Source: an uncultured Bacteroidales bacterium (lineage in GTDB: Bacteria > Bacteroidota > Bacteroidia > Bacteroidales > VadinHA17). Taken from it: 64,000 nt of DNA. Below the pieces are notes generated by a model. That model did no database searches. It saw nothing but the letters and a program-made list of their open reading frames with translations, and was not told the origin of the DNA. The stretch is taken from positions 159,932-223,931 of the forward strand of contig CAVTPX010000005.1 of NCBI GenBank assembly GCA_963736735.1, written 5' to 3'. Below are positions 1 through 64,000 of this stretch, piece after piece; positions within the stretch are counted from its first letter, which is position 1; the number at the start of each line of letters is the position of its first letter. A program made the position numbers and the translations under genes.

Positions 1-744
1 AATTGCAATAATAAGGACCAGTGAAATGACGAAGGAGAGTTTCTTCTTGTCACCGTTTATAGCTCCGGCGGTGGCAATTGCCGCAGAGACCCCGCATATT
101 GAGACCGCACTTGCAAGCATTGTTGAGAACTCGTCGTCTACCTTCATTTTACGCGCAACCCAGAATGCGAAATACCATACCACAACAACCACTATGACTG
201 CCTGGATCAGTCCGAATGAACCTGCATTCATTATATCCCCGAACAGTATTGTGGCACCAAGCAGCACAAGACCTATCTTGACAAAAAGTTCGGTCTGCAC
301 CCCGGCACGAAGCCAGTCGGGCAGCCTGAAAACGTTGCCTATCAGAAGGCCGAGCAGCAGCGAAAAAAGAACTGTTTCAAGACCTAAATTCTTAAATACC
401 ATGTATGATGAAAGGAACTGGGCAAGAAATGCCAGAACACATATTGAAAGAAATCCCCAGAAGTATTTTTTCAGGGAATCGCCGCTGAGAAAAACACCGA
501 AGGCAGAGAAAGCTGCAAAGATCAAAAATGTTGTTAAAAGAGATATCCACAGGGGCGAGGAACTGAAAATGCTGATTACCCCCGACAGGCCGTTCCATCC
601 TGCTTTCCCGCCGAATGACGGAGCGCTGAAGGTGTCTCCGGCAAGAACCACAAATAAGATCAGGCCGAAACCAATGACTACTGAAGCCCAATCCTGTCCG
701 ATGTTCCATATCTTTTTTGCAGGAACTTCAATTTTTTCAGTCAT
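1..744 (-). CDS. YeiH/UPF0324-family integral membrane protein (3' end lies beyond the window start)
   Basis: This gene is absent from the ORF track because it runs off the window. Reverse-strand translation from the ATG at 742-744 gives MTEKIEVPAKKIWNIGQDWASVVIGFGLILFVVLAGD...MLASAVSICGVSAAIATAGAINGDKKKLSFVISLVLIIAI. It is multi-TM and has the ICG-x-SAAIA-type motif I associate with YeiH-like proteins. It is open and in frame all the way to position 1. Confidence 0.6.
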   Translation of the reverse strand, partial: MTEKIEVPAKKIWNIGQDWASVVIGFGLILFVVLAGDTFSAPSFGGKAGWNGLSGVISIFSSSPLWISLLTTFLIFAAFSAFGVFLSGDSLKKYFWGFLSICVLAFLAQFLSSYMVFKNLGLETVLFSLLLGLLIGNVFRLPDWLRAGVQTELFVKIGLVLLGATILFGDIMNAGSFGLIQAVIVVVVVWYFAFWVARKMKVDDEFSTMLASAVSICGVSAAIATAGAINGDKKKLSFVISLVLIIAI

Positions 745-902
745 AATTCGAAGTTTTAACCGGGTTAAGAGATAATTAAGTCTTGTTTATTTGAATCATG
801 CAAATATGATTACAGTTAAGAACTTAATTATGGGTATAAACTCGTATTTTATTGCTGTTGAATATGCTGAGTCTGAGAATCAGACCAAAAGAGGCTCTCA
901 GG

Positions 903-2777
903 TCAGTCCTGCCCGGTCACTGTAAGTGTCGTAACAGCTTTCCCTTTCGCTCCATCTGTGGTAAATCCCTCCACAAGAACTGTATAAATGCCTGTTTCAT
1001 CTGATGTGTAGAATTCGACTGAAGCCTTTCCCTGCTTATCGGTTCGGACATCGGGATTCCAGTAAAGGGTATTCCTGAAATCAGGAATGCGTGAGTCTTT
1101 TAATGCCGCGACCGAATAATCCGGAGATCTGAATGCCGCCTCCTGTTGCAGTGCTTCAAATTCCTGCCTGAAAACCGGTTTATCAAACACAGGCTCGGAG
1201 AGATTTCCGCTGACGGTGGTTATATCAATAATCCCGTCAATATATATTTTCGAAAAGATGTATCCGAAATTCAGAACGTCGACTTTTTCTATTTTGTCAA
1301 TACTTATAGCAAGCACTTTTTCATGATCCCACACCGGTACTCCGTCGACTATGACCAGGGGATTGGTGATTGTCACCTTGTCCTTGAACCTGAAAACGGA
1401 GTTGATGACTGTCTTGCCCTTTTTCCTGGTAGTGATTACTCCCGGAATAATCTCTTTTATGGCTTCCCGGAGAGAGGTCAGCCTGATAAAAGTTGACATC
1501 AGGGTGGAGTTATCCGGTCTGCCGTAAAAATCCTTACCCGGCAGAATTGCATTTTCAACTGTGTCTGAAGGGAAGGGTTCATAGATCCTCCTGACCTGCA
1601 TACTGATGACTGCATTGTTTATCTCTGTCAGCCTTGCCGTGTCAAGCCTGAACGGTACATGCGGAAGTTGACTGTATGATTCGGGGAAAGGATTATCAAG
1701 CTCGACATAATATTCATCGAGATCTCCTGACAGTGGCTGGATTACTGCTTCGCGGGTTCCGTGTTCCGTACATAAGAAATTAAAACGACCTGCAGTGTCT
1801 GTTGTGGTGAACCTGCAAAGAGCCGTCTTACCTACGAAGGAGAGCACAATACTTTCATTGCGGAGCGGCTCTCCGCTCATTGTATTCTTTATGGTACCGC
1901 ATATGAGATGACCGTCAGGCTCAGGCAGAAAAACAGGTTTCCCGTGCCTTGCATTAATGTTTAAACGGTCATCGTCTGCATCTGTAAAAGCAAACCGGTC
2001 ATTTTTGTCCGACAGGGAAAATGCTTTTGCCAGGGAGATCACCAGGTCACTTTCAACCGGTTTTCCGTCGGCGTCAGTTGCGGTGATGTCAATTTTTACT
2101 TTCTCCCTGCCATTATAGCTTGTCTTGTTAGTCCTGATACTTAAACTGACAGGTTCATAATTCCCTGGTCGTGCTGACATTTCCGCCTGCATCCCTTCCT
2201 CTCCGGTCAACAGCGTGTCAGTCGCGCCGGTCATATTTCCGGCAGGGACTTCCGGAGAAGTTATTCCGATATTGTCAGCCGGCTGAAAAGGATTTATGAC
2301 TGAGATACGGCTGTAGGAAAACAGGTCAGGTGAAAAATTTTTCATCCAGTTCGTACAGGCGGAGATGTAGTAATTTCCGGTACTGATTGTGTCAGGAAGA
2401 AGCAGCTGCCCGGAACCCGAGGAACCCGGGATCCACAGTTTTACCTGCACAACAGGGTTGTTAAGATTGTCAAGGAGACTCACATATACAACCCTGCTGA
2501 GGGTTGAAGGAGAATGAACGACACCGTTCAGGCAATATATCTTCATTAACACCTGCTCACCGGCGATGTAAACATCACGGTCGGTCCTGATATAAAGCTC
2601 TTCGGAATAATCGTGCCTGCCTGTGAATTCAGACACTCTGCCTGCTGACTGGGACAATAGTGCTGCCGGAAACAGTAACACTGTAACGGTCACTAATAAT
2701 GACTTCCTTAACGATTGTTTTATGTTGTTTTTTCTTTCTGTCATGCCGGGTGCGGTTAGAAAATCATTCCAGGTCAA
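903..2777 (-). CDS. Secreted hypothetical protein with an MG2/alpha-2-macroglobulin-like N-terminal region
   Basis: ORF of 624 aa with a signal-like segment LLVTVTVLLFPAALLSQSAG. The internal Met at 2744 is an alternative start. DRDVYIAGEQVLMKIYCL resembles the opening of an MG2-type beta-sandwich. No catalytic motif was recognised. Confidence 0.5.
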   Translation of the reverse strand: MTWNDFLTAPGMTERKNNIKQSLRKSLLVTVTVLLFPAALLSQSAGRVSEFTGRHDYSEELYIRTDRDVYIAGEQVLMKIYCLNGVVHSPSTLSRVVYVSLLDNLNNPVVQVKLWIPGSSGSGQLLLPDTISTGNYYISACTNWMKNFSPDLFSYSRISVINPFQPADNIGITSPEVPAGNMTGATDTLLTGEEGMQAEMSARPGNYEPVSLSIRTNKTSYNGREKVKIDITATDADGKPVESDLVISLAKAFSLSDKNDRFAFTDADDDRLNINARHGKPVFLPEPDGHLICGTIKNTMSGEPLRNESIVLSFVGKTALCRFTTTDTAGRFNFLCTEHGTREAVIQPLSGDLDEYYVELDNPFPESYSQLPHVPFRLDTARLTEINNAVISMQVRRIYEPFPSDTVENAILPGKDFYGRPDNSTLMSTFIRLTSLREAIKEIIPGVITTRKKGKTVINSVFRFKDKVTITNPLVIVDGVPVWDHEKVLAISIDKIEKVDVLNFGYIFSKIYIDGIIDITTVSGNLSEPVFDKPVFRQEFEALQQEAAFRSPDYSVAALKDSRIPDFRNTLYWNPDVRTDKQGKASVEFYTSDETGIYTVLVEGFTTDGAKGKAVTTLTVTGQD

Positions 2778-3986
2778 TCCAGAAATCCGGTTTATGCAGG
2801 CTGCCGGTCATGGTGCAGTCAGCACAATAATTGTCAACGAAGATCAGTGCTTTAAGAGCCTGGGTCATTTCATCTCTTTGGGGACCGATAAAAGTAAGAT
2901 TCAGGCTTGTATAATAACTGTACACCATGTTGAAGGTCATCGGAGGTACGGAATTTGGAAAGTCGGCAGGTGATGACAAATATCAGCTCGCAGGGATACC
3001 TGTAGAGTTTAATGTCAAGATTCCGGACATCAGTTTCTTGTAATATAGATCCGTTTCCGGCTTACCGAGGAGACCTGGAAATATCCCAGGACCTTTTCTT
3101 TGGGATCGCTGACACTGTGAATGTTTGTCAATTACCGGGAAAGGCTGTTTGTCGAAAATATCTCCGCCGCTCTCATTTATCTGCTGCATCTGATCCCAGA
3201 ATTCATATTCATTTTCAGACAGGGAAAGCTGACTGATCTCGATACAGTACTGGATCAGAAGCCGGTTTGATTCCTCTGAAGCGATGAAAAGCACCGGTTT
3301 CTTTATAAAGTCGCCGTCTGTGCCTGTTTCACGCGATTGAATATTATATTTCGTCTGATTTGTTAGATTTCCAGCATGTTACATTGGCAAACGGTATCTG
3401 ATAGATATTGTTCTCGGTCAATGTAGACATACCCTTTAGGGTAGGGAATACTGAACTTCCACCACTCTTCATATTTATACCGGAAGTACCTGCTGTCAGT
3501 CGCGCCTTTCGAATCGGCATAAATTCTCAGGCCTTCCACAATCTCTCCGTCATCACGTGTCACCCTGTCGCTGGCGTAGGTTACAGTGTCTATGTCACGG
3601 CCTCCGTACAATGTTGACGGGTCTGATTCATATTCTTTGCCGTCGGAGGTCCTTATATGAAGTGTATAGGACCTGCCCGGACTACCGGTAAATGCGGTGC
3701 TGTCAGACTTATACAGTCCGGCGAGTATTTCGGTGAACACCCCTGTATTGCCCAGATTATCCGTTACCGAGACCTGGGCACCGGTGACCGCATCCGGTGT
3801 TTCACGCGGAGTTTCAGTTGTCCGGGAAAGCTTTATGAAGTAGGAAGAATTTTCGTCTGTAACGAGGGCATCCACTACGAGGAGATTCTGATAATTGTCG
3901 ATATGCGGATTATACGGGTCTATACAGGTCAGCATGGAAAAGGCCACAAACAAAAAAACCGGAATTATTACCCGCTTTATTTTCAT
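2764..3986 (-). pseudogene. DUF4249-family lipoprotein, disrupted (frameshifts plus an in-frame TGA), or an assembly error
   Basis: Three collinear pieces make up this gene. Piece 3363..3986 begins MKIKRVIIPVFLFVAFSMLTCIDPYNPHIDNYQNLLVVDALVTDE, the lipoprotein-type opening typical of DUF4249. Piece 2983..3294 contains ENEYEFWDQMQQINESGGDIFDKQPFPV. Piece 2764..2979 ends CADCTMTGSLHKPDFW. Pieces 2 and 3 share a frame and are separated by TGA at 2983-2985. Pieces 1 and 2 are offset, and a short intermediate reading (TCWKSNKSDE) suggests two successive +1 shifts near 3330-3375. Confidence 0.6.
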
Positions 3987-4172
3987 GCCTGCTCAGGATA
4001 TTTAATATTCACCGTTACAACCGTTTTTCCGGAAGTAACAAAAATAATATTATTGGAAGCCGATTTCCCAAACCAGGGCAAATAATTATTTTATTGTAAA
4101 AATGGTCCCGGTATTCTGATCCTACGGATAAAATTTGTTATTTCGGTCTTTGTATTCCGGCGCATTATTCGA

Positions 4173-4946
4173 ATGGTAAAATTTTTGACTCTATTATTCC
4201 TTTTTGCAGCTTCATCAGAGTTATTGTCACAACAGACAACTTCACTGAGAAGGGCTGACAACAGCGCGCTTACGGCCTTGCTTGTAAAAGAACAGAAGAA
4301 ATATCTTGACAGCCTGTACCTTTACAGCACGGGAGCCTGGAGTGACGTGGTAAACGGCAGGGATTACATTCGCTATTTTTTCAGATCCACTGATAAACCC
4401 CTTCTCCGTTCTGAAGAGGGGCGGACTGCTTCTCTTGTATTCAAGGAGAGAAAATACGAAGACCTGCCACTGCAATATGATACTTATACAGGTGAGGTAA
4501 TATACACTGACAACAAACTGATACTGAACAACAAGATATGTGAGGTAGCACTTAACAGTGACAACATCAGCAGGTTTGACCTGTTCTTCAGGCATGACAC
4601 GATGACTTTCAAATACTTCAGAGATGAGCCTGCCTTTAACCTTGAGGAGGGCTTTTATGAGGTAGTTCATGACGGAGAATGCAAGTATATTATCAGGCAC
4701 ATATCTACACTTTACCTGTCAGATGGCCTGGAAAAATACCCCTATACTCCTGAAAGTTATATCAGGGTTGCGGATGAGTATGAAAAGATTGTATCAACGA
4801 CTCAATTCTTTAAACTGTTCGGTGACAGTTCAGATGCTATAAGGCAGTATATGCGCAGAGAAAAAATCAGGCTTCGAAAGGCTGATAAGCACCAGATAAC
4901 GGATATTTTAAAATTCTATGAGCGGCTCCACGTACAGGCCGGGTAG
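4173..4946 (+). CDS. Hypothetical secreted protein
   Basis: ORF of 257 aa with an N-terminal signal peptide (MVKFLTLLFLFAASSELLSQQ). It overlaps the start of the downstream TonB-dependent receptor by 29 nt, which suggests an operon. No family was recognised. Confidence 0.5.
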   Translation: MVKFLTLLFLFAASSELLSQQTTSLRRADNSALTALLVKEQKKYLDSLYLYSTGAWSDVVNGRDYIRYFFRSTDKPLLRSEEGRTASLVFKERKYEDLPLQYDTYTGEVIYTDNKLILNNKICEVALNSDNISRFDLFFRHDTMTFKYFRDEPAFNLEEGFYEVVHDGECKYIIRHISTLYLSDGLEKYPYTPESYIRVADEYEKIVSTTQFFKLFGDSSDAIRQYMRREKIRLRKADKHQITDILKFYERLHVQAG

Positions 4947-7731
4947 CCGGATCAGATATTGGCTGATTGCCGGATTATTCTTCATATCCGTTATTGGCTC
5001 CTATGCACAGGATAACAGGCTTACTCTCAAATTTGACAGTATTGCTTTCAGAGATCTCGTCGACACTCTTGAAAGGAGAGTCCCCTATAAATTCTATTAT
5101 GCAAATGAGTGGTCTGACAGTCTTTATCTGAATGTGAATTCGTCAGATGTCACATTTGAAGAGCTCCTGAACCGGGTTCTCAAACCTGCAGGCTTCTCTT
5201 TCATAATCACCGGTGACAACAAGGTCATTCTTTCGAAAGGTTCCTCTGTAAAGACGAATTTTCGTGAAGAATACATGGGGTTGCTTGAGGTTAACAGGAA
5301 AAAAGGGGAAGCTCAGGATTTTGTACCACCGGCTGTAAAGGAGAAAGAAAGTGCAATAAGTGACGAGTACAGGATATTCAGGATCGGACAGCCTGCAGCA
5401 GGACAAAATTCATCCAATGCCGTTTTATCCGGGAGAGTTGTCAGCATCGAAGACGGCAAAGGTGTCAGCGGTGTCATTGTCTATATAGAAAAGCTGAAGA
5501 TGGGAGCAATGACAAACGATGCAGGTTATTATTCGGTCATTCTTCCCAAGGGACAATACAGGGTAGAATACAGGATGATCGGCATGCAGACTGCCAGACG
5601 CAATATAGTTCTTTATTCCGGCGGAACACTGAATATTGACATGAACGAAAGCACCAGCGAGGTTGAAGCGGTAGTGATCACTGGCAACCGGAGCAATCTT
5701 GTGCGTGATGTCAGGACCGGCATCGAGAAAATAAATATTAAGATGCTGAAGCAGATCCCAATGGGACTGGGGGAGGCAGATGTTTTAAAGAGTTCTCTGC
5801 TTTTGCCGGGGGTGCAGACTGTAGGGGAAGCCTCGGCCGGTTTTAATGTACGCGGGGGAAGCACAGACCAGAACCTTGTCTTCCTGAACAATGCGCCTAT
5901 ATTAAACACATCCCATTTCTTCGGTTTCTTTTCTGCATTCAATTCAGACCTTGTTTCCGATGTGACCCTTTACAAGAGCGGAATGCCTGCAAAATTCGGA
6001 GGCAGGCTCTCATCGGTTATGGATATTGCCCCTGCTGAAGGCAATAAGGAAAAAATAAATGTAAGCGGAGGGATTAGCCCTGTCACAGGCAGGATAATGG
6101 TGGAGGGTCCGCTTGACAAAATAAACGGCACATTTATACTCGGAGGCAGGGCAACCTACTCCGACTGGATACTGGGACTCCTTAAGGACTTCAGGCTCAG
6201 GAACAGCAAAGCAGGTTTTTATGACCTTCAGGGGATGATTAAAAGTGAGGTCAATGAAAAAAACAGCATCTCCGTGTCAGGATATTTCAGCAATGACAAA
6301 TTTGACTATTACAGGGAACAGGCTTTCAACTACGGTAACCTGGCATCAACCCTGAAATGGGAACACTCATTTAACCAGAAACTGTCGGCACAGTTCTATG
6401 CCATTTTAAGCAATTACAGGTACCGGTCAGCAATGAATCAGGATTCTACCTTGTTCAGCTCAGTGGGTTATGAATTCAATCAGAAGATACTTCGCGCTGA
6501 TTTCTTATACTATGCAACCTCCAGACACAAGCTCGAATTCGGAATTGACGCCACATATTACTCACTCAGTCCCGGAATCAGGGAACCGGTAGGGGAGTAC
6601 TCCCTTGTAATCCCCAAAGTGCTGGAAAGGGAACGTGCTGCCGAACCATCGCTCTATTTCAGTGACGAGTTCGAGGTATCGCCTCTTTTGACGGTTTCGG
6701 GAGGTTTACGTGCCACTCTCTTTACGGCTTTCGGTCCAAAAACAGAGTTTCGGTACAACGAAGGAGTTACAAGGTCCGAAGGAAGTATAACTGACACTGT
6801 CAGTTACCGCAGGGGTGAGATTTTAAAAATGTATCCGGGCCTGGAGTACAGGCTCTCGTCGCGCGTGATTGTCACTCCGGAACTATCCTTAAAACTGGGG
6901 ATGCAGAGAGTTTATCAGTACATCCATATGATATCCAATACTACGTCGATGTCACCTACTGACATCTGGACGCTCAGTGACCGGTATATAAGGCCCCAGC
7001 GGAGTGACCAGCTGTCGTTGGGGGTATACGGCAACTTCGGAAGGAAGGCGATTGAAACTTCGGCAGAAGCCTATTACAAGAAACTTAAGAATATTCTTGA
7101 TTATAAAGGCGGGGCCACTCTGCTGATGAACGAACATCTTGAAACTGATGTAATCAGCGGGAACGGCAAAGCCTACGGTGTCGAACTAATGGTGAAAAAG
7201 CAATACGGGTCTTTCACAGGGTGGATAAGCTACACCTATTCGAGGATTCTCCTGAAAGTCGACGGGCCCTACAGTGTCGAGAAAGTGAACGGCGGAGAAT
7301 ATTTCCCTGCAGATTTTGACAAACCTCATGACCTTAAGATTGTCTCGAATTCAAAACTATCCAGGAGATTTAACCTGACAACTAATTTTGTTTATAATAC
7401 CGGGAGACCGATTACATATCCTGTTGCGTTTTACGGTTTCAACAATGCAAACCGTGTATACTATTCAAACAGGAATGAATACCGCATACCAGACTATATA
7501 AGACTGGACCTTGCTGCAACTATAAACGGAAACCTGAAGGCTAAGAAACTCAACCATTCCTCGTTCACTTTTACTGTTTACAATGTTCTTGGAAGAAAGA
7601 ATCCTTACTCGATATTCTTCAGAACTGAGGAGGGGGAAATAAAAGGTTATCAGATGACAATTTTCAGTCAGCCCATCTTCATGGCGTCATATAGTTTCAG
7701 GATACGCGGGAATGCTACGGGCGATTTCTGA
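4918..7731 (+). CDS. TonB-dependent receptor (carboxypeptidase-regulatory-like domain + plug + beta-barrel)
   Basis: 937 aa with a signal peptide. The CarboxypepD_reg-like stretch is GRVVSIEDGKGVSGVIVYIEKLKMGAMTNDAGYYSV. The plug motif is GEADVLKSSLLLPGVQTVGEASAGFNVRGGSTDQNLVFLNNAPI. A long barrel follows and ends in a terminal aromatic residue (...NATGDF). Confidence 0.85.
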   Translation: MSGSTYRPGSRIRYWLIAGLFFISVIGSYAQDNRLTLKFDSIAFRDLVDTLERRVPYKFYYANEWSDSLYLNVNSSDVTFEELLNRVLKPAGFSFIITGDNKVILSKGSSVKTNFREEYMGLLEVNRKKGEAQDFVPPAVKEKESAISDEYRIFRIGQPAAGQNSSNAVLSGRVVSIEDGKGVSGVIVYIEKLKMGAMTNDAGYYSVILPKGQYRVEYRMIGMQTARRNIVLYSGGTLNIDMNESTSEVEAVVITGNRSNLVRDVRTGIEKINIKMLKQIPMGLGEADVLKSSLLLPGVQTVGEASAGFNVRGGSTDQNLVFLNNAPILNTSHFFGFFSAFNSDLVSDVTLYKSGMPAKFGGRLSSVMDIAPAEGNKEKINVSGGISPVTGRIMVEGPLDKINGTFILGGRATYSDWILGLLKDFRLRNSKAGFYDLQGMIKSEVNEKNSISVSGYFSNDKFDYYREQAFNYGNLASTLKWEHSFNQKLSAQFYAILSNYRYRSAMNQDSTLFSSVGYEFNQKILRADFLYYATSRHKLEFGIDATYYSLSPGIREPVGEYSLVIPKVLERERAAEPSLYFSDEFEVSPLLTVSGGLRATLFTAFGPKTEFRYNEGVTRSEGSITDTVSYRRGEILKMYPGLEYRLSSRVIVTPELSLKLGMQRVYQYIHMISNTTSMSPTDIWTLSDRYIRPQRSDQLSLGVYGNFGRKAIETSAEAYYKKLKNILDYKGGATLLMNEHLETDVISGNGKAYGVELMVKKQYGSFTGWISYTYSRILLKVDGPYSVEKVNGGEYFPADFDKPHDLKIVSNSKLSRRFNLTTNFVYNTGRPITYPVAFYGFNNANRVYYSNRNEYRIPDYIRLDLAATINGNLKAKKLNHSSFTFTVYNVLGRKNPYSIFFRTEEGEIKGYQMTIFSQPIFMASYSFRIRGNATGDF

Positions 7732-7819
7732 TTGCCTGACTTGCCAGTTTACCGCTAACTTTTATTAGTCAGAGAGGGTGACCTGAAAAAAAAGTATTGC
7801 AGAACATAATATTTTTAAT

Positions 7820-7840
7820 AAAGTGTATATTGTACATTTA
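7820..7840. promoter_or_regulatory. Candidate operator site A (AAAGTGT-N7-ACATTTA), ~100 nt upstream of the symporter/ara operon
   Basis: The sequence is aataAAGTGTatattgtACATTTa. It is one of six intergenic sites sharing GTGT-N7-ACA(C/T) with a conserved (A/T)AA prefix. Confidence 0.5.
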
Positions 7841-7938
7841 AAATTTGTTTTATCTTGCTAGCGAATTGTTATACTTTTAACAGCTGATCGTAGAATTCTT
7901 GGAGCTTACTATTATACAATAACCAAAAACTAACTAAT

Positions 7939-9820
7939 ATGCTCGCATTAGACTGGATTGTTCTCGGATTGTTCTTTTTGGGTTTGATTGGCATCATTGT
8001 CTGGGTGCTGATGCAAAAAGAAGCAACAACTACTGATTATTTTCTTGCTGGAAAGGATGCAGGATGGCTGTCAATCGGTTCCTCGATATTTGCCTCCAAC
8101 ATTGGTTCTGAGCATCTTGTGGGTCTTGCCGGCGCAGGTTTTATCAGCGGAATGGCAATGGCGCACTGGGAAATGCATGCCTGGTTGATTCTGGTTCTCG
8201 GATGGGTTCTTTGTACCTTTTTATGACAGGATCAAGGTGTTTACGATGCCTGAATTCCTCGAAAGAAGGTTTTCCTCCGGATCCCGCTCCGTACTTTCAG
8301 TAATTTCACTGGTATCTTATGTCCTTACGAAAGTTGCGGTAACGGTTTATGCGGGTGGTGTAGTCTTTAAGACCGTATTCGGAATTGATGAGATATGGGG
8401 ATATAGATTTCTTCTGGTTCAGTGCAGTGGGTCTTGTTGTAATCACAGGGTTATATACAATTTTTGGCGGAATGAAAGCCATATTGTACACCTCTGTTTT
8501 GCAGACACCGATACTGCTCATAGGTTCGATTGTTATTCTCGTAGTTGGCTTAATAAAAGTAGGAGGATGGGTTGAGGTTGAACGATTGGTAGGTTCCAAT
8601 ATTCATCTTGTCAGGCCTGCATCCGATCCTGAGTTCCCGTGGACTGGAGTATTGTTCGGATCAGCGATAATTGGCTTCTGGTACTGGTGCACCGATCAGT
8701 TTATTGTGCAACGTGTTTTGTCGGGCCGGAATCAGCAGCAAGCCCGAAGGGGAGCTATTCTGGCTGGTTATTTCAAACTGCTGCCGGTATTTATTTTCCT
8801 GATTCCCGGAATGGTTGCCTATGCATTGAATCAGAAAGGCTTGTTAATGGTTGAAAGCAGCGATTCAGCATTTGCCGCAATGGTTGCCCAGCTTCTTACC
8901 CGCCGGTGTGACTGGTGTTGTTGTCTGCGGGTTGCTGGCTGCTCTTATGAGCTCGCTGGCATCTCTGTTTAACTCCTCCTCTATGCTCTTCGTCGAAGAC
9001 TTCTATAAAAAGATGCGGCCTGAACAGGGATGAAAAACATTATCTGACGGTAGGCCGTATAGCTACAGCAGTAGTAGTTGTACTGGGTGTTGTCTGGATC
9101 CCGGTGATGCTTGGACTCGGGAAAGTCTTATATGAATACCTCCAGGGTGTCCAGGGATTGCTGGCACCGGCTATTGCATCAGTATTTCTGCTTGGAGTAT
9201 TCTGGAAGAAGATGAACGCCAAGGCTGCTCTTTGGGGAATGATTACAGGATTCAGCATAGGCATGTTCAGATTGATTTTAAACGTTGTATACGGAACCAA
9301 GGCAGCACTGATTACAGGTTGTGAGAAAGCTATCCAATCAATTAACAATGCAACCGATGCGTCTCTCAAGCAGGTACAGGAAGTGGTTCATTCCCTCAGC
9401 GATAAAATTACCACGGTGGCCGGTGCTGCAGGTACCCAGGCCAGAGAGTCAGTTGAGACTGCAAATGCATTGCTGTCAGCCGGTCTGACACCTGAATCAA
9501 AGAATCAGGCGGTACAGCTTATTTCACAGGTAAAAGAGAGCTATAACCAGATGTTCCTTGAGCAGTCAGGATTATTATTCCGGATAGCATCCATCAACTG
9601 GCTGCACTTCTGCGTAATTCTGTTTCTTATCTGTATTGCAACAATGGTTGGAATCAGCCTTACAACGGCTCCTCCGTCTGCATCAAATTTACAATATACC
9701 TACGCAGCCGCTACACTGGCTGATAAAAAGGCGACCAGGGCAAGCTGGAACAAATGGGATGTCATTCATACTGTCATAATATTAAGTATAGTAGTTGCTT
9801 TCTACATTTATTTCTGGTAG
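7939..9820 (+). pseudogene. Sodium:solute symporter (SSS/SGLT family), broken by four +1 frameshifts (or sequence errors)
   Basis: The collinear fragments are 7939..8226, 8237..~8400, 8385..~8895, 8851..9033 and ~9040..9820, in frames 1,2,3,1,2. Joined, they read as a typical SGLT: DYFLAGKDAGWLSIGSSIFASNIGSEHLVGLAGAG ... FTMPEFLERRFS ... WYWCTDQFIVQRVLSGRNQQQARRGAILAGYFKLLPVFIFLIPGMVAY ... PAGVTGVVVCGLLAALMSSLASLFNSSS ... LLAPAIASVFLLGVFWKKMN. Confidence 0.8.
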
Positions 9821-9857
9821 AAAAATCTGAATATTAATCATTAACTGTAATTAAAAG

Positions 9858-11348
9858 ATGAAAAACATAAATAGTGAACTTTGGTTTGTGACTGGCAGCC
9901 AGCATCTTTATGGTGAAGAAACACTTAAGCAGGTTGCGGCAGACTCAAAGGCTATTACTGCAGCTCTGGACAAAGCCGAAGCTATTCCCACAAAGGTTGT
10001 ATTCAAACCGGTACTTACAAACTCTGATGCAATTACTGCAATTTGCCTCGAGGCAAACAGCTCTCCGGAGTGTGCCGGTCTCATTGCATGGATGCATACC
10101 TTTTCTCCGGCAAAAATGTGGATTTCAGGCCTCAAAAAGCTCAACAAACCCTTGCTGCACTTCCATACCCAGTTTAACCGTGACATTCCATGGTCAGAAA
10201 TAGATATGGACTTCATGAACCTGAACCAGGCAGCACACGGCGACCGTGAGTTCGGTTACATATGTTCACGCCTTCGCATTGACCGAAAGGTGGTTGTCGG
10301 GCACTGGCAGGACAAGGAGGCACTGGCTTCAATAGGAGTGTGGGCACGTGCAGCAATGGCTGCACTTGACGCCCGCTCCCTTAAAGTAGCCCGCTTCGGT
10401 GATAATATGAGGGATGTGGCTGTAACTGAGGGAAATAAAGTCTCTTCTCAGATCAGGCTTGATTACCAGGTACAGGGTTATGGAGTTGGTGATCTTGCAG
10501 ATGCGGTATCAAAAGTGTCTGATAAACAGGTTGCACTTCTTGTAAAACAATATGGTGACGAATATAAAGCCTCAGCCAAAGTGCTCTCTGCAACCTCAGT
10601 AAAAGAGGCAGCCCGCATTGAGATCGGCCTTCGCACATTCCTGGATAATGGCGGATTCAAAGCCTTTACAACCACTTTTGAAGACCTGCACGGGATTGTT
10701 CAGCTACCCGGCCTTTCTGTTCAGCGCCTTATGGCTGACGGCTACGGCTTCGGCGCTGAGGGCGACTGGAAGACTGCAGCACTGCTTCGTTCAATGAAAG
10801 TTATGGCCAAAGGGCTTAAGGGAGGTACTTCATTCATGGAAGACTATACTTACCACCTTGATCCTAAGAAAATGGCTGTCCTCGGTGCTCATATGCTGGA
10901 AGTCTGCCCTTCTATTGCTGACGGAAAAACCTCTCTGGAGGTACATCCGCTTGGCATAGGAGGCAAAGATGATCCGGCAAGACTTGTCTTTAAGACGAAA
11001 CTAGGGAAGGCGCTGAATGCATCACTCATTGAGCTGGGTGACCGTTTCAGGCTGGTTGTTAATACCCTTGAAGTCATTGAATGCCCGCCTATGCCCAAAC
11101 TGCCTGTTGCAAGCGTACTTTGGAAACCACTGCCTGATATGAAGAGTGCCGCAACAGCATGGATCTATTCCGGCGGAGCCCACCATTCAGGATTCAGTCA
11201 GGCTCTTACTGCTGAGCACATGTCTGATTTTGCAATGATATCCGGAATTGAGTTTATTCTTATTGATGAGAATTGTGTTGTTGAAGATCTGAAGAAAGAA
11301 CTCAGGTGGAATGATCTCTATTATCACATCAATAAAGGTCTATGTTAA
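9858..11348 (+). CDS. araA: L-arabinose isomerase
   Basis: 496 aa. The N-terminus [20 protein letters not shown], the overall length and the context next to araD/araB are typical of AraA. Confidence 0.95.
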
Positions 11349-12046
11349 AGTTATATTCAAAACATCCTAAGCATTATCTGGCAGTTGACTGCATAATTTT
11401 CGGGTATGATCTGGCCGAGAAGGAGCTCAAACTCCTTCTTGTCAAGAGGAGTTTTGATCCTGCACGGGGCAAATGGTCCCTTTCCGGAGGTTTTGTCCAG
11501 GAAAGTGAAGGTCTTGACGATGCGGCCAGCAGGATTCTCTGCAGCCTGACGGGTATTTCAGACCTCTACATGCAGCAGCTTTACTCCTATGGCGAGATAG
11601 AACGTGACCCGGGGGCCAGGGTTATTTCTACTGCTTATTATGCCCTTATCGGCATTCATGAGATTGACAGGGATAACCAGGAAAAGAACGGGGCTCACTG
11701 GAGATCCATCTCCAATCTGCCTGACCTGATCTTCGACCACCGCAGAATGGTAGACAGGGCTCTGTGCGAACTGCTCACACTCGTAAAGGTCCAGCCTATC
11801 GGTTTCGAACTGCTTCCTGAGAAGTTCACCCTTGTCCAGCTCCAGGAGCTATATGAGGCCATCTATCAGAAAAAGGTTGACAAACGAAACTTCCGCAAGA
11901 AGATACTCTCAATGAACCTGCTCGAGAAACAGGATGATAAAGAGAAGGAGACATCAAAAAAGGGCGCATGGTACTACAGGTTTAATGAAGAAAAATACAG
12001 GCAGTTCACGAGGAACGGCTTCTTTTTTAACCTTGATGTAAACTGA
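11342..12046 (+). CDS. araR: Nudix-fold transcriptional regulator (NrtR/AraR-like)
   Basis: 234 aa. A degenerate Nudix box ([29 protein letters not shown]) is followed by a C-terminal winged-helix-like region ([33 protein letters not shown]). The gene is embedded between araA and araD, and its start overlaps the araA stop by 7 nt. This matches the architecture and context of the Nudix-type AraR described in Bacteroides. Confidence 0.8.
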
Positions 12047-12096
12047 AACGCCGGTGCCGCAGAGGCAGCCGGTACTGTGAACAAATACTTACTGAA

Positions 12097-12789
12097 ATGC
12101 TCGAAAAGCTTAAGGAAGATGTGTACAGGGCAAACCTTGAACTGGTAAGCCGCGGCCTGGTAATCATGACCTTCGGCAATGTAAGCGCCATTGACAGGGC
12201 CTCAGGTCTGATGGTTATCAAACCTTCAGGAGTTTCATATGATGAGATGACACCTGCTGACATGGTGGTTTCTGACCTTGACGGCAACGTTGTGGAGGGC
12301 ACACTGAAGCCTTCAACTGATGCCCCGACGCATGCCGCACTTTATAAGGTATTTCAGGGCATCGGAGGTGTTGTACATACCCATTCAGCCTATGCAACGG
12401 CATGGGCTCAGGCCGGGAAGAGCATCCCCTGCCTGGGTACAACTCATGCAGACAGTTTTTACGGGCCTGTTCCGGTGACCAGAAAACTCACTGAAAAGGA
12501 AATAAGTGACAGTTATGAGTATAATACGGGACTTGTGATTGCCGAGGCGCTTGAAGGAGTTGATCCGCTGTTTATGCCTGCTGTTGTTGTGCATTCTCAC
12601 GGCCCTTTCACCTGGGGTGAAACTGCTGCAAAAGCAGTATATAATGCGGTCATCCTTGAAGAGGTGGCGCGGATTGCGGCAATAACCGTTTCAATTTCCC
12701 CGACCGGGAATATTGACCAGGCACTGCTTAACAAGCACTTCCTTCGCAAACACGGCAGTAAAGCATATTACGGACAGAAGAATCATTAA
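12097..12789 (+). CDS. araD: L-ribulose-5-phosphate 4-epimerase
   Basis: 230 aa class II aldolase/adducin fold, with [25 protein letters not shown] and [14 protein letters not shown] typical of AraD. Confidence 0.95.
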
Positions 12790-12808
12790 TATACACGAGA
12801 TAACAGTT

Positions 12809-14476
12809 ATGAGCAAGTTTTCTATTGGAGTGGATTTCGGAACTCTTTCCGGAAGGGCAGTCATTGTAAACGTCGAAAACGGTGACGAGGTTGCCGTATC
12901 GGTCTTTGAATATCCCCACGGAGTAATGGATGAGAAATTGCCGGGCGGCACTTCGCTTGGGGTAGACTGGGCTCTTCAGCATCCACAGGATTATCTCGAT
13001 GTATTCAGGGAGACAATCCCTGCAGTTATGAAAAAGGCAGGAGTAAAAGCTGAAGATGTTATCGGTGTAGGAACTGACTTCACCGCCTGCACAATGCTTC
13101 CGGTGACTGCCGATGGAACCCCGCTTTGTTTTATTGATAAGTATAAGGCCAATCCTCACGCCTGGATAAAGCTCTGGAAGCACCATGCCGCACAGGATGC
13201 CGCAAACAGACTTAACTCAGTTGCCGAAGAACGCGGTGAGACCTTCCTGAAACGCTACGGCGGCAAGATATCGTCTGAGTGGCTGATCCCGAAAATAATG
13301 CAGATAGCAGACGAAGCGCCAGAGATTTATGATGCTGCGGACCGTTTCATTGAGGCAGCCGACTGGGTAATCTGGCAGCTTACCGGAAATGAGATGCGAA
13401 ACACCTGCACAGGAGGTTACAAAGCCATCTGGCATAAGCACGATGGTTATCCTTCAAACGATTTTTTCAAGGCACTGAATCCTAAAATGGAAAAACTCGC
13501 TGATGAGAAACTGTCACGTACACTCTACCCGGTTGGCACCAGGGCAGGGGGCATAACTCCGGAGGCGGCAAAACTGACAGGACTATTGGTGGGAACAGCA
13601 GTTGCAGTCGGCAATGTTGACGCACATGTCTCGGTACCGGCTGTTGGTATTACTTCAGCCGGAAAGATGCTTGCAATAATGGGAACATCAACCTGCCATA
13701 TGCTGCTCGGTGAGAAGGAAAAGACAGTTCCCGGCATGTGCGGGGTGGTTGAAGACGGCATAATTGAAGGCTTCTTCGGCTATGAGGCAGGCCAGAGCTG
13801 CGTTGGTGACCATTTCCAGTGGTTCGTTGAAAACTGCACACCTGCAGACTACAAAGCAGAGGCCGACAAGCGCGGTATCGACCTGCATGCACTGCTGACA
13901 GAAAAAGCCTCGGCTTTGAATCCCGGTGAAAGCGGACTTGTAGCCCTCGACTGGTGGAACGGCAACAGGTCAGTACTGGTGGATGTGGACCTTACAGGAA
14001 TGATCGTTGGTATGACCCTGGCAACAAAGCCGGAGGAGATTTACCGTGCACTCATCGAGGCTACGGCTTACGGCACAAAAATGATCATAGACACCTTCGA
14101 AGAGAACGGTGTTCCTGTCGATGAATACTACGCTGCAGGCGGGATAGCCGAGAAGAATCCTTTTGTGATGCAGATTTATGCAGATGTGACCGGCAAGGAG
14201 ATGAAGATATCGGGAAGTCCGCAGGCCCCTGCACTTGGCTCTGCAATGTTCGGAGCGCTGGCAGCCGGGAAAACAGCCGGAGGCTATGACAAAATAGAGA
14301 ATGCCGCTGCTGCAATGGCGAAGGTCAAACCCTTCTCCTACAAACCTGTACCTGCCAATGTGGAGGTTTACAAAAAGCTGTATGCAGAATATAAGATACT
14401 TCATGACTATTTCGGCCGTGGCGCCAATGATGTCATGAAGAGGCTCAAGGATATCAAAAAGGCAACGAGAGGATGA
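12809..14476 (+). CDS. araB: Ribulokinase (FGGY family)
   Basis: The ORF track begins at 12713, inside araD. The in-frame ATG at 12809 gives [20 protein letters not shown], the canonical FGGY/AraB N-terminus. The product of ~555 aa ends 1 nt into the next gene (ATGA overlap at 14473-14476). Confidence 0.9.
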
Positions 14477-16449
14477 GTAACCTGTTCCTAAAGCTTTCTG
14501 TTGTTCTTGTTTGTCTTTCCGGGTGTTCGGGAAAGCAGATCAGCACGACGACAACACAGGGCACTGAAGGTTATCCTATCACCCCGGTGCCTTTCACCGA
14601 GGTTAAAGTTACCGATGGTTTCTGGGCTCCGCGAATCGAGACTAACCGTTCGGTTACAATTCCCTTTGCAATGAACAAAAACGAAGAGACCGGCAGGGTT
14701 GATAATTTCCGTAAGGCGGCAGGGCTGATAAGCGGAAGATATGTAGGCCGCAGGTTCAATGATACTGACATTTATAAGGTTCTTGAGGGAGTAGCCTTCA
14801 CCCTGAGTGTAAGTCCTGACCCTGAACTTGAAGCCTCTGCTGATTCGCTCATTGCTCTCATTGCCCTTGCCCAGGAAGATGATGGTTACCTCTATGCTGC
14901 CCGCACGGCTAACCCTGACACCCCTGCTGCCGGAGCAGGCCGGGAAAGGTGGGTCAACCTTCAGGGGAGTCATGAACTATATAATTCAGGTCATCTCTTT
15001 GAGGCAGCAGTAGCATATTTTGAGGCAACGGGTAAAAGTCATTTTCTTGATATAGCAGTTAAAAATGCTGATTTACTGGTGCGTACCTTCGGACCTGAAA
15101 AACGCCGTGATGCACCAGGTCATCAGGTGGTTGAAATAGGCCTGGCAAAGATGTACCTGGCAACAGGTAAAAAAGAATATCTGGAACTGGCTCGATTCTT
15201 TCTTGATGAAAGGGGGAGTCAACATGCAAGTGAACCTTATCCGGAGGGTCCGTTTGCAATGTATAACGGACTTGAATACAAACAGGATCACCTTCCTGTA
15301 AGACAACAGACAGAAGCTGTCGGACACGCTGTAAGGGCAACATATATGTATGCCGGCATGGCTGATGTTGCCAGCCTGCTTGATGACAATGAATATGATA
15401 AAGCAATTGGTACAATCTGGGAAAACGTTGTTGGCAAAAAGATGTATCTCACCGGGGGCGTGGGAGCCCGTAGTGGTACTGAGGCATTTGGGGATAACTA
15501 TGAACTGCCTAATGAGAGCGCTTATTGCGAAACCTGTGCGGCAATAGGGAATGCTTACTGGAATCACCGGATGTTTCTCAGCCATGGAGACGGAAAATAT
15601 ATTGATGTCCTTGAAAGGGTCATGTATAATGGGCTTGTTTCAGGCGTCAGCCTGAGCGGAGATAGGTTTTTCTATCAGAATCCGCTCGCATCATTTGGAA
15701 ACTATAGTCGCAGCGAGTGGTTCGATGTCTCATGCTGCCCCGGTAATATTGTCAGATTCATTCCTTCTGTACCCGGATACATATATGCCAAAAGAGATAA
15801 TGAGCTATTTGTCAATCTTTTTGTTGATAGCCAGACAGAGACTGAGCTGACAAATGGCAGCGTAAGAGTCACGCAGAAAACTAAGTACCCTTATGACGGT
15901 CTGGTAAACATTGTGGTAGAACCTGCCTTCAGTGACAATATGACCCTGAGCCTCCGGCTTCCCGGTTGGGCTACAGGTAATGCTGTCCCTTCAGACCTCT
16001 ATAGTTTTAACAGTGATGTTACAGGTACAATCTCACTCACTGTCAATGGCAGGAAGCAGGCGATAGAACCGGAGAATGGTTATATAAGGATTGACCGTCG
16101 CTGGAAAATGGGCGACGAAATAGTACTTGAACTACCGATGCCCGTACTTGAGGTAACCTCAAATCCGGGTGTTGTTGAAAATGAGGGCCTTGTAGCCTTG
16201 CAGCGAGGTCCGCTTGTGTATTGTCTTGAAAGTATTGACAATACTGCACCACTTGGAGATATTGAATTGGGCGATGCCTCTGACTTCAGAACCCGCTTTG
16301 ATCCTGCACTGCTTAACGGAACTGTTATTATTGAAGGAGAGTGTCGTGACTCTGCAGGTACCGTTACAAGTGTTGCAGCAATCCCATATTGCCTCTGGGC
16401 AAACAGGGGCGAGAGCCAGATGGCAGTCTGGGTAAAAAGTTCAAAATAA
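14473..16449 (+). CDS. GH127 (DUF1680) beta-L-arabinofuranosidase-like lipoprotein, copy 1
   Basis: 658 aa with a lipoprotein signal (LSGCSG). Motifs [30 protein letters not shown] (Glu-x-Cys) and VSCCPGNI (Cys-Cys) match the Zn-ligand/nucleophile pattern known from GH127 HypBA1. Confidence 0.9.
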
Positions 16450-16456
16450 TAGTTTT

Positions 16457-18421
16457 ATGAAAAATAGAACTCTATGGATTATCATGTTTACGGTACTGTT
16501 TTCAGCATGCGCCAGGAATCATGAACAAAAGCCGGTAAATAATGCATGGTTGTTAACGCCTGAACTGACTTCGGTGAGTGTGAATGATAATTTCTGGACA
16601 CCCCTTATAGAACGCAACCGGACAGCCACAATACCTTATACTTTCGGTAAATGTGAAGAGACCGGACGCATTGACAACTTCGCGATAGCCGGAGGACTCA
16701 TGAAGGGCAAACACACAGGGGAACGGTACAATGACTCGGATGTATTCAAAATTATAGAGGGTGCCTGTTATTCACTCATTGAAACACCCGATCCTAAGCT
16801 GCGCAGCTATGTGGACAGCCTTGTTACATTGATTGCAGCAGCACAGGAAGATGACGGTTACCTTTATACAACCCGCACTATTGATTCGGTAAACATGGCT
16901 CCCGGTGCGGGCAGGGAAAGATGGATCGATGAACGTGTCAGCCATGAACTCTACAATGTGGGACATATGTATGAGGCTGCTGTTGCTCATTACCAGGCGA
17001 CCGGGTCGAATGTCTTCCTGGATGTAGCGCTTAAGAATGCTGAACTGGTTGCGAAGGAGTTTGGCTGGGGTCTGAGGGAGATTGCTCCAGGGCACCAGGA
17101 AATCGAGATAGGACTTATAAAACTCTATGATCTGACCGGCGATAAGCAGTGGCTGGAGCTGGCACAGTTCTTTATTGATGTACGCGGCAGGAAGGGAGAA
17201 TATGTAAGGCATCCTGAGAAGTCGCGGTTTGAAGTCTATAATGACTCCATTTATCTTCAGATGCATAAGCCCGTTCTTGAACAAACGGAAGCAGTTGGCC
17301 ATGCAGTCAGGGGTGCCTACATGTACACGGCAATGGCTGATCTTTCACGGGCAACAGGTGAAGACAAATACCTTGAAGCATCTCAGCGGATTTGGGATGA
17401 TGTAACAGCAGGCAAGATATACGTTACCGGAGGAATTGGATCAAAGGAATTTGGTGAGGCCTTCGGGGAAGCTTATGAGCTGAACAACATGGATGCATAT
17501 ACAGAAACCTGTGCATCAGTGGCAAATGTATTCTGGAATCACAGGCTCTATACTGCAACAGGAGATGCAAAGTACCTTGATGTTCTTGAAAGGACTCTCT
17601 ATAACGGACTAATCTCCGGAATCGGGACTGACGGATGCAGTTTTTATTATACTAATCCCCTGGAGTCGGATGGCCGTTTTGAACGCGCCGGTTGGTTCGA
17701 CTGTTCCTGCTGTCCCGGCAATGTAGCACGCTTAATGCCTGCAATGAAACAGTATATATGGTCTGTTTCCGATCAGGGTGTGAATGTTAACCTCTTCATC
17801 GGATCTGTTGCAAAACTGAAGACAGGTGCAGGCGATGTTGAACTGAAACAGACTACCGGGCTTCCCTGGAAGGGTGATGTGACAATAAATGTCGATCCTG
17901 CAGTTAACAATACCGCGTTCCGTCTGAGTTTACGTATTCCGGCATGGACAGGTGATGTCCCGATGGCAGGAGGACTTTACAGGTATATTACACCGGCAAA
18001 GGAAAAACCAGTGCTGAAAGTCAACGGGAAAAAGATCGCAATTAATGTACAGAAGGGCTTTGCAGTCATTGACAGATCGTGGAAAAGGGGAGATGTTGTC
18101 ACCCTGTCGCTCCCGATGGAACCCCGTTTTATAATTGCCAGGGATGAGGTAAAAGCTGACAGCGGACGGGTTACAATTGGTGCAGGCCCCCTTGTTTACT
18201 GTATCGAGGAAGTTGATAACGGTAAGATAAGCGATCTGCAAGTGGATCCGGCAACAGTTGTTGTAAGCGGTTTCGACGAGGCAATATTGGGCGGCATCGG
18301 CAAACTAACTTTTGTAGCTGAGAAAGCTGACGGCTCTCAGAAGGAGGTGAAGGCAGTGCCTTACTATTCCTGGGCCAACAGGGGCAAGGGAGAGATGCAG
18401 GTTTGGATGAAAATAAAATAA
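16457..18421 (+). CDS. GH127 beta-L-arabinofuranosidase-like lipoprotein, copy 2
   Basis: 654 aa paralogue of copy 1, with HELYNVGHMYEAAVAHYQATG, YTETCASVA and CSCCPGNV. It starts 7 nt after copy 1. Confidence 0.9.
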   Translation: MKNRTLWIIMFTVLFSACARNHEQKPVNNAWLLTPELTSVSVNDNFWTPLIERNRTATIPYTFGKCEETGRIDNFAIAGGLMKGKHTGERYNDSDVFKIIEGACYSLIETPDPKLRSYVDSLVTLIAAAQEDDGYLYTTRTIDSVNMAPGAGRERWIDERVSHELYNVGHMYEAAVAHYQATGSNVFLDVALKNAELVAKEFGWGLREIAPGHQEIEIGLIKLYDLTGDKQWLELAQFFIDVRGRKGEYVRHPEKSRFEVYNDSIYLQMHKPVLEQTEAVGHAVRGAYMYTAMADLSRATGEDKYLEASQRIWDDVTAGKIYVTGGIGSKEFGEAFGEAYELNNMDAYTETCASVANVFWNHRLYTATGDAKYLDVLERTLYNGLISGIGTDGCSFYYTNPLESDGRFERAGWFDCSCCPGNVARLMPAMKQYIWSVSDQGVNVNLFIGSVAKLKTGAGDVELKQTTGLPWKGDVTINVDPAVNNTAFRLSLRIPAWTGDVPMAGGLYRYITPAKEKPVLKVNGKKIAINVQKGFAVIDRSWKRGDVVTLSLPMEPRFIIARDEVKADSGRVTIGAGPLVYCIEEVDNGKISDLQVDPATVVVSGFDEAILGGIGKLTFVAEKADGSQKEVKAVPYYSWANRGKGEMQVWMKIK

Positions 18422-18431
18422 TAAACTGATA

Positions 18432-20849
18432 ATGAAGACATTAAATGTAATTCTGACAGGTGCCGCGGCGATAATGATCGTGGCTGCTTCCTGTTCCAAA
18501 GAAAACAAGGATGAGAACTATCCGATCAGACCAGTGCCTTTCACATCAGTGAAGATGACTGATAAATTCTGGGCACCCCGCATTCAGAAAAACCACGAAG
18601 TCACAATACCGATCGCCTTCGGGTTCTGTGAATCAACAGGCAGGGTTAAGAACTTCGAAATTGCAGGCGGACTCGATACAGGAGCCTTTCAGACAATATA
18701 TCCGTTTGACGATTCCGACGTTACAAAAATAATCGAGGGAGCAAGCTATTCACTTCAGACTTTTCCTGACCCGGAACTCGAAGCTTATCTCGATACACTA
18801 ATATATAAGATAGGACTCGCACAGGAAGATGACGGTTACTTATATACAAACCGCACAATCGCAGAAATGGGGTACGGCAAGCTTCACGACTGGGTTGGTG
18901 AAAAGAGATGGGAGACTGATAATATTCTTAGTCATGAGCTTTACAACCTCGGTCATATGTATGAGGCGGGCGTTGCTTATTACCAGGCTACTGGCAAGAG
19001 ATCACTTCTCGATATCTGCATAAAATCGGCAGACCTTGTTGATCACGATCTGGGCTGGGATGCCTTTGTGACCTATCCCGGACACCAGGTCATTGAAATG
19101 GGTCTTGTCAAACTTTACAGAGTTACAGGTGAAAAGAGATATCTGGACCTTGCAAAATTCTTCCTTGATGCACGAGGAACACGGGATGACGGGGAAGAGT
19201 ATTCGCAGTCACATAAGAAGGTTGTTGATCAGACTGAGGCCGTAGGTCATTCGGTAAGAGCTACATATATGTATTCAGGGATGGCTGACGTTGCAGCAAT
19301 CATGAAGGATGAGGCTTATCTGAATTCAATAACGAAAATATGGGAAGACCTGGTTTACAAGAAGATGTACATTACCGGCGGTATTGGAGCCAGTGGCGGG
19401 AACGAAGGCTTTGCCGAACCCTACAGCCTGCCCAATATGTCAGCTTACTGCGAGACCTGCGCCTCAATAGGTGATATATTTTTCAATCACCGGCTTTTCT
19501 CACTGCACGGTGAGGGCAAGTATTTTGATGTGCTCGAGAAGACACTCTATAACGGAGCACTGTCAGGGGTCAACCTTGCCGGCGACAGGTTCTTTTACCC
19601 CAATCCACTTGAATCAAACGGTCAGCATGAGCGGTCAGCCTGGTTCGGCTGTGCCTGCTGTCCTTCGAATGTTGCACGTTTTATTCCGGCTATTCCCGGG
19701 TACATTTACAGCGTAACCGATAAGGATTTGTATGTAAACTTATTCGCTTCAAATAATGCTGATATAGCCGTTGGGAGGAATAAGGTGGGAGTGACCCAGG
19801 AAACAAATTATCCGTGGGAAGGTGAAGTAAAAATTACTTTAAACCCGGAGAAATCAGGTAAGTTTAAGCTGCATATCCGTATTCCGGGCTGGGCCCGCAA
19901 TGAAGCCATACCTGGCGGGCTATACACTTTTGCAGACCAGAATGAAGAAGAATACTCGTTAAAAGTAAACGGTGAAGAGTTTGCTGCAGAGTTAACAGAC
20001 GGTTATGCAGTCATCTCCCGTAACTGGAAGCCGGGTGATATTGTGGAACTGTCATTGCCAATGCCGGTTCGGCCCGTATCAGCTGATACAAAGGTTAAAG
20101 AAGATGTTGACAAATATGCAATTCAGCGCGGACCACTGATGTTCTGTGCGGAATGGCCTGACAATCCCGAGGGACAGGTTCTCAACCTTGTAATTGATGA
20201 GAAACCGGAATTCAAAACAGAGTTCAGGGGAAATCTTCTCAACGGTACTGAGGTTATAAGCACAAAGGCACGGCAGTCTGTCAGGGGTCTTGACGGCTCG
20301 GTATCACTCGGAGAATATGAGGATGTGACACTGATACCTTACTTTTTGTGGAATAACAGGGGCGGGGGTGAAATGAGAGTTTGGTTCCCCTACAGGGAGA
20401 CGAGTGCCAGGCCTTCGCCGGCACCAACTATTGCATATACAAGTAAGATTACCGGCAGCATTCAGAACAGGTCACTGCTCTCAGTGGCAGACCAGTTTGA
20501 GCCTGCAAACTCCAATGACCACACCTGGCCCTACTACCACTGGTGGCCCAACAGGGACAAATGGGAATGGGTACAGCTTGACTTTAAAGAGAGGCAGACC
20601 ATTTCAAAGGTCAGAGTTTACTGGTTTGATGATGGTCCGTTCGGCGGGTGCAGGATTCCTGATGAATTTGAGGTACTATACAGTGCCGGTGGAGCTCTTA
20701 AGAAAGTTGAAACAATTTCGCCGCTTACGGTGGTCAAAGATGCCTGGAATATCGTCGAATTCACTCCGGTTTCTGCAACCGGAGTGCAACTAAGGGTGAA
20801 ACTAAACAAGGATTTTGCTTCCGGAATTCACGAAATAGTGGTCGAGTGA
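18432..20849 (+). CDS. GH127 beta-L-arabinofuranosidase-like protein, copy 3, with a C-terminal discoidin-like module
   Basis: 805 aa. The GH127 core has HELYNLGHMYEAGVAYYQATG, YCETCASIG and CACCPSNV. An extra ~147-aa C-terminal domain (nt ~20406-20846) reads WEWVQLDFKERQTISKVRVYWFDDGPFGGCRIPDEFEVLY...GVQLRVKL...GIHEIVVE. Confidence 0.9.
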   Translation: MKTLNVILTGAAAIMIVAASCSKENKDENYPIRPVPFTSVKMTDKFWAPRIQKNHEVTIPIAFGFCESTGRVKNFEIAGGLDTGAFQTIYPFDDSDVTKIIEGASYSLQTFPDPELEAYLDTLIYKIGLAQEDDGYLYTNRTIAEMGYGKLHDWVGEKRWETDNILSHELYNLGHMYEAGVAYYQATGKRSLLDICIKSADLVDHDLGWDAFVTYPGHQVIEMGLVKLYRVTGEKRYLDLAKFFLDARGTRDDGEEYSQSHKKVVDQTEAVGHSVRATYMYSGMADVAAIMKDEAYLNSITKIWEDLVYKKMYITGGIGASGGNEGFAEPYSLPNMSAYCETCASIGDIFFNHRLFSLHGEGKYFDVLEKTLYNGALSGVNLAGDRFFYPNPLESNGQHERSAWFGCACCPSNVARFIPAIPGYIYSVTDKDLYVNLFASNNADIAVGRNKVGVTQETNYPWEGEVKITLNPEKSGKFKLHIRIPGWARNEAIPGGLYTFADQNEEEYSLKVNGEEFAAELTDGYAVISRNWKPGDIVELSLPMPVRPVSADTKVKEDVDKYAIQRGPLMFCAEWPDNPEGQVLNLVIDEKPEFKTEFRGNLLNGTEVISTKARQSVRGLDGSVSLGEYEDVTLIPYFLWNNRGGGEMRVWFPYRETSARPSPAPTIAYTSKITGSIQNRSLLSVADQFEPANSNDHTWPYYHWWPNRDKWEWVQLDFKERQTISKVRVYWFDDGPFGGCRIPDEFEVLYSAGGALKKVETISPLTVVKDAWNIVEFTPVSATGVQLRVKLNKDFASGIHEIVVE

Positions 20850-20942
20850 GAAGGCTTCATCCCCTTATTTCAAACGTGTGCAAAAAAATGTTGAAAAACA
20901 CTATTGCTGTTAAGAAAATATCATAACTTGCATTTGAAAGGA

Positions 20943-20963
20943 AAAGTGTAAAAATTACATTAA
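20943..20963. promoter_or_regulatory. Candidate operator site B upstream of SusC-like 1
   Basis: The sequence is gaAAAGTGTaaaaattACATTAa, with the same GTGT-N7-ACAT spacing as site A. Confidence 0.45.
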
Positions 20964-21007
20964 TTAGGGTAGGGATAGGGTATTGTGTGTCTAATTATGT
21001 AATTAAT

Positions 21008-21028
21008 AAAGTGTACAAAAAACACGTA
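21008..21028. promoter_or_regulatory. Candidate operator site C upstream of SusC-like 1
   Basis: The sequence is aataAAGTGTacaaaaaACACGTA. It lies ~100 nt upstream of the ATG at 21125. Confidence 0.45.
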
Positions 21029-21124
21029 ATAATTATACAAAACTTATTATAAACAGTGAAAAGCATGGAACAATGAACCCTAATTTTCAGGATAACCCAA
21101 ACAATCAAAATAAACTCCAGTAAC

Positions 21125-24100
21125 ATGAAACCTGACTTATTTATTAAGATGCGTTTACTGATCTGTTTGTTCCTGTTTACCCTGGTACCGCTATCGGTAT
21201 TCGGGCAAACCAGAACTATCACAGGTACAGTGGTTGATGAGAGTGGCGAAACTCTCCCGGGCGTGACAATAGTTATAGAAGGAACTACCAGGGGAGTTAC
21301 CACCGATTTTGACGGTAAGTTCAGTATTGCCGCCACACCGCAAGAGGTTCTTGTCATTTCCTTCGTGGGTATGACAACGGCTAATATTACGGTGGGATCC
21401 CAGACTGTAATTAACGTAATCCTTAAAGCTGCAGTCTCTGAGATTGAGTCTGTTGTTGTAGTTGGATACGGTGTACAGAAAAAAGAAACTGTTGTCGGTG
21501 CCGTTTCACAGGTCTCCGGCGAAAAGATCCGCACCATGAAGATGGGTGGCGCCATTGAGAATAACCTGCAGGGAATGTTGCCCGGCATGGTGGTTCTTAT
21601 GCAGGATGCCACCCCGGGTGAAGAATCCAGATCAATCACAATGCAGATCAGGGCAGGAGCTTCAATGGGCAATAACACTCCCCTCATTCTTGTTGACGGT
21701 GTGGAAAGATCTTTTTCAAATATTGATCCAAATGAAATTGCATCCATCTCTATACTCAAGGATGCTTCGGCAACTGCCGTTTACGGTGTAAAGGGTGCCA
21801 ACGGTGTTGTCATTGTAAATACCAAGAGAGGCAGGGAAGGCGCCCTCGAACTTGAATTCTCGTCAGAGACTATGCTGAAAGCGGCAACACGGCTCCCTGA
21901 GTATATGAACTCATATGAGACCATGCTACTCAGGAATGAGGCCTACAGCAATGACGGTAAATGGACAAGCCTTATAGGTAATGATGCTCTCGAGCACTAT
22001 CGTACAGGGGATTCTCCATATCTCTATCCGGACTTCGACTGGATGGATTTTTATTTTAAACCGGCAGTTGACCAGAACTACAACCTGAATGCCCGCGGCG
22101 GTAATAAGTTCGTACAGTATTTTGTATCTGTAGGCTATCTGTCGGAAGGTGATATTTTTGATGTAGGCTCCCTCTTTCCCTATTCATACGAAAAACATGA
22201 TGCCTCATACTGGCATAAGAGGTACAATTTCAGGAACAACCTCGACTTTAACCTGACCAAGTCGACAAAACTTTCAATCAACCTGGCGGGAAACCTTAAG
22301 GTCTGGAATAAACCTACTGACGACTATACTCAGGAACAGTGGTTTGAAGCTGTGACCTCGATGCCGTTTTACCCGGAAGAGGCAGTACAGCAGTTCCCGG
22401 ATGACAGGATCCCTTATGATCAGACAGGGATAAGATATTTTGAGAATCCGCAGCAGGGTGAAGTAAGGATGCACTGGCTTGGCGCCCGCGGCTTCCGCCG
22501 CAATAAAAGCAACGGAGTCTCCACTGATGTAAATCTTGAACAGAAGCTCGATTTTATAACCGAAGGCTTATCTGCATCGGCCTACTACTCATTTAATACA
22601 GATATTGCTCACAGCCAGAATTTTAATCTGGATTATATGTTCGGGTACTATCTTAATCCTGCCGATTCCACCTGGTCAAGATACACAAACAACCAGGTAC
22701 TGGACCTGGATACACCCCAGCCAAAGCTTAATGTAAACAACTCCGAAAGCCTGTCAAGTGCCTCAAGAAGCACATATTACAAGGGCCAGTTGAACTATGT
22801 CCGCAGCTTCGGTAAACATAATGTTACAGCAGTAGGTGTATTCAGTCGCAGACAGTCGCGCGGCATTTCAACCTTTCCCTCATATGAGGAGAACTGGGTG
22901 GCTCGTGCTACTTATAATTATGATGAGAGATATCTGTTTGAATCCAGTATCGCCTACACCGGGTCCGAAAAATTTGCTCCTGGTCTTCGTTTCGGAACAT
23001 TTCCTTCATTTGCTGCAGGGTGGCTTGCCTCAGAGGAAGACTTCTTTAAAAATGCACTTCCGTGGGTGAACTACTTTAAGACCCGTTTTTCATGGGGTAT
23101 GGTAGGTAGTGACGCCGGCATTGCAAGGTGGCTCTATATATCAGAGTATACAAACGGTGGACGGGACATCCGGTTTCGGATATCCGATGACAATGTATCC
23201 CAATATCAGTGAAGGAACAATTCCGGTGACTGATGCCACCTGGGAGACAGCAAGAAAATCAGACCTCGGGTTTGAAATGGGGTTCTTCAATAATCAGATA
23301 ACCCTGAATATTGACCTGTACGATGAGCACCGTACAAATATTCTTCAGGCCAGAAGGTCAGTCCCTTCGTGGGTTGGCGTAAGCTCCATCCAGGGAAACA
23401 GTGGTGAAACAAAGGCCCACGGTATTGAGCTGGAACTTGGTCTTAACCATACATTTAACAAACTCACCCTGCAGCTTCATGGCACACTTGCCGCCAATGA
23501 GAGCCGGGTTGTTTCATATGATGAACCGGATGCTAAACCGGAACACCTCTCTGTTGAGGGCAAGCCTGTAGGTGTTGCCCAGCGTATGTACTGCTCAGGG
23601 ATACTTGATGATGGCTTTTATCAGAGTTTTGATGAACTGTTTATGTATCCGCGTGCGGCAGGTGTTGCTCCTATACTGGGCGACTTTAAATACCTGGACT
23701 ATAATGGTGACGGAACTGTTAACGCCTCCGACAAGATAGTGGCGGCCAATCCGTATGCACCTGCTGTTACCTGGGGACTGAACCTTGCAGCTTTATACAA
23801 AAAGTGGACTGCCAGGGTTGACTTCTACGGTATCAGTTCAACTTCCTACCCGATGAGACAGGGTGGTATGTTCTTCCTTTATCCGTTCTCCCAGAACAAG
23901 GATAACGCCTATACTTCACACGCCGACCACTGGACACCTGAAAACAGGGATGCAACATGGCCGGCAGTACATGCAGTAGCAACCGATCAGTACAACTACC
24001 AGGCAAACTCATTTGCAATCGTAGACGGCAAATATACAAGGCTGAAGAATGTTGCCCTGTCATACAGAATGGACGCTCCGGTCCTCGGCAGAATAGGTGT

Positions 24101-24257
24101 AAAACAGGTTGACCTGACTTTTACAGGTACCAACCTTCTGACCTGGACTCCCGGATTCAGACTCGGCGGTGACCCTGAAGGATTCAACTCAGGTGTTGAC
24201 TTTGGCGCATATCCGATGATGAAACGTTTCACATTCGAGGTAAGGCTATTGTTCTAA
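21125..24257 (+). pseudogene. SusC/RagA-family TonB-dependent transporter 1, one +1 frameshift near 23160 (or a sequence error)
   Basis: Fragments 21125..23212 (frame 2) and 23109..24257 (frame 3) are collinear. The N-terminus is TITGTVVDESGETLPGVTIVIEGTTRGVTTDFDGKFSI (CarboxypepD_reg) followed by VVVGYGVQKKETVVGAVSQV (the SusC plug entry). The C-terminus ends in a barrel strand, ...FTFEVRLLF. Confidence 0.85.
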
Positions 24258-24276
24258 ACAGGTAAAAACTACGAAA

Positions 24277-26031
24277 ATGAAAAAGATAATATTATTTTTT
24301 CTTCCGATAGCCCTCCTGTTCCAGGGATGTGAAGAATATCTTGATAAAGTACAGGAGTCGTCCGGAATGGATGAAACCCAGGTATTTACAGACTATAATA
24401 ACTTCCGCAGGTTTGAAGACAGGATGTACAAGGACATGCATGACTACCTGGCCGACTATGACTACGGCATGATAGCTGCAATTTGCGATGAAGGTTATAC
24501 CGAATCAGCCCAGTGGGAAACAATGGGGATTGTACAGTCAGGTGACTGGATTCGTGCCTACAGCACTGCCCAGGCTCTTCAGTTCAGCGCTATATGGACC
24601 GCATGGCAGAGCATCAGGATAGCAAATATTTCACTTCAGAAGTTACCGATGCTTGAAGGAAATGCTACTCAGACACAGATTAATGAGCTTGAGGGGCAGG
24701 CACGGTTTATGCGTGCCTGGTACTATTATGAGTTTCTGAAAAGACAGGGAGGCATGCCTTATCTTACTGAGCCTCTTGGAGGTTCAGACAACTATGCATT
24801 ACCCAGGCTTTCTTTCCATGAAACAGCACTTAAAATAGCTGAAGACTGTGACGCTGCAGCCGATCTGCTACCTGCAAAATGGGATATGGCCAATATCGGA
24901 AGACCTACTAAAGGCGCTGCAATGGCGGTGAAGGCATCTGCTTTGCTCTTCTCTGCAAGCCCCTCAAATAATCCCGGGAATGATCAGGCCAAATGGCAGG
25001 TTGCCGCACAGGCTTCATGGGATATAATTGCATTTGCCCAGTCAACTGGAACATACAAACTGATGCAGTCAAACGGGACAGACCAGATTACATATACCGG
25101 CCCCGGAGGTGTAAAGACAATAACCTATCCGAGTGGGTTTGACAGCATTTTCATGTATACACCCTATAATGATGAGATTATCTGGGAGTTTTATGAAAGG
25201 ATGAATTCCGGAGGTCAGTACAGCACCTTTACAATTGCCAGTCTGGCAGAAGGCGGAATTATCCAGGGTTACAGCCCTTCACAGAATATTGTCGACCTGT
25301 TTGAAACAAAGAACGGTCTCGCAATAGATGATGATCCTGCCTATGATCCTCAGAATCCTTATGTTGACAGGGACCCCAGGTTCTACCACAGTATTCTTTT
25401 TAACCGTGAACGCTGGACCAGCGGAACAAACCTGTACCTCGAGCTCTATAACGGAGGTCGTGACAGAGCCAGCGGAGACCTGAAGCACTATTCATATACA
25501 GGTTACCTGGCACGGAAATTCTGGGGCAAAAACGTTGACCTCTGGTCAGGTTCCGGAGCTCCTTTTACACATACAATATATTTCCGGTATGCTGACATCC
25601 TGTTACAATATGCTGAAGCCGCCAATGAACTCGGAGGACCCGGTTACACTCTTCCCGGAGCCACAATGAGCGCAGTACAGGCACTGAACCTCGTCAGGGC
25701 ACGTGTAAATATGCCTGGGGTTAGTTCGACATATCTTGCAAGCAAGGAAGCTTTCAGAGAGAGAATAAAGAGTGAGAGAGCAGTAGAGCTATACCTTGAG
25801 GGAAAGCGTTTCTTCGACCTTTCCCGCTGGGGCGATGCTCACAAGCAGGAACATAAGGAAATTTACGGCGTAAACTTCGTTGATGACGCCAGCAAACCGA
25901 CAGGGTATACAATCTCACGCACTCCTGGTCCGATCTACACTCTCGTATTTGATCAGAAACATTATAAGTGGCCCATACCCCTTAATGATGCAATGATGTT
26001 CAAGGAGTTCACACAGAACCCGGGATGGTAG
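24277..26031 (+). CDS. SusD/RagB-family lipoprotein 1
   Basis: 584 aa with a lipoprotein signal (LLFQGCEEYLD). The RAWYYYEFLKRQGGMPY region, ERAVELYLEGKRFFDLSRW and the C-terminal FTQNPGW are canonical SusD-like features. Confidence 0.9.
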   Translation: MKKIILFFLPIALLFQGCEEYLDKVQESSGMDETQVFTDYNNFRRFEDRMYKDMHDYLADYDYGMIAAICDEGYTESAQWETMGIVQSGDWIRAYSTAQALQFSAIWTAWQSIRIANISLQKLPMLEGNATQTQINELEGQARFMRAWYYYEFLKRQGGMPYLTEPLGGSDNYALPRLSFHETALKIAEDCDAAADLLPAKWDMANIGRPTKGAAMAVKASALLFSASPSNNPGNDQAKWQVAAQASWDIIAFAQSTGTYKLMQSNGTDQITYTGPGGVKTITYPSGFDSIFMYTPYNDEIIWEFYERMNSGGQYSTFTIASLAEGGIIQGYSPSQNIVDLFETKNGLAIDDDPAYDPQNPYVDRDPRFYHSILFNRERWTSGTNLYLELYNGGRDRASGDLKHYSYTGYLARKFWGKNVDLWSGSGAPFTHTIYFRYADILLQYAEAANELGGPGYTLPGATMSAVQALNLVRARVNMPGVSSTYLASKEAFRERIKSERAVELYLEGKRFFDLSRWGDAHKQEHKEIYGVNFVDDASKPTGYTISRTPGPIYTLVFDQKHYKWPIPLNDAMMFKEFTQNPGW

Positions 26032-26061
26032 TAATCAAAATCTGGTTCAATTCTCAGAAAG

Positions 26062-29000
26062 ATGAAAAATATGAAAAATAAAATATTCAGAACTGTGTTG
26101 ATGTTTTGTGCCCTGTTCAGCATTTTTGCAAGCAGCACAGCCTATCCCCAGGAAAGGCAGATATCAACAGTAACAGGTCAGTGGCCAGGTGATTACTGAC
26201 GATGCACAACCTGTGCAGGGAGTTTTAGTGAAGGCATTTAATACAAACAAAGTTGCCTTTACGGATCTTCAGGGTAACTTCTCTGTTGAAGTCTCTACAG
26301 GTCTGACTGACAGGCTTTCAATCAGCCATGACGGTTTTCTTCAAAAGATTGTTACGGTCGAACCGGGCAATGCTGAGTTGGGAACGGTTGCCCTTGAAAG
26401 AAAGATTTCATTCAGCGGTTCTAACATCGAACAGTTGCCATACAGGTCACTCACAAGCGACCGTAACGTATCGGCTGTTTCAACAATTACCGGTGAAGAA
26501 CTTACTTCATATCCGTCAACAACTTTACTCGACGCGCTCGCCGGCAGGATACCCGGACTTGTAATACAGCCCAATTCGACGATGCCCGGTCAGGAATCAT
26601 TTACTGCATACCTGAGAGGCTCGGTAGCAAACATCTACATTGATGGCGTTATGAGAGACATTACAGGCCTGTCAGCCGCCGAGGTCGATGAAGTACAGGT
26701 TATAAAAGATCTGTCAGGAAGGGCTATGCTCGGGCTTTCAGGGTCAGGCCCTGTCATCTGGATTACAACCAGGAAGGGAACCGGCTATGACAGGGATATA
26801 AGTGTCTCGGCAGAATACGGTTTAAGTTCACCAACATCACTTCCGAAATACCTTGATTCGTATAATTATGCCACCTTGCTTAACGAGGCGCTGGATAACG
26901 ACGGTCAGGCTCCCAGGTACACTCAGGCTGATCTTGACGCATATAGCAGTAATTCAAACCCCGTTCGCTACCCGAATGTGGATTATTACGGACAATATGT
27001 AAAACAAAACGCTCCTTTCCGTAAAGCCAATATCAACTTTGCCGGAGGAGACAACAGGGTAACCTACTTCTCAATGTTTGATTACGTAGGAAACAGCGGA
27101 CTGGAAACAGTTGGCGAGAAAATTAAAAATGACAGATACAAACTGAGAGGGAATGTTGCAATCAGACTCAATGACTTCATGAGAATGAGTGTCAATATTT
27201 CGGCTTCGATGAACAAACAGCGCTTCCCGAATGCAGGCAGCGGCGCTGGTGTCTACAATATGTTCAATATCCTGTCGACATATCCGTCAAATGCCCATCC
27301 GGTATCATTTAATGACCTGCTTATCAGAAGCGATAACTACCCTGTAAACCTGGATAATGAACTTATGTATTCCGGCTTTGCCGAAGGCACAATACTGAAT
27401 GCGCAGAACAATGCCAAACTGTTCATTGATCTGGGAGGCGTCATAAAAGGACTATCGATGATAGGATCTGCCTCATTCGATGTCTCTGACGAACTTATTA
27501 ACAACAAGGGCGGTACAGCTGCACTTTACCGTCTCGAGCGCACATCTCTGGGAGCTGATACGGCCGTGAGAGTAGTGGAGGCACAGAATGTTACCTCAAT
27601 GTCACTCGGGTCCTTCGATATACTGAGAAGAACAGCAGGATATGTGGGAATGAATTACGACCGTGAATTCGGAAAAAGTTCACTCACCGCCGATGCAACA
27701 TTCTACATTGCACTGGAGGAGTTGAGAGCTACAGGTGCCGGTTATCAGCCTTCCAAGGTTGAGGATCTCTCCTTCAGGGCCAATTACTCATATGACAAGA
27801 GGTATGTCGCCCAGCTTGATCTGGCATATTCTGGCAGTAACAGAATGCCGGCCGGAGAAAGATTCTCCCTCTATCCCACACTCGGTCTTGGATGGATTGT
27901 AAGCAATGAGTCCTTCCTGAAAGGCAATTCGCTGATTGATTACCTGAAAGTTTTCACCTCGGCCGGTATAATGGGAGTTAATGACTATTATCTCGCAGGT
28001 TATAATCCCTTCTACCTTCAGGAAACACTCTGGACTTTAAATGGCGGATGGGCTCCGGGAATTGCAGGTAACGGTGGCGAATGGGTCGATACTTACGTAT
28101 TGCTCCAGACCGGTACTGACAATTTTGTGCTGCCGAAGAAACGCTACTTCAACCTTGGCACCCAGGCAACCCTTCTCGATAAATCACTTGCTGTGGAAAT
28201 CAACTACTTCAATGAGAAGAATTATGACAAGATTTCCAACATGGGTGCAACCACTCCTTCTATTATAGGAAGCCCGCAGGCATTACCCGCAGTCAATTTC
28301 GGTGAAGATGTACGCTGGGGACTTGACGCTTCAGTTCAGTTAAGCAAAAGCGCAGGAGAATTCAGGTATGGTCTTGGTGTCAATGCAATGTACATGAGGG
28401 CAAAGTACCTTGTGGTTGATGAGCCTTCAGCCCTTGAGGATTACAAAAAACTTGCAGGCACTGATATGGATGCCTTCTGGCTATATGAAGCCGAAGGACT
28501 CTTCCAGGATGCAGGCGAGATAACTTCAAGGAATATAGATCAAAGCTGGGGCGCCCTTCAACCGGGGGATATCAGGTATGCAGATATTAACAATGACAAT
28601 GTTATTGATGAAAACGATATTCATGCAACTGACTTCCATTCACCCAGATTATTCTACGGTGTCAATCTGTCGGCCGGATACAGGGGGGTAAACCTTTATG
28701 TCCTCGGACAGGGCGTTGCAGACGGAAGCACGATGCTTGCATCTGACCGCTACTTCAGGGTCAACGGTTCAACCCAGAACTACTCCGAACTTATGCTTGA
28801 CCGATTCCCGGTTACAAATAATTATCCGAGACTCACCACCGTTTCACAGAATAACACACAGTATTCTACTTTCTGGGTCGCCGGTGCAGCTTTCTTCAGG
28901 CTGAAGAATGTCGAGCTGAGTTACACATTCCCGGAAACTGCCTCTCAGAAACTGGCGATGACCAATCTGAGGGTATTTGCCAGAGGAACAAACCTGGCTG

Positions 29001-29110
29001 TATTTTCCGGTCTGAAAAAATACAGTGTGGATCCTGAGAATATAACTGCAGGTATTAACGGCTATCCCCTTTTCAGGACAGTCACTGCGGGAGTTTCCTG
29101 TAAATTCTAA
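26062..29110 (+). pseudogene. SusC/RagA-family TonB-dependent transporter 2, +1 frameshift near 26185 (or a sequence error)
   Basis: The signal peptide MKNMKNKIFRTVLMFCALFSIFASSTAYPQERQISTVTGQ is encoded from 26062 in frame 1 and stops at 26197-26199. The protein continues in frame 2 (ORF 26189..29110) with VITDDAQPVQGVLVKAFNTNKVAFTDLQGNFSV, then a plug and a barrel ending ...TAGVSCKF. Confidence 0.8.
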
Positions 29111-29127
29111 TGTTAAAAAGCGAAACT

Positions 29128-31296
29128 ATGAAACGATTTATAGTATTTTTCATAACAGCAGTTCTGACGGTCTCCTGCGAATTTCTTGATCCCAGGCCTA
29201 TAATGGATCTCACTACTGATGAGCTCCTCAGCAACGCCCAGTATGGTGAAGGATTACTTACAGGAGCCTATATGAACCTTAATACAGATTACATCGATTA
29301 TCTGGATTATTATACAGACAATGCCGTTCCTTCGGTACCCGGGGGCAACAGCATAGCTCTTGGCAACTGGACAGTTCAGAACAACCCGATTGGTGAATGG
29401 AACAGGTGGTATGAAAGCATCGGGTACCTCAATATGTATCTGAGGGATTGCAAGGACCTGCTTTTCAGTGTTTCTGACCCTGGTCTCAATAATATCCTTC
29501 AGAAAAACAGGAGAGGTGAAGCTTTTTTCCTGAGGGCATATTATCAGTGGCTGCTTTTGCAGACCTACGGAGGATATCCTGATGGCGGTACCACCGCACT
29601 GGGATTCCCGATAGTAACCACGGTCCTTACCACTGGCGATGAGCTTGATCTTCCGCGTAACACCTATGAAGAGTGCGTTGCCCAGATTGCAAAAGACTGT
29701 GATTCCGCAATAGTGCTTCTTCCAAAATGGTACAACGGGACCAGTTCCTGGGATAACCTGAGCAATCGGGGCAGGGCTGATGCAATGTCAGCACATGCAC
29801 TGAAGGCAAGGGTGTATCTTTATGCTGCAAGTCCGGCATACAGTGAGTCCACCCCGGAGCTCTGGCAGCGTGCTGCACTGGTAGCCCGCGATGCAATGGT
29901 GTACTACGGCGGCAACAACCTTCATACCCTTGAAAGGATTGCAACTGACGGAGGAAGTCTTAATAACATCTTTATACAGCCATCTTATAACTCGAACGAC
30001 TGGGAATATGCATTCTACCCACCATCACTTTACGGTCGCGGTGAATGTAACCCTTCACAAAACCTTGTTGACGAGTTCCCAATGATGGACGGCTACCCGA
30101 CCAGTATAAGCCCACTTTTTAATCCGTCAAAGCCTTATGATAACCGTGACTCACGCCTTGGCAAGTTCATCTTCTATAACGGGATGACATACAACGGTAC
30201 TACGGTTAAGACATATACCGGAGGGACCGACGCCCCCGGAGGCCTGAGTATCCAGGGAACACGCACAGGTTACTACCTGAAAAAATGGCTTAATTCCAAT
30301 GTCAGACTGACACCGGGCAATGTCACCACAAGTGCCAGGTTTAAGGTTTTCCTTGGAAAAACGGAGCTCTACCTGAACTTTATCGAGGCAGCAAACGAGG
30401 CATACGGTCCGGATGATGCTTCACTGGGATTCTCTGCAAACGCTGTTCTTAAGCTGTTCAGAGACCGCGCGGGTATTGACTCAAATCCCACTACTTCAGG
30501 ATTGCAGGATCAGTACAGGCTTGACCAGGCCGCTGCAGGTAAAGATGCTTTCCGTGAACTGATACGGAGCACAAGACGAATTGAACTCAGTTTTGAGGGA
30601 TTCCGCTTCTGGGATATCAGACGATGGGACCTGCCTCTTGACCATACGGTAACTGGTGCAGATATCACAATACCAACGACGCCGCCAGTTCTTGATAACA
30701 CAAATATTGCCATGGGATCTACAGCCTCGACTGATTATGTGTCATCATGGGAAACACTGACTGCCATAAACGACGGGTTCACTCCTGCCAGCTCAACCGA
30801 TAATGACCACGGCAAATACGGGAACTGGAACAGCAGTAATACTGACAGGTACGTTCAGTATGATTTTCCGAACTACATCGCCCTGAACGGTACAAGCAAT
30901 GTCTACATTGTTAACCAGTCAGACGTATACTGGTTCACTGACGGTGGCGGACTCCTTTTGCCTGATGTAACTTTTGTGGAATACTGGAATATGACAGCCG
31001 GAGCCTGGCAAACAGTACCTTCACCCGTTGGAAACGGAGCAGCTGCTGATCAGTGGAATATCACAACCTTCCAGCCGGTTACGACCGACAAGATCAGGCT
31101 GCATACGAAAAGTAACACCGAGTCAACCGGAATTATCGAGTGGAAAGTGTGGGGCTACCCTGCCAATTCAGTTAGCTTTGACTTCCAGACAAAGAATGTA
31201 GAAACACATTCTTTCCAGGAATACATGAGATATATCCCTGTACCTTACAGCCAGACCCTGGTGATGAGTAATCTGAAACAAAACAGTGGATGGTAG
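29128..31296 (+). CDS. SusD/RagB-family lipoprotein 2 carrying an inserted discoidin-like module
   Basis: The likely start is the Met at 29128 (MKRFIVFFITAVLTVSCEF). The SusD hallmarks are AFFLRAYYQWLLLQTYGGYP, RRIELSFEGFRFWDIRRW and the C-terminal NLKQNSGW. About 168 aa (nt ~30667-31170) lie between the RFWDIRRW region and the terminal IPVPYSQ segment and have no counterpart in SusD-like 1. Confidence 0.85.
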   Translation: MKRFIVFFITAVLTVSCEFLDPRPIMDLTTDELLSNAQYGEGLLTGAYMNLNTDYIDYLDYYTDNAVPSVPGGNSIALGNWTVQNNPIGEWNRWYESIGYLNMYLRDCKDLLFSVSDPGLNNILQKNRRGEAFFLRAYYQWLLLQTYGGYPDGGTTALGFPIVTTVLTTGDELDLPRNTYEECVAQIAKDCDSAIVLLPKWYNGTSSWDNLSNRGRADAMSAHALKARVYLYAASPAYSESTPELWQRAALVARDAMVYYGGNNLHTLERIATDGGSLNNIFIQPSYNSNDWEYAFYPPSLYGRGECNPSQNLVDEFPMMDGYPTSISPLFNPSKPYDNRDSRLGKFIFYNGMTYNGTTVKTYTGGTDAPGGLSIQGTRTGYYLKKWLNSNVRLTPGNVTTSARFKVFLGKTELYLNFIEAANEAYGPDDASLGFSANAVLKLFRDRAGIDSNPTTSGLQDQYRLDQAAAGKDAFRELIRSTRRIELSFEGFRFWDIRRWDLPLDHTVTGADITIPTTPPVLDNTNIAMGSTASTDYVSSWETLTAINDGFTPASSTDNDHGKYGNWNSSNTDRYVQYDFPNYIALNGTSNVYIVNQSDVYWFTDGGGLLLPDVTFVEYWNMTAGAWQTVPSPVGNGAAADQWNITTFQPVTTDKIRLHTKSNTESTGIIEWKVWGYPANSVSFDFQTKNVETHSFQEYMRYIPVPYSQTLVMSNLKQNSGW

Positions 31297-31336
31297 AATG
31301 AGTTTACCAATAATGGGAAACGATAAAAAAGGAACT

Positions 31337-32698
31337 ATGAAAAAGATATTTATAATCATAACGCTGGCAGTCTTTCTGACAAGCTGCTACGACGAGTTCA
31401 GAAATGACTATCCATATACGACTGTTGCCTTTTCAACCGTCACCGGCGGACTCAATACCGCAGGTGAACTCGGGAGGACAGTTGTCAAGGACGAAGGCCT
31501 TAAACTTGACATTGGCGTCTATCTTGCCGGTGTGCTTGAAAATAAGGATGACAGATGGGTCAGGTATACAATTGATCCTGCCCTCCTGGCCGGTACTTCC
31601 TATACGCTCATGCCAACCAGCTACTACACGTTGAGCAATCCAAATACATTTGAGATTCCCGCTGGTGATTTTATTGGAAGAGTCACGGTTACCCTTGATT
31701 CAGCAGCGTTTCTTGCAGACAACAAATCTGCAAGTTATTCGTACGCAATTCCGATAAGATTGACTGAAACTTCCGCCGACTCCATACTTTCATCACAGAA
31801 TACCAAGATCGTTGTTATTAAATACATTAACCATTATGAAGGTTATTATGATAACACCGCATCATTTGTAAATTATGATGCAGGCGGCGGAGAGATGGGT
31901 TCAGACACAAAAGCCTCAGTGATCGATGCTAAAACGATCACTCTCGATTCTATCCTTGCAGACGGTGTAAACTACCTCGTGGGAGAGAACTACATGATTA
32001 AAATGGCTGTCAGACCTGATAAATCCGTATGGTTCAAGAAGCTTCCGAGCCCTCCGCAGGTGGCCAAGAATCTCGCACCCCAGGCTACCCTTGTTTCTAC
32101 ATCATATGTTTCCAGTTGGGAAAAACTCGAAGCAGTACGTGATGGATATGATCCGACAAGTTCAACGGACAAGAATGGCGCTGCATATGGTAACTGGAAT
32201 AGCTCAAATACCTGGAGATGGGTTCAGTACGACTTCCCCAGAGTTTGTAAAATCACTCAGTCTGACATCTACTGGTGGACTGACGGTGGAGGTATCCAGA
32301 TACCTGATGAAACATATGTCGAATACTGGAATGAAACAACCCAGGCATGGGCAACAGTACCTAATCCGGTTGGGAACGGAATTGTAATCAATCAGTACAA
32401 CATCACAACCTTCGACGAAGTTCTGACAACAAAGATCAGGGTTTGGATGATTGACCATGTCGAATCATGCGGTATCCTTGAATGGAAGGTGTGGGGTATC
32501 CCTGTACCGGTAACACCGGAACAGGCCATCATCGCTGATGTGGTTGCTGACGGTGCCAATACATTCGATCCTGCAACCAGCACTTTTACTCTGAACTATA
32601 AGGTGACTTATGAAAATGAAACTTATTATACAAAAGTCTCGTCGAAAATGATCTGGAGAAACAGGGTCAGAGACAAAGTCAACGAATGGAGAAGGTAG
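31337..32698 (+). CDS. Surface glycan-binding-protein-like lipoprotein (DUF1735/DUF4361-like) with an internal discoidin-like module
   Basis: The likely start is the Met at 31337 (MKKIFIIITLAVFLTSCYDEF). The N-terminal part resembles DUF1735 (YTLMPTSYYTLSNPNTFEIPAGDFIGRVTVTL). The module at nt ~32050-32510 is ~65-70% identical by eye to the insertion in the preceding SusD-like gene. The tail MIWRNRVRDKVNEWRR resembles DUF4361-type ends. Confidence 0.6.
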   Translation: MKKIFIIITLAVFLTSCYDEFRNDYPYTTVAFSTVTGGLNTAGELGRTVVKDEGLKLDIGVYLAGVLENKDDRWVRYTIDPALLAGTSYTLMPTSYYTLSNPNTFEIPAGDFIGRVTVTLDSAAFLADNKSASYSYAIPIRLTETSADSILSSQNTKIVVIKYINHYEGYYDNTASFVNYDAGGGEMGSDTKASVIDAKTITLDSILADGVNYLVGENYMIKMAVRPDKSVWFKKLPSPPQVAKNLAPQATLVSTSYVSSWEKLEAVRDGYDPTSSTDKNGAAYGNWNSSNTWRWVQYDFPRVCKITQSDIYWWTDGGGIQIPDETYVEYWNETTQAWATVPNPVGNGIVINQYNITTFDEVLTTKIRVWMIDHVESCGILEWKVWGIPVPVTPEQAIIADVVADGANTFDPATSTFTLNYKVTYENETYYTKVSSKMIWRNRVRDKVNEWRR

Positions 32699-32734
32699 TT
32701 TTACAGTTAGGTTTGTTTTGTAGATTATTGTGGA

Positions 32735-32762
32735 AGGCCGTATTTTTTACGGCCTTTTGCTT
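32735..32762 (+). terminator. Rho-independent terminator after the SGBP-like gene
   Basis: aggccgta-ttttt-tacggcct (8-bp stem) followed by tttgctttt. Confidence 0.6.
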
Positions 32763-32841
32763 TTCCCTGCAAAGGCCTTTATTTAAACACTATTTAACAT
32801 CTTCGGGCTAAAATAAAATTGCTTTTTATCCTGTTTCGGCC

Positions 32842-32849
32842 TATATTTA
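32842..32849 (+). promoter_or_regulatory. Putative Bacteroidota -7 box (TATATTTA) for the GH51 unit
   Basis: It is a near match to TAnnTTTG. It lies exactly 11 nt upstream of AAGTGTA of operator site D, the same spacing as at 62277/62296. Confidence 0.35.
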
Positions 32850-32859
32850 TTAAATTGAA

Positions 32860-32880
32860 TAAGTGTAAAATAAACACATA
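32860..32880. promoter_or_regulatory. Candidate operator site D upstream of GH51
   Basis: The sequence is gaaTAAGTGTaaaataaACACATA. It lies 20-40 nt upstream of the ATG at 32900. Confidence 0.5.
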
Positions 32881-32899
32881 ATATCAAACCGGAAATATC

Positions 32900-35247
32900 A
32901 TGAGAACCGTTTATTATTTGTTAGTTATGGCAGTAATACTCTCTTCATGCGGAGGGAGCAAAAGCGTAAAACAAGGGGCTACTGTTCCCAATGCTTCATT
33001 TGAGGATGCAACACTTACAGTTGTCAATGGGTGGACTTCCGAGGCACGTTCAAGGGATATGGTTGCATTCTATGATTTTGTCAGCCATGAAGGCAAAAGG
33101 AGCCTTACCCTCATTGCCGACAGGCCGGCATCAGGCAGGTGGCTGACAAAGGTCGGACTTAAGCCCTGGTCAAAGTACAAATTTACCGGGTGGGTGAAAA
33201 CCGAAAACCTTGCGGCAGCAAAAGGAAATGGAGCAGGCTTCAGATTTGATGCCTTCAATGTTGACTATCCCGGACTCACCGGCACGAACGACTGGACTAA
33301 ACTCGAATTTGAATTCGAGACGGGAAATGATGATTCATCAGTACTGTCATGCCTCATGAATGTTGACGGCAACGCCTCGGGAAGGGTCTGGTTTGACGAT
33401 CTCAGTCTTGAGCTTATTTCTTCAGAGGTTATAAAAACATCGGTTAAGATTGATATTGCTCAGGCCAGAGAGCCGATGTCAGAGTACATCTACGGTCAGT
33501 TCATTGAACATCTGGGCAAATGCATTTACGGGGGCATCTGGGCGGAGATGATTGAAGACCGCAAATTCTGGTACGTCCCAGGTGAGAGGGAATCTCCCTG
33601 GAGGATCACCGGCAGGAGAGAACTCTTTTCTGTAGATAAAACTGCGCCTTTTACAGGAACACAGACTCCGGTGCTTACTGCCGGCACAGATGGCGTTGTA
33701 TCGATGCAACAGTCAGGCCTTGGCCTTAAGCCTGATCTGGATTACAACGGCCGGATTATCCTGAAGTCAACCCCTGGTATTGAAAAGGTTGATATTATAC
33801 TGAGCTGGGCTGACAGGTCAGAGACAGTGACTGTGACCGGGTTGACAGGCAATTACGCAAGCTATCCCCTGGCTTTTCATTCCGGAGAGCTGACTCACAA
33901 TGCCTCTACTTGAGATAAAACCTTACGGAAACGGTAAGCTATGGGTGGGCACAGTAAGTCTTATGCCCTCAGACAATGTTGAAGGTTTCAGGCCTGATGT
34001 CTTGGACCTGCTTCGTCAGCTTGATGCACCAGTCTACAGGTGGCCGGGCGGCAACTTCGTGAGCGGATATGACTGGAAAGACGGCATCGGTGACCGTGAC
34101 AAAAGACCTCCACGGAAGAATCCGGCATGGCAGGGAGTGGAACATAATGATGTTGGAATCCATGAGTTCATGACATTCTGTAAACTGCTTGGCACTGAAC
34201 CTTATATTGCGGTCAATGCAGGTCTTGGCGACTCAAAGCAGGCACAGGAAGAAGTTGAATACTGTAACGGAGGCGCAGATGACACCAATGGGCAGACTCA
34301 GGACCTCCAACGGTCAGGCTGAACCCTGGAATGTTAAATGGTGGTCTATAGGTAACGAGATGTACGGCGACTGGCAGCTGGGTCACATGACAACAGAAGA
34401 TTTTGTGAATAAGCACAATGCATTCGCTGATGCAATGAGAAGTGTGGACCCATCAATAAAACTGATTGCCGTAGGTGATCTTGGCGACTGGGACCGGATG
34501 GTACTTGCCAACTGCTCTGAAAGCATGGACCTGATAAGTGAACATTTCTACCGTCAGGACTGGCACGGTGGAGGTCTTATGACCCACGTGAAACAGATTC
34601 CTGATGCAATCAGGGAGAAGGCAGATGCGCACCGCCAGTACAGGAAAGAGATACCTGCGCTTGAAGGGAAGGATATCCGCATATGCATGGATGAGTGGAA
34701 CTACTGGTACGGTCCGCACATTTACGGCGAACTGGGAACACGTTACTTCATGCGTGACGCTCTGGGAATTGCAGCCGGCATTAACGAGTATTCACGGCAA
34801 AGCGATATAATATTCATGGCAAATTATGCCCAGACTGTAAATGTAATCGGGTGTATAAAAACAAATACAACAAGTTCTGTTTTTGATCCTACCGGGCAGG
34901 CACTGAAAATGTACAGGAGACATTTCGGAACAATACCGGTAGCAGTTAGCGGTGAAACAAGACCCCTCGACATTGCTGCCACACTGAACAGCACAAAGGA
35001 TACCCTGACACTCTCTGTTGTGAATCCGACAATGGCACCTGTTGAATTCCCGCTTGAATTACTCAGCGGCACACTGACCCCTGGCGGAGAACTCTGGCAG
35101 GTGGTTGCCGAAGATGACATGGCCTACAATGAGCCCGGTCAGCCCGAGAAGGTCAGGATTGAAGGCCCGGTGGCAGTGACTTCGGGAAAATCGATTTCAG
35201 TAAATCCTGCCAGCATCAGCATTTACCGTTTCGGTATTAAAAAATAA
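32900..35247 (+). pseudogene. CBM4/9-like + GH51 alpha-L-arabinofuranosidase, two +1 frameshifts (~33909, ~34281), or sequence errors
   Basis: The fragments are 32900..33913, 33900..34322 and 34189..35247, in frames 2,3,1. The N-terminal CBM-like domain reads GWTSEA...KYKFTGWVKTENL...GRVWFDDLSLE. The GH51 core has YRWPGGNFVSGYDWKDGIG, WWSIGNEMYG (acid/base Glu) and ICMDEWNYW (nucleophile Glu). Confidence 0.85.
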
Positions 35248-35283
35248 AAACAAATACTACTAAATATCCAAAAACCAGGTATC

Positions 35284-37998
35284 ATGAAAACGTCACGAAT
35301 TCTTATTTTGTTTTTAATTGCCTTTCTTGGACTTGCAGTGACACTGCCGGGCACCGGAAAGCAGAAGACGCAGGCAGAAAAGGCGAATGTCGCCGTTCTT
35401 GCCAATTTAAGCTCATCGGCACGCGGTGGAGGCCAGCTGACAGGACTGAATGACGGTCTGACCCCCAACACTGTTCCCGATCAGATGAGACAGTATATGA
35501 CAAGACCCCAGACAGGTAACAACCGCAGACCGTCACGTCTCACGGCACAGTGGTTTCAGTACGACTGGGCTTCGCCTGTAACGATTGACGAGGTGGCTCT
35601 CTACTGGTACAATTTCGATAACCTGGCAAAATTTCCGCAGGTGTACAGGCTGAAATACTGGGACGGTAAAGATTTCGTTCCGGTCAGCAATCCTGTCGGT
35701 CTCGGAATGGAAAATGACAAGTATAATAATACCTCATTTAACGAAGTGACAACGACCAGGCTGAGGCTTGAAGTCGATTCGGTCGACCGTTTCTCTAACA
35801 CCATCCTCGAATGGAAGGTGCTTAAGACTCTGAATTCGCCCGAGGTGGCTCCTGTCATTACAGCAGGCGGTGACCGTGATGTTGTTGTGGGTGGCAAAAC
35901 CTATCTTTCAGCTTCGATTAAGACTGTGGATCCTTTGAAGAATACTGCATGGACAGCAAAAGGTCCCGGAAAAGTTGTGTTTGCTGATCCTGCAGCACTT
36001 GTAACAACAGCCACATTCAGTACTCCCGGTGATTATGTATTGACACTTAGTTCCCAGGCAGGCACGATGAAATCATCGGCTGCACTGAATGTCAAAGCGG
36101 TCTTCCCGCCAAAAGAAAAGAGACTTGATGTAGTCTATACAAAGAGGTACAAGATTGATAATCCGCTTTGGAATGAACGGGCAAAGACGCTCATAACCAA
36201 CTGGATACCTTATTGTGTCAACCAGATTGAACGGACTGATCTTACTGAGGGCCAGGGCGGACTTGATAACTTCGTCGAGGCAGCGAAAGCTCTTCGCGGC
36301 GAAGCCCACGGGAAGCATCTGGGTTACGTATTTTCGAATGCCTGGGTACATCAGACTGTAGAGTCGATGTGCATTGCACTCATGGTTGATCCGCAGGGAG
36401 ACCCTGAAATAATTGCTGCACAGGAAAAGATGAAGGTTACCCTTGAGAAATGGATTCCAATCATTCTTGCTGCACAGGAGCCTGACGGTTATCTGCAGAC
36501 GGCATTCACACTTCGTGACACGGCACGCTGGCATAACAGATGGGCTCCCCAGACACGCGGAAACCATGAAGGTTATGTGGCAGGTTATTTTATCGAGTCA
36601 GCCATAAACCATTATACTCTCACTGAGGGCAAAGACAGGAGACTTTACGATGCAGCCAAGAAACTCTCTGACTGCTGGGTTGCCAACATTGGCCCCGGTA
36701 AGATTATCTGGTTCGACGGTCATCAGGAAATGGAACAGGCGCTTGTGCGTTTCGGAAGATTTGTAAATGATATGGAAGGTAACGGTCGCGGCGACAGTTA
36801 TGTTGCCCTCGCCAAATTCCTGCTTGACAGTCGTGCCGGCGGCAGTGAATATGATCAGAGTCATGTTCCTGTACAGCAGCAGTACGAGGCTGTCGGACAT
36901 GCCGTACGCGCGGTTTATAACTATTCTGCAATGGCCGATGTGGCTGCAGAGACAGGTGATGTCGATTACCAGAGCGCTGTGATGTCACTGTGGGATAACA
37001 TGGTAAACAAGAAGTACTATGTCACCGGTGGCGTAGGAAGCGGTGAAACATCTGAAGGTTTCGGTCCGAACTATTCGCTGCGCAATAATGCCTATTGCGA
37101 GTCATGCTCTAGTTGCGGTCTTATTTTCTTCCAGCATAAGATGAATATCGCATACCATGATGCAAAGTATGCTGACCTGTATGAGGAAACGATGTATAAT
37201 GCACTCCTTGGATCAGTCGATTTCGCAGGGAAGAATTTCTACTACACAAACCCACTGGCCTCCTCTTCAGGCCGCACTGCATGGCATGTATGTCCGTGCT
37301 GCGTTGGCAACATTCCGCGTACGCTGTTGATGATCCCTACCTGGACATATGTAAAAAGCGATGACGGCATCTATGTTAACCTTTATATCGGCAGTACAAT
37401 CAATGTTGAGAAAGCCGCCGGCACTGACATCGAGATGGTTCAGAAAACTGACTATCCGTGGAAGGGCGACGTTTCGATAACTGTAAACCCGAAACAGAGT
37501 AAGAAATTCACTGTATTTGTACGTGTTCCTGACCGCAAAACCAGCGAGCTTTACACTTCGGTTCCGGCACTCAATACCCTGAAGTCACTGGCAGTGAATG
37601 GCAAGCCTGTTCCGATGAAAATCGACAAGGGTTATATTGCAATTACCCGCGAATGGAAAAAGGGTGACAAAATTGATCTTGTAATCCCGATGGAGGTACA
37701 GCAGATTACCGCTGATGAAAAGATTGAAGCCAACAGGGGTCGTATTGCATTCCGTTACGGTCCGCTGATTTATAACGTGGAGAAGGCTGACCAGCCTGAC
37801 ATCAACCAGTCAGTTGGAGCAGGCACTTTCAAGGCACTGTGGAATCCTGATATGTTCAACGGCATCATGACAATTAACGGTACCTGGGCTGACGGAACAC
37901 CGCTTCTGTCCATTCCGAACTATCTGAGAGCCAACCGTCTTCCGGCAGAACGACCAGCAGACAGAGCTCCTGCCTTTATGGTCTGGATGACAAAGTAG
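35284..37998 (+). CDS. GH127/GH146-superfamily (DUF1680) enzyme with an N-terminal discoidin-like module and an Ig-like domain
   Basis: 904 aa. The N-terminal module (nt ~35383-35826) reads AQWFQYDWASPVTIDEVALYWYNFDNLAKFPQVYRLKYWDGKDFVPVSNPVG...TTRLRLEV...ILEWKVL. The catalytic region has [29 protein letters not shown] and VCPCCVGNI. Confidence 0.8.
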   Translation: MKTSRILILFLIAFLGLAVTLPGTGKQKTQAEKANVAVLANLSSSARGGGQLTGLNDGLTPNTVPDQMRQYMTRPQTGNNRRPSRLTAQWFQYDWASPVTIDEVALYWYNFDNLAKFPQVYRLKYWDGKDFVPVSNPVGLGMENDKYNNTSFNEVTTTRLRLEVDSVDRFSNTILEWKVLKTLNSPEVAPVITAGGDRDVVVGGKTYLSASIKTVDPLKNTAWTAKGPGKVVFADPAALVTTATFSTPGDYVLTLSSQAGTMKSSAALNVKAVFPPKEKRLDVVYTKRYKIDNPLWNERAKTLITNWIPYCVNQIERTDLTEGQGGLDNFVEAAKALRGEAHGKHLGYVFSNAWVHQTVESMCIALMVDPQGDPEIIAAQEKMKVTLEKWIPIILAAQEPDGYLQTAFTLRDTARWHNRWAPQTRGNHEGYVAGYFIESAINHYTLTEGKDRRLYDAAKKLSDCWVANIGPGKIIWFDGHQEMEQALVRFGRFVNDMEGNGRGDSYVALAKFLLDSRAGGSEYDQSHVPVQQQYEAVGHAVRAVYNYSAMADVAAETGDVDYQSAVMSLWDNMVNKKYYVTGGVGSGETSEGFGPNYSLRNNAYCESCSSCGLIFFQHKMNIAYHDAKYADLYEETMYNALLGSVDFAGKNFYYTNPLASSSGRTAWHVCPCCVGNIPRTLLMIPTWTYVKSDDGIYVNLYIGSTINVEKAAGTDIEMVQKTDYPWKGDVSITVNPKQSKKFTVFVRVPDRKTSELYTSVPALNTLKSLAVNGKPVPMKIDKGYIAITREWKKGDKIDLVIPMEVQQITADEKIEANRGRIAFRYGPLIYNVEKADQPDINQSVGAGTFKALWNPDMFNGIMTINGTWADGTPLLSIPNYLRANRLPAERPADRAPAFMVWMTK

Positions 37999-38016
37999 AC
38001 TGTAATAATTAATATC

Positions 38017-38053
38017 GGGGCGATCAGCCGGCTGGCAGATCGCCCCTCTTTTT
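38017..38053 (+). terminator. Rho-independent terminator after the GH127/146-like gene
   Basis: ggggcgatc ... gatcgcccc (9-bp stem) followed by tcttttt. Confidence 0.7.
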
Positions 38054-38069
38054 CCTAATAATTAAAATC

Positions 38070-40877
38070 ATGGCTTCGGAAAACACTTTTAAAACAATTA
38101 TCCTTTCAGCATTTGGCGCCGGTTTACTGCTGGTGACATCTGCAGTGCAGGGACAGAATGCAAGGCAGCAACAGCGGCCGCCTGAAGTACCGAAACAGGT
38201 GCTTGAAAACACAAATATCCGCGCGGCTTTTTCAGATCGGGGGGTCATATCACTTACAGATCCGCAGGATAAGTACAAGGCTGATATTATAAACAGCCGC
38301 TCGCCCTGGGGAAGGGTAAAACTGGCTTACAGGTCAGGTGCAGGTGAATGGATAGAGATGCCTGACTCTGTAAAGCAGCTGAAATCAGGAACATCAACGG
38401 CAGAATACATATCTGTGGATAAAAATGCTCCGGTAACCATGGATCAGCGTTTCACCCTCAACGGTGAAGTACTCGATTATGATATCACTGTAAAAAATAC
38501 CGGCACAGCACCGGTGGAGATAGGCGACCTTGGTATATTCCTTCCATGGAGGACAGCCTCCGGCGAGAATCCTGAATACATATTCGAAAATTGCTTCACA
38601 AAACACCATTATATCTCAGGCAACGGATCATTTATCTTCTTTACGAAGCCCTCGGGAGAACCTCCCTTCATAATGCTTTTGCCAAAAAAAGGTACCAAAC
38701 TGGAGTACTTTGACGGCGGCAGGGGAGGATATAAGGCATATATTCATTCTTCAGCAGCAGCAGCCAGTGTTGCAACCGGTACGTGGCGCCAGGCGAACAC
38801 CAGCCTGATGCTTGACCCCGGGAAAGGCAAATCCGAAGTAACCTACGGATTCAAAATCAAATGGGCAGACAGCTGGGATGACATGAGACAGACACTTTAT
38901 GAAGAGGGACTGTTCGATATCAGGGTCGTTCCGGGAATGACAATTCCCACAGATCTCACGGCAACCTTTTCACTGCATACAAAAAACAAAATAGACTCAA
39001 TAGTCCCTGAATTCCCGGGAAAAACAACTGTTAATTTCCTTGGAGAGAAACAGCCCGGACACCTCGTTTACAATGTCAGTTTCTCCAAACTTGGCGAAAA
39101 TATGCTGACTGTATGGTACGGTAACGGACAGAAGACCTACCTGGAGTTCTTTTCCACAGAACCGCTTGAAACTCTGGTGAAGAAAAGATCCTCTTTTATT
39201 GTAAACAGCACCCAGCACCGCGATACTACAAAATGGTACAACGGGCTCTATTCAGCCTATGACATGAAGAATGGCATCCTGCGCGGCCCTGACAATACCG
39301 ACGGCTATGACGGATGGTGGGGCTATGTGCTCGCGAGTGATGATCCCGGTCTGTGCAAGGCCCCTTATGTTGCAGCTAAGAACGTTTACTTTCCTGACGA
39401 TAAGGAAATTGCCTCAGTTGAGTATTACCTGAAGGAGTTTGTATGGAACGGCCTCCAGAGGACTGACAAGGATGATCCGTATCCTTACGGTATCTATGGC
39501 GTACCCAACTGGAAAGAGGCACGTGATCCGGCAGAGAGGGCTAAGATAAGCACGACTAACCTCGACAAGATGCATATCTGGCGCTCATATGATTACCCGC
39601 ATATTATAATGCTTTACTATCATATGTACCAGGTAGCGAAGATGTACCCTGAAAAGGTCCATTATCTTGACGCCGCAGGTTATCTTGAACGTGCATACCA
39701 GACTGCAAAGGCATACTTCATCTATCCCTACGAGATACTTCCCTGGTATGAGACATACAAGTGGGGCTGCTATAATGAGCTTGTCATCGAACCACTGATA
39801 GCTGACCTTGAAAAGGCAGGACGTTCCGCTGATGCAGCATGGCTGAGAAGTGAGTATGAAAAGAAGGTCAAATACTTCGTCTATGATGATGTCTACCCCT
39901 TCAGATCAGAGTATGCTCTCGACAGGACCGCCTTCGAATCATCATATGCATTCGCAAAATACGGCACACTGAACGAGATGAAGCCTGACAAAAACCTCTG
40001 GTATGATAAAAATGACAGTGTCTGGTATTCTCATCCTGTTGTCCGTAAGGAAGATTCGCGCGATTTTATGGAGCGGCAGAATCTTGCAGGACTGGCAGTT
40101 CGCGGCTGGCTTGAGACAAAATATTTCCTGCTCGGAAGCGACTTCACAAACAGCTCTGACAATCACTGCCTGAGTTACATGGCACGAATGGGCGGATGGG
40201 GAATCCTTGATTACGGCATTAACTTCTCTGAAAAACCTTACGACTGGCTTCAGCTGGGTTATGCCTCTTACCTGAGCTCATTTGCTCTTATGAACACCGG
40301 CACCGCAGAGACTGATTACGGTTTCTGGTTCCCGGGCAAGCAGAATGACGGAGCCATGGGCTGGGCTTTCATGGAGTCAAAAACCGGCAGGGCATGGATC
40401 AGGAAGGATATTGACCGCGGTGCATGGTTTTATGACGGAGAGGCTGACCTCGGCAACGGCGCAATATTCAGGACTGCACAGACGGTTCTGTCAGATGACC
40501 CGCTATTCGGATGGATATCTTACGGTGGTGTACTTACTCAGGCCAAAAAGGGATTTTATATTGTCCCGCGTGACGGCGTGAGATCCAGGTTCGCCATTGC
40601 CACCGAAAAAGTCAGGAAAACCCTGAGTCTTGATCACGACGGCTTTGCAGCTGAGAAACAGATAATCGTAACTCCGGCGCTTGACAAAGTGACCTTTACC
40701 CTCGAGAACAGGGGAGGCGGCAGCCACACCTCAATTCTGACAGTTACAACTCCTGAAGGAACTGAACCTGTTGTGACCGTAGACGGAAAGAAAGTGAAGG
40801 CGGTGAAAACAGGCGCAACCGCGTATGAAGCTGTGATCAGCGTATCAAAACCGACACATAAGATTACCGTACAATGA
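38070..40877 (+). CDS. Uncharacterised ~930-aa secreted protein, putative novel glycoside hydrolase (possibly DUF5695-like), tandem copy 1
   Basis: 935 aa with a signal peptide. A beta-rich N-terminal third is followed by a W/Y-rich central region (WWGYVLASDDPGLCKAPY, DPYPYGIYGVPNW, RSYDYPHIIMLYYHMYQVAKMYPE, GWGILDYGINFSEKPYDWLQLGYASYLSSFALMNTG) and a beta-rich C-terminus. I recognised no characterised catalytic signature. Confidence 0.7.
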   Translation: MASENTFKTIILSAFGAGLLLVTSAVQGQNARQQQRPPEVPKQVLENTNIRAAFSDRGVISLTDPQDKYKADIINSRSPWGRVKLAYRSGAGEWIEMPDSVKQLKSGTSTAEYISVDKNAPVTMDQRFTLNGEVLDYDITVKNTGTAPVEIGDLGIFLPWRTASGENPEYIFENCFTKHHYISGNGSFIFFTKPSGEPPFIMLLPKKGTKLEYFDGGRGGYKAYIHSSAAAASVATGTWRQANTSLMLDPGKGKSEVTYGFKIKWADSWDDMRQTLYEEGLFDIRVVPGMTIPTDLTATFSLHTKNKIDSIVPEFPGKTTVNFLGEKQPGHLVYNVSFSKLGENMLTVWYGNGQKTYLEFFSTEPLETLVKKRSSFIVNSTQHRDTTKWYNGLYSAYDMKNGILRGPDNTDGYDGWWGYVLASDDPGLCKAPYVAAKNVYFPDDKEIASVEYYLKEFVWNGLQRTDKDDPYPYGIYGVPNWKEARDPAERAKISTTNLDKMHIWRSYDYPHIIMLYYHMYQVAKMYPEKVHYLDAAGYLERAYQTAKAYFIYPYEILPWYETYKWGCYNELVIEPLIADLEKAGRSADAAWLRSEYEKKVKYFVYDDVYPFRSEYALDRTAFESSYAFAKYGTLNEMKPDKNLWYDKNDSVWYSHPVVRKEDSRDFMERQNLAGLAVRGWLETKYFLLGSDFTNSSDNHCLSYMARMGGWGILDYGINFSEKPYDWLQLGYASYLSSFALMNTGTAETDYGFWFPGKQNDGAMGWAFMESKTGRAWIRKDIDRGAWFYDGEADLGNGAIFRTAQTVLSDDPLFGWISYGGVLTQAKKGFYIVPRDGVRSRFAIATEKVRKTLSLDHDGFAAEKQIIVTPALDKVTFTLENRGGGSHTSILTVTTPEGTEPVVTVDGKKVKAVKTGATAYEAVISVSKPTHKITVQ

Positions 40878-43639
40878 AAATGAGAACCCTTCCCCGTGTT
40901 TGCCTGCTGATACTGCTGGCAGCGGTTGTATGTCATTCAACGGCCAGTGCACAGTCACGTGGCGGCCGGATCGTTCTGGAGAACAGTGCCATAAGCGGCA
41001 CGGTGACAATAGATGGTCTTACTTCCCTGACATCGCCTTCCGATCCGTTCGGAGCCAATGTCATCGGCGAGCGATCATGGGGAAGGGCATCTCTTACTTA
41101 TGAGATAGTTGAGGGCGCATGGCTTGAAATCTTCAAGGGCAGCACCCGTCTCGTTTCTGAATCTGACAACGCAGTCAGCATCATTAACTATGAAAAGGGG
41201 ATGCCCCAGAAGATGGAGCAGAGGTATACCCTTACCCCCGGAGGCATTGACTATGATATCAATATTGAGTCGATGATGCAATGGCCTGTCACAATCGGTG
41301 ACCTGGCCGTGAGCCTGCCTTTCCGGAGACCCGGCGGAGGCAGTCCCGAAGCCATCTTCGAGAAGTCGTTCACGATGCACCAGTTCATCTCCGGCAGCGG
41401 CTCATTCATCTATTTTGCCAGGCCTTCGGGAGAGGGCCCTTTCCTGATGGTGCTCCCCAAAAAAGGGACGAAGCTTGAGTATTTTGATGATGCAGGTGAA
41501 TACAAGGTTTTTATTCATTCAGCCGTATCAGGGCCTGCAGTAAAAAGCGGCACCTGGCGCCAGCAACACACCTCCTTGAACATGGGGCCTGCCGGAAGCG
41601 AAAACAGCCGCGTCAGCTATGGCTTTAAATTCCGCTGGGCAAAGAGCTGGGATGATATGCGGCAGATGCTTTATGATGAGGGTCTGTTTGACATCAGGGT
41701 AGTGCCGGGGATGACAATCCCTTCCGACCTTAAGGCACTCTTCTCTCTTCATACGAAAAACAAAATTGATTCGGTAACAGCAGAATTTCCGCTGAAGACA
41801 AAAGTAAAATACCTGGGTGAGAAGCAACCGGGTCATTTTATCTGGGAAGCTGAGTTCGGAAAGCTGGGTGAAAACCTTCTGACTGTACACTATAACGACG
41901 GGCAGAAGACATATCTGGAGTACTTCTCAACAGAACCGGTGGAGACTCTGATTAAAAAGCGCAGTTCCTTCATTGTCAACAGCCAGCAACACCGTGACAC
42001 GACAAAGTGGTATAACGGGCTCTTTTCAGTCTACGACATGAAGAACGGCATCCTGCGAGGTCCGGATGACACTGACGGCTTCGACGGCTGGTGGGGCTAT
42101 GTCCTCGCCTGTGATGACCCTGCACTTTGCAAGGCACCGTACCTTGCTGCAAAGAACGTCTATTATCCTGACGACAGTGAGATCGAAGCAATAGAATATT
42201 ACCTTGAGAATTTTGTGTGGAACGGACTTCAAAGGACAGATAAGGATGATCCTTATCCCTACGGTATCTATGGTGTTCCGAACTGGAAGGTGTCAAGAGA
42301 CATCAATGCCAGGGCGGGCATAAGGAGCCGGCAACTCGACCGGATGCAGGTATGGCGTTCATATGACTACCCTCATATCTTCATGCTCTATTACCACATG
42401 TACCAGATCGCGAAGATGTATCCTGAAAAGGTGAAATATCTGAGTGCGGAGCAGTACCTCGAGCGGGCTTATATGACCGCACGGGCATTTTTCATCTATC
42501 CGTATGAAATCTGGGGCGACTATTACAAGCCATATGAGATAGCCTGTTACAATGAACTCGTGATTGAGGATATTGTCTCGGCACTTCAGGAAGGCGGGAG
42601 AGTCAGTGAGGCTAAGTGGCTGAAGGGTGAATATGAGAAGAAGGCGAAGTTCTTTATTTATGACAACAGGTATCCTTACGGTTCCGAGTACTCTTTTGAC
42701 AGAACCGCTTTTGAATCATCATATGCGCTGGCGAAGTACGGTGTACTAAATAATATGTCTGCTGATACCAATCTGTGGTATGACAAGAATGCCGGCAAAT
42801 GGCTGTCGCATCCTGTAGTCAGGCAGGAAGACGCCAGGGATTTCATGGAGCGTCAGCATCACTCAGGCCTTACTGTAAAAGGGTGGCTGGAGACAAGCTA
42901 CTACCAGCTCGGGGCTGATAACAGCATGAGTTATATGGCGAAGATGGGAGGGTGGTCGATACTCGATTACGGCATCAACTTCGCAGAAAAGCCTTCCGAC
43001 TGGCTGCAGCTGGGCTACGCCTCGTATCTCAGTTCATTTGCACTGATGAATACAGGGACTGCTGAGAGCGACTACGGCTTCTGGTTCCCGGGAAAGAAGA
43101 ATGACGGTGCCATGGGATGGGCGTTTATGGATAATAAACATGGCATGGCCTGGATGCGGAAAGAGGTTGACAGGGGTGCATGGTTTTATGACGGCGAAGC
43201 TGACCTTGGCAACGGCGCTATCTTCAGGATGGCGCAGACAGTGCTCTCCAATGACCCTCTCTTTGGCTGGATAGCCTATGGCGGAACACTCAGAGAAACA
43301 AAAACGGGCTTTTTAATAACCCCGAAAGACGGCGTCAGAAACAGGTTCTCACTTGTGGCAGGCGACCGCAGGTTCTCTGTGACTCTTGAGAGAGACGGTT
43401 TCTCTGATAAAAGAGAGATAAGCGTTTCCAAAAACCTTAAATCGATGGCGATGTACCTTGAAAACAGGGCAGGTAAAGATCATGATGCGACCGTAACCGT
43501 CGAGAATCATACGGACCATACGGTGACTCTTAAACTTGACGGAAAGAAAGTGATGCCGGTTTCATCAGCCAACGGTTTTATACGTTTTGATATTAAAGTT
43601 GCAGGGAATGATCAGAAGATTGAGGTGCTTACCGATTAG
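40874..43639 (+). CDS. Uncharacterised ~920-aa secreted protein, tandem copy 2 (paralogue of 38070..40877)
   Basis: 921 aa. It is ~70-75% identical by eye to copy 1 across the central region (e.g. WWGYVLACDDPALCKAPY, RSYDYPHIFMLYYHMYQIAKMYPE). Its start overlaps the copy 1 stop (ATGA at 40874-40877). Confidence 0.7.
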   Translation: MKMRTLPRVCLLILLAAVVCHSTASAQSRGGRIVLENSAISGTVTIDGLTSLTSPSDPFGANVIGERSWGRASLTYEIVEGAWLEIFKGSTRLVSESDNAVSIINYEKGMPQKMEQRYTLTPGGIDYDINIESMMQWPVTIGDLAVSLPFRRPGGGSPEAIFEKSFTMHQFISGSGSFIYFARPSGEGPFLMVLPKKGTKLEYFDDAGEYKVFIHSAVSGPAVKSGTWRQQHTSLNMGPAGSENSRVSYGFKFRWAKSWDDMRQMLYDEGLFDIRVVPGMTIPSDLKALFSLHTKNKIDSVTAEFPLKTKVKYLGEKQPGHFIWEAEFGKLGENLLTVHYNDGQKTYLEYFSTEPVETLIKKRSSFIVNSQQHRDTTKWYNGLFSVYDMKNGILRGPDDTDGFDGWWGYVLACDDPALCKAPYLAAKNVYYPDDSEIEAIEYYLENFVWNGLQRTDKDDPYPYGIYGVPNWKVSRDINARAGIRSRQLDRMQVWRSYDYPHIFMLYYHMYQIAKMYPEKVKYLSAEQYLERAYMTARAFFIYPYEIWGDYYKPYEIACYNELVIEDIVSALQEGGRVSEAKWLKGEYEKKAKFFIYDNRYPYGSEYSFDRTAFESSYALAKYGVLNNMSADTNLWYDKNAGKWLSHPVVRQEDARDFMERQHHSGLTVKGWLETSYYQLGADNSMSYMAKMGGWSILDYGINFAEKPSDWLQLGYASYLSSFALMNTGTAESDYGFWFPGKKNDGAMGWAFMDNKHGMAWMRKEVDRGAWFYDGEADLGNGAIFRMAQTVLSNDPLFGWIAYGGTLRETKTGFLITPKDGVRNRFSLVAGDRRFSVTLERDGFSDKREISVSKNLKSMAMYLENRAGKDHDATVTVENHTDHTVTLKLDGKKVMPVSSANGFIRFDIKVAGNDQKIEVLTD

Positions 43640-44567
43640 CTACTGTTTCTTTCCGCTTGTGTTTTTGCTGATCATGTCAGCCTGCGGAACCGCCAGGAGG
43701 AATGATACAACATTCCTTGTGGCTGCTGATATTCACCTTGACAGTACCGACGTGAGGGCGGCAGTGATCGATTCGGTTATTGACCTTATGAATTCTGTGA
43801 AGGGAACACCGGTAACGGGTGTCGCGGGTAAATCTTATAATCCTTTCGGTCTTTTTGTGATCGGCGATCTTACTGATTCCGGGAGTGATACTCAATGGGA
43901 TCAGTTCACCTCGCTCTTCGGGCTGAACGGTGAAAAGGCTTTGGCTATGCCGGTATATGAGACCTTCGGTAATCACGACGGAAACAGTGGGGGTGTTGTA
44001 AGGGAGGGGATAACAGCCAGGAATTCTGCAAGAAGCACAAAGATTAATATTTCTTCGAACGGCATCCACTACAGCTTTGACAGGGGTGGTATTCACTTTG
44101 TGGTACTGGGCAGTTATCCGGGAGGCGTGTGGGATCCGGAATGCGGGTGGTGCCACTATTTTAAAGAATCATTCAGGGAATCTGAGATGAGCCTGGAGTT
44201 CCTTAAAAGCGACCTGGCCATGAATCTCCGCAACAGAAGACAACCCGTTGTGCTCTTCTTTCACTACGGCTGGGATGATTTCAGCCTTCTGTGGTGGACC
44301 GGTAAGGAACAGGAGGCATTTGCCGAAGCCATAAAAGAGTATAATGTTGCAGCCATATTTCACGGGCACAACCATTCTGCCGCGGCATATAAATGGAACG
44401 GCATAGATGTCTTCAGCAGCGGGTCACCGCAGAGAGGCTCATCAATTGGCAACTTCCTCATTGTGAGGTCCGATGGCGACAGCCTCTCGGTAACCTCCGT
44501 TGAAAGGAAAAAGAGAGGTACCGCTGGGCACTGTTTCCCTTTCAGGAAAATAATTGCTGACAGGTAA
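43608..44567 (+). CDS. Calcineurin-like metallophosphoesterase lipoprotein
   Basis: The motifs are FLVAADIHLD, GDLTDSG, GNHD and FHGHNH. The ATG at 43608 precedes a lipoprotein-type signal (FLLIMSACG). The ORF-track start at 43587 is a TTG inside the preceding gene. Confidence 0.8.
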   Translation: MIRRLRCLPISYCFFPLVFLLIMSACGTARRNDTTFLVAADIHLDSTDVRAAVIDSVIDLMNSVKGTPVTGVAGKSYNPFGLFVIGDLTDSGSDTQWDQFTSLFGLNGEKALAMPVYETFGNHDGNSGGVVREGITARNSARSTKINISSNGIHYSFDRGGIHFVVLGSYPGGVWDPECGWCHYFKESFRESEMSLEFLKSDLAMNLRNRRQPVVLFFHYGWDDFSLLWWTGKEQEAFAEAIKEYNVAAIFHGHNHSAAAYKWNGIDVFSSGSPQRGSSIGNFLIVRSDGDSLSVTSVERKKRGTAGHCFPFRKIIADR

Positions 44568-46928
44568 AGCCTAAAGCTTTACTGTCAGCTTCTTGCCGTG
44601 TGTATTTTACCTTTTTTGTAACTGATCCTGTCACTTTTTCGATCACAAGCTCGCGACTTACCGGCAGGTTGACGGCGCCTTCAGGAGCATCCGGGAATAT
44701 CGTCAGTTTCCTGCTTTTGTCGTTCCATCTGAATGTGGTCCATCTGCCAATACCTTCAAGGTATTGCTGGCTTATGCCGTCATCTTCGTACATCGTGAAT
44801 TTACCGTCGGCGCCGGGATAGATTTTTATTGTTGTCGGACCGCTTACTTTTTCTCCGGTATACTGTCTGACAGGATCAATGGGGATTATTGCGCCTGCCC
44901 TTACAAATATTGGCATTACAGACAGGTTCACATCCCTGGTTACATCTTTTCCGCCGGAATACTCGGTATTATTCCACCAGTCGTACCACAGTCCGTCAGG
45001 AAGATAAACTGTCCGTGTCTTTGCGCCCTTTTCAAATACAGGTGCAATGAGCATGTCCGGGCCCCACATAAACTGATTGCCGAAGCCCTGCAGCCTTCTC
45101 ATCTTCAGGATATTGCAGCCACATTGCACGCATCAGGGGCATCCCGGTGGCATGCGCTTCCCAGGCGAGGGTATAAGTGTAGGGGAGAAGCTGGTAGCGA
45201 AGCTCGGCGTATTTCTTTACTACCGGTTCGATCAGCGGGTTATTCATCTCCGACACAAGCGGATTGCGTTTGTCAGTATCCCTTGCCGGGGTGTTGCGGT
45301 TATTGTCTTCCCTGGGGCCCATGTCAGACAGTCCCCATCCCCAGGGCAGAGCCGTGAACCATGTGCGGCCGTGCGACCTGAATGATCCGCAGAAGGCACC
45401 GAACTGGAACCAGCGGGCATAGAGCTCGCCCGTCTTTTCATTATTGGGGTAGAAGCCTCCTATGTCAGATCCCCAGTAGGGCCCGATGCTCAGGGAGTGG
45501 TTTATGCCTACGGCAATCTGTCCCTCGAGAGTCTTCCATGATGTCTCAGTATCACCTGACCAGACCCAGCCGCCCCACTGGGCTATTCCCAGGTGGCCGT
45601 TACGGTGCAGGCTCCACGGACGGGTGTCAGGGGTGGTGGAGAGAGGTCCCTGGTAGTACAGCTGGTGCCTCTTGATTCTTTCAAAGAGATTGAACCAGTC
45701 GCCCTCATCAGGCCAGAAGGCGTCAATGCCTTTATCCATAAGCCCGACATGCTGCTGCCAGTAGTTCTGAATGTGGGATGAATCAAGCACTTCTCCGGGC
45801 AGGGCAGGGATGGTGCCGTGAAGGGTGGGGAGCCTGTCGCGGTCCCAGGGGACCATGTGTACAACAACTTTTACATTACGGTCATGGAGATCGGACAGAA
45901 CCTTTTCAGGCTCTCTTTTGAATACATCCGGGTTAAAATCAAATGATGGCTGCATTGTATTCCATCCTCGCGGGCAGAAGCCGGTGCCGAGGTAGATGAC
46001 GGCATCAATTGGAATGTGCTTTACCCTGAAGGTGTCAACAATTCCTATTAACTGATTTTCATCGTCAAGGGTGCGGTGCGACTGCATGTACCCGAGAGAC
46101 CAGAGTGGCGGCATCACTGCCGGACCGCTGACAAGGCTCAGTTCCTTCATGAATGTGGCAGGGTTGTGGGCGTCAAAGACGAAGATGTCAAGGAGACCCT
46201 TTACATAATCTTCTGCCGGTGGCAGTCCTTTCCCCTGGTTGAGTCCCTGGTTGGCAACATTCTGCACAGTTGTCTGCGGTTCACGGTCCAGGGGTATGAA
46301 GAGGCCTTTGTCCTCCGGGCGCAGGTCAATCTCGCCCCAGGGGGTTGCAACGAACAGGGCCCAGCCGTCGGTACCTATCATAAGCGCTACAGGGTTTCGT
46401 GAGCCGTAGGCGTCGCTCTGCCAGCGCGGCACCATTGCATGGTAGCTGCCGTTGCGGTCATACTGTATCGGTGCTGTACGCCAGTCGGTGCCGCGCTCGG
46501 GACGCGGTCCTCCTTCACCCATGCCAAGCACGGGATCACTGCTCTTCGCAAAGGAGAAGCCCCCTTCGTCATTGAAGACTTATTTCCTGCACTTCTTTGC
46601 CTGCTGCGTTGGTTATCCTTATCCTGAGAGGGTCTGCGGTGACTTCGACATTCAGACCGGCAATGCGTTTGGTGACAGGATGTGATATCTCCTCAAGTAC
46701 AATAGCAGGTTCGGCATATTTCCTGTCAGCAAGGGCGGGGGTGAATGGCAGGTCAGCAGCGAAGTCAGCGGGCTTTAAGGTTATGCGCACTGAATTCTTT
46801 TCTGCCTCGCGTATCTCAAGCTTCCCGGGCTTCCCGTTAACTGTGATTTTCTGAGCACTGACGGTTGCCGGACCGGATGCAAGGGTAACAGTTAAGATGC
46901 AGGTAAGAACTGATTTAAGAATGTGCAT
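44542..46928 (-). pseudogene. GH31 alpha-glycosidase (alpha-xylosidase/alpha-glucosidase-like), two +1 frameshifts (~46578, ~45087), or sequence errors
   Basis: The fragments are 46569..46928 (signal peptide MHILKSVLTCILTVTLASGPATVSAQ), 45032..46531 and 44542..45129. The GH31 signatures are GIDAFWPDEGDWF (nucleophile-Asp region) and GGWVWSGDTETSWKTL (W-x-GD-x-x-S-W). Confidence 0.8.
44556..44589. terminator. Hairpin between the convergent metallophosphoesterase and GH31 genes
   Basis: gctgacaggtaaagc-ctaaa-gctttactgtcagc forms a ~14-bp stem with one bulge. Both convergent ORFs end inside it, and no strong T-tract follows. Confidence 0.4.
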
Positions 46929-47120
46929 TTTGATATCGGGTTTATTTTTGGATCTGTTCGTAGGGTGCGTTAAAATAATAAGTTGCCGGGCACTCTCCAA
47001 TAATTTTTAGTTAATAAACCTTGTTTAATGCTCAGAAACATTGCATAACGGTTGAGGGGCAACCGAAAATCTGTTAATTTCGCAGAAAGAGATAAAAAGC
47101 TGATAAATCAAAATTATTTT

Positions 47121-48254
47121 ATGATGAAAAGTTTCAGATTATTAACACTGGCGATGGTCCCGGTTCTGATAGCCGGAATGATTGCCTGCAAGGGTACTAA
47201 AAAACAAGAGATGGTAAAAAGTGAAGCATTCGGCACCTTCAGCGGTAAAGAGGTGACTCTGTTCACCCTGACAAATAAGAAGGGCGATATCATTAAGCTG
47301 ACGAATTATGGCGCAGCAATAGTTGAAATTTCTGTTCCGGACCGTAACGGTGTTCGTGAGAATGTCACCTTCGGGTATGATAACCTCGATGGTTATATTA
47401 ACGGTGACCTTTACTTCGGGAAGGTTGTGGGCCAGTATGCAAACCGCATTGCAAAGGGAAAATTCACCCTCGACAGCACGGAATACAATCTGGATCTGAA
47501 TAACGGTCCCAACTCACTGCACGGCGGCGGCACAGGCTGGCACAGCAGGGTCTGGGATGCACAGGTGCTTGAGAACACCGATTTCCCGGCAGTAAGGTTT
47601 ACTTACAACAAGCCTGACATGGAAGAGGGCTACCCGGGCAATGTTGTTGCTGAGGTTGTCTACAGCTGGACTGACAATGACGAGATCATAATGGACTATA
47701 AGGTGTCGACTGACAAAAGAACTGTTATAAATATCACCAACCATGCCTATTTCAATCTTCACGGCACCGGCAAAGGTGACATACTTGACCATGAAGCCAT
47801 CGTAAGGGCATCAGCGTTCACACCTGTTGATTCAACGTTAATTCCCACAGGGGAAATTCGTCCGGTTGACGGAACACCTTTCGACTTCCGCACACCTCAT
47901 CTGATTGGTGAGAGGATCGGTATGGATGAAGAGCAGTTAAAACTTGGCGGTGGTTATGACCACAACTTCGTGCTTGACAATGCCGAGGAAGTTGATGCTA
48001 TGGTTTATGATCCTTCCACAGGCAGGGTTATTGAGGTTCTCACAGACCAGCCCGGTGTGCAGCTTTATACAGGCAACTTCCTTGACGGAACCCAGACAGG
48101 TCGCGGCGGCAAGGTTTACCAGTACCGTTCAGGTTTCTGCCTTGAGACGCAGCATTTTCCTGACGGTCCCAACCAGGCAACTTTCCCGTCAGTGGTGCTG
48201 ACACCTGATGAGCCTTTCCTCTCGAGTACCACTTACAGGTTCAGTGTAAAATAA
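47121..48254 (+). CDS. galM: Aldose 1-epimerase (mutarotase), lipoprotein-type signal
   Basis: The ATG at 47121 gives MMKSFRLLTLAMVPVLIAGMIACKG. The motifs NGPNSLHGGGTGW, TNHAYFNL and FCLETQHFPDGPN are typical of GalM. Confidence 0.9.
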   Translation: MMKSFRLLTLAMVPVLIAGMIACKGTKKQEMVKSEAFGTFSGKEVTLFTLTNKKGDIIKLTNYGAAIVEISVPDRNGVRENVTFGYDNLDGYINGDLYFGKVVGQYANRIAKGKFTLDSTEYNLDLNNGPNSLHGGGTGWHSRVWDAQVLENTDFPAVRFTYNKPDMEEGYPGNVVAEVVYSWTDNDEIIMDYKVSTDKRTVINITNHAYFNLHGTGKGDILDHEAIVRASAFTPVDSTLIPTGEIRPVDGTPFDFRTPHLIGERIGMDEEQLKLGGGYDHNFVLDNAEEVDAMVYDPSTGRVIEVLTDQPGVQLYTGNFLDGTQTGRGGKVYQYRSGFCLETQHFPDGPNQATFPSVVLTPDEPFLSSTTYRFSVK

Positions 48255-48262
48255 CTCTCACC

Positions 48263-49189
48263 TTACAATAAAAAGAAGAAGCGCCCCGGCAATGTTGCCG
48301 GGGCGCTCTTTTTTAATGGTTTTACTAAATATTTCGAAATTTCCAGTTTCACAAACTCATTGCTCCTCTGCATGAGGTGCCTGTTTACAACGACTCCGCT
48401 TTTATCAACCAGCGTATAATGCGGGATCCCGGTAATACCGAACAGATTGCTGATAGACCTCCACTCTTCTTCTGAGACCCTGTAATGCTCACCCTTAATA
48501 CCCGGTATCATATTATCCCATGTATTCTTTGGTGAGCCCGGGTAGGTGATATAAACAAAAACCACATCTTTGTCAGCCATCTCCTCTTTCAGGGGTTTCA
48601 TTTGCTCTATCCCGGCGAGGCAGGGAGCGCACCAGGTTGCCCAGAAATCGACAAACACAACCTTTCCCCTGTATTTCTTCATTATGGCATCGAATAGTAA
48701 ACCGGCCTCAGTTTTAGGCACCTCATTGGTAACACGCATACCCTCAATGAATAGAATATTCTCTAAGAAGACTTTTTCAAGGCGATATTCCGTCTTTATG
48801 AATATAAAGCCCCGAAAGTCCTTTTTTGACGATTTAATGTGATCATATACTTTGATAGCAGCCTGCATAAATCTCTCAAAAGTATACGGTTTCAACAGGT
48901 AATCAGTCACATTAAACTCAAAACCTTTAACGGCATATTCATTGAATGCACTAATTATTATTACTGCAGGTCTCTGAATTAAAGATTCTAATAAATGAAT
49001 ACCTGAAAATTCGTCCATTTGAATATCAAGAAATATCAGATCAACCGGTTCTCTCTTCAGAAAGCTGATAGCATCCAGTCCATTATCAAACGTCTGTAAC
49101 AGTTTTAGGAAAGAAATTTTTTGCACAAATTCCTTGGCACGATCCAGTGCTAATGGCTCGTCTTCAATAATGATGCAGTTTATAATCAT
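48263..49189 (-). CDS. Chimeric ORF: receiver domain + truncated LytTR domain fused in frame to the C-terminal part of a TlpA-like thioredoxin
   Basis: Residues 1-~120 form a CheY-like receiver (IIEDEPLALDRAKEF...DLIFLDIQMDEFSG...KPYTFERF). Residues ~130-155 begin a LytTR domain (FIFIKTEYRLEKVFLENILFIEGMR). The sequence then switches to KYRGKVVFVDFWATWCAPC...FGITGIPHYTLVDKSGVV (thioredoxin fold, WCxxC). The junction at ~48735-48745 coincides with a GC-content step. Confidence 0.6.
   Translation of the reverse strand: MIINCIIIEDEPLALDRAKEFVQKISFLKLLQTFDNGLDAISFLKREPVDLIFLDIQMDEFSGIHLLESLIQRPAVIIISAFNEYAVKGFEFNVTDYLLKPYTFERFMQAAIKVYDHIKSSKKDFRGFIFIKTEYRLEKVFLENILFIEGMRVTNEVPKTEAGLLFDAIMKKYRGKVVFVDFWATWCAPCLAGIEQMKPLKEEMADKDVVFVYITYPGSPKNTWDNMIPGIKGEHYRVSEEEWRSISNLFGITGIPHYTLVDKSGVVVNRHLMQRSNEFVKLEISKYLVKPLKKSAPATLPGRFFFLL
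48281..48314. terminator. Bidirectional rho-independent terminator between galM and the TlpA-like fragment
   Basis: gcgccccggcaa / ttgccggggcgc form a perfect inverted repeat, followed by tctttttt on the + strand and preceded by an A/T tract. The minus-strand ORF 48263..49189 reads through it (tail ...KKSAPATLPGRFFFLL). Confidence 0.75.
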
Positions 49190-49827
49190 TCAGTTTTAAT
49201 CTTAAGATAGACTTCAAATTGGTTGTCAGTTCTTATAATATCTAACTCATGTTTGTCATTATATAATAAGTAAAGGCGTTGTTTTATTAAATCTATACCC
49301 AATCCACTTTTTTCTTGGTTAAAAGTTTTTGAATTATCGAAATAATTACGACAAGTGAAGGATATTTCATTCCCAGTTGTTTCGATGATAATGTTAATCG
49401 CATCTTCAATCTTTTTATTTGTAGAATGCTTAAATGCATTTTCAATAAACGGGATAAAAATTGCAGGTGCAATCATTAGCCTTTCATTTTCTAAGGAAAT
49501 TGTGAGGTTCACATATCTTTCATTTGCTGTTCTTATTTTTTGGAGTTCAATATATTTTGTAATGTATTCCAGTTCAGTAGTCAATGGTATAAGATTAGAA
49601 GATGCTTCATAGAGCATAAACCGCATTATTTCTGAAAGTTGTTTTAAATACTTTGACGCAGTTTTAGGCTCCTTCTCAATTAATACATCTATATTATTTA
49701 TTGTATTAAAAAGAAAATGTGGATTAATCTGGGCTTTTAGAAGTGCCAATAAAATATTCTGCCGGCTATTTGTCTGCAAGATGGCACAATGTGTCATTAA
49801 TTTATCAACCACGCCAAAGGCTGACAA
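49186..49827 (-). pseudogene. LytS/YehU-type sensor histidine kinase lacking its N-terminal membrane sensor region (5'-truncated remnant)
   Basis: LKAQINPHFLFNTINNI (the His_kinase H-box) and the HATPase region (FIENAFKHS...GLGIDLIKQRL) are present. Only one TM-like segment remains upstream before an in-frame stop, and only ~125 nt separate it from the next gene. The stop overlaps the response-regulator start (ATGA-type, 49186-49189). Confidence 0.65.
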
Positions 49828-49953
49828 GACTGTTTGTACAATTAAAGATAAACAGAAGAACCCGAAGATTGGGTTAAATCTGAGTTAAAAAGAGAGAAGG
49901 ATATGTTAATTATGGAGACTGTCGGGTTTTGTACTTTAGTTTTTGTCTGAAAT

Positions 49954-52717
49954 CTATTCTTTCGATGGCTTAAGAGTGACGGTTGCACCCTTTTCTTTCA
50001 GTGGAACTACAAACTGCCCCCTGTTGTTGGCTGACAGTGAGGCGGTATTATATTTTCGTGCCGTCTCTTCCCTGCCTGTTGTTGTAACATGCATGTAAGC
50101 CTCCGGAGTCATGGAGTCCGCTGCCTCGAACACGATTTTTACTGCCCCCGTTGCAGTGTTATAGGAAACACTTTTGAACCGGCCTGCGTCAAGTGTCAGC
50201 CACAGTCCTGCAGGTGCAACATACACCCTTGACTGAGCTGCTGTTGTCAAGATCTGTTTTCACCCATTTTCCCTTTTCAGTACAGTTTCCTCCGAAAGAG
50301 AGCCAGCCGAACTCTTCATTATAGACGAGGTAAGTTGCTGTGTTCAGGGCATAACCGAGGAATCCGGTGCCGTAATCCCCGGTTATACCGTCATTCTTCA
50401 GGGTGGATGGGAATGAATGGAAAGCGGCAGGTGCAAAACCGTCCTGTGTAATATTCGAGATGGCTCCCATAACTCCGCCGTAACCGACGCGGAGAAGGTA
50501 GAAGTCGGACGGATATTCGCGGTACTGATTCAGGACCGGGATGGCATTGAGGGCCGAACCGTAATGGTGTATCATTCGCTCAAAGCGCGACAGCTTGCCG
50601 GCGAAGAGGAAGTCCCAGAAACGACGGGCGCTGCCGTTATAGCCCCAGTGAGGGACAGTAGGCATGTATGCCAGGATGGCATTCAGGGTTACAAGCGCTT
50701 TGTCATCGAGTCCGAAATATTTTGCCCACATGTAAACCTCTTCCTGACCGGTCGAGTCCCAGGGCATCTCACTTCCAAAGGGATATTTCAGGAGCATCCA
50801 GTGGTCAACCCTTACTTTCATGGCGGTTTCCATTTCTGATGCCATTTTATCCATTCCCTCAGCCTTGAGGTCATTCAGGATAAGTATAAAAATGGTGCCC
50901 TCCATCTGCCCGAACTGGGCATAATAAGGTGCCTGCTTTATCATTGCCATGGTGGTATGGAATGCATTTTCGAGATACCACTGCCATTCCTGCTGTGAGG
51001 TAAGACCCTGGTAATTGCGTGCCATCCGGTACATGACCCAGTGGGCTGCTGCCACGTGCGGGTAGTTGTAGGAACGGCCGACAGAGTTTGTCTCTTTGGT
51101 GTTCCATGAGGGGAAACTGCCGTTTGCGGCAAACCGGATGTTCGTGTCATAGGTCCCGGCGGGCATCGAATCAGGCATGTAAAAGAACATGCTTTTCTTT
51201 ACGCCGTATTTTTTATCTCCCTCACTGTACTGTATGCCGCCCCAGAGAGTCTGGTTCACAAAGTCTTCAAGCTTTTTCACCTCGGCCGGGTCAGGCATCA
51301 CAATCTGTTTCATTATGGCTCCCAGCCAGCTTCCGGCACCACCCTCATCACTCAGGCCGGCGATCCAAACCCGCCTGTCCTGTTTCACCTGTTCCTTCTT
51401 TTCGTAGTCATAGGTAATCACCGACGGAGCTCTGCCAAAAGGATCATTTTTGTCGTCAAACCACTGCTCGGTGGTGAGGAACTTACCGTAAGAGGCAATA
51501 ACCTCTTTCTCCGGGGATATGATCTTGTAGCTTACGGTCTGGCTTAGCCCGTCTTCATATTCGACTGTCAGCCTGGCCCTTCCCCATATTTTACCTTTTA
51601 CATCATAGACTTTCCATCCGTGGTCATTGGTGCCGGCGTCACTGATCTCAAAAGCGCCTGACGGTTCAACCTTTAAATTTCTGACAGCCTTATCATATTT
51701 CAGGAAGAGCTTTGCATTGACATCCATGGGAACCACATAACCGGGGATACCCACGGCAACCGGACGATTTGCCTGTTCAAGTGCATCTTCAATCTCCCTG
51801 ACAGAGCCGGCAATGAGGAATTTTACACCGTAGCTTCTTGATTCTCCGGGCTTGATTATTGCAGAGGTGGGCTCATTCCACTGTTCAACACCTTTCCAGG
51901 CAGTCTCGGCGTAAGATCTGCTGTGAACCATCCATTCATGCAATCCTTCGAAGGTGTAGCCGCTTGGAAGAGGATCATCAGTCAGAGGGCGCCATGCCTC
52001 AAAGGGTGTTTTTCCGTAGGGTACAACCACCATAGCCTTGCCTTCACCGTGAAGCCTTACAACCTGAAGGTACCCGGCATCAGCGCCGATATACGGATCG
52101 AAGAATACGTTTTCCGCATGGGCTTTGTCAAGAGACTTACCATTGAAGTTATTATTGAAAACCATGGGAATACCCAGGGCTCCTATTTCGACTGAGCTGG
52201 CAGATTTGTTCGTGACCTCAAAACGCAGTACAATGTTTTCGCCCTCTTTCTCCCAGTACCTTATTATTCGTACAGGTATTTCTGCCGGCAATGTTTTTGC
52301 GAGGTCGGCGGCAGAAAGTACATCCGGGTCATCCGATTTTACAGGATCAATGTCAACTCTTGCTTTCGCGGTTGAATAATAGGTCCATCCGGTATCACCT
52401 GCGCTGCGCAGGCCGAGGTTAATGTCGCCCAAATGGTAAAAACCGTTTTTGTCTCGCTCTGCCAGCCTGTCGCCCGGGGTGAAATCAAACGGTTCACTGT
52501 CATTTGTCCGCAGGGATGCCACCGTTTGTGTGGAGTTCAGCAGCCCCAGCTGTAACAGGGGAGTCTTATACTCTGTGGTGCCTTTTTCAATGCCGAGTGT
52601 CGGTGACCCCAGATCACGCCTGTTCCGCTGTTGGCCCGCCATATCTGCAGGTGAAGAGATTGCCAGGGTGAATAACAACGCCGTAATTGTAAGTTTAAAC
52701 CTTATCATGCTTTTCAT
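49954..52717 (-). pseudogene. Distant third paralogue of the 38070/40874 family (possibly DUF5695-like), one +1 frameshift near 50240 (or a sequence error)
   Basis: The fragments are 50189..52717 (842 aa, signal peptide) and 49954..50250. It is collinear with the ~930-aa proteins: RSYNYPHVAAAHWVMYRMARNYQG aligns with RSYDYPHIIMLYYHMYQVAKMYPE, and FGWLSFGG aligns with FGWISYGG. It has a similar beta-rich C-terminal tail. Confidence 0.7.
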
Positions 52718-52778
52718 AATTTGATTAATTTGAAACTGTGGCTCAATAAATAACCAATATGTCTGTAAATGGTTAAAT

Positions 52779-52799
52779 AAAGTGTCTAATATACACTTT
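52779..52799. promoter_or_regulatory. Candidate operator site F, a perfect palindrome AAAGTGT-ctaatat-ACACTTT, 62-82 nt upstream of the 52717 start
   Basis: This is the only site with perfect 7-bp arms. It has the same GTGT-N7-ACAC geometry as sites A-E. Confidence 0.55.
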
Positions 52800-52852
52800 T
52801 ATAAACAAAAAGCAGTCAAACTATCAATGGCAGGCAAATTATGTTTATCGGT

Positions 52853-54898
52853 TTATGTCCTGTTTTTATTCAGTTTTTGTTTTCTTACTATCTCGTCCAA
52901 AAGTTCAATAATATTCTCATTCTTTATAATTAACATACCGATTCTTTCTTTAGATATTCCTTCTTTGAGTTTAAAATCATAAATGGGTTTTTGATCAGAA
53001 AGATCTGATTCAAAACAGTTAAACATTATCGAGTCTTGTTTGTCAAGATTTTCTGCCACTTCAAGTATGTGAGTTGAAATGAAGAAGAAGTTATCCCGAA
53101 TTTTGGCCAGTGCGGAGATAATTGTTAAAGATGCATCAAAAGCATCTTTAACATTTGTCCCCCGGAATAACTCATCAAATATAATCACCAGATTTTTTCT
53201 GGAATTTATTTTAAAAGCGATATCCTTGACTCTTTTAACTTCAGAATAGAAATGACTGTATCCTAAATTAAGATTATCTGTCAGGTTGATTGTTGTGAAC
53301 AGTCCTTCAAATATTGATATTTTAAGTTCCTTCGCCGGAACAGGAAATCCCAGATGAGCAAGGTAGATTTGTAGTCCTATTGTTTTAAGGAAAGTCGATT
53401 TTCCTGACATATTCGGACCAGTAAGAAAGCAAAGGTTTGAGTCAGGGTTAAACATAAAACTATTTGGAATTGGCGCAGAAAGAAACGGATGAAAAGCGTC
53501 AATAACCTCGAACAAAGGTTGGGATCCAGTTCGGTAATCAGGTAAAGTGAATCCCTCAGTCTTCATTATTTTACTTAATGTCTGGAGAACATCAATTCTA
53601 TAGACAATGTTCAATAATTCTCTGAACTGGATTTTGTTGCAAACTCTGAAAATTTGATCCAGTTTATTGATCTGTAAAAAACTTAAATCTTGGGTTTGAT
53701 TCAATACTTTCTTTATTGATTTTGATGATATAAATTTCCTGATGCTCTCAAAATCATCATTCAGTCCGGGATTTGTGGGAAATGTTTTGAACCCGGCTAA
53801 AAACGATTTAAGTGAATTAAGTAATGGAATTATTTCCTTAATCCCTGTTGAAATAGTATAATAGTCCTGATCTGATTTAAGTTTACTTTTCACAAAATTA
53901 AGGATTGCATCAATGATGTTGTCTTTCATCGGGACCCTTTGATTTCTCAAATAATATTCTATTAAATCAAGCTGTTCGGATTTAAGTTCCAGAAACCGGT
54001 TGTTTTCAAAGAAGAAAGCTATCTCGTTTTTACGATTTTGCAGAAATCCGAAATCAGAAACCGGAGTATTAAAAATTTCATGTAGCAATTCTTGTCCGCC
54101 TACTGTGGATGTTCGCTTGTAAAAGGAATATATTGAATGGTCATTTCTTCTGTCAGGGAAGATATCCAGATCTCTGATTGTCTGCTTGTCAACATCAAAT
54201 GGAGCTATGTTGTCCACGGAAAATTCAGTAGTTTCTTTGGCGTCAGGCAAATATCCCCAATCAACCAGATCTTGTTTCTTCTCTACTTTCTTTAGCCCTC
54301 CATCGAATAGTACAAAGTATTTATTTGCAACATCAAGAACCCTTCTGTAATCGTGATCGGTCAGGATAATTCCCTTTTTTAATGACATTTCGAGAATCAT
54401 CTTTTTAATTAAATCAACCTGAAGAGGGGAAATACCGTTAAAGGGTTCATCAAGAAGAACAAACTGAGTATCCAGGTTTAACAATAGTTTGACTTCAAAA
54501 TATCTTGATTCTCCCCCGGATAAATCCTGAATCTTTGTATCTGCAAGTTTTGCAAGAATTTCATCATCAAGAATTCCATTCTGATTGTTTTTACCAAAAT
54601 AAATTTCGACTACCTTTTTTAGAGTTATATTTTTAGGTAAAAAATTATCCTGATTGAGATATGCAATCTTGTTTTTCGCCTTAAAGGGTTGATTAGTTCT
54701 TATATCATTGATCCTGATAAATTTATGGTCAGTATAAAGGGTTCCGAATATTATCTTCAGGAGAGTTGATTTACCTGAACCATTTCTCCCAAACAGCCCG
54801 ATAACATCTCCGGACTGACATTTAAGAAAGATGTCTGTCAGTACCTGTTCATAACCGAATTCTTTTCGGACACTATCTACCTCAAGAAGATTTGACAT
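52853..54898 (-). CDS. Fusion protein: N-terminal ABC-transporter-type ATPase domain + MutS-related region (core/clamp-like + MutS domain V ATPase), no mismatch-binding domain
   Basis: 681 aa. The ABC half has GRNGSGKST (Walker A), LSGGESRYFEVKLLL (signature), VLLDEPFNGISP (Walker B) and LTDHDY (H-loop). The MutS half has FLTGPNMSGKSTFLKTIG (Walker A), IIFDELFRGTNVKDA (Walker B) and FISTHILEV. The locus is ~30% GC in sampled lines. Confidence 0.75.
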   Translation of the reverse strand: MSNLLEVDSVRKEFGYEQVLTDIFLKCQSGDVIGLFGRNGSGKSTLLKIIFGTLYTDHKFIRINDIRTNQPFKAKNKIAYLNQDNFLPKNITLKKVVEIYFGKNNQNGILDDEILAKLADTKIQDLSGGESRYFEVKLLLNLDTQFVLLDEPFNGISPLQVDLIKKMILEMSLKKGIILTDHDYRRVLDVANKYFVLFDGGLKKVEKKQDLVDWGYLPDAKETTEFSVDNIAPFDVDKQTIRDLDIFPDRRNDHSIYSFYKRTSTVGGQELLHEIFNTPVSDFGFLQNRKNEIAFFFENNRFLELKSEQLDLIEYYLRNQRVPMKDNIIDAILNFVKSKLKSDQDYYTISTGIKEIIPLLNSLKSFLAGFKTFPTNPGLNDDFESIRKFISSKSIKKVLNQTQDLSFLQINKLDQIFRVCNKIQFRELLNIVYRIDVLQTLSKIMKTEGFTLPDYRTGSQPLFEVIDAFHPFLSAPIPNSFMFNPDSNLCFLTGPNMSGKSTFLKTIGLQIYLAHLGFPVPAKELKISIFEGLFTTINLTDNLNLGYSHFYSEVKRVKDIAFKINSRKNLVIIFDELFRGTNVKDAFDASLTIISALAKIRDNFFFISTHILEVAENLDKQDSIMFNCFESDLSDQKPIYDFKLKEGISKERIGMLIIKNENIIELLDEIVRKQKLNKNRT

Positions 54899-55242
54899 AA
54901 CACAGGAATGAATAAAATTGGGATAATAAAAATCAGGTGTAACAGGTATGCTGATAAGAGAAGTTTAATTTTACTAATCCCGAGATTGTAGTAGAAATAA
55001 TATTCATTTTTCCTGGTTAGTTCGAAATAGAAAACAGAAATCAGGAATCCGCCTGTCACAAGCCAGAATATGAAACTGTATGTCAACGAATTTATTATGT
55101 TATCTGATTTAAATAATCCATTAAACAGCACAAGGGAGGAGAGCGCCAGGACAATTGAGAATATGATGCTAATCTTTAGAATGGACCTGCTATAGGGCAG
55201 AAATATTCTGGTCATGAATTGATTCGGATTATTTATTAGCAT
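54877..55242 (-). CDS. Small hydrophobic membrane protein (3-4 predicted TM segments) overlapping the ABC::MutS gene start by 22 nt
   Basis: 121 aa with hydrophobic stretches ILKISIIFSIVLALSSLVLF, FIFWLVTGGFLISVFYF and LLLSAYLLHLIFIIPILFIPVL. No family was recognised. The AT-rich context raises the risk that this is a spurious ORF. Confidence 0.5.
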   Translation of the reverse strand: MLINNPNQFMTRIFLPYSRSILKISIIFSIVLALSSLVLFNGLFKSDNIINSLTYSFIFWLVTGGFLISVFYFELTRKNEYYFYYNLGISKIKLLLSAYLLHLIFIIPILFIPVLCQIFLR

Positions 55243-55681
55243 TACTCCAATCTGAAGAAATATTTTTTTGTTCTAATGAATACCCCTTCAGAATGTTTGT
55301 AGATAAAGGTATAAATAAAAAAATCAATCCAGTTTTTCGATTTGAAATCTAGATCTAAGCGGGATGCAAAATATGGTCATTTCCAGAATCGACCCGCCGA
55401 AATTCCGTTGGTAGTAAACAGGAAACCGAAAAGTATTAAACTGAAAACTTCAGGCTGACGGTCAGGAAGAATAGCGAAAAGGCAGTAGCCACAAACGAAA
55501 TTTTGAAAGTTTATGCTGAATCCATTAAGCAAATTAATACTATATCTGCTTATTCATGTCAACAAAGGAAATACGCGTGAAACATTCTTCAATAATTAGA
55601 TGGGGCATGGTCACAAAATCCCGAAAGGGTAAATGCAACGGCAGCAAACGCTTCGGACTAAAACAGATACCTAACCGGGAT

Positions 55682-57031
55682 TCAGAGTACCCGGATCTTA
55701 ATACTTCTGAATGCCACTTCATTACCGTGATCCTGAAGGAGAAGATGTCCTTTTTCAGCCTCCCCGAAACCCGGGTAGATGTTGTATTTGCTGATACCGA
55801 CAAGGGTGCGGAATGCTTCATCACCTCGAGTATATTCGAGGACTTTGAAGCCGTTCATCCAGTGTTCTACATGACCGTTGTTGGAGACAATCCTGGCCGA
55901 ATTCCAGAAGCCGATGCCATTAAAACGCTTGTTGGATGCAGGTATCAGATCGTAGAGTGAGGAGAGAGTCCTGTTGCCGTCACGACCCATTTTTGCATCG
56001 GGATGGCGCTGGTCATCAAGGATCTGATATTCAAGTCCTATTGCCGAACCTGTTGAGGCATAGTCTTCGGTTACGAAGTATTTTACCCCGCTGTTGGCGC
56101 CTTCGGTGATGAGGAATTCAAAACTCAGGTCAAAGTTGCTGTATTCGTCAACTGTAACAATGTCGCCGCCGCCTTTTGATTCTGCACCTCCGGAAGGCAG
56201 TACCTTCATGTAACCGTTTTCAATTACCCAGCCTGAGTCGGGAAAAACCTCTTTGTGCGCTCCCCGCCATCCGGCAGATGAAACTCCGTCAAAAAGCAAC
56301 TTCCATCCGTCACGTTTCTCGGATTCCGAGAGGGTGTTTGGAATGAAATTGGCCTGATAGATTTCAGGAGCACCGGCAATCATATATTTCTCAAGGTTTT
56401 CAGTCACAATCCTTATATTCTTCCACCTTACCTCTGTTCCTGCCAGCTCCTTTGCCACGGCATGCACCTGGAATCCGATGAATCCTGAGGCATCTGCATC
56501 ATCGAGCAGGTCAGCCACCGCAATCCCGTTGATCCATGTCCTGATTCGGCTACCAATGGCTTCGACATGGTATTTGTTCCATCCATATTTGTCGAATGAC
56601 TTTACTGCAGCCTGGTTGTTAGGTGTGACAGGGTAAAGCCACCCGCGTCTTGCTTCGTCATAAATGCCACCGCTCCAGCCCCTGTCAGTGGGGTCTATTT
56701 CAACCTGGTATCCGTGCACCCTTCCGTTATCTACACTCTCAATACTATGGCTCCTGATCTGTACCCCGGAGTTAAGAAGCGTGTCAACCTTAACCTCAAA
56801 TTCAAGAATAAAATCAGAATACTCTTTTTCAGTGCACATGAAACTGTTGGGTGTGTCAGCGGTGGAGATGCCCACCATTTCTCCATTTTCAACTTTGTAC
56901 TGTGCCTGCCCGTTGAGCTGGATAAAACTGGTAAAGTCCTTACCGTTAAACAGTTCCTGCCAGTCGTTTTGTTTGCAGCCGTTGAAGATCAGTGTGCATA
57001 GCAGGGTCAGGGTGATCAGAGTTTTCTTCAT
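55682..57031 (-). CDS. Tandem DUF1080 (3-keto-disaccharide hydrolase-like) lipoprotein
   Basis: 449 aa with a lipoprotein signal (LIFNGCKQ). It has two repeats of the DUF1080 pattern: W..LFNGKD...F..., NSG(V)Q(I/Y)... and GYQVEID / GLEYQILD. Confidence 0.85.
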   Translation of the reverse strand: MKKTLITLTLLCTLIFNGCKQNDWQELFNGKDFTSFIQLNGQAQYKVENGEMVGISTADTPNSFMCTEKEYSDFILEFEVKVDTLLNSGVQIRSHSIESVDNGRVHGYQVEIDPTDRGWSGGIYDEARRGWLYPVTPNNQAAVKSFDKYGWNKYHVEAIGSRIRTWINGIAVADLLDDADASGFIGFQVHAVAKELAGTEVRWKNIRIVTENLEKYMIAGAPEIYQANFIPNTLSESEKRDGWKLLFDGVSSAGWRGAHKEVFPDSGWVIENGYMKVLPSGGAESKGGGDIVTVDEYSNFDLSFEFLITEGANSGVKYFVTEDYASTGSAIGLEYQILDDQRHPDAKMGRDGNRTLSSLYDLIPASNKRFNGIGFWNSARIVSNNGHVEHWMNGFKVLEYTRGDEAFRTLVGISKYNIYPGFGEAEKGHLLLQDHGNEVAFRSIKIRVL

Positions 57032-57049
57032 GAGATATGACTATTGGGT

Positions 57050-58396
57050 TTAGTATTTTGGAAATTGCCACGGGGTATTGTAATACGGTTTGATAAGGTT
57101 GTTGGCGTCATCCTGGAGGAATTTGCCAGCGGCATTATCCCACGCCAGAGGTTTGCCCAGTCTGCATGAGACATTTGCCAGGTGGGTCAGCTTTGCCACT
57201 TTGGCACCTATTGCCACGTCGGCGTTTGGAAGGTTGCGCGTGGTCATGCAGTCGAGGAAGTTGGCGACATGTGCAGCCAGTCCTCCGCCGGCTACTGCCT
57301 GCCCTTCAACAGTCTCACTCTTCTTTTTAAGCGGTACTGCTTCCATGCGCGGGGCAGAGTCAACCTCAGGTCGAACCTCCCAGCCGTTACGGTCGATTAT
57401 GAGAGTACCGTTTTCTCCGATGAAGGCAAGACCGTGTTCGCGGCCATAAGGACCGTCACTCACTCCGCAGGCATGATCCCAGCTAATTGTGAAATCATCA
57501 TAAACATATGAGGCAAGCAGGGTGTCAGGTGTCTCCATGGCATCACCGGGATAGGCGAATTTTCCTCCTGCAGTATAAATTTCTTTCGGCAGGTCGGCCT
57601 TCATTCCCAACAGGGCATAATCAAGCAGATGCACTCCCCAGTCGGACATCAGTCCTCCTGCATAATCCCAGTAGTATCTGAAGTTATAATGGAAGCGGTT
57701 GGGGTTGAACGGGCGGTGTCTGGCGGGGCCGAGCCACATATCATAATCGACGCCGGCAGGAACTGGTCCGTCAGGCTGAACGGGAAGGGTCTTCTTCCAG
57801 ATCATGTATGCCCACACTTTAACTGTTCGTATGCGTCCCAGTTTTCCGGAATGGATGAAGGCCACTGCATCCTGCCAGTGAGGATCGCTGCGCTGCCATT
57901 GTCCTGTCTGTACCACACGTTTATGTTGCCGTGCTGCCCTGACCATCGCGTCACACTCACCTATTGAGTTTGCCAGAGGCTTCTCACAGTAGACATCTTT
58001 GCCTGTTTCCATTGCGCCAATTGCCTGCAGGGCATGCCAGTGATCAGGTGTTGCAACGATTACAGCATCAATATCCTTGCTGTCCATGACCCTGCGCCAG
58101 TCTTTTGTAAGGAGGGGAGGTTTCTTCCCTGTTATCTTCTCAGTATCTGATGCTCTCTTGTTAAGCCATTCGTCGTCTATATCACAAATGGAGGCACACT
58201 CAACCTGCGGAAATTTGAGGAAGGTCTCCAGATCGGACCATCCCATGTTACGTCCGCCGATCAGGGCAACCCTTATCTTATCCGACGGAGCCACCGTTTT
58301 TGTTCCGCTTCCGAATACGCCCGGCATGACTCCGAGTCCGGTCAGACCTGCTGTTGTCAGCATGCTTTTCTTAACAAAGTCTCTTCTGTTGCTCAT
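57050..58396 (-). CDS. Gfo/Idh/MocA-family oxidoreductase with a twin-arginine signal
   Basis: The ATG at 58396 gives MSNRRDFVKKSMLTTAGLTGLG (a TAT-type signal). The Rossmann start is IRVALIGGRNMGW, and the EKP motif is present (VYCEKPLAN). Confidence 0.85.
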   Translation of the reverse strand: MSNRRDFVKKSMLTTAGLTGLGVMPGVFGSGTKTVAPSDKIRVALIGGRNMGWSDLETFLKFPQVECASICDIDDEWLNKRASDTEKITGKKPPLLTKDWRRVMDSKDIDAVIVATPDHWHALQAIGAMETGKDVYCEKPLANSIGECDAMVRAARQHKRVVQTGQWQRSDPHWQDAVAFIHSGKLGRIRTVKVWAYMIWKKTLPVQPDGPVPAGVDYDMWLGPARHRPFNPNRFHYNFRYYWDYAGGLMSDWGVHLLDYALLGMKADLPKEIYTAGGKFAYPGDAMETPDTLLASYVYDDFTISWDHACGVSDGPYGREHGLAFIGENGTLIIDRNGWEVRPEVDSAPRMEAVPLKKKSETVEGQAVAGGGLAAHVANFLDCMTTRNLPNADVAIGAKVAKLTHLANVSCRLGKPLAWDNAAGKFLQDDANNLIKPYYNTPWQFPKY

Positions 58397-58493
58397 GTTT
58401 TTTTCTCTTTTGGGAGGCTGTGTCTTATTGCCTGTTCTCTCCAAAGGTAATAAATCCTAACTTTAGCATCGGGAAAAAATCAATCATTGTCCG

Positions 58494-61154
58494 ATGAAAA
58501 AACTTACTGCAATTTTGGTTTTTGGTTTCGTTGCGCTGCTGAGTCTATCAGCCCAGAAGCCTGCATATCTTAATACTGACCTTTCATTTGAAGAACGTGT
58601 TAATGACCTTGTTGGCCGGATGACCCTCGAGGAAAAGGCGGCACAGCTTCTTTATACTGCTCCTGCCATTCCCAGGCTGGGAGTGCCTGCATACAACTGG
58701 TGGAACGAGGCGCTGCACGGTGTTGCCCGTGCCGGCTATGCCACTGTATTTCCGCAGTCGATAACCATTGCAAACAGCTGGAATGAAGATCTGATGCTCG
58801 ATGTTGCCAATGCCATTTCGGATGAGGCCAGGGCCAAGTATCACGAGTTCATCAGGCGGGGTGATCATGGCATCTATCACGGTCTCACTTTCTGGTCGCC
58901 CAATATCAACATCTTCCGTGACCCGCGGTGGGGCAGAGGACATGAAACATATGGCGAAGACCCGTACCTCACCGGCCGCCTCGGTATGCGTTTTGTCCAG
59001 GGGATGCAGGGTTCAGATCCCAAATACCTTAAGACTGTTGCCACTGCCAAACATTACGCGGTTCACTCAGGTCCCGAACCACTGAGGCATAAATTCAATG
59101 CCCTTGTAAGTGAGCGCGACCTGCGCGAGACATACCTGCCTGCCTTCAGGACACTTGTGAAGGAGGGGGGAGTCTATTCGGTAATGGGTGCCTATAACCA
59201 GTTCCGCGGTCACCCGGCATGCGCCAATGAGGAATTGTACGGCATCCTGAGGAACGAATGGGGATTTGACGGATATATTGTCTCCGATTGCTGGGCTGTC
59301 TCCGACTTTTACAATTTCCAGGGCTATGCCAAAGATGCTGCCGAGGCTGCAGCCCAGGCCGTTAAGGCCGGTACTGACCTCGAGTGCGGAGTCGATTATA
59401 AGCAACTGATGGTTGCGGTCAGCCGGGGACTAATCACCGAAAAGGAGATAGATGTTGCGGTAAAGAGGATTATGACTGCCCGTTTTAAGCTTGGCATGTT
59501 TGATCCCGACTCAATTGTTGAATATGCGCAGATCCCTTATTCGGCAAACTGTTCCGACTATAACCGGTCGCTTGCCAGGCAGGCTGCCAGAGAATCAATT
59601 GTACTCCTGAAAAACGAGAATAACGTTCTTCCACTGAAAGGTGATGTGAAGACAATTGCTGTAATAGGCCCCAATGCTGACAACTGGGAGGCGCTGGTTG
59701 GAAATTATAACGGTATCCCGAAAGATCCTGTAACGGTGCTTGATGGTATCAAAGCCAAGGCTGCTTCGTGCATTGATGTTATATACTCCGAGGGAAGTGA
59801 TCTTGCCCCGGGTGTGCATAATCTATTCCCGGTACCGTCGTGCTATCTTCAGACACCTGACGGGCAGCAGGGAGCTCTCGGAAGTTATTTTGACAACCGG
59901 GAAATGAAGGGTGAGGCTCTGTTTGCAAGGGTTGATGACAATATTGATTTTTACTGGGACAACGACTCACCTCACCGCCTGATGCCGGCAGACAACTTCG
60001 GCATACACTGGGTGACCGATCTTGTTGCGCCTTCAACCGGAACATATTACCTCGGCACCTGGGCCTCATCAGCATATGAATTATTGCTTAACGGGGAAAT
60101 GATAATGTCTTTCAGGGGTGAACACCACGGGTTCCACAAGGAGGTTCCGGTGGAGATGAAGGCAGGAGAAAAATACAGGATAGAACTGAATTACCGCAAT
60201 TACAGCGGTGATGCCGATGTGAAACTTTTATGGGCCACACCGCGTGAGAATATTCTCAGTGAGGCTGTTGCAACGGCATCGAAGGCTGATGTCATTGTTC
60301 TTGCCCTGGGCCTTTCGCAGCGTCTTGAAGGTGAGGAGATGGGAATAAAGATCGACGGTTTTGAAGGAGGTGACCGGACAAGCCTGGCACTTCCGGCAGT
60401 GCAGGAGGAACTTATGGCCGCAATGATCGCCACCGGAAAACCGGTAGTTGTGGTGCTGATGAACGGCGGTCCCGTTTCATCACTGCAGGCACAGGAAAAG
60501 GCTGACGCAGTTCTCCTTGCAGGCTATTCAGGAGTGGAGGGCGGTGATGCGCTTGCCGATGTTCTGTTTGGTGATTATAATCCTGCCGGCAGGCTGCCGG
60601 TGACATATTATGCATCGGTTGATCAGCTGCCACCGTTTGAGGAGTATGATATGAAGGAGCGTACCTACAGGTACTTTACGGGGACTCCGCTTTATCCTTT
60701 CGGGTACGGCCTGAGCTATACTACCTTCAGTTATACTGACATGGTTGTGCCGGAAAAAGTCGTTGCTGGCGAGCCTGTTACGGTCAGTGTTACGGTAACC
60801 AACACAGGTGCCGTTGCCGGCGATGAGGTGGTTCAGCTATACCTGACAGACGAGAAGGCTTCAACGCCAAGACCTCTCAGGCAGCTTGAGGCATTTGAAA
60901 GGGTGACCCTGAAGGCGGGTGAAAGCAGGAAAGTAGAATTCACCCTTAAACCTGACCAATTATCAATTATAAATGATAAGGAGAAGCGTGTAATCGAACC
61001 AGGGTGGTTCACAATCACAGTGGGAGGGAAGCAACCGGGATTCACCGGCGAGATTGATCCTCAGTTCACCCAGACTGATCAGCCGGCGTATACGCCTGAC
61101 AGGCAAGGAAGTTGTGATGCCGGACTAAACAATTGGATCAATTCAGACGTTTAA
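58494..61154 (+). CDS. GH3 beta-glycosidase (beta-glucosidase/xylosidase-like) with an inserted PA14 domain
   Basis: 886 aa with a signal peptide. The GH3 N-terminal region has RMTLEEKAAQLL and VPAYNWWNEALHGVA, plus GYIVSDCWAV (nucleophile-Asp region). The PA14-like stretch reads GALGSYFDNREMKGEALFARVDDNIDFYW...YRIELNYRNYSGDADVKLLW. Confidence 0.9.
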   Translation: MKKLTAILVFGFVALLSLSAQKPAYLNTDLSFEERVNDLVGRMTLEEKAAQLLYTAPAIPRLGVPAYNWWNEALHGVARAGYATVFPQSITIANSWNEDLMLDVANAISDEARAKYHEFIRRGDHGIYHGLTFWSPNINIFRDPRWGRGHETYGEDPYLTGRLGMRFVQGMQGSDPKYLKTVATAKHYAVHSGPEPLRHKFNALVSERDLRETYLPAFRTLVKEGGVYSVMGAYNQFRGHPACANEELYGILRNEWGFDGYIVSDCWAVSDFYNFQGYAKDAAEAAAQAVKAGTDLECGVDYKQLMVAVSRGLITEKEIDVAVKRIMTARFKLGMFDPDSIVEYAQIPYSANCSDYNRSLARQAARESIVLLKNENNVLPLKGDVKTIAVIGPNADNWEALVGNYNGIPKDPVTVLDGIKAKAASCIDVIYSEGSDLAPGVHNLFPVPSCYLQTPDGQQGALGSYFDNREMKGEALFARVDDNIDFYWDNDSPHRLMPADNFGIHWVTDLVAPSTGTYYLGTWASSAYELLLNGEMIMSFRGEHHGFHKEVPVEMKAGEKYRIELNYRNYSGDADVKLLWATPRENILSEAVATASKADVIVLALGLSQRLEGEEMGIKIDGFEGGDRTSLALPAVQEELMAAMIATGKPVVVVLMNGGPVSSLQAQEKADAVLLAGYSGVEGGDALADVLFGDYNPAGRLPVTYYASVDQLPPFEEYDMKERTYRYFTGTPLYPFGYGLSYTTFSYTDMVVPEKVVAGEPVTVSVTVTNTGAVAGDEVVQLYLTDEKASTPRPLRQLEAFERVTLKAGESRKVEFTLKPDQLSIINDKEKRVIEPGWFTITVGGKQPGFTGEIDPQFTQTDQPAYTPDRQGSCDAGLNNWINSDV

Positions 61155-61849
61155 ATCCCGTGACAGCTATAGAGACCAATTTGAAGAAGACCGGGTGGGT
61201 TGTGATACTCACCGCGGTGACTATGGTCGTTGAAATAATTGCCGGATGGCTGACTGGCTCAATGGCACTGCTGGCCGACGGTATTCATATGGGTTCGCAT
61301 GTCCTTGCAATCGGACTGAGCTGGGGGGCATATATTCTGGTCAGAAAACTTTCAGCGGATCCGGATTTTAAGGGCGATAAGGATAAAATACTTACACTGG
61401 CAGGATATACAAGCGGCCTGATGCTCCTTATTTTTGCAGCTATGATAATCGCCGGCGCCGTGGGACGGTTTATCAATCCGAGGGTCATTGAATACAAAGA
61501 AGCAATAATGATCGCATTCATCGGCCTGGGGGTAAATATCCTCAGTGCATTCCTGCTGCACCATGACCACGACGAGAAGGATAACAATATCAGGGCGGCA
61601 TATCTCCATGTACTTGCCGATGCACTCACAAGTGTGGCAGCAATACTCGGTCTGGTCACTGCAATGATCTGGGGGTTGCCCTATGTTGATGCAATTGCTG
61701 CCCTTATCAGCTCGGCGGTGATAATTAAGTGGTCACTGGGGCTGCTGAGAGATTCGGGATGGGAATTGGTGAACGGTGACCAAACCATCAATTGTAGCTG
61801 GCAGAAACCGTATGCTATCATGCTCACGCACTGTCTGGCACCTCGCTAA
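61133..61849 (+). CDS. Cation diffusion facilitator (CzcD/ZitB-like) with six TM segments but no C-terminal cytoplasmic domain
   Basis: The CDF motifs are SMALLADGIHMGSHV (TM2) and AAYLHVLADALTSVAAILG (TM5). The ORF ends ~25 aa after TM6, with the stop inside the first copy of the repeat array. The start is uncertain: TTG at 61133 overlaps the GH3 gene, and the GTG at 61160 is an alternative. Confidence 0.7.
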   Translation: MDQFRRLNPVTAIETNLKKTGWVVILTAVTMVVEIIAGWLTGSMALLADGIHMGSHVLAIGLSWGAYILVRKLSADPDFKGDKDKILTLAGYTSGLMLLIFAAMIIAGAVGRFINPRVIEYKEAIMIAFIGLGVNILSAFLLHHDHDEKDNNIRAAYLHVLADALTSVAAILGLVTAMIWGLPYVDAIAALISSAVIIKWSLGLLRDSGWELVNGDQTINCSWQKPYAIMLTHCLAPR

Positions 61850-62053
61850 AATTGTCCGCCAGTTGGCGGACAATTTCTTAACGCTGCTCCCCACGGGCTG
61901 GCACCTCGCTAAAATTGCCCACCGGGCAATTTCTTAACGCTGCTCCCCACGGGCTGGCACCTCGCTAAAATTGCCCACCGGGCAATTTCTTAACGCTGCT
62001 CCCCACGGGCTGGCACCTCGCTAAAATTGCCCACCGGGCAATTTCTTAACGCT
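61835..62053. repeat. Head-to-tail tandem array (63 + 56 + 56 + ~44 bp) of a hairpin-containing unit
   Basis: The unit is ctggcacctcgctaaaattgcccaccgggcaatttcttaacgctgctccccacggg, with copies starting at 61835, 61898, 61954 and 62010. Copies 2 and 3 are identical. Copy 1 has a longer stem (aaattgtccgcc-agtt-ggcggacaattt) than aaattgccc-acc-gggcaattt. Copy 4 diverges after aacgct. Confidence 0.9.
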
Positions 62054-62057
62054 CCGT

Positions 62058-62188
62058 CCCCTTCGGGGTTTCATGACCGCAAGACTGCATGACCTTCAGA
62101 CTTCAGACCTTCAGACTATAAAAATGTCACCCCTACGGGGTTTCAGGACCGCAAGACTGCATGACCGCAGGACTTCAGACATCAGACC
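62058..62188. repeat. Second repeat family: two ~37-bp copies (CCCC-loop-GGGG hairpin + tttca(t/g)gaccgcaagactgcatgacc), each followed by ttcagac-type short tandem repeats
   Basis: Copy 1 is 62058-62094 (ccccttcggggtttcatgaccgcaagactgcatgacc) and copy 2 is 62130-62166 (cccctacggggtttcaggaccgcaagactgcatgacc). The heptamer runs are at 62095-62116 and 62171-62188. Confidence 0.75.
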
Positions 62189-62276
62189 TTCTAACCTCAT
62201 ACAATATCACTTCTCCTAATAATTGTTAAATTTCCTATTTATGACAATAATCATATGACGCCCATTTAATGGGAGA

Positions 62277-62284
62277 TATATTTG
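62277..62284 (+). promoter_or_regulatory. Putative -7 box TATATTTG (exact TAnnTTTG match) of an orphan transcription unit
   Basis: It lies 11 nt upstream of AAGTGTA of site E. This is the same box-to-operator spacing as at the GH51 promoter (32842/32861). Confidence 0.35.
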
Positions 62285-62294
62285 CTGCATCTAA

Positions 62295-62315
62295 TAAGTG
62301 TATTTCATACACGAT
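62295..62315. promoter_or_regulatory. Candidate operator site E (TAAGTGT-atttcat-ACACGAT) with no downstream coding gene
   Basis: The sequence is ctaaTAAGTGTatttcatACACgat, with perfect core GTGTA-N5-TACAC. Confidence 0.45.
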
Positions 62316-62387
62316 TTAGAATGTAAGCTGCCTTTCGATTTTCATAGGTCATAAAAAGACAGTTTAGGTTTTTTAGGGGTTAATTGT

Positions 62388-62415
62388 GCCGGGGTTTACG
62401 CCCCGGCTTTCTTTT
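62388..62415 (+). terminator. Rho-independent terminator
   Basis: gccgggg-tttacg-ccccggc followed by tttctttt. It lies between site E and the methyltransferase promoter. Confidence 0.65.
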
Positions 62416-62438
62416 AGCTATATTCCTTCCCTGTTCAT

Positions 62439-62446
62439 TATATTTG
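62439..62446 (+). promoter_or_regulatory. Putative -7 box TATATTTG for the methyltransferase gene
   Basis: This is an exact TAnnTTTG match 18 nt upstream of the ATG at 62465. Confidence 0.35.
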
Positions 62447-62464
62447 TACAGAAATGAACTCACT

Positions 62465-63835
62465 ATGCTCCCTGAGGAATTCCTGCAAAGAATAAATACC
62501 CAGCCATATATTGATTCGCAATCGTTGCAGGCAGCGCTGCTTCAGCCTGCCCCGGTCTCGGTCAGGATCAATCCGGCTAAATGGATAGCAGAGGTCAGCG
62601 GGTACGAAGGTGTACCCTGGGAGCAAAACGGTTTTTATCTACCCGCAAGACCTCTATATACTCTTGATCCCTTATTTCATGCCGGAGCCTATTACCCGCA
62701 GGAGGCCTCAGGCATGTTCACGGGAGAACTCTTCAGGCAGGTTACTTCCGGAATGAAAAATCTGCGCGTGCTTGACCTCTGCGGCGCTCCCGGAGGTAAA
62801 ACCACACACATATCCTCGATCATCGGTGACAACGGATTCCTGATAGCCAATGAGGTAATCCGTCAGCGCTCAGCAATTCTGGCTGAAAATGTTACCAAGT
62901 GGGGGATGGGCAATACAACTGTTACTCAGAATGATCCCTCAGTCTTCGCCTCCCTGGAAGATTTTTTTGATATTGTAATTGTAGATGCTCCCTGCTCCGG
63001 CGAGGGGATGTTTCACGATGAAATGGCCGTAAGGGAATGGTCCATCGCCAACACGCAATTGTGCAGCGAACGTCAGAAACGAATTCTTTCGGATATTTGG
63101 CCTTCCCTTAAACCAGGAGGCGTTCTCATCTATTCGACATGTACCTTTAACGGCGCGGAGAACGAACAAAACATAAAGTGGCTCTCTGAGGCAACCGGGG
63201 CTGAGACCGTAAGGGCTGACATCGCCGCTTTCCCGGGCATAACTGAGATAGAATACCTGGGAATTACAGGTTACGGATTCCATCCCGGCAGAGATAAAGG
63301 GAGACGGATTTTTCATAGCCGCTCTCCGAAAACAGGATGATAAGAGTCCCAGGCATATCAGGCTAAGGGGAGGTGACCAGGGAGTGCCTGCCAGAATATC
63401 GGAGAAAATCAATGCCATGACCTCCTTTGATCCTGAAAAGATCATTTTTACATGAGAACAGGATCATCGCCCCTGCCGCATCCAGAGATCTAAACAGATA
63501 TTTGGCTGACAGACTTACTGTTGTCAAGTCGGGGACCATGATCGGTGAGATGAAGAACGAAACATTTCATCCCCGCCCACGATCTGGCCATGTCAGTTAA
63601 ACTGAACAAATCATTCTGGCCCCGTTATGATGCCTCATGGGACGATGCAATTGCCTTTCTCCGACTGGAGGATCTCAGAATTCCTGACATGCCGGTCGGC
63701 AGGATACTTGTCTGTTACCGCGAAGTGCCGCTGGGGTTTGTAAATAACCTGGGCAAGAGAACCAACAATGGCTACCCTCAGTCGTGGCGCATACGGATGG
63801 CAAAAAACGATTCATTTGTTCCTGTCATATTATAA
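62465..63835 (+). pseudogene. RsmB/RsmF-like (NOL1/NOP2/Sun) rRNA m5C methyltransferase, three +1 frameshifts in the C-terminal third (or sequence errors)
   Basis: The ATG at 62465 gives MLPEEFLQRINTQ. The SAM-binding region is VLDLCGAPGGKTTHI, and the catalytic Cys motifs are DAPCSGEGM and IYSTCTF. After ~63300 the reading moves through frames 2,3,1,2 (GDGFFIAALRK..., ENRIIAPAAS..., PAHDLAMSVKLNKSFW...GYPQSWRIRM). Confidence 0.75.
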
Positions 63836-63924
63836 ATTTCTGTTAAACTAAACTTTCACAAGCGTGCCTTGTTGTTGTTTAAAACAAATTATATCCTACA
63901 TTTATCCGGAACATTTTCTGACCT

Positions 63925-64000
63925 ATGAAGACAGATATCGATATTGCTCAGAGTGCGGTGATAAGGCCCATTACCGAAGTTGCAAAGAAACTGGGACTGA
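63925..64000 (+). CDS. fhs: Formate--tetrahydrofolate ligase, N-terminal 25 codons (continues beyond the window)
   Basis: MKTDIDIAQSAVIRPITEVAKKLGL matches the conserved Fhs N-terminus (M-K-[ST]-D-I-[ED]-I-A-Q...). Confidence 0.75.
   Translation, partial: MKTDIDIAQSAVIRPITEVAKKLGL

Follow-up and report, generated by a model that had tools for sequence, protein, structure and literature searches.

The same palindrome recurs before several gene clusters in the window analyzed here (the whole stretch of DNA, 64,000 nucleotides), and the question that it raises is which protein reads it and which genes are controlled in this way. Five sites, A, B, C, D and F, had been located in an earlier note on this DNA; their coordinates and sequences were confirmed, as was the position of a sixth site, E, which is assigned to the same putative regulon and lies outside the span 7820–52799. 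All six are recorded without a strand. Site A (7820–7840) precedes araP-araA-araR-araD-araB and three GH127 genes, and sites B (20943–20963, promoter-proximal) and C (21008–21028) stand in tandem before SusC-1, 65 bp apart from start to start. Site D (32860–32880) lies 19 nt before a CBM4_9-GH51 gene, site F (52779–52799), a perfect palindrome with 7-bp arms, lies 61 nt upstream of a minus-strand DUF5695 gene, and site E is found at 62295–62315. The six sites begin 40–182 nt upstream of a start codon; published AraR sites are found from -4 to -364. The ATAA prefix, described earlier as almost invariant, is present in five of the six sites but not in B. The degenerate pattern of the earlier note gave five strand matches at four sites (F on both strands) against 0.00 in shuffled sequence, and site B departs from it at the last arm position only.

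The comparison with the curated AraR motif, set beforehand as the decisive test, was positive. The operator of BtAraR (BT0354), established by EMSA and crystal structure (Chang, 2015, PMC4666351; PDB 5BS6/5DD4), reads AAAGTGT-N7-ACACTTT, and binding to it is abolished by L-arabinose (PMC4666351). The published BtAraR operators AAAGTGTtACTtTTACACcca, AgAGTGTAttTGaTACACcaa and AAAGTGTAaAaaagACACTTa share with the window sites the GTGT-N7-ACAC geometry and the A-rich flanks (PMC4666351). A PWM was built solely from 37 published AraR 21-mers of Bacteroides and Prevotella, with no window sites in training, and the scan covered one 64-kb window of the genome. The top six loci were F (23.6 bits), D (22.8), B (20.7), A (19.0), E (18.5) and C (15.2), all above the training minimum of 11.5 bits. 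A coding locus at 7218–7238 ties the weakest site at 15.2 bits, and the following locus reaches only 10.8 bits. This coding match, in which one arm reads CCAC and not ACAC, was not seen elsewhere and was judged to be due to chance.

The background frequency of the motif was also measured, and matches were enriched in intergenic DNA. Six intergenic matches of at least 14 bits were observed, against 0.06 expected from dinucleotide shuffles of the intergenic DNA only. The core AGTGT-N7-ACA occurs at eight distinct loci in the window, six of them intergenic, and intergenic DNA makes up 7.9% of the window. In 909 kb of related loci, the density of matches of at least 16 bits was higher outside long open frames than within them, by a factor of 34 or more.

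The palindrome had been attributed to the product of the Nudix-type gene at 11342–12046 (plus strand), and this attribution is supported, at the level of sequence, by the match to the curated motif, the AraR architecture and the conserved pocket. The gene, araR, encodes a predicted NrtR-family repressor combining a Nudix-like domain and a winged helix (Pfam NUDIX, residues 13–138; NrtR_WHD, 154–214; AraR_C, 151–223; all above cut-offs), and the protein matches BtAraR (PDB 5BS6) at E 1.3e-75 with 54% identity. An exact-protein look-up in a collection that does not contain the window itself returned no identical entry. In BtAraR, L-arabinose is bound by Arg34, Arg86 and His131 and by a hydrophobic cage of Tyr5, Phe36, Gly47, Gly48, Phe49, Val92 and Phe129 (PMC4666351), and all ten residues are identical in the window protein. 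Lys179, Arg180, Asn181, Lys184, Lys204 and Arg205, which contact bases, are reported to be invariant among AraR orthologues (PMC4666351); the first five are kept here and Arg205, in the minor-groove wing, is conservatively replaced by Lys, with all of the GTGT-reading residues retained. Ser163 of BtAraR is Val in this protein. The Nudix box is degenerate, reading G50-x5-E56-x7-R64 followed by ILCSL rather than EUxEE (RILCSL in place of REUxEE), and AraR proteins without two or three of the Nudix glutamates have been described (PMC4666351).

The ADP-ribose-responsive NrtR of NAD metabolism, for example that of Shewanella oneidensis, is alike in its Nudix-like sensor, its C-terminal winged helix and its action as a dimeric, ligand-released repressor, and NrtR structure 3GZ5 matches the window protein at E 5.4e-20. 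Unlike in NrtR, nucleotides are shut out of the pocket, whose lining consists of the AraR arabinose residues, the DNA motif and the regulon differ, and the NCBIfam NtrR equivalog gives 125 bits, below its cut-off of 400.

Taken together, these data indicate, with a probability of roughly 0.9, that the six sites are operators of an L-arabinose-responsive, NrtR-family repressor AraR encoded at 11342–12046. By homology with BtAraR, a dimer would bind each 21-bp semi-palindrome, its recognition helices reading GTGT from two major grooves while its wings occupy the A/T-rich flanks, and L-arabinose in the dead Nudix pocket would rotate the winged-helix domains and release the DNA. At least four units would be held off in this way: araP-araA-araR-araD-araB with its three GH127 genes, a unit with two susCD pairs, a GH51-GH127-DUF5695-DUF5695 unit and the DUF5695 gene that stands apart; site E may head a fifth, small unit. 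Arabinose freed from a glycan and imported by AraP would then derepress them, and it would be the sole local signal.

The gene content of these units was read from Pfam matches; all lie on the plus strand except the separate DUF5695 gene. Operon 1 (7939–20849) contains araP, araA, araR, araD, araB and the three GH127 genes; araP starts at 7939 and carries four 1-nt insertions relative to locus L004, as seen in an indel comparison. Operon 2 (21125–32698) encodes SusC1 (frameshifted), SusD1, SusC2, SusD2 and a BT_3987-like surface protein, and operon 3 (32900–44567) encodes CBM-GH51 (frameshifted), GH127, two DUF5695 proteins and a metallophosphoesterase. A conserved -7-like box, TATCTTGC (7851–7858), lies 10 nt past the end of site A, site B begins 11 nt after another conserved one, TAACTTGC (20924–20931), and site E begins 10 nt after a perfect TAnnTTTG box (62277–62284). 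The boxes abutted by the sites, of the form TAnnTT(T/G)(G/C), deviate slightly from the Bacteroides -7 consensus, and this geometry fits promoter occlusion; the predicted overlap with promoters is deduced from these boxes. Sigma-70 promoter and terminator scans gave counts at chance level and were set aside.

Sites A, B/C, D and F are kept before orthologous genes in related metagenomic genomes, with diverged flanks. The gene order of operon 1 is repeated in five related loci (L004–L008), and an identical or near-identical counterpart of site A precedes araP in L004, L006, L007 and L008; the stretch AAGTGTAT..ACATTTAA of this site is invariant in alignment A3. L004, L006 and L008 also have a SusC gene downstream of the ara operon. 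Site B is conserved in L006 and L008 as AAAGTGTAAAnnTTACATTAA, and in both loci it is accompanied by a counterpart of site C with the same ACACGTA arm (18.4 bits in L006 and 24.4 bits in L008), at a spacing of 66 and 64 bp, respectively. For site D, a counterpart of at least 16.6 bits was found 40–100 nt upstream of the orthologue in eight of ten metagenomic loci, the orthologues having 50–87% protein identity. At site F, alignment A5 shows AGTGTATATTAGACACTT unchanged across four lineages whose flanks cannot be aligned, and a site precedes the orthologue of the DUF5695 paralogue in L001, L003, L080, L081, L084, L085/86 and L087. A contig search with the DUF5695c query returned three loci. In L002, L082 and L083 this orthologue lies inside another operon with no site before it; these loci are uninformative rather than contradictory.

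This conservation bears directly on whether the sites lack a regulatory role and simply reflect chance in A/T-rich promoter sequence or the copying of a dispersed repeat. The intergenic DNA is indeed A/T-rich (40% GC), and the sites had been found by eye in intergenic DNA only. However, composition-matched intergenic shuffles yield 0.06 matches against the six observed, the flanks are unrelated between sites, and the sites occupy orthologous positions where the neighboring intergenic sequence no longer aligns. This reading has a negligible probability and is refuted as far as sequence analysis allows. Binding of the palindrome by a different factor, such as a paralogous NrtR-type regulator (XylR, for example) or a Crp-like global regulator, with the AraR match being coincidental, is very improbable too. 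Bacteroidetes do possess paralogous NrtR-family sugar regulators (PMC4666351), but an AraR-specific matrix from other genera separates the window loci cleanly, the window regulator has the AraR arabinose pocket rather than a generic NrtR one, and araR is encoded within the first target operon. A scan of the window for the Crp-like motif of Bacteroides, TATGTTnTAnAACATA, did not find it: there was one match at three mismatches, against three expected.

A weightier objection, though still an unlikely one, is that AraR binds the sites as a fine-tuner only and that the main switch of the PUL units is a polysaccharide sensor encoded outside the window, an HTCS or another regulator. HTCS genes normally adjoin their PULs. 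The Nudix-type gene had been described earlier as the sole regulator of the cluster, and this held among ORFs of at least 150 aa between 7.9 and 47 kb: besides araR, no HTCS, SusR, ECF-sigma, AraC, LacI, GntR or other DNA-binding regulator was found. Nor was any HTCS-like ORF found in the 64-kb window, where the ORFs of at least 150 aa were all assigned to other families. The PUL has no adjacent polysaccharide sensor gene, whereas in Bacteroides the susCD operons targeted by AraR usually have an HTCS gene next to them. An additional point against mere fine-tuning is the pair of tandem operators, kept at 64–66 bp and placed right behind the promoter box of SusC, which suggests that control is tight and not marginal. 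On the other side, the visible part of the genome amounts to 64 kb, and every AraR-targeted susCD operon in B. thetaiotaomicron also has an HTCS (published Table S1). The weight of AraR at the present PUL is uncertain because in that species AraR alone did not set arabinan-PUL steady-state levels: in an araR mutant the PUL mRNA differed in its kinetics and not in its steady state (PMC5061871). The same mutant derepressed araM about 30-fold (PMC5061871), which speaks for the AraR reading.

The preferred reading, that of an AraR regulon, was also compared with the known BtAraR system, which shares the protein architecture, the arabinose contacts, five of the six base contacts and the 21-bp semi-palindrome. 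In both systems araR lies within the ara operon, which implies autoregulation, together with araA, araB, araD and an arabinose transporter gene, and among the known or predicted targets are GH51 arabinofuranosidase genes and an operon with two susCD pairs. A GH127-like gene within the ara operon is also common to both; the "X" of araMPRDAB-X-abf3 is presumably BT0349, of family GH146. The order is araP-A-R-D-B-GH127x3 here and araMPRDAB in the known system. The tandem sites stand before SusC here and before the ara operon in the known system, and they are 65 bp apart here compared with 63 bp in B. vulgatus and B. dorei. Further differences are Lys in place of Arg205, the absence of an adjoining HTCS, the three DUF5695 genes and probably also a small transcript. 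The host differs too: it falls near Prolixibacteraceae, in an uncultured environmental lineage of Bacteroidales, and is not a Bacteroides or Prevotella. The AraR motif and mechanism of gut Bacteroides and Prevotella thus appear to carry over unchanged to environmental Bacteroidales, and therefore published matrices should be usable for annotating arabinose regulons in such metagenome-assembled genomes.

The earlier note proposed that the Nudix regulator controls a whole PUL and an unlinked enzyme, and it overrated the novelty of this. Only the DUF5695 target and the absent local HTCS go further than earlier work: AraR control of susCD loci and GH51 genes had been predicted, and in B. thetaiotaomicron AraR had been shown to bind and act at the arabinan PUL (Ravcheev, 2013, PMC3878776; PMC4666351; Schwalm, 2016, PMC5061871). 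The modestly new points are the lineage, the sensor-less locus, which provides an example of a PUL without an adjacent polysaccharide sensor, the presence of DUF5695 in the regulon and the candidate small transcript of site E.

DUF5695 is an entirely uncharacterized family with thousands of members, and its place as a conserved predicted member of the AraR regulon is itself modestly new. Three such genes fall in the putative regulon, two in operon 3 and one behind site F (50189–52717, minus strand; Pfam DUF5695, 1227 bits). The product of the latter was earlier read as an 842-aa protein; this is a truncated reading, the C-terminus being lost to a frameshift, and the orthologues have about 904–926 aa. 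In an AF2 model of P0121, 94% identical to this paralogue, much of the helical region is at pLDDT below 50, and the closest fold by Foldseek was the PL27 L-rhamnose-α-1,4-D-glucuronate lyase BACCELL_00875 (PDB 5NO8; E 1.4e-21, TM 0.70 on the target, about 790 columns, 14% identity). Both have an N-terminal β-sandwich followed by a helical barrel region, and DUF5695 has an additional C-terminal β domain. The sequence search against PDB chains gave no match, there is no NCBIfam model for the family, and nothing on its function was found in the literature. The predicted fold is thus PL27-like, and the family is not filed as PL27 because the resemblance is one of fold only, with no sequence match. 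PL27 acts on side chains of arabinogalactan-protein (PMC8377490). Predicted AraR control and the PL27-like fold point experimenters to arabinose-containing glycans as substrates.

A broader and more tentative proposal, less likely than not, is that in this lineage a complete system for degrading glycans (two SusCD pairs, GH51, four GH127 and three PL27-like DUF5695 enzymes) has a Nudix repressor that senses a monosaccharide as its only local switch, and that AraR also gates a conserved, terminated small RNA of about 125 nt at site E. Such a system would plausibly be aimed at β-L-arabinofuranoside-rich plant glycoproteins or arabinogalactan proteins. If true, the AraR regulon would gain a riboregulatory arm, and DUF5695 would be placed in a functional context for the first time.

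From sequence, the target of site E appears to be a small transcript with a terminator and not the methyltransferase gene. This candidate arabinose-regulated small RNA (62290–62415, plus strand) would be about 125 nt long and end in a hairpin and a T-run. An Rfam search assigned it to no family, the best match having E 0.012, far below the gathering score, and the E region gave no blastn match in the set of loci without L080–L087. Site E is conserved in L080, L081, L084 and L085/86, the E elements of L080–L087 having been located by PWM and by eye. The transcript has a conserved core, AGACAGTTTAGGTTT..TAGGGGTTA, and compensatory changes were observed in its terminator hairpin in six sequences.

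The palindromic sites that the earlier note had picked out by eye, A (7820-7840), B (20943-20963), C (21008-21028), D (32860-32880) and F (52779-52799), were all verified in the window in both position and sequence, and site E was confirmed at 62295-62315. The degenerate pattern proposed for the five retrieved four of them, F on both strands, and was absent from 100 shuffles; site B departs from it solely at the last arm position. In the window, eight distinct loci carry the core AGTGT-N7-ACA, six of them in intergenic DNA, which makes up 7.9% of the sequence. Since no background frequency had been measured for that proposal, a test independent of the window was run with a log-odds PWM, built from the AraR sites that Chang et al. 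2015 list in their Table S1 (37 distinct 21-mers; PMC4666351) and scanned on both strands. The top six loci in the window coincided exactly with sites A, B, C, D, F and E (15.2-23.6 bits); a coding locus at 7218-7238, lacking the ACAC arm, equaled the weakest of them at 15.2 bits, and the following locus reached 10.8. At 14 bits or more, six matches were observed, whereas shuffling the intergenic DNA alone (5 kb), with dinucleotide frequencies preserved, yielded 0.06. Across all 83 fetched loci (909 kb), the density of matches of at least 16 bits was 0.36 per kb in DNA outside long open frames versus 0.011 per kb within them; of the nine matches counted as "inside", at least five actually lie just upstream of start codons. 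These densities and shuffle counts therefore speak against a motif equally frequent in coding DNA, the outcome that the earlier note had named as damaging to its reading, and the observation of repeated palindromic sites is confirmed.

Judged by sequence, the repeated motif is the known AraR operator, a conserved 21-bp semi-palindrome (PMC4666351). The comparison with the curated motif showed that the window sites share the GTGT-N7-ACAC geometry and the A-rich flanks with the published operators of BtAraR (BT0354), the Nudix-type arabinose repressor of Bacteroides thetaiotaomicron. In EMSA, BtAraR shifted oligonucleotides with AgAGTGTAttTGaTACACcaa, AAAGTGTtACTtTTACACcca and AAAGTGTAaAaaagACACTTa; binding was abolished by 0.01-0.5 mM L-arabinose and only partially impaired by D-xylose, at 0.5 mM or more (PMC4666351). 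In the crystal complex, GTGT is read by Lys179, Arg180 (intercalating), Asn181 and Lys184, and Lys204 and Arg205 make wing contacts (PMC4666351). The product of the gene at 11342-12046 has a NUDIX plus NrtR_WHD/AraR_C architecture and matched BtAraR (PDB 5BS6) with an E-value of 1.3e-75 and 54% identity across the aligned region. All ten arabinose-pocket residues are kept, as are the base-contacting residues with one exception among six, Lys for Arg205; in addition, Val replaces Ser163, which makes a van der Waals contact. Its Nudix box, as read from the translation, is degenerate, with R-I-L-C-S-L replacing R-E-U-x-E-E, a described trait of AraR proteins (PMC4666351). The proposal that the palindrome is the operator of this AraR-like gene is supported by this homology and by the PWM of published sites.

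The putative AraR units comprise, on the plus strand, 7939-20849 (the ara genes and three GH127), 21125-32698 (two SusCD pairs and a BT_3987-like protein) and 32900-44567 (GH51, GH127, two DUF5695 and a metallophosphoesterase) and, on the minus strand, 52717-50189 (DUF5695). By homology, apo-AraR dimers would sit on the operators and be released by L-arabinose, and the operator positions are compatible with repression by occlusion. Autoregulation of araR is expected, because the gene lies within the first target operon. Conserved TAnnTT(T/G)(G/C) boxes follow site A at a distance of 10 nt and precede sites B and E by 10-11 nt. These boxes resemble the Bacteroidetes -7 element (consensus TAnnTTTG) and are putative promoters rather than mapped transcription starts. 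The boxes at 20924-20931 and 7851-7858 (TAACTTGC and TATCTTGC; alignments A2 and A3 around the sites) read TAnnTTGC versus TAnnTTTG in Bacteroides, and may represent a lineage-specific -7 variant. Among the ORFs of at least 150 aa from 7.9 to 47 kb, no HTCS, SusR, ECF-sigma/anti-sigma pair or other DNA-binding regulator besides AraR was detected. At 48.3-49.8 kb lie a fragment of a LytS-type kinase and a fusion of receiver and thioredoxin domains, both devoid of a DNA-binding domain.

Control by a Nudix regulator beyond the catabolic genes, which the earlier note had put forward, is not new, as it has been published for B. thetaiotaomicron AraR. For the BT0365-60 operon, which includes two SusCD pairs and Abn1, control by AraR was predicted in 2013 (PMC3878776), AraR binding to it was shown in 2015 (PMC4666351), and AraR action on the arabinan PUL in vivo was shown in 2016, when an araR mutant exhibited roughly 30-fold derepression of araM on glucose and altered arabinan-PUL kinetics (PMC5061871). 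GH51, GH43, GH2 and GH97 genes are also listed regulon members (PMC4666351). The window differs from the published AraR systems in lineage and in its PUL without an adjacent HTCS, whereas each susCD target listed in Table S1 is accompanied by an HTCS (PMC4666351). Moreover, tandem operators precede SusC in the window but the ara operon in the known system, and DUF5695 is a conserved putative target in this lineage that lies beyond the published regulon. The reading supported by these sequence comparisons is that the operator is the known AraR one, occurring here in a new lineage whose regulon is probably modestly larger.

Closest to the window are MAGs of uncultured Bacteroidales (DUF5695 protein 97% and 87% identical); the relatives that bear names, at some 60% identity, come from Prolixibacteraceae and allied groups, for example Aquipluma, Maribellus, Roseimarinus and Mangrovibacterium. 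In related metagenomic loci with 79-95% identical AraR, the order araP-araA-araR-araD-araB-GH127 is kept, usually with a SusC gene next. A site precedes araP in all four loci that include its upstream region (L004, L006, L007 and L008); in the site A alignment AAGTGTAT..ACATTTAA is invariant and the rest of the spacer is poorly conserved. Paired sites before SusC, 65 bp apart in the window, are spaced by 66 and 64 bp in L006 and L008, with the same arm variants as B/C, and paired sites 114 bp apart were found in L004 and L005. For site D, a site of at least 16.6 bits was detected 40-100 nt upstream in 8/10 metagenomic loci (CBM-GH51 protein 50-87% identical). For site F, the DUF5695 orthologues of L001, L003, L080, L081, L084, L085/86 and L087 (72-97% identity) carry a site 57-115 nt upstream, and 18 bases, AGTGTATATTAGACACTT, are invariant across four lineages with unalignable flanks. 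No site was found upstream of the orthologues of L002, L082 and L083, as expected for genes internal to other operons. Some relatives carry extra tandem AraR-like sites absent from the window, 119-121 bp apart or directly adjacent (L004, 319-339 and 438-458; L024, 1675-1816 and 10822-10863), and therefore the number of operators per promoter differs among lineages. Just upstream of site A (4173-7731), the window has a 257-aa ORF without a Pfam match and, after it, the gene of a TonB-dependent receptor that is extended at its N-terminus; in L006-L008 this place is taken by an OmpR-type two-component pair divergent from araP.

Site E, outside the span of the other five, is kept in L080, L081, L084 and L085/86. 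A perfect TAnnTTTG box lies 10 nt before it, and a hairpin with a T-run, showing compensatory changes across relatives, lies about 70 nt downstream, immediately preceded by an invariant single-stranded block, AGACAGTTTAGGTTT..TAGGGGTTA. This element occupies 62277-62415 in the window, ~4715-4850 in L080, ~4640-4780 in L081, ~4900-5045 in L084 and ~4400-4540 (minus strand) in L085. A second -7-like box follows the hairpin, ahead of the RsmF-like gene. The simplest reading is that AraR at site E gates a small transcript, a candidate RNA of ~125 nt encoded ahead of the RsmF-like gene and distinct from it, rather than regulating the methyltransferase. No Rfam match was obtained for this transcript; L087 has the 3' module and lacks a strong AraR site. 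Some 22 nt upstream of the promoter box of site E, at 62241-62254 in the window (ATGACAATAATCAT), there is another conserved palindrome, ATGAcAnnTGTCAT, which is perfect in L085 and occupies the same position in L080, L081, L084 and L085; a further regulator may bind there. The spacer that separates the cation-efflux gene from site E contains a 56-bp tandem repeat (61867-62061; 3.5 copies, 97% identity), followed by a 15-bp short repeat (62082-62117); in L085 and L086 the matching spacer contains different units, repeated and with hairpins.

The three DUF5695 paralogues of the window (38070-43639 and 50189-52717) are mutually 21-22% identical, with a predicted fold of beta-sandwich, helical barrel and beta-sandwich. 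No literature on DUF5695 function, NCBIfam model or sequence relative in the PDB was found. The AlphaFold2 model of P0121, which is 94% identical to the protein at 50189-52717, had a mean pLDDT of 76.8 and a pTM of 0.80, with several helical segments below pLDDT 50. Its nearest structure by far was the PL27 L-Rha-alpha-1,4-GlcA lyase BACCELL_00875 (5NO8; E 1.4e-21, TM 0.70 on target, 14% identity), and PL27 activity on arabinogalactan protein has been described (PMC8377490). This PL27-like fold, together with four GH127 genes and GH51, suggests the hypothesis of a plant arabinoside-rich glycan as substrate. In many loci (L033, L043, L044 and L080-L087), DUF5695 genes recur beside genes for GH51, GH127, GH3 and aldose epimerase.

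Finally, araP (7939-9820) differs from its L004 counterpart by four 1-nt insertions, and SusC1 (21125-24257), GH51 (32900-35247), GH31 (44542-46531), the C-terminus of DUF5695c (49960-52717) and RsmF (62384-63835) are also split by single-base frameshifts. The orthologues of these genes are intact in short-read contigs, and the frameshifts suggest an error-prone long-read assembly rather than pseudogenes or gene decay.

Follow-up and report, generated by a model that had tools for sequence, protein, structure and literature searches.

A discoidin-like putative glycan-binding module recurs in four proteins of a Bacteroidales PUL and is nested in a SusD-family protein and in its SGBP-like neighbor

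The stretch of DNA analyzed here, 64,000 nucleotides long and called the window below, carries a PUL with four GH127 genes, a GH51-like gene, araA, araD, and genes for an FGGY kinase and a NUDIX AraR regulator. Three DUF5695 proteins are also encoded in the locus. SusC-1, the GH51-like gene and an SSF transporter gene are split, either by assembly error or as pseudogenes. Judging from this gene content, the substrate is probably a β-L-arabinofuranosylated plant or algal glycan, for example, extensin-type hydroxyproline-rich glycoproteins or arabinan/AGP side chains. No description of this type of PUL, or of DUF5695 function, was found in the literature searched. A surface-capture cassette consisting of SusC-1, SusD-1, SusC-2, SusD-2 and an SGBP occupies positions 21125-32698 (+) and has diverged from L047, the nearest relative, much more than the flanking enzyme genes have.

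Four proteins of the locus each carry one copy of a module of about 150 amino acids, as the preliminary description had proposed. An HMM built on the four segments places copy a at nt 20406-20846 (aa 659-805 of GH127-3), copy b at nt 30676-31161 (aa 523-684 of SusD-2), copy c at nt 32048-32503 (aa 255-406 of the SGBP-like lipoprotein) and copy d at nt 35371-35826 (aa 30-181 of GH127-4), all on the (+) strand, in frame and inside intact ORFs. The segments as first marked out were also in frame, except that the start then given for c, 32050, is one nucleotide out of frame, the in-frame position being 32051. Searches of the 64 kb window with tblastn and hmmsearch reveal no fifth copy. In pairwise comparisons every pair of segments aligns significantly, with E values from 2e-7 to 8e-53. 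Copies b and c are the closest pair (54% identity over 165 aa, E 8e-53), and the remaining values are 31% for a-b (E 4e-14), 29% for b-d (E 5e-13), 31% for c-d (E 4e-13), 30% for a-c (E 1e-11) and 26% for a-d (E 2e-7). The four copies are true homologues of one accessory galactose-binding-like (F5/8 type C, or discoidin) β-sandwich module.

The identity of copies b and c had been put at 65-70%. This holds for the 45-aa stretch originally quoted, which is 69% identical, but the figure falls to 57% over the whole module and 60% over its conserved columns. The consensus features once listed for all four copies fare similarly, as a or d lacks several of them. YVSSWE is confined to b and c, and DGGG, (E/K)YW, PxGxG and EWKV are missing from a, d or both. 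Copies b and c have the loop motifs tDYVSxWE, ygNWxS, tDgGG and ESxGIxEW in common, whereas a motif comparison of a, d and b/c shows that the loops of the GH127 C-terminal and N-terminal modules differ. The columns conserved in all four copies are few and scattered, and they are read as probable fold residues rather than as a common binding site. Three old lineages can be distinguished, composed of the GH127 C-terminal modules (a), the GH127 N-terminal modules (d) and the SusD/SGBP modules (b and c). Bootstrap support is 100% for the clade of C-terminal GH127 modules and for the main clade of N-terminal ones. The wider family forms 2925 clusters at 50% identity and is joined to many unrelated domains (DUF6055, Laminin_G_3 and NPCBM among them), so that specificity cannot be inferred from family membership.

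Both enzymes that carry the module, GH127-3 (18432-20849, (+)) and GH127-4 (35284-37998, (+); 904 aa), have it appended at one end, C-terminally in the former and N-terminally in the latter. The GH127 catalytic, middle and C-terminal domains (PF07944, PF20736 and PF20737) score above cut-off in both proteins, which match the six-hairpin glycosidase structure 6ex6 with E values of 5e-225 and 9e-100, respectively. CxCC motifs are visible as GCACCPSN in GH127-3 and VCPCCVGN in GH127-4. Of the 'GH127/146-like' label originally given to GH127-4, the GH127 part stands, with a further match to 4qjy (E 1e-90). Membership in GH146 is rejected, as the match of GH127-4 to the GH146 structure 5opj (E 6e-16) is far weaker than those to the two GH127 structures. 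Also rejected is an identity as aceric acid hydrolase (NCBIfam NF049879, cut-off 950 bits), for which GH127-3 scores 466 bits and GH127-4 scores 282 bits. GH127-3 has a lipoprotein N-terminus that reads C-SKENKDE from the lipid-anchor cysteine, and it is therefore presumably exposed at the surface. GH127-4 begins with a signal peptide that has no lipobox cysteine, which suggests a periplasmic or soluble enzyme. Since this enzyme is probably periplasmic, module d is unlikely to be a surface-capture device. Many other GH127 enzymes bear the same module as a terminal appendage, according to a profile search of a 5.8-billion-protein set that returned only fragments of at most 293 aa and thus reports GH127-linked contexts rather than full architectures.

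SusD-2 (29110-31296, (+); 728 aa) hosts copy b. It is a member of the SusD/RagB family by its SusD_RagB and SusD-like_3 domains (PF07980, 8.8e-33; PF14322, 1.9e-18), its lipoprotein signal with lipobox cysteine 23 and its adjoining SusC gene. The paired TonB-dependent transporter, SusC-2 (26189-29110, (+)), is identified by Pfam Plug and CarboxypepD_reg domains, and the last base of its ORF is also the one with which the SusD-2 ORF begins. SusD proteins are regarded as lids of one domain, with a single ligand site that faces the SusC barrel. The single-domain architecture spans about 450-620 aa; SusD-2, by comparison, includes a nested β-sandwich of ~165 aa. In an alignment with short orthologues (551-602 aa) the module stands out as a cleanly bounded insert, placed where a C-terminal β-hairpin has its tip. 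The AlphaFold model of the full-length protein (pLDDT 89.2, pTM 0.80) agrees, with hairpin strands of the host at aa 512-520 and 691-700 flanking the module. Downstream of the insertion the protein keeps the C-terminal tail that is canonical for SusD (aa 688-728, ...NLKQNSGW). When the model is compared with solved SusD structures using Foldseek, TMt reaches 0.72 and TMq is at most 0.52. The 50 best matches with a solved structure (423-615 aa) cover the SusD body only, and all of them lack the extra β-sandwich. The literature searched likewise yielded no account of a SusD into which a discoidin or CBM domain is inserted. An assembly artefact or chimera is rejected as the source of the insertion, because a 99%-identical protein is present in independent datasets and 24 other genomes encode the same architecture.

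Copy c lies in the SGBP-like lipoprotein encoded immediately downstream (31286-32698, (+)), whose true start is likely the ATG at 31337 (MKKIF..., with lipobox C-YDEF). This protein combines a DUF1735/BT_3987-like N-terminal domain (PF08522, 4e-14) with a BT_3044-like C-terminal domain and matches PDB 3n91 with an E value of 3e-7. The second domain, PF14274, reaches its threshold only once the module is removed. In-silico deletion of c yields a match to positions 3-137 of the 141 in this model that scores 25.1 bits, above the gathering score of 23.1. Module c is therefore nested inside the BT_3044-like domain. Module-less SGBP orthologues of 288-313 aa also exist.

The AlphaFold model of copy b alone (pLDDT 94.8) is nearly all-β, with two short helices, and adopts a distorted jelly-roll β-sandwich. 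Its top Foldseek matches are the CBM71 structures 4cub and 4cua (E 4e-10, TMq 0.73), followed by 8q2h and CBM32 entries. CBM71, CBM32, lectinolysin and the N-terminal domain of galactose oxidase are matched with probability 1.0, and further matches include APC/C, IFT25 and BIRC6. Sequence models are less uniform in their response. Excised copy a exceeds the gathering scores of PF22633 (32.3 bits) and PF00754 (29.5 bits), and excised copy d passes PF00754 (28.9 bits against a cut-off of 28.2). Pfam F5/8 type C models score copy c at 24.8 bits, below the gathering score, and do not match copy b (PF00754 and PF22633). The models that match a and d cover many CBM32 modules. When whole proteins are searched with Pfam and NCBIfam, the SusD module is left unannotated, and its excision produces only a weak match to BgaA-like_CBM (PF21606, cut-off 27). 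Scores for this model are 16.2 bits for b and 12.4 bits for c, and there is no match to excised a or d. With PF21606 as a proxy for CBM71 sequence membership, none of the four copies qualifies. The original designation of the module as a discoidin-like putative CBM is nevertheless upheld by the F5/8 type C matches of a and d, by a profile match to the discoidin domains of BgaD and by the CBM71/CBM32-type fold. Among solved structures, CBM71 and the discoidin domains of BgaD come nearest to the module, with CBM32 next.

The same insertion is found at the same site of SusD in 24 other genomes from several orders, in proteins whose SusD bodies are 50-71% identical to that of SusD-2. Of the best 120 protein clusters at 90% identity, about 45 also consist of long forms. 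Among 43 classifiable orthologous PULs, window included, 25 have the module in both SusD and SGBP, 13 have it in SGBP only and five have it in neither. None of the 43 has it in SusD only. Loci with both modules occur in cultured strains such as Draconibacterium mangrovi GM2-18 and Plebeiibacterium sediminum AAT. In a tree of SusD bodies, the basal positions belong to three loci without the module (L037, L038 and L041), and long and short forms are interleaved. SusD and SGBP modules together form one superclade, whose internal nodes have only 32-62% support in neighbor-joining (NJ) bootstraps, so that any order or number of SGBP-to-SusD transfers read from it is tentative. The SusD modules are under purifying selection. 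The five closest genome pairs (88-95% amino acid identity) agree in 89-99% of codon positions 1 and 2 but in only 58-80% of position 3, and two more distant pairs point in the same direction.

Compared to L047, whose SusD has no module insertion, nucleotide identity is 62-77% in the capture cassette of the window and 89-96% in the flanking enzyme genes. Identity at third codon positions is 44-50% in the cassette and 77-90% in the flanks. These values point to a swap of the whole SusC/SusD/SGBP cassette.

These comparative data suggest a history in which the module was first gained in the SGBP of this PUL family, and a copy of it later entered SusD, at one site only. Some lines would afterwards have lost the long allele of SusD and others exchanged it, partly by swaps of the whole cassette. 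Modules on T9SS proteins of L012, L038 and L043 are candidates for the donor lineage. A single gain of this kind has to be set against the SusD insertion having arisen several times from the neighboring SGBP, or against gene conversion that homogenizes the two. The SusD modules are monophyletic in 0/100 bootstraps, the NJ tree groups clade-A SusD with clade-A SGBP modules and likewise pairs the two modules of L019, and the interleaving of long and short forms is also what repeated gains would produce. However, those within-genome groupings have only 33-42% support, and for most genomes the nearest relative of the SusD module is something other than the SGBP module beside it. All 25 long forms share one insertion point with identical flanking sequences, and the cassette swap between the window and L047 already accounts for patchiness without new insertions. 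Repeated gain or homogenization is judged unlikely. Much less credible is the original proposal of a recent SusD/SGBP duplication, in which all four copies recognize one epitope during capture, transport and hydrolysis. The four genes do lie within one locus, and copy b is slightly more similar to the SGBP module of its own locus (60% over conserved columns) than to any foreign SGBP (maximum 56.7%) or foreign SusD module (maximum 58.4%). Most loop motifs are also common to b and c. The timing, however, is contradicted by a DNA identity of 60% between b and c, with saturated synonymous sites, third positions that agree in 52% of identical codons and no identical run longer than 12 nucleotides. 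The same values lead to the rejection of recent gene conversion between b and c. Moreover, the two modules of the window are sisters in only 3/100 bootstraps, and the 24 other genomes share the insertion. As far as sequence comparison can tell, the nested arrangement is old and widespread, not the product of a recent shuffle. Recognition of one glycan epitope at every step is only half plausible, because b and c share loop motifs that a and d, which are 26-31% identical to them, do not.

In the reading preferred here, with a single transfer from SGBP to SusD, the module is predicted to act as a non-catalytic glycan-binding unit. An additional and similar binding site on both the SusD lid and the SGBP would raise avidity for the substrate of the locus, and the enzyme-borne copies a and d may direct the catalytic domains attached to them, perhaps toward epitopes that differ. 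Points that count against this explanation are the low sequence identity to CBM71 and CBM32 (11-19%), scores under the cut-off of the Pfam CBM71 model, the variety of domains joined to the wider family, the loop differences between a, d and b/c, the probably periplasmic location of GH127-4 and the low support within the SusD/SGBP superclade. In CBM71, which binds a Ca2+ ion, the apex that holds the ligand site faces away from the chain termini (PMC4161441). The termini are therefore together at one end of the sandwich, and for this reason a nested copy could point its binding apex away from its host. Alternatively, the module might not bind glycans at all and could be a structural spacer, a site for protein docking (for example, in a utilisome on SusC) or a shield against phages or predators. 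Discoidin folds also mediate protein contacts, as the matches to APC/C, IFT25 and BIRC6 illustrate, no Pfam CBM model recognizes b at threshold, and DUF1735 itself has been proposed as a spacer (PMC11216935). The hyper-divergence of the capture cassette relative to the rest of the locus is likewise expected under diversifying pressure on surface proteins. Against these points, the nearest relatives in structure and sequence are all carbohydrate-binding modules of glycosidases, terminal attachment to many GH127 enzymes is a classic CBM arrangement, and the module itself is under strong purifying selection. Docking or shielding would also make little sense on GH127-4, a probably periplasmic enzyme. 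A non-binding role thus seems improbable, a little more so than repeated gain and clearly less so than the recent duplication with one epitope. The complete explanation, comprising a homologous module of sugar-binding type, three lineages, nesting, a history that runs from SGBP to SusD and a role in glycan binding, is favored with some confidence.

A broader proposition can be put forward more tentatively, as one that falls somewhat short of an even chance. A sizeable clade of SusD proteins may carry its own outward-facing, putative glycan-binding module, which would amount to a second capture site of the SusC/SusD complex duplicated from the SGBP. Its presence would vary among close relatives as whole SusC/SusD/SGBP cassettes recombine while the enzyme genes stay put. 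If true, this would define an architectural class of SusD that has not been described before and a way in which glycan capture could be tuned. A conserved clade whose lids have a CBM-like domain nested in them would demonstrate that even the lid can acquire an additional binding module. It would also mark domain nesting, as distinct from end-to-end fusion, as a means by which surface proteins of PULs gain functions. The three states of orthologous loci, from no module through the SGBP alone to SGBP and SusD together, provide a natural series for measuring the contribution of extra binding sites to capture. Finally, the locus represents a widely conserved, uncharacterized Bacteroidota system for glycans that, by gene content, are β-L-arabinofuranosylated.

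Several known systems resemble parts of this arrangement. The closest fold is that of CBM71, represented by the C-terminal modules of the Streptococcus pneumoniae GH2 β-galactosidase BgaA (4CU9, 4CUA and 4CUB). These modules have the same β-sandwich and match the profile with an E value of 8e-5, with an F/WxxDxGxxxP...Y stretch aligned by HMMER. However, identity is only 17-19%, and CBM71 binds lactose or LacNAc on a Gram-positive surface enzyme, whereas the module studied here resides in a β-L-arabinofuranoside locus. The strongest sequence relatives with a solved structure are the discoidin domains of the Bacillus circulans β-galactosidase BgaD (8q2h). Two of these match the profile (whole-protein E 3e-21) and display the motifs DG...W, FxDxG..P..Y and ExKV, but they sit in tandem at the end of a GH2 enzyme from Firmicutes and are not nested in a binding protein. 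CBM32 modules, such as those of Clostridium perfringens NanJ, GH84C and GH89 and the Yersinia YeCBM32, have the same fold (TMq about 0.6, Foldseek E about 1e-6). Identity to them is just 8-18%, b and c remain under the Pfam gathering score, and profile matches are weak (E 0.009 for YeCBM32, 2jd9; E 0.02-0.15 for GH89 and GH20 enzymes bearing CBM32).

The host proteins also have familiar counterparts. Canonical SusD/RagB lids such as BF3747 (3qnk), BT1762, BT4246 and SusD (3ck7) have Pfam domains, a lipobox, a SusC partner and a C-terminal tail in common with SusD-2, but they do not contain the extra β-sandwich that is nested in it. DUF1735 and F5/8 type C domains often co-occur. F5/8 type C is listed among the domain abbreviations of a DUF1735 survey (PMC11216935). 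The SGBP of the window resembles PUL lipoproteins with these domains, and SGBPs of the SusE/SusF type, in that its DUF1735 N-terminal domain is followed by a binding-type β-sandwich. In the DUF1735/F5/8 type C lipoproteins the discoidin module is appended, whereas in the SGBP of the window it is nested in the BT_3044-like domain. A precedent for nested CBMs in PUL proteins is provided by Bacteroidota GH10 xylanases, which have CBMs inserted in their catalytic domains. In that case the hosts are enzymes and the inserts are of the CBM4/CBM22 type, whereas the hosts described here are a SusD lid and an SGBP.

A Bacteroidota polysaccharide utilization locus (PUL), recognized from open reading frames (ORFs) and domain searches, occupies the plus strand of the window. 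L-arabinose catabolism genes (araA, a NUDIX-type AraR regulator, araD and an FGGY kinase) come first in the locus order. They are followed by three tandem GH127 genes (14473-20849), SusC-1 and SusD-1, SusC-2 (26189-29110), SusD-2 (29110-31296), a DUF1735-type, surface glycan-binding-type lipoprotein (SGBP; 31286-32698), a GH51-like gene, a fourth GH127 gene (GH127-4; 35284-37998) and two DUF5695 genes. The module studied here is thereby associated in the genome with β-L-arabinofuranosidase-family enzymes and arabinose catabolism.

Several other features of the region are worth recording. Apparent frameshifts split SusC-1 (two ORFs), the GH51-like arabinofuranosidase (three) and a sodium:solute symporter (at least four) in regions 21125-24257, 32900-35247 and 7939-9820; they represent either errors of the long-read assembly or pseudogenes. 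Three DUF5695 proteins lie within or adjoining the locus (38070-40877, 40874-43639 and, on the minus strand, 50189-52717), one scoring 1227 bits against the Pfam model. The sole paper mentioning DUF5695 in a literature search was unrelated, and these proteins are candidates for uncharacterized enzymes acting on the glycan of the locus. Two low-GC islands at 48000-50000 and 52000-56000 (0.37-0.38 compared to about 0.47-0.50 elsewhere), with genes for a histidine-kinase fragment, a response-regulator/thioredoxin fusion and a MutS-domain/ABC-ATPase protein, may be acquired DNA. A minus-strand protein with two 3-keto-disaccharide hydrolase domains (55682-58444) adjoins a GFO/IDH/MocA oxidoreductase, a pair suggestive of an oxidative glycoside-cleavage pathway, and a GH3 with a PA14 insert (58494-61154) lies beside them.

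The preliminary description proposed that one module recurs in the third tandem GH127 (GH127-3; copy a), SusD-2 (b), the SGBP (c) and GH127-4 (d), and this is borne out. Each copy lies inside an intact ORF; the approximate start given for copy c, 32050, misses the reading frame by one nucleotide, the in-frame position being 32051. All pairs align by BLASTP/TBLASTN: b-c at 54% identity over 165 aa (E 8e-53), a-b at 31% (4e-14), b-d at 29% (5e-13), c-d at 31% (4e-13), a-c at 30% (1e-11) and a-d at 26% (2e-7). An HMM built from the four segments gives exactly four envelopes (aa 659-805 of GH127-3, 523-684 of SusD-2, 255-406 of the SGBP and 30-181 of GH127-4), and neither it nor BLAST found a fifth copy in the 64 kb window. 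The 65-70% identity first estimated for b and c holds for the 45-residue stretch then quoted, but across the module the value is 57% (60% on conserved columns), and several of the consensus features listed as common to the four copies are absent from a or d.

The proposed label of discoidin-like putative carbohydrate-binding module (CBM) is right at the level of fold and superfamily, judging from Pfam, profile, AlphaFold and Foldseek results, and does not place the module within CBM71 or CBM32. Pfam F5/8 type C models reach or slightly exceed the gathering score in a and d, fall short of it in c and give no match in b, which has only a weak BgaA-like_CBM match. A four-copy profile best matches two discoidin domains of Bacillus circulans BgaD (8q2h, E 3e-21), next the CBM71 of pneumococcal BgaA (4cua, 8e-5), and then BbgIII and YeCBM32. 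The AlphaFold model of b, from an alignment of 64 sequences, is a confident β-sandwich (pLDDT 94.8, pTM 0.88). Foldseek places CBM71 on top (4cub/4cua, E 4e-10, TMq 0.73), with 8q2h, CBM32 modules, lectinolysin and SpX fucose-binding modules and the galactose oxidase N-terminal domain ranked lower. The wider family comprises 2925 clusters at 50% identity with E up to 1e-3 (191 at 1e-30), often with several copies in very large proteins beside DUF6055, Laminin_G_3, NPCBM or GH127 domains, so that ligand specificity is not readable from family membership.

Copy b is nested within its host. Compared to 551-602-aa orthologues from flavobacteria and other Bacteroidia, SusD-2 carries a clean ~165-aa insertion rather than a terminal fusion, bordered by '...LNHTVxGVxIT' and 'YxYxxVExHxYQDYMRYxPVPYxQTLIMxNLKQNxGW', with the canonical SusD tail kept downstream. 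In the full-length AlphaFold model (pLDDT 89.2, pTM 0.80), strands 512-520 and 691-700 flank an independently folded sandwich. Foldseek returns ordinary SusD structures alone, which cover only the body (TMq at most 0.52, TMt up to 0.72); the 50 best matches, all 423-615 aa, include no SusD with an extra nested domain. Of the 120 best SusD-2 homologue clusters, about 45 are long forms. This architecture, a CBM-like domain nested in a SusD, is therefore common, yet no description of one was found in the literature searched. One SusD homologue (P0175, 997 aa, NCBI) has a DUF1735 (PF08522) domain in the same polypeptide, an apparent SusD-SGBP gene fusion or read-through of an overlapping stop/start.

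Copy c is likewise nested. With the module present, the SGBP matches PF14274 (BT_3044-like C domain) partially and below threshold; once aa 255-406 are removed in silico, the match extends over profile positions 3-137 of 141 and exceeds the gathering score. Module-less orthologous SGBPs of 288-313 aa occur in five loci. DUF1735 lipoproteins often bear F5/8 type C domains. Copies a and d are each appended at one end of a GH127 host. Attachment at the C-terminus is widespread: fragments that combine the GH127 C-terminal domain with F5/8 type C account for most of the top module-profile matches, and 'Tat signal' N-terminal types are also found; the pairing of GH127 with F5/8 type C can already be seen in database annotations. 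F5/8 type C is likewise among the domain abbreviations listed in a DUF1735 survey (PMC11216935). Signal sequences suggest that SusD-2 (C-EFLD), the SGBP (C-YDEF) and GH127-3 (C-SKENKDE) are surface lipoproteins, while GH127-4, whose signal peptide is without a lipobox cysteine, is probably periplasmic.

The locus family is conserved across the scanned genomes, which gave 79 loci whose ORFs were searched by HMM. Among the 43 classifiable orthologous PULs, 25, including the window, carry the module in both SGBP and SusD; cultured examples are Plebeiibacterium sediminum AAT and Draconibacterium mangrovi GM2-18. Thirteen have it in the SGBP only, mostly flavobacteria (such as Mariniflexile, Zunongwangia, Wenyingzhuangia and Salegentibacter) with some Bacteroidales MAGs. 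It is in neither protein in L037, L038, L041 and the more distant L044 and L045, and a SusD-only state was not seen among classified loci. Insertion site and flanks are the same in 25/25 long SusDs. In a neighbor-joining tree of 95 modules (100 bootstrap replicates), support is 100% both for the clade of GH127 C-terminal modules and for the main clade of GH127 N-terminal ones. SusD and SGBP modules form one superclade (61%) with three modules from T9SS-secreted proteins, and neither type is monophyletic inside it (0/100; resolution is poor). In the SusD-body tree, long and short forms interleave and module-less loci are basal.

The T9SS-secreted proteins (L012:18763-21471, L043:17025-19664 and L038:15824-18436, minus strand) are a fifth context. 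They have 871-903 aa, with an N-terminal module, an unannotated ~500-aa center and a Por_Secre_tail, plus an fn3 domain in two of three. Their modules cluster with the SusD/SGBP superclade, apart from GH127 types, so they may represent a donor lineage. SusD modules are under purifying selection, as judged by codon positions: in the five closest genome pairs (88-95% amino acid identity), positions 1+2 are 89-99% identical and position 3 58-80%, and two more distant pairs differ in the same direction. One SusD-module clade (L010, L011, L013-L015, L017, L021; 75-96% identity within it) scores 54-69 bits against the family profile, compared to 153-176 for the SGBP copies of the same loci, and may have changed specificity.

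Recent domain shuffling between the adjacent SusD-2 and SGBP genes, as originally suggested, is refuted. At the nucleotide level b and c are 59.9% identical, the longest uninterrupted match being 12 nt; agreement at the third positions of identical codons is only 52%, and the two modules are sisters in 3/100 replicates. Their duplication is, on these comparisons, judged to be old, and neither nucleotide comparison nor bootstraps reveal recent gene conversion. Copy b resembles its own c (60%) modestly more than foreign SGBP copies (median 48%, maximum 57%), an excess attributable either to shared ligand constraints or to sparse sampling.

Within the GTDB-based set, the closest genome is that of a Bacteroidales MAG whose locus, L047, has the SGBP-only state. 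Its enzyme genes are 89-96% identical in DNA to those of the window (third positions 77-90%), whereas 21125-32698, spanning SusC-1, SusD-1, SusC-2, SusD-2 and the SGBP, is 62-77% identical. This diverged block begins where SusC-1 starts and ends at the SGBP stop. Third-position identity in it drops to a saturated 44-50%, so the whole capture cassette looks as if it was replaced by recombination rather than having merely evolved faster at the protein level. The L047 SusD is a short form (likewise frameshifted), so close relatives carry different alleles, one long and one short, and the patchy distribution is explained with no need for repeated insertions. In L002/L029 and L007/L006, SusD modules are 88-91% identical and SGBP modules only 52-64%; SGBP alleles thus seem to be exchanged independently of SusD too.

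The module would bind glycan at the apex distal to its own termini, and nesting at a hairpin tip would display this apex away from the host. SusD and SGBP could thereby offer similar extra sites, raising avidity for substrate, and copies a and d could serve as targeting CBMs. A loop consensus common to SusD and SGBP copies (tDYVSxWE, PxsSxD, ygNWxS, tDgGG, ESxGIxEW) supports similar putative sites in these two, but gives no such support for the two enzyme lineages. Only a few dispersed columns are conserved in all four groups, and we read them as fold residues rather than a shared site. The earlier proposal that all four copies recognize one glycan epitope is at best partly likely. The substrate itself can be guessed from gene content and from what is known of the GH127/GH121 systems of bifidobacteria (PMC7263609, PMC10850190): by comparison with these, it might be extensin-type or other β-L-Araf-bearing glycans.

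Follow-up and report, generated by a model that had tools for sequence, protein, structure and literature searches.

A carbohydrate-binding-module-like domain nested in the C-terminal hairpin of a SusD-family lipoprotein, a putative second glycan-capture site on the SusCD lid

In the Bacteroidota, SusCD transporters form the core machinery of nutrient import, and the current picture sets an all-alpha, single-site SusD lid against separately encoded SGBPs that bear beta-sandwich CBMs. Within Sus systems, the GH13 catalytic domain of SusG is interrupted by a CBM58. Inserted CBMs also occur in GH10 xylanases (PMC7848910). A 2026 review and the introduction of a 2023 preprint present SusD-like proteins as nearly all-alpha, having one site and not resembling CBMs. 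SGBP-B proteins (DUF1735/BT_3987-like plus F5/8-type-C) have a DUF1735 plus discoidin-type architecture that is discussed for PULs in PMC11216935, and carry their module on a separate lipoprotein behind the DUF1735 spacer. In the protein described here, SusD2, a module of the same domain family is instead nested inside the SusD lid itself, and would therefore move with the lid. As in SusG and the GH10 xylanases, the CBM-like module occupies a loop of its host domain and is not fused end to end, again within a Sus-like system; their host, however, is an enzyme, whereas that of SusD2 is a non-catalytic transporter lid. Full-text literature searches found no description of a CBM-like domain nested in SusD, in agreement with the sequence-only reading, which had not recognised such an internal insertion as a described architecture. 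The insert-bearing architecture is nevertheless common in sequence databases, and precomputed Pfam annotation shows it in part, since orthologues P0003-5, P0008 and P0009 carry PF00754 hits together with PF07980; it is undescribed rather than unseen.

The window, a stretch of 64,000 nucleotides from an uncultured Bacteroidales bacterium, contains a polysaccharide utilisation locus with two SusCD pairs in tandem:

21125..26031, plus strand: first SusC1/SusD1 pair of the tandem (Pfam; tblastn against the orthologue in locus L001)
26062..29110, plus strand: SusC2, the partner TonB-dependent transporter (Pfam Plug above the cut-off, CarboxypepD_reg below the curated cut-off)
29128..31296, plus strand: SusD2, a SusD/RagB-family lipoprotein with a nested domain (722 aa, single open frame, no stops)
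31337..32698, plus strand: SusE-positioned SGBP-like lipoprotein, next gene downstream of SusD2 (Pfam; lipobox MKKIFIIITLAVFLTSC)

SusD1 (24277..26031) is without an insert. SusC1 is frameshifted near 23155-23163, as judged by tblastn against the L001 orthologue, and the N-terminal part of SusC2 is also frameshifted, its signal peptide and the rest of the protein falling in different frames, with the change near 26135-26190. SusC2 lies directly upstream of SusD2 here and in 12 further loci covering the position; in L008 only its 3' part is present. The locus also contains araA, araD, araB, a gene for a NUDIX AraR-type regulator, four GH127 genes and a GH51-like gene, and its most likely targets are glycans bearing beta-L-arabinofuranosides. 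This assignment rests on the adjacent ara genes, since GH127 enzymes are also able to process 3,6-anhydro-D-galactose during carrageenan catabolism (PMC5698469).

SusD2 belongs genuinely to the SusD family of lipoproteins, has both SusD halves intact around the insert and presumably serves as a transporter lid. Its parts are as follows:

29128..29178, plus strand: lipoprotein signal peptide, ending at lipobox Cys17 (..LTVSC), read from sequence
30643..30669, plus strand: hairpin strand 1, the last SusD element 5' of the insert (aa 506-514, HTVTGADIT; DSSP on the AF2 model)
30673..31167, plus strand: inserted galactose-binding-domain-like (CBM71/CBM32-like) beta-sandwich (aa 516-680, ~165 aa)
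31180..31209, plus strand: hairpin strand 2, with which the SusD chain continues beyond the insert (aa 685-694; DSSP on the AF2 model)
31210..31293, plus strand: conserved SusD C-terminal segment (..MRYIPVPYSQTLVMSNLKQNSGW), aligning with the SusD1 C-terminus

The translated N-terminus, MKRFIVFFITAVLTVSC, is a lipoprotein signal with predicted lipidation at C17, a residue that is invariant in 117 homologues. Pfam places SusD-like_3 at aa 18-231 (67.8 bits, gathering threshold 27) and SusD_RagB at aa 289-554 (114.7 bits, gathering threshold 23.1), the latter match breaking off at profile position 235 of 297; near-invariant columns of the C-terminal segment include M700, Y702, P704 and P706 and, at its end, G721 and W722. 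No database record has exactly the sequence of the window protein. The closest genomic matches to the protein are in L011 (a Bacteroidales MAG, 74%) and L001 (a Rikenella-like MAG, 70%), and the L001 orthologue aligns with it end to end in one frame. The AlphaFold model of 29128..31296 alone, a check proposed from the letters, predicts a TPR-like alpha-helical SusD fold (AF2 pLDDT 90.9 for the whole protein, pTM 0.81), and Foldseek matches it to the solved SusD structures 3qnk, 3i4g, 7bll and BT1762 at E 1e-21 to 1e-13. SusD2 thus resembles the canonical SusD-like (SGBP-A) lids BF3747 (3QNK), BF0978 (3I4G), BT1762 (5LX8/6Z8I) and SusD BT3701 (3CK7), with which it has in common a lipoprotein signal, SusD-like_3 plus SusD_RagB, the predicted TPR-like fold, a SusC-like TBDT directly upstream, and the motifs ..EGxRFWDxRRW.. 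and ..QNxGW. The solved SusD structures returned by Foldseek are at most 615 aa long, cover the SusD part only (query-normalised TM <=0.51), and have no discrete beta-sandwich at the C-terminal hairpin.

The insert occupies the turn of this hairpin, which is 5-9 residues long in close orthologues. Strand 1 of SusD2 aligns with ..HTVKGVKIT.. and strand 2 with ..FSYEYTDVE.. of the insert-less orthologues, whose continuous ..VKGVKITNN-EG-VFSYEY.. stands against ..VTGADITI[P516...N680]SVSFDF.. in SusD2. When SusD2 is compared with SusD1 by BLASTP, aa 1-500 and the final 19 residues align and the ~200 residues between them are unmatched; the distance from FRFWDIRRW to YIPVPY is ~201 residues in SusD2, against ~48 from GKRFFDLSRW to PIPLND (and ~66 to the protein end) in SusD1. 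The C-terminal strand and ..QNSGW resume after the insert, bearing out the sequence-only reading that this is an internal insertion and no terminal fusion. The 168 aa at 30667..31170 that it had proposed were correct to within two codons at each end, the orthologues giving ~165 aa at 30673..31167, and the placement just before the C-terminal strand was broadly right, although, more exactly, the insert lies at a beta-hairpin tip that is followed by ~40 residues up to the C-terminus.

The insert is predicted to fold as a jelly roll of the galactose-binding-domain-like class, for which CBM71 of Streptococcus pneumoniae BgaA is the nearest match and CBM32s come next. Its insert-only model has a pLDDT of 95.8 and gave 154 PDB matches in Foldseek at E <= 1e-3, with CBM71, CBM32 and fucolectin modules on top; the best match was BgaA CBM71 (4cub/4cua; E 1.6e-9, TM 0.65-0.73), followed by CBM32s. 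A search of an insert profile against PDB sequences reached 4cua at E 1.9e-5 through two separate weak stretches, and both searches agree with the discoidin/galactose-binding-like beta-sandwich first proposed. The insert shares the jelly roll of BgaA CBM71 (4CUA/4CUB) and CBM32, but it is only ~20% identical to the former, and the window insert reaches no Pfam gathering threshold, those of PF00754, PF22633 and PF21606 included; its one match is to BgaA-like_CBM, with 16.2 bits against 27. Mean pairwise identity among the inserts is 47%, and 18 residues are conserved in inserts and SGBP copies alike (N526, S539, G550, N566, W567, Q577, Y578, W602, G608, P612, W627, T653, R657, S666, G668, E671, W672 and V674).

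Three other copies of the module lie in the same locus:

20472..20840, plus strand: more distant copy at the C-terminus of a GH127 (18432..20849) (phmmer E 5e-10; insert HMM E 1.7e-17)
32042..32506, plus strand: insert paralogue inside the downstream lipoprotein (ORF aa 253-407; 54% identity over 165 aa, E 7e-57)
35362..35826, plus strand: more distant copy at the N-terminus of a GH127 (35284..37998) (phmmer E 1.2e-11; insert HMM E 8e-12)

Judged by sequence similarity, the closest relative of the insert is the domain of the adjacent SusE-positioned lipoprotein (phmmer E 4e-54; DNA 72-75% identical over 123 and 50 nt). The existence of this paralogous domain in the next gene, together with the confidently predicted fold, argues that the inserted segment is not a product of chance. 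The lipoprotein, an SGBP-B of the same locus that presumably handles the same glycan as SusD2, has an N-terminal BT_3987-like/DUF1735 domain, the insert-family domain and a weak C-terminal BT_3044-like match below the Pfam cut-off, and its gene is present in all 13 loci examined, whether or not SusD has the insert. An HMM of the insert matches the SGBP-like protein in 12 of the 12 loci scanned (E 1e-31 to 1e-64) and GH127 modules in 8 of them (E 1e-7 to 1e-20), and inserts and SGBP domains cluster apart from the GH127 modules in 165 of 200 bootstraps. The C-terminal GH127 module passes Pfam PF22633 and PF00754 (NedA-like, F5_F8_type_C), and the N-terminal one scores 25.0 bits for F5_F8_type_C, below the 28.2-bit cut-off. 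The module family comprises 1424 representative clusters, at least 643 of them at E <= 1e-10, and occurs outside SusCD loci on unrelated secreted multidomain proteins with partners such as DUF6055, PKD and T9SS tails; an insert-profile search for homologous proteins returned only 8 short fragments, from which architectures are not readable. These results flag a widespread, uncharacterised CBM-like family, associated here with GH127-rich loci. From the fold, the paralogues on GH127 enzymes and the SGBP-like protein, and the conserved Trp and Asn residues, we infer that the insert binds carbohydrate. Given the rest of the locus, its ligand is more likely to be related to arabinofuranosides than to be LacNAc or galactose.

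The proximity of a donor-like domain only 0.9 kb downstream of the insert raises the question of whether SusD2 acquired a piece of the SGBP gene next to it through an assembly or frameshift error. Several neighbours in the window are frameshifted (SusC1, the SusC2 N-terminus and an 815-aa CBM4_9/GH51-like gene), and in the database entry P0056 (997 aa) an insert-less SusD is evidently fused to the SGBP by read-through. The two copies in the window, however, share only 54% of their protein and 72-75% of their DNA sequence, and the insert is in frame on both sides with the SusD C-terminus preserved. The orthologue survey that the sequence-only reading had called for compared 117 aligned sequences, made up of the window protein, 48 insert-bearing homologue clusters from the search and 68 insert-less ones, and found the insert at the identical site in 49 and absent in 68. 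Loop length was bimodal, at 152-171 aa in 47 sequences and 5-9 aa in 68; the two remaining insert carriers are truncated entries with loops of 109-111 aa. Seven further genomic loci also contain the insert, namely L001-L006, which are independent MAGs, and L081, the complete 5.2-Mb chromosome of the isolate Labilibaculum euxinus, where the gene order is the same and the corresponding proteins are encoded at 6909..12175. The insert-bearing records do not all trace to a single assembly pipeline error. Misassembly, which had been named as one outcome that would overturn the claim, is ruled out by this survey, the isolate genome and the one-frame match to L001, and we assign a fusion artefact a negligible probability.

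We consider it likely that the module gives the SusCD lid a second, cis-tethered, putative glycan-capture site. A complete galactose-binding-domain-like module of ~165 aa is nested in the turn of the SusD2 C-terminal hairpin, and in the proposed mechanism the two hairpin strands would act as a stalk on which the conserved scaffold half of SusD presents this putative carbohydrate-binding site. The lid would thereby gain a second tethered site for the glycan that the SGBP and the enzymes also recognise, which would raise avidity and keep polymeric or oligomeric substrate close to the mouth of the transporter. Meanwhile the canonical SusD site and the SusC bin would go on working as usual. The SGBP gene is kept in every insert-bearing locus and conservation of the SusD core is equal with and without the insert (entropy ratios 0.90-0.99), which indicates that the insert is an addition and not a replacement; no relaxation of constraint was seen in the canonical SusD variable region of insert carriers. 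A more specific proposal, to which we give an even chance, is that insert-bearing SusDs are natural SGBP-A/SGBP-B hybrids that tether the polymer through the CBM site and hand oligosaccharide to SusC, with a module that came from the neighbouring SGBP gene and was repeatedly lost or exchanged. A protein-protein docking module, by which SusD2, the SGBP-like lipoprotein and the GH127s would build a utilisome-type complex by attaching to one another or to the rim of SusC2, would also account for one module family being present on the lid, the SusE-positioned lipoprotein and two GH127 enzymes of a single locus, and galactose-binding-like folds do take protein-protein roles (APC10/Doc1 stand at Foldseek ranks 29-30). 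We nevertheless regard docking as unlikely, because the best structural and sequence relatives of the insert are characterised carbohydrate-binding modules (CBM71, CBM32, fucolectins), and because the spread of the family over unrelated secreted proteins outside SusCD loci fits a substrate-targeting module. The SusC2 partners point the same way: a comparison of 7 insert-bearing with 4 insert-less loci found no group-specific indel and one fixed substitution only. The same comparison gave no sign of co-adaptation of SusC2 to the insert, and the sameness of the transporters is either uninformative or weakly consistent with an insert that faces outward. Slightly less probable again is a largely neutral passenger, a duplicated neighbour domain tolerated in a permissive loop without any part in uptake. 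Its position would suit a passenger, since insertions into the tip of a hairpin do no structural harm, as would the six to nine losses or exchanges on the core tree and the placement of the window's own clade as sister to an insert-less clade (bootstrap 99/100). Against this, an intact, confidently predicted fold is kept across clades whose SusD cores are only ~50% identical, the 18 residues conserved in inserts and SGBP paralogues include several Trp, Asn and Gly, and no truncated or decayed inserts were seen among the 117 sequences except contig-end fragments.

A CBM-like module built into the lid as a conserved family blurs the division between lid and SGBP. It shows the SusD C-terminal hairpin to be a site permissive of domain grafting, which is useful for engineering. 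The 49 insert-bearing and 68 insert-less aligned sequences provide natural matched pairs in identical PUL contexts, with which the effect of extra binding sites on capture and import could be tested; should the hybrid proposal be true, they would amount to a ready-made natural experiment on extra surface sites in SusCD uptake.

The history of the module is one of repeated change. Insert-bearing cores were monophyletic in 0 of 100 bootstraps, and presence or absence of the insert changed state 6-9 times on the core tree, which implies repeated loss or exchange and, through it, that the module is dispensable. With at least six losses or exchanges among orthologues, the insert is an accessory module, and a strict single gain with purely vertical inheritance is ruled out as the whole story. 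A single origin of the inserts themselves, recovered in 63 of 200 bootstraps, followed by losses is weakly suggested. Independent capture from each locus's own SGBP was rejected, as all inserts occupy the identical site and their nearest relatives are not the domains next door to them (36-59% identity). The one exception is L006, whose SGBP domain nests among the inserts.

SusD2, the insert-bearing SusD protein of the second pair in the tandem, belongs to the SusD/RagB family by every testable criterion, with Pfam matches to SusD-like_3 (aa 18-231) and SusD_RagB (aa 289-554), the latter ending at profile position 235 of 297.

29128..31296, + strand: SusD2, a 722-aa ORF with a lipoprotein signal (MKRFIVFFITAVLTVSC) at its start
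30673..31167, + strand: insert of SusD2, ~165 aa, bounded by orthologue alignment

Because BLASTP alignment with SusD1 (24277..26031, 584 aa), the SusD of the first pair, covered only aa 1-500 and then the last 19 residues, a stretch of ~200 residues in SusD2 was left unmatched, against ~48 in SusD1. Alignment of close orthologues fixed the insertion site to the residue: orthologues of ~560 aa read ..VKGVKITNN-EG-VFSYEYTDVE.. at this site, and SusD2 reads ..VTGADITI, then the insert from P516 to N680, then SVSFDFQTKNVE... Segment length was strictly bimodal among the 117 aligned sequences, with 152-171 aa in 47 and 5-9 aa in 68, the remaining two being truncated entries of 109-111 aa, and every insert lay in the same hairpin turn. 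The sequence-only reading had placed an internal insertion at 30667..31170, which agrees with our boundaries to within two codons, and the insertion itself was confirmed: in SusD2, a lid protein of the SusD family, both halves are intact and a folded module of the CBM type sits at the tip of a hairpin.

Modelling of SusD2 alone, which the same reading had proposed, gave a confident full-length AlphaFold2 structure (117-row alignment, pLDDT 90.9, pTM 0.81), in which the helical body of SusD bears a long hairpin of two strands (506-514 and 685-694) and a folded all-beta domain lies between these strands. The best PDB matches in Foldseek were the SusD structures 3qnk, 3i4g, 7bll, 5cjz and BT1762 (E 1e-21 to 1e-13); since all have at most 615 aa and a query-normalised TM of at most 0.51, they leave the insert uncovered. 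The first non-SusD match, at rank 50, was BgaA (4cub), on the insert. Modelled by itself (pLDDT 95.8), the insert was most similar in Foldseek to CBM71 of BgaA (E 1.6e-9, TM 0.65-0.73), followed by a Bacillus circulans beta-galactosidase domain (8q2h), chitosan-binding modules (4zy9/4zxe/4zz5), BbgIII and CBM32s, and lower in the list by fucolectin-type modules. An insert profile also found 4cua/4cub among PDB sequences (E 1.9e-5). The only Pfam match of the window insert was BgaA-like_CBM at 16 bits, which is sub-threshold, and by that threshold it falls outside the galactose-binding-domain-like superfamily; precomputed PF00754 matches were present on several insert-bearing orthologues. Judged by its modelled fold, the module belongs to this superfamily, and the earlier "discoidin-like" label holds at superfamily level, given the structural matches to CBM71 and CBM32 and the PF00754 matches of orthologues. 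A loop of 9-12 residues (window 30850-30890, aa ~581-592, FPNYIALNGTSNVY), present in the window insert and many others, is missing in SGBP paralogues and in the inserts of homologues P0003-P0006 and P0008, and is an indel polymorphism inside the inserted domain.

The question of misassembly, named by the sequence-only reading as grounds for refutation, is a fair one because several window genes carry frameshifts relative to orthologues, in particular the intact orthologues of a related locus (L001).

near 23155-23163: frameshift in SusC1, the transporter of the first pair
near 26135-26190: frameshift in the N-terminus of SusC2, the transporter partnering SusD2
near 33907 and 34225-34301: two frameshifts in a CBM4_9/GH51-like gene (815 aa), which falls into 3 ORFs compared with L001

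The SSF symporter (8385-9820) also appears fragmented. The frameshifted genes suggest an indel-prone assembly or pseudogenisation of transporters. SusD2 itself aligned over its full length and in one frame with the L001 orthologue, and the architecture recurred in 48 homologue clusters 50-99% identical to SusD2 (with the window protein, 49 of the 117 aligned sequences; 68 were without it), in six independent MAG loci (L001-L006), and in the complete Labilibaculum euxinus chromosome (5.2 Mb), where SusD2 has 724 aa. Misassembly is excluded by the single frame and this recurrence, and the reading of the insert as an artefact is refuted. Identities of only 54% (protein) and 72-75% (DNA) to the adjoining copy in the SGBP, the SusE-positioned lipoprotein downstream, rule out that the insert is a recent duplicate or a chimera made in assembly. 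The nested architecture is real and conserved. In NCBI records these proteins are simply called "RagB/SusD family nutrient uptake outer membrane protein", and no model specific to them exists in NCBIfam. The insert-less SusD2 orthologue of another Bacteroidales MAG (L011) is split into two 300-aa ORFs (9911-10810 and 10776-11675), probably by another frameshift error. An NCBI protein of 997 aa (P0056) is an insert-less SusD that lacks its last ~40 residues and runs into the downstream DUF1735 lipoprotein, including the latter's own signal peptide (..MKKIALALIMFFLLVSC..); it seems to be a fusion created by read-through or a frameshift rather than another type of SusD-CBM architecture.

Queried by phmmer against every ORF of the window, the insert matched three other proteins.

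31337..32698, + strand: domain of the SGBP, a BT_3987-like/DUF1735 lipoprotein directly downstream of SusD2 (E 4e-54)
35284..37998: N-terminal module of a GH127 protein (E 1e-11)
18432..20849: C-terminal module of a GH127 protein (E 5e-10)

With an insert HMM, the SGBP domain was found in all 12 scanned loci, whether or not the SusD carried an insert (E 1e-31 to 1e-64), and GH127-appended modules were found in 8 of the 12 (E 1e-7 to 1e-20). Inserts and SGBP domains clustered apart from GH127 modules in 165 of 200 neighbour-joining bootstraps; a clade uniting the inserts with the SGBP domain of one locus (L006) appeared in only 63 of 200. This SGBP domain (L006 12121-13548), nested among SusD inserts in the tree, outscores its own SusD's insert against the HMM (1.8e-64), a pattern that gene conversion between these adjoining copies may explain. 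In a SusD core tree built with the insert columns removed, insert state was patchy: the window's insert-bearing clade was sister to an insert-less clade (99/100 bootstraps), insert-bearing cores were monophyletic in 0/100, and Fitch parsimony required 6-9 state changes. We propose that the hairpin turn received, probably once, a duplicated module of the SGBP type, which would then have evolved along with SusD and may finally have been removed or swapped several times through recombination. That each locus captured its insert independently from its own SGBP is unsupported, because identity between the two is just 36-59%. The module family is broad (in an exhaustive representative search, 1424 clusters at E <= 1e-3, of which 643 reach E <= 1e-10), and its carriers are mainly large secreted proteins of several domains, with DUF6055, PKD, FIVAR or T9SS tails; the best 150 representatives included just one SusD (P0026).

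We found no SusD with a nested domain described in the literature on inserted, fused or extra SusD domains, including the GH127/PUL context, and the architecture is apparently undescribed; its components are familiar, and sequence databases already contain many examples of it. Its nearest conceptual analogues are CBMs nested within enzymes, and SusG carries a nested CBM58. GH10 enzymes with inserted CBMs are another such example (PMC7848910). A 2023 preprint sets single-site, alpha-helical SusD-like proteins against CBM-bearing SGBPs. The earlier interpretation of a nested insert in a SusD is supported, with the lid position and binding role as predictions. The hairpin lies between the last conserved helix of the scaffold (..EGFRFWDIRRW), which it directly follows, and the conserved C-terminal segment, so we would expect it to emerge from the SusD scaffold half rather than from the variable ligand surface that faces SusC.

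On the lid, the module is a putative second glycan-capture site, tethered in cis, which would supplement, not substitute for, the canonical SusD site and the separate SGBP. Insert and SGBP copies have 18 conserved residues in common, including N566, W567, W602, G608, W627 and W672, and the SGBP gene is kept beside the insert in every insert-bearing locus. Rival explanations are that the module serves protein docking in a utilisome-type assembly, or that it is a near-neutral passenger domain. Conservation of the SusD core was equal with and without the insert (entropy ratios 0.90-0.99), and comparison of insert-bearing with insert-less loci revealed no compensating indels in the SusC2 partners. 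Should the module indeed function as a second lid binding site, the interest of the finding would rise.

The surrounding genes bear on the possible ligand.

9858-14476: L-arabinose cassette (araA, NUDIX/NrtR-type AraR regulator, araD, araB), directly upstream of the GH127 trio
14473..20849: three tandem GH127 genes
38070-40877, 40874-43639 and 50189-52717 (- strand): three DUF5695 proteins of 840-935 aa, in and beside the PUL

The window order begins with the fragmented SSF symporter, araA, the NUDIX/AraR-type regulator, araD and araB, and continues after the GH127 trio with SusC1/SusD1, SusC2/SusD2, the DUF1735 lipoprotein, the CBM4_9/GH51-like gene, a fourth GH127 and two DUF5695 genes; the tandem-SusCD-SGBP synteny was kept in all 13 loci examined. 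GH127 is a beta-L-arabinofuranosidase family, and the cassette upstream of the trio ties the PUL to L-arabinose release. Given the GH127 and neighbouring L-arabinose catabolic genes, the likely substrate would be glycans bearing beta-L-arabinofuranosides, e.g. extensin/HRGP arabinosides, pectic arabinan/RG-II or AGP. Because GH127 members of marine flavobacteria also work in carrageenan catabolism (PMC5698469), and marine Flavobacteriia are the source of many insert-less orthologues, an arabinofuranoside ligand is a candidate only. The orthologous Labilibaculum locus (L081) has the order HTCS regulator, SusC1, SusD1, SusC2, SusD2, DUF1735 lipoprotein, two DUF6055 genes (13851-15751), GH43+F5/8C and two GH127; the top-scoring non-SusD carriers of the module are likewise DUF6055 proteins (P0130, P0131, P0133), and DUF6055 may be an enzyme, so far uncharacterised, that shares its substrate with the PUL. 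Elsewhere in the window, a 681-aa ORF (52853-54898, - strand) has MutS domains III and V together with an ABC_tran ATPase domain (aa 21-154), an unusual pairing, and a 308-aa ORF (48263-49189, - strand) is a fusion of a response-regulator receiver domain with a thioredoxin/redoxin-like one.

What the first reader, a model, noticed from the sequence alone, without database searches (positions are those of the whole stretch)
38070..43639. Tandem pair of ~930-aa uncharacterised secreted proteins at the heart of the PUL: candidate new glycoside hydrolase family
Two adjacent, translationally coupled paralogues (ATGA overlap at 40874-40877, ~70-75% identical by eye) occupy 5.6 kb. They have no frame disruption in a window that is otherwise riddled with them. 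The layout is a beta-rich N-terminal third, a W/Y-rich ~400-aa centre (WWGYVLA(S/C)DDP, DPYPYGIYGVPNW, RSYDYPHI(I/F)MLYYHMYQ) and a beta-rich C-terminus. This is what one expects of an (alpha/alpha)6-barrel glycosidase with flanking sandwiches. I do not recognise any CAZy signature in them. From memory they resemble proteins annotated DUF5695, but I cannot verify that. Given the GH127/GH51 context, one plausible role is an endo- or biosidase step on beta-L-arabino-oligosaccharides, analogous to GH121 acting upstream of GH127. This is conjecture.
Basis: inference. Interest (0 to 1): 0.75.

Follow-up and report, generated by a model that had tools for sequence, protein, structure and literature searches.

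The report
PL27-related enzyme pair in arabinoside locus
Two adjacent, intact genes encode secreted DUF5695 proteins that are distant relatives of the one characterised branch of that family, the PL27 sugar lyases. They sit in a gene cluster for digesting beta-L-arabinose-decorated plant glycans, which makes them a good but not startling lead for a new carbohydrate-enzyme family.

Summary
ORFs at 38070-40877 (935 aa, A) and 40874-43639 (921 aa, B) overlap by ATGA, are intact, and are paralogues at 61% identity, not 70-75%. Both match Pfam DUF5695.

CAZy family PL27 (L-Rha-alpha1,4-GlcA lyase, PDB 5NO8) is a fringe member. A and B are its remote homologues (hhalign 99.8%, E 6e-30; Foldseek E 6e-26, TM 0.76).

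The AlphaFold model shows a beta domain, an (alpha/alpha)6 barrel and an extra C-terminal sandwich. R505, Y509, E614 and Y703 are invariant from A/B to PL27. PL27's conserved Asn450 and His612 are mostly Asp and Ser in the A/B clade, which also gains invariant carboxylates.

Across 84 related loci the neighbours are GH127 (34 loci), GH51, SusC/D, alpha-galactosidase-type families, prolyl peptidases and sulfatases. GH105/GH88 never appeared among the annotated neighbours.

The best reading is periplasmic glycan-cleaving enzymes, probably hydrolases, acting on beta-L-arabinofuranosylated (extensin-type) oligosaccharides or glycopeptides. The activity is untested.

A third DUF5695 gene lies at 50189-52717. 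The intactness of A and B is not informative.

The parts
38070..40877 (+). DUF5695 paralogue A (935 aa). It has a signal-like N-terminus (1-31), an N-terminal beta domain (aa 43-363, nt 38196-39158), an (alpha/alpha)6-type helical barrel (aa 366-802, nt 39165-40475) and a C-terminal beta-sandwich (aa 805-934, nt 40482-40871). Clade-invariant polar residues are D424, W481, R505, Y509, E570, E614, D618, E623, R678, Y703 and E791.
   Evidence: ORF; PF18951 at 169 bits; AF2 model with pLDDT 80 and pTM 0.84; Foldseek top hit PL27 5NO8, E 5.6e-26; conservation in a 46-sequence diverse alignment
40874..43639 (+). DUF5695 paralogue B (921 aa), 61% identical to A, with its start overlapping A's stop (ATGA). 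It keeps the clade-invariant residues (D414, W471, R495, Y499, E561, E605, D609, E614, Y687, E775), except that K669 replaces R678. It lacks a 7-residue insertion present in A near aa 692-698.
   Evidence: B has its own orthologue group (19 of 120 listed homologues are closer to B), and the tandem A->B arrangement recurs in L016, L018, L088 and L089
35284..37998 (+). 904-aa GH127 beta-L-arabinofuranosidase-type protein with an N-terminal F5/8 type C domain. It is the conserved gene immediately upstream of A-type DUF5695 (72-bp gap here).
   Evidence: Pfam GH127 catalytic, middle and C domains. Best PDB sequence matches are 6EX6 (E 9e-100) and 4QJY, against GH146 5OPJ at only 6e-16. A GH127 gene ends <=600 bp upstream on the same strand in 15 of 56 loci that have >=3 kb of upstream sequence. 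The same pair is seen in L084, L085 and L088
50189..52717 (-). Third DUF5695 gene (C, 842-aa ORF). It is the canonical Pfam-core type, only 22% identical to A. It retains the PL27-like Asn (N551) and His-Tyr (H718-Y719).
   Evidence: PF18951 at 1227 bits; BLASTP against A gives E 2e-24; alignment columns. C-type copies lie next to A-type in L006, L008, L009, L033, L068, L071, L076 and L088
14473..20849 (+). Three consecutive GH127 genes (14473-16449, 16457-18421, and 18432-20849, the last with an F5/8C domain).
   Evidence: Pfam; PDB sequence matches to GH127 structures
21125..32698 (+). Two SusC/SusD pairs and a BT_3987-like surface protein. SusC 21125-24257 is frameshifted; SusD is at 24277-26031, SusC at 26189-29110, SusD at 29110-31296, and the BT_3987-like gene at 31286-32698.
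   Evidence: Pfam; tblastn with orthologues
32897..35244 (+). GH51 alpha-L-arabinofuranosidase with an N-terminal CBM4_9-like domain, broken into three reading frames in this window. It is intact (781-784 aa) in L020 and L088.
43587..44567 (+). Calcineurin-like metallophosphoesterase directly downstream of B. It recurs downstream of DUF5695 in L018, L047, L055, L066, L085, L088 and L089. The true start is probably later than the listed TTG.
44542..46579 (-). GH31 gene, frameshifted here and an intact 784 aa in L088.
47052..48254 (+). Aldose 1-epimerase.
   Evidence: present in 13 related loci
9858..14476 (+). L-arabinose catabolism and regulation: AraA isomerase (9858-11348), a NUDIX/AraR-type regulator (11342-12046), a class II aldolase/AraD-type epimerase (12097-12789) and an FGGY kinase (12713-14476).
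   Evidence: Pfam

Best explanation
A and B are two anciently duplicated periplasmic carbohydrate-active enzymes. They belong to an uncharacterised, family-sized clade of the DUF5695 superfamily, whose only characterised branch is polysaccharide lyase family PL27.

Each protein has an N-terminal beta-sandwich, an (alpha/alpha)6 barrel that holds the active-site pocket, and a C-terminal beta-sandwich that PL27 lacks. The pocket is built from residues at the N-terminal ends of alternate barrel helices. These comprise the superfamily-invariant R505, Y509, E614 and Y703, plus the clade-specific carboxylates D424, D508, E570, D618, E623 and E791.

I infer that A and B cleave a glycosidic linkage in oligosaccharides or glycopeptides imported through the SusC/D pairs of this locus. 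The linkage would be one that the co-encoded exo-enzymes (four GH127 beta-L-arabinofuranosidases, a GH51 alpha-L-arabinofuranosidase and a GH31) cannot remove. The most plausible substrate is the beta-L-arabinofuranosyl chain of hydroxyproline-rich (extensin-type) glycoproteins, for example release of a beta-arabino-oligosaccharide unit or of the Hyp-proximal residue. The chemistry is more likely hydrolysis than uronate beta-elimination. A, B and the third copy C would each handle a different linkage.

Shown: homology, fold, conserved residues, gene neighbourhood. Inferred: location, hydrolytic chemistry, substrate.
For: Family and fold:
- PF18951 matches both proteins.
- The profile of A/B homologues hits only PL27 BACCELL_00875 among all PDB sequences, at E 2.3e-8.
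- hhalign against a PL27 alignment gives 97.3%. With a diverse A-clade profile it gives 99.8%, E 5.9e-30, 644 columns.
- The AF2 model has 5NO8 as by far the best Foldseek match: E 5.6e-26, TM 0.76 normalised to the target. The next hits are at E 1e-8 with TM 0.2.

Active site:
- In 46 A-clade sequences at 26-61% identity, only about 13 polar positions stay >=95% conserved. R505, Y509, Y520, E614 and Y703 are also invariant in PL27 (R447, Y451, Y462, E537, Y613) and in C.
- D424, E570, E614/D618, Y703 and E791 each lie at the N-terminal entry of a helix in the DSSP trace. This is where (alpha/alpha)6 enzymes build their pocket (established knowledge).

Against lyase chemistry:
- PL27's invariant N450 is Asp in 36 of 46 A-clade sequences.
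- PL27's H612 is Ser in 34 of 46.
- Q542 becomes D618 and P547 becomes E623.
- No GH105/GH88 or uronate-catabolism gene occurs in the window or in any annotated neighbour cluster of 84 loci.

Context:
- GH127 occurs in 34 of 84 loci and is directly upstream in 15 of 56.
- GH51 occurs in 23 loci and SusC/D in about 19.
- Neighbours also include GH31, GH27-like and GH97 families; the peptidases S9, S28, C69 and M1; and DUF885.
- L-arabinose catabolic genes lie in the window.
- Extensin carries Hyp-linked beta-1,2-Araf chains (PMC10850190, PMC7263609).
Against: - No enzymatic data exist for any member of this clade.
- The only characterised relatives are lyases, and four superfamily-invariant pocket candidates, including two Tyr and an Arg, are retained. 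Lyase-type chemistry is therefore not excluded.
- I could not read the PL27 paper, so I do not know which PL27 residues were shown to be catalytic. I recall only that a Tyr is the proposed base.
- The most conserved loops (411-424, 460-504, 756-788) are modelled with low confidence.
- About half of the longer loci have no GH127 within 10 kb. There the neighbours are sulfatases, GH2, GH27-like proteins and peptidases, so the clade is not tied to arabinosides everywhere.
- The extensin assignment rests on gene content alone.
- The signal peptide type was judged by eye.
Confidence: 0.45

Rival explanations
1. A and B are genuine polysaccharide lyases like PL27. They would remove a sugar (L-Rha, L-Araf or similar) that is 4-linked to a uronic acid on arabinogalactan-protein-type side chains, by beta-elimination with a Tyr base.
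For: The only characterised homologues are PL27 lyases. R505, Y509, E614 and Y703 are equivalent to the PL27 invariants R447, Y451, E537 and Y613. The best structural match of the locus's GH127 genes is 6EX6, which I recall, unverified, to be the AGP-associated BT3674. Beta-L-Araf also occurs on AGPs (PMC10850190).
Against: PL27's invariant Asn450 is mostly Asp in the clade, and its His612 is mostly Ser. An Asp next to a substrate carboxylate is unfavourable unless a metal intervenes. No GH105/GH88 unsaturated-uronyl hydrolase, other lyase or uronate-catabolism gene is found in the window or in any annotated neighbour cluster, whereas PL27 works with GH105 (recalled from the abstract of Munoz-Munoz 2017). 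The window annotation shows no beta-galactan-degrading families expected of an AGP locus.
Confidence: 0.2
2. They are glycosidases for a non-arabinose linkage of the same or another glycoconjugate, for example Ser-O-alpha-Gal of extensins or a linkage in a sulfated glycan. The GH127 association would then reflect only a shared substrate polymer.
For: In loci without GH127, the immediate neighbours are sulfatases (6), GH2 (5), GH27-like proteins with NPCBM (3) and S9 peptidases (3). Sulfatases occur in 11 loci overall. Multi-copy arrays, such as 5 tandem copies in L078, suggest varied specificities.
Against: The tightest and most frequent linkage is to GH127, as an adjacent co-directional gene. 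Dedicated alpha-galactosidase-type families (GH31, GH27-like, GH97) are already present in these loci.
Confidence: 0.15
3. They are non-catalytic glycan-binding or chaperone-like periplasmic proteins that retain an enzyme fold.
For: No activity is known. Several PL27 pocket residues are replaced.
Against: A small set of polar residues (Arg, Tyr, Glu, Asp) is invariant across sequences down to 26% identity and is shared with the active enzyme family PL27. The family is large and is maintained in multiple paralogous copies inside catabolic loci.
Confidence: 0.05

Closest known systems
CAZy PL27, L-rhamnose-alpha-1,4-D-glucuronate lyases (BACCELL_00875 = PDB 5NO8/5NOK, BT0263, BACFIN_07013)
   Same: It is a homologue. 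It has the same N-terminal beta-sandwich plus (alpha/alpha)6 barrel (Foldseek E 5.6e-26, TM 0.76; hhalign 99.8% over 644 columns). Shared invariant residues are R447/R505, Y451/Y509, Y462/Y520, E537/E614 and Y613/Y703. Shared motifs are KR..FI..QQ and R-x-Y-(N/D)-Y. Both fall under Pfam PF18951, where PL27 scores 28 bits and A scores 169 bits.
   Different: Identity is only about 14-19%, and pairwise phmmer finds nothing. A and B are about 240 residues longer. They have an extra C-terminal beta-sandwich (805-934) and conserved loop insertions (about 413-421, 466-471, 479-502 and 783-797). N450 becomes D508, H612 becomes S702, W453 becomes H511, Q542 becomes D618 and P547 becomes E623. The gene context is GH127/GH51 rather than AGP enzymes and GH105.
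Canonical (Pfam-core) DUF5695 proteins, such as gene C of this window (50189-52717)
   Same: They belong to the same Pfam family and have the same N-domain plus barrel. They share D424/D457, W481/W538, R505, Y509, H511, E614, D618, E623 and Y703. They are often encoded in the same loci.
   Different: Identity is 22% (E 2e-24). C keeps the PL27-like Asn (N551) and His-Tyr (H718-Y719) and lacks E570 and R678. This clade is itself uncharacterised.
GH121 beta-L-arabinobiosidase HypBA2 (PDB 6M5A)
   Same: The overall layout is the same: N-terminal beta-sandwich, (alpha/alpha)6 barrel and C-terminal beta-sandwich. It works with GH127 and an alpha-L-arabinofuranosidase on extensin Hyp-arabinosides (PMC7263609). 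It is the best functional analogy for the proposed role.
   Different: There is no detectable sequence relationship (the profile search of PDB sequences at E<=10 did not find it), and it is not among the top 50 Foldseek matches. HypBA2 is extracellular and membrane-anchored in a Gram-positive bacterium, whereas A and B look periplasmic.
GH142 (BT1020), GH127 and GH146 beta-L-arabinofuranosidases
   Same: These are (alpha/alpha)6-type enzymes acting on beta-L-Araf. GH127 genes are the commonest neighbours of A/B-type genes.
   Different: No sequence match was found. GH127 and GH146 use a Cys nucleophile (PMC10850190), and no corresponding conserved Cys appears among the A-clade invariant positions.

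Membership tests
Pfam PF18951 (DUF5695) | Whole-protein HMM score above the curated gathering threshold (25.2 bits) | tested here: met
   A scores 169 bits and B 143.2 bits. The best stretch covers profile positions about 24-617 of 857. Gene C scores 1227 bits and PL27 scores 28.3 bits.
CAZy PL27 | Direct, family-level sequence similarity to the characterised members across the catalytic module | tested here: not met
   phmmer of A against all PDB sequences finds nothing at E<=10. BLASTP of A against a 99%-identical BACCELL_00875 homologue gives 19% identity over 283 aa and 37 bits. The relationship is seen only with profiles. The dbCAN/CAZy PL27 model itself was not available.
CAZy PL27 | Same fold: N-terminal beta-sandwich plus (alpha/alpha)6 barrel | tested here: met
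   Foldseek gives E 5.6e-26 and TM 0.76 (target-normalised) to 5NO8. A has an additional C-terminal sandwich (the hhalign alignment ends at A residue 778).
CAZy PL27 | Conservation of the PL27-invariant pocket residues | tested here: inconclusive
   R447, Y451, E537 and Y613 are conserved. N450, W453, H536, Q542 and H612 are replaced. Which of these are catalytic in PL27 could not be checked, because the primary paper is not held.
CAZy PL27 | Beta-eliminative cleavage of L-Rha-alpha1,4-GlcA, giving a 4,5-unsaturated uronate | not testable with these tools
   This requires an enzyme assay (A235, MS or NMR).
CAZy PL27 | Genomic partnership with an unsaturated-uronyl hydrolase (GH105/GH88) and AGP-degrading enzymes | tested here: not met
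   None is present in the window or among the annotated recurrent or adjacent neighbours of 84 loci. A PL27 locus, by contrast, carries GH115, GH43, GH28 and GH35.
CAZy GH121 | Sequence similarity to HypBA2 and its invariant E383/D515/E713 | tested here: not met
   The A/B family profile searched against PDB sequences (which include 6M5A) returned only PL27 at E<=10. 6M5A is not in the Foldseek top 50.
CAZy GH121 | N-sandwich / (alpha/alpha)6 / C-sandwich architecture | tested here: met
   AF2 secondary-structure map, compared with the description in PMC7263609. This is a resemblance of layout only.
CAZy GH127 / GH146 / GH142 / GH137 | Sequence match to the family's domains or solved members | tested here: not met
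   Pfam at E<=1 gives only DUF5695. NCBIfam gives nothing meaningful. PDB sequence searches give no such hit. The neighbouring genes, in contrast, match GH127 at E 1e-100 to 1e-198.

The most novel reading that the evidence does not exclude
The A/B clade may be a new enzyme activity on hydroxyproline-rich glycoproteins. It would detach whole Hyp-linked beta-L-arabino-oligosaccharides, or the Hyp-proximal arabinose, from the peptide. It might do this with a repurposed version of the Tyr/Arg proton-abstraction machinery inherited from PL27 lyases, rather than with a classical two-carboxylate hydrolase mechanism. This would explain two things: the linkage to prolyl peptidases and amidases in non-Bacteroidota genomes, and the retention of the lyase-family Arg and Tyr residues without any uronate-processing partners.
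Probability: 0.1. Interest if true: 0.8.

Novelty: new variant of a known kind. Interest (0 to 1): 0.5.

Why it matters
Beta-L-arabinofuranosides on extensins, AGPs, arabinan and RG-II are among the plant-glycan linkages whose microbial breakdown is least understood. In Bacteroidota and Acidobacteriota, no counterpart of the bifidobacterial GH121 step is known.

This clade is large: 1004 clusters at 50% identity match A at E<=1e-3 across the whole superfamily, and 307 at E<=1e-30. It is widespread in Bacteroidota, Acidobacteriota and Aminicenantes. Its strongest genomic link is to GH127 (34 of 84 loci).

Assigning its activity would probably found a new CAZy family in the same clan as PL27. 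It would fill a step in hydroxyproline-rich glycoprotein or arabinoside turnover in soils, sediments and digesters. It would also show how a lyase scaffold and a probable hydrolase scaffold diverged.

The analysis also shows that the 'DUF' label hides a known relative, since PL27 already falls under PF18951.

Tried and rejected
No sequence or top structural match was found.
- **NCBIfam.** Only sub-threshold noise came back.
- **Literature.** 'DUF5695' gave one irrelevant paper and 'PF18951' none. Searches on PL27, BT0263 and BACCELL_00875 found no description of a family covering these proteins. The primary PL27 paper (Munoz-Munoz 2017, PMC5555188) is not held, so the catalytic residue numbers could not be taken from it.
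- **A 246-aa BACCELL_00875 fragment as search query.** It returned only fragments. The full-length protein was instead rebuilt from a frameshifted Logan contig and used successfully.
- **Exact look-up of the window's own contig through protein A.** No gene record was found. The cluster look-up shows only that it comes from a 417-kb NCBI/ENA contig.
- **Promoter and terminator scans of 34-47.5 kb.** Results were at shuffle background and uninformative.
- **The idea that the intactness of A and B signals selection.** Rejected, because the other long genes are also intact and sister assemblies have no frameshifts.
- **AGP as the substrate.** Considered and ranked below extensin-type glycoprotein, because no beta-galactan or uronate enzymes are present.
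- **Spatial clustering of conserved residues.** This could not be measured because model coordinates are not exposed.


Full report
**Observation.** A runs 38070-40877 (935 aa) and B runs 40874-43639 (921 aa), both on the + strand. A's TGA stop and B's ATG start overlap as ATGA at 40874-40877. The quoted W/Y-rich motifs are present in both proteins. BLASTP gives 61% identity and 75% positives over 919 residues, lower than the 70-75% estimated by eye. Both proteins begin with a hydrophobic signal-like segment. A has no cysteine there and B has an ASA|Q site, so I read both as SPI-type and periplasmic. This is an inference, as no predictor was available.

Frame disruptions elsewhere in the window are real. 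GH51 is spread over three frames, and GH31 and the first SusC over two each. However, the four GH127 genes, the second SusC/SusD pair and the epimerase are intact as well. Two short-read assemblies carry the same locus at about 97% protein identity with every gene whole (L088, L089). The frameshifts are therefore assembly errors or strain-specific decay, and the intactness of A and B carries no information.

**Family.** Both proteins match Pfam PF18951 (DUF5695) at 169 and 143 bits. NCBIfam and a single-sequence search of PDB sequences give nothing. The literature search found no characterisation under that name.

A profile built from 48 homologues (A1) hits exactly one solved protein: BACCELL_00875 (PDB 5NO8/5NOK), at E 2.3e-8. 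This is one of the three founding members of polysaccharide lyase family PL27. These enzymes remove L-rhamnose from L-Rha-alpha1,4-GlcA caps of arabinogalactan proteins by beta-elimination. They consist of an N-terminal beta-sandwich and an (alpha/alpha)6 barrel (PMC8377490).

An AlphaFold2 model of A has pLDDT 80.3 and pTM 0.84. It shows a beta domain (43-363), a helical barrel (366-802) and a further beta-sandwich (805-934). Foldseek against the PDB puts 5NO8 far ahead of everything else, at E 5.6e-26 and TM 0.76 normalised to the target. The next hits, such as GH94 phosphorylases, have E about 1e-8 and TM about 0.2.

I rebuilt a full-length BACCELL_00875-type sequence from a frameshifted contig. 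It scores 28.3 bits on PF18951 against a threshold of 25.2. Its homologues carry precomputed PF18951 hits, and one cluster is named 'DUF5695 domain-containing protein' by NCBI. PL27 is thus a fringe subfamily of DUF5695.

Profile-profile comparison of A/B homologues with a PL27 alignment gives 97.3% probability. With a much more diverse A-clade profile it gives 99.8%, E 5.9e-30, over 644 columns. These cover A residues 1-778 and almost the whole of PL27. Homology is therefore established, at 14-19% identity.

**Anatomy of the superfamily.** The window holds a third DUF5695 gene, C, at 50189-52717 on the minus strand. It matches the Pfam model at 1227 bits but is only 22% identical to A. There are thus at least three clades: Pfam-core (C), the A/B clade and PL27.

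An exhaustive search of 1.84 billion cluster representatives finds 1004 clusters related to A at E<=1e-3 and 307 at E<=1e-30. Within the A/B clade, A and B have separate orthologue groups. The A->B tandem recurs in L016, L018, L088 and L089. One Balneolaceae contig has five tandem copies. C-type genes sit beside A-type genes in eight loci. The duplication is therefore old and retained.

In an alignment of 46 A-clade sequences at 26-61% identity to A, together with C and eight PL27 proteins, few polar positions stay >=95% conserved in the A clade. They are D424, W481, R505, Y509, Y520, E570, K599, E614, D618, E623, R678, Y703 and E791. Of these, R505, Y509, Y520, E614 and Y703 are also invariant in C and in PL27, as R447, Y451, Y462, E537 and Y613. 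The independent hhalign alignment reproduces the equivalences for R505, Y509, E614 and Y703.

D424, E570, E614/D618, Y703 and E791 each lie at the N-terminal entry of a helix in the model. This is the arrangement in which (alpha/alpha)6 enzymes form their central pocket.

The A clade differs from PL27 at several PL27-invariant positions:
- N450 is Asp508 in 36 of 46 sequences and Asn in 8.
- H612 is Ser702 in 34 of 46.
- W453 is His511.
- Q542 is Asp618.
- P547 is Glu623.

Gene C keeps the PL27-like Asn and His-Tyr. The A clade also has conserved loop insertions relative to PL27, containing the WWGYVLA.DDP, PYPYGIYG.PNW and GAMGW motifs. AlphaFold models these with low confidence.

**Context.** Upstream on the same strand lie:
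- L-arabinose catabolic genes (AraA, an AraR/NUDIX regulator, an AraD-type aldolase and an FGGY kinase);
- three GH127 genes;
- two SusC/SusD pairs;
- a BT_3987-like protein;
- a GH51 with a CBM4_9-like domain;
- a 904-aa GH127 with an F5/8C domain, which ends 72 bp before A.

Downstream lie a metallophosphoesterase, a convergent GH31 and an aldose epimerase. All four GH127-type genes are true GH127: their best PDB matches are 6EX6 and 4QJY, and GH146 matches only weakly.

I fetched 80 genome loci encoding A/B relatives from Bacteroidales, Rikenellaceae, Chitinophaga, Pedobacter, Zunongwangia, Acidobacteriota, Aminicenantes and Balneolaceae. I added annotated contigs and clustered their flanking ORFs. 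The counts were:
- GH127 in 34 of 84 loci. A GH127 gene ends within 600 bp upstream on the same strand in 15 of 56 loci with enough upstream DNA, and one lies within 10 kb in 24 of 51 loci of 15 kb or more.
- GH51 in 23 loci.
- SusC in 19 and SusD in 18.
- DUF6055 in 16.
- Epimerase in 13.
- Sulfatase in 11.
- GH27-like proteins with NPCBM in 8.
- S9 prolyl peptidase in 7.
- GH2 in 5.
- GH39, GH97, peptidase C69, DUF885, GFO/IDH/MocA oxidoreductase and BNR proteins in 4 each.

In Aminicenantes-type genomes the gene sits between an S9 peptidase and an amidase, next to an M20 peptidase and a DAO-type FAD oxidoreductase pair. In 40 loci without GH127, the adjacent genes are sulfatases, aconitase-family proteins, GH2, S9 peptidases, GH27-like proteins, DUF6055 and GH51. 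No GH105, GH88, other lyase or uronate-catabolism gene appeared anywhere. By contrast, a PL27 locus carries GH115, GH43, GH28 and GH35.

**Interpretation.** Shown:
- A and B are homologues of PL27 lyases with the same two-domain core plus a C-terminal sandwich.
- They belong to a large uncharacterised clade.
- They keep a small invariant set of Arg, Tyr and Glu residues shared with PL27.
- They are most often encoded with beta-L-arabinofuranosidases.

Inferred:
- They are periplasmic enzymes acting on imported oligosaccharides or glycopeptides.
- The combination of GH127 (beta-L-Araf), GH51 (alpha-L-Araf), alpha-galactosidase-type families and proline-specific peptidases fits hydroxyproline-rich, extensin-type glycoproteins best. 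Their Hyp residues carry beta-1,2-linked Araf chains (PMC10850190; PMC7263609). That extensin chains carry an alpha-1,3-Araf cap and that extensin Ser residues carry alpha-Gal is from my own knowledge.
- The replacement of PL27's conserved Asn and His, the gain of invariant carboxylates and the complete absence of unsaturated-uronate partners make hydrolysis more likely than uronate beta-elimination.

HypBA2 has the same three-domain layout and works with GH127. The two are not related in sequence.

I put 0.45 on this composite explanation. Its general part, a carbohydrate-active enzyme of the PL27 superfamily working in arabinoside and glycoprotein loci, is much more secure than the specific chemistry and substrate. 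The rivals are a true lyase acting on 4-substituted uronates (0.2), a glycosidase for a different linkage or for sulfated glycans (0.15) and a non-catalytic protein (0.05).

**Novelty and value.** This is not a categorically new kind of system. It is an uncharacterised, family-sized variant of a known enzyme superfamily, and in CAZy terms it would probably become a new family in the PL27 clan. It is a well-supported target for enzyme discovery in a poorly charted part of plant-glycan degradation. A specialist would be interested rather than astonished, so I score interest at 0.5.

The most novel reading not excluded is an enzyme that detaches Hyp-linked arabinosides from peptides using lyase-derived chemistry. 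I give it a probability of about 0.1.

**Limits.**
- The primary PL27 paper could not be read. My statement that a Tyr is its proposed base and that GH105 acts downstream is from memory of its abstract.
- Model coordinates, dbCAN models and a signal-peptide predictor were not available.

Noticed in passing
window 50189-52717 (minus strand): A third DUF5695 gene (842-aa ORF, PF18951 at 1227 bits), only 22% identical to A. It keeps the PL27-like Asn and His-Tyr that A and B have lost. Its orthologue in L088 is called as 920 aa, so the window copy may be N-terminally truncated. C-type genes accompany A-type genes in eight other loci.
   Followed up: partly
window 32897-35244, 44602-46579, 21125-24257, 9104-9820: Frameshifted genes: GH51 in three frames, GH31 in two, the first SusC in two, and an SSF symporter reduced to a C-terminal fragment. 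The same locus in the short-read assemblies L088 and L089, and the GH51 in L020, are intact. This points to assembly indels or very recent decay in the window's genome.
   Followed up: yes
window 55682-58444 (minus strand); also L008 and L009: A 3-keto-disaccharide-hydrolase-like (DUF1080) gene lies next to a GFO/IDH/MocA oxidoreductase, followed by a GH3 with a PA14 domain at 58494-61154. The same pair lies between the epimerase and the C-type DUF5695 gene in L009, and each of the two genes recurs in four related loci (L008 has at least the DUF1080 gene). From memory, the pairing resembles oxidative (3-keto) glycoside-cleavage systems.
   Followed up: partly
window 48001-50000 and 52001-56000: Two low-GC stretches (0.37-0.38, against 0.45-0.52 around them) flank gene C. 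They encode a response-regulator/thioredoxin-like protein, a histidine-kinase fragment and a MutS2/ABC-like ATPase. Gene order here differs from L009, where the epimerase, DUF1080, GFO oxidoreductase and C are contiguous.
   Followed up: no
L082, L090, L091 (Aminicenantes-type and similar contigs): There is a conserved trio of S9 prolyl peptidase, DUF5695 and amidase. In L082 and L090 an M20 peptidase and a Fer2/FAD plus DAO oxidoreductase pair lie upstream, resembling D-hydroxyproline or opine dehydrogenases (from memory). This hints at glycopeptide or hydroxyproline metabolism.
   Followed up: no
L066 12887-16753, L085 4911-7124 and 14 other loci: DUF6055 proteins are the fifth most frequent neighbour of A/B-type genes (16 loci). 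Some carry Shr-like, fn3 and T9SS sorting domains. Their function is unknown, and they are absent from this window.
   Followed up: no
L078 4122-18369 (Balneolaceae MAG): Five A/B-type DUF5695 genes in a head-to-tail array, at 45-52% identity to A or B.
   Followed up: no
window 43587-44567; L018, L047, L055, L066, L085, L088, L089: A calcineurin-like metallophosphoesterase recurs directly downstream of the DUF5695 gene or genes. Its role in a glycan-utilisation locus is unexplained.
   Followed up: no
Pfam PF18951 / PL27 proteins P0306-P0425: Characterised PL27 lyases score just above the PF18951 threshold, and NCBI names some as 'DUF5695 domain-containing protein' and others as 'six-hairpin glycosidase'. 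The DUF label therefore hides an existing functional anchor.
   Followed up: yes
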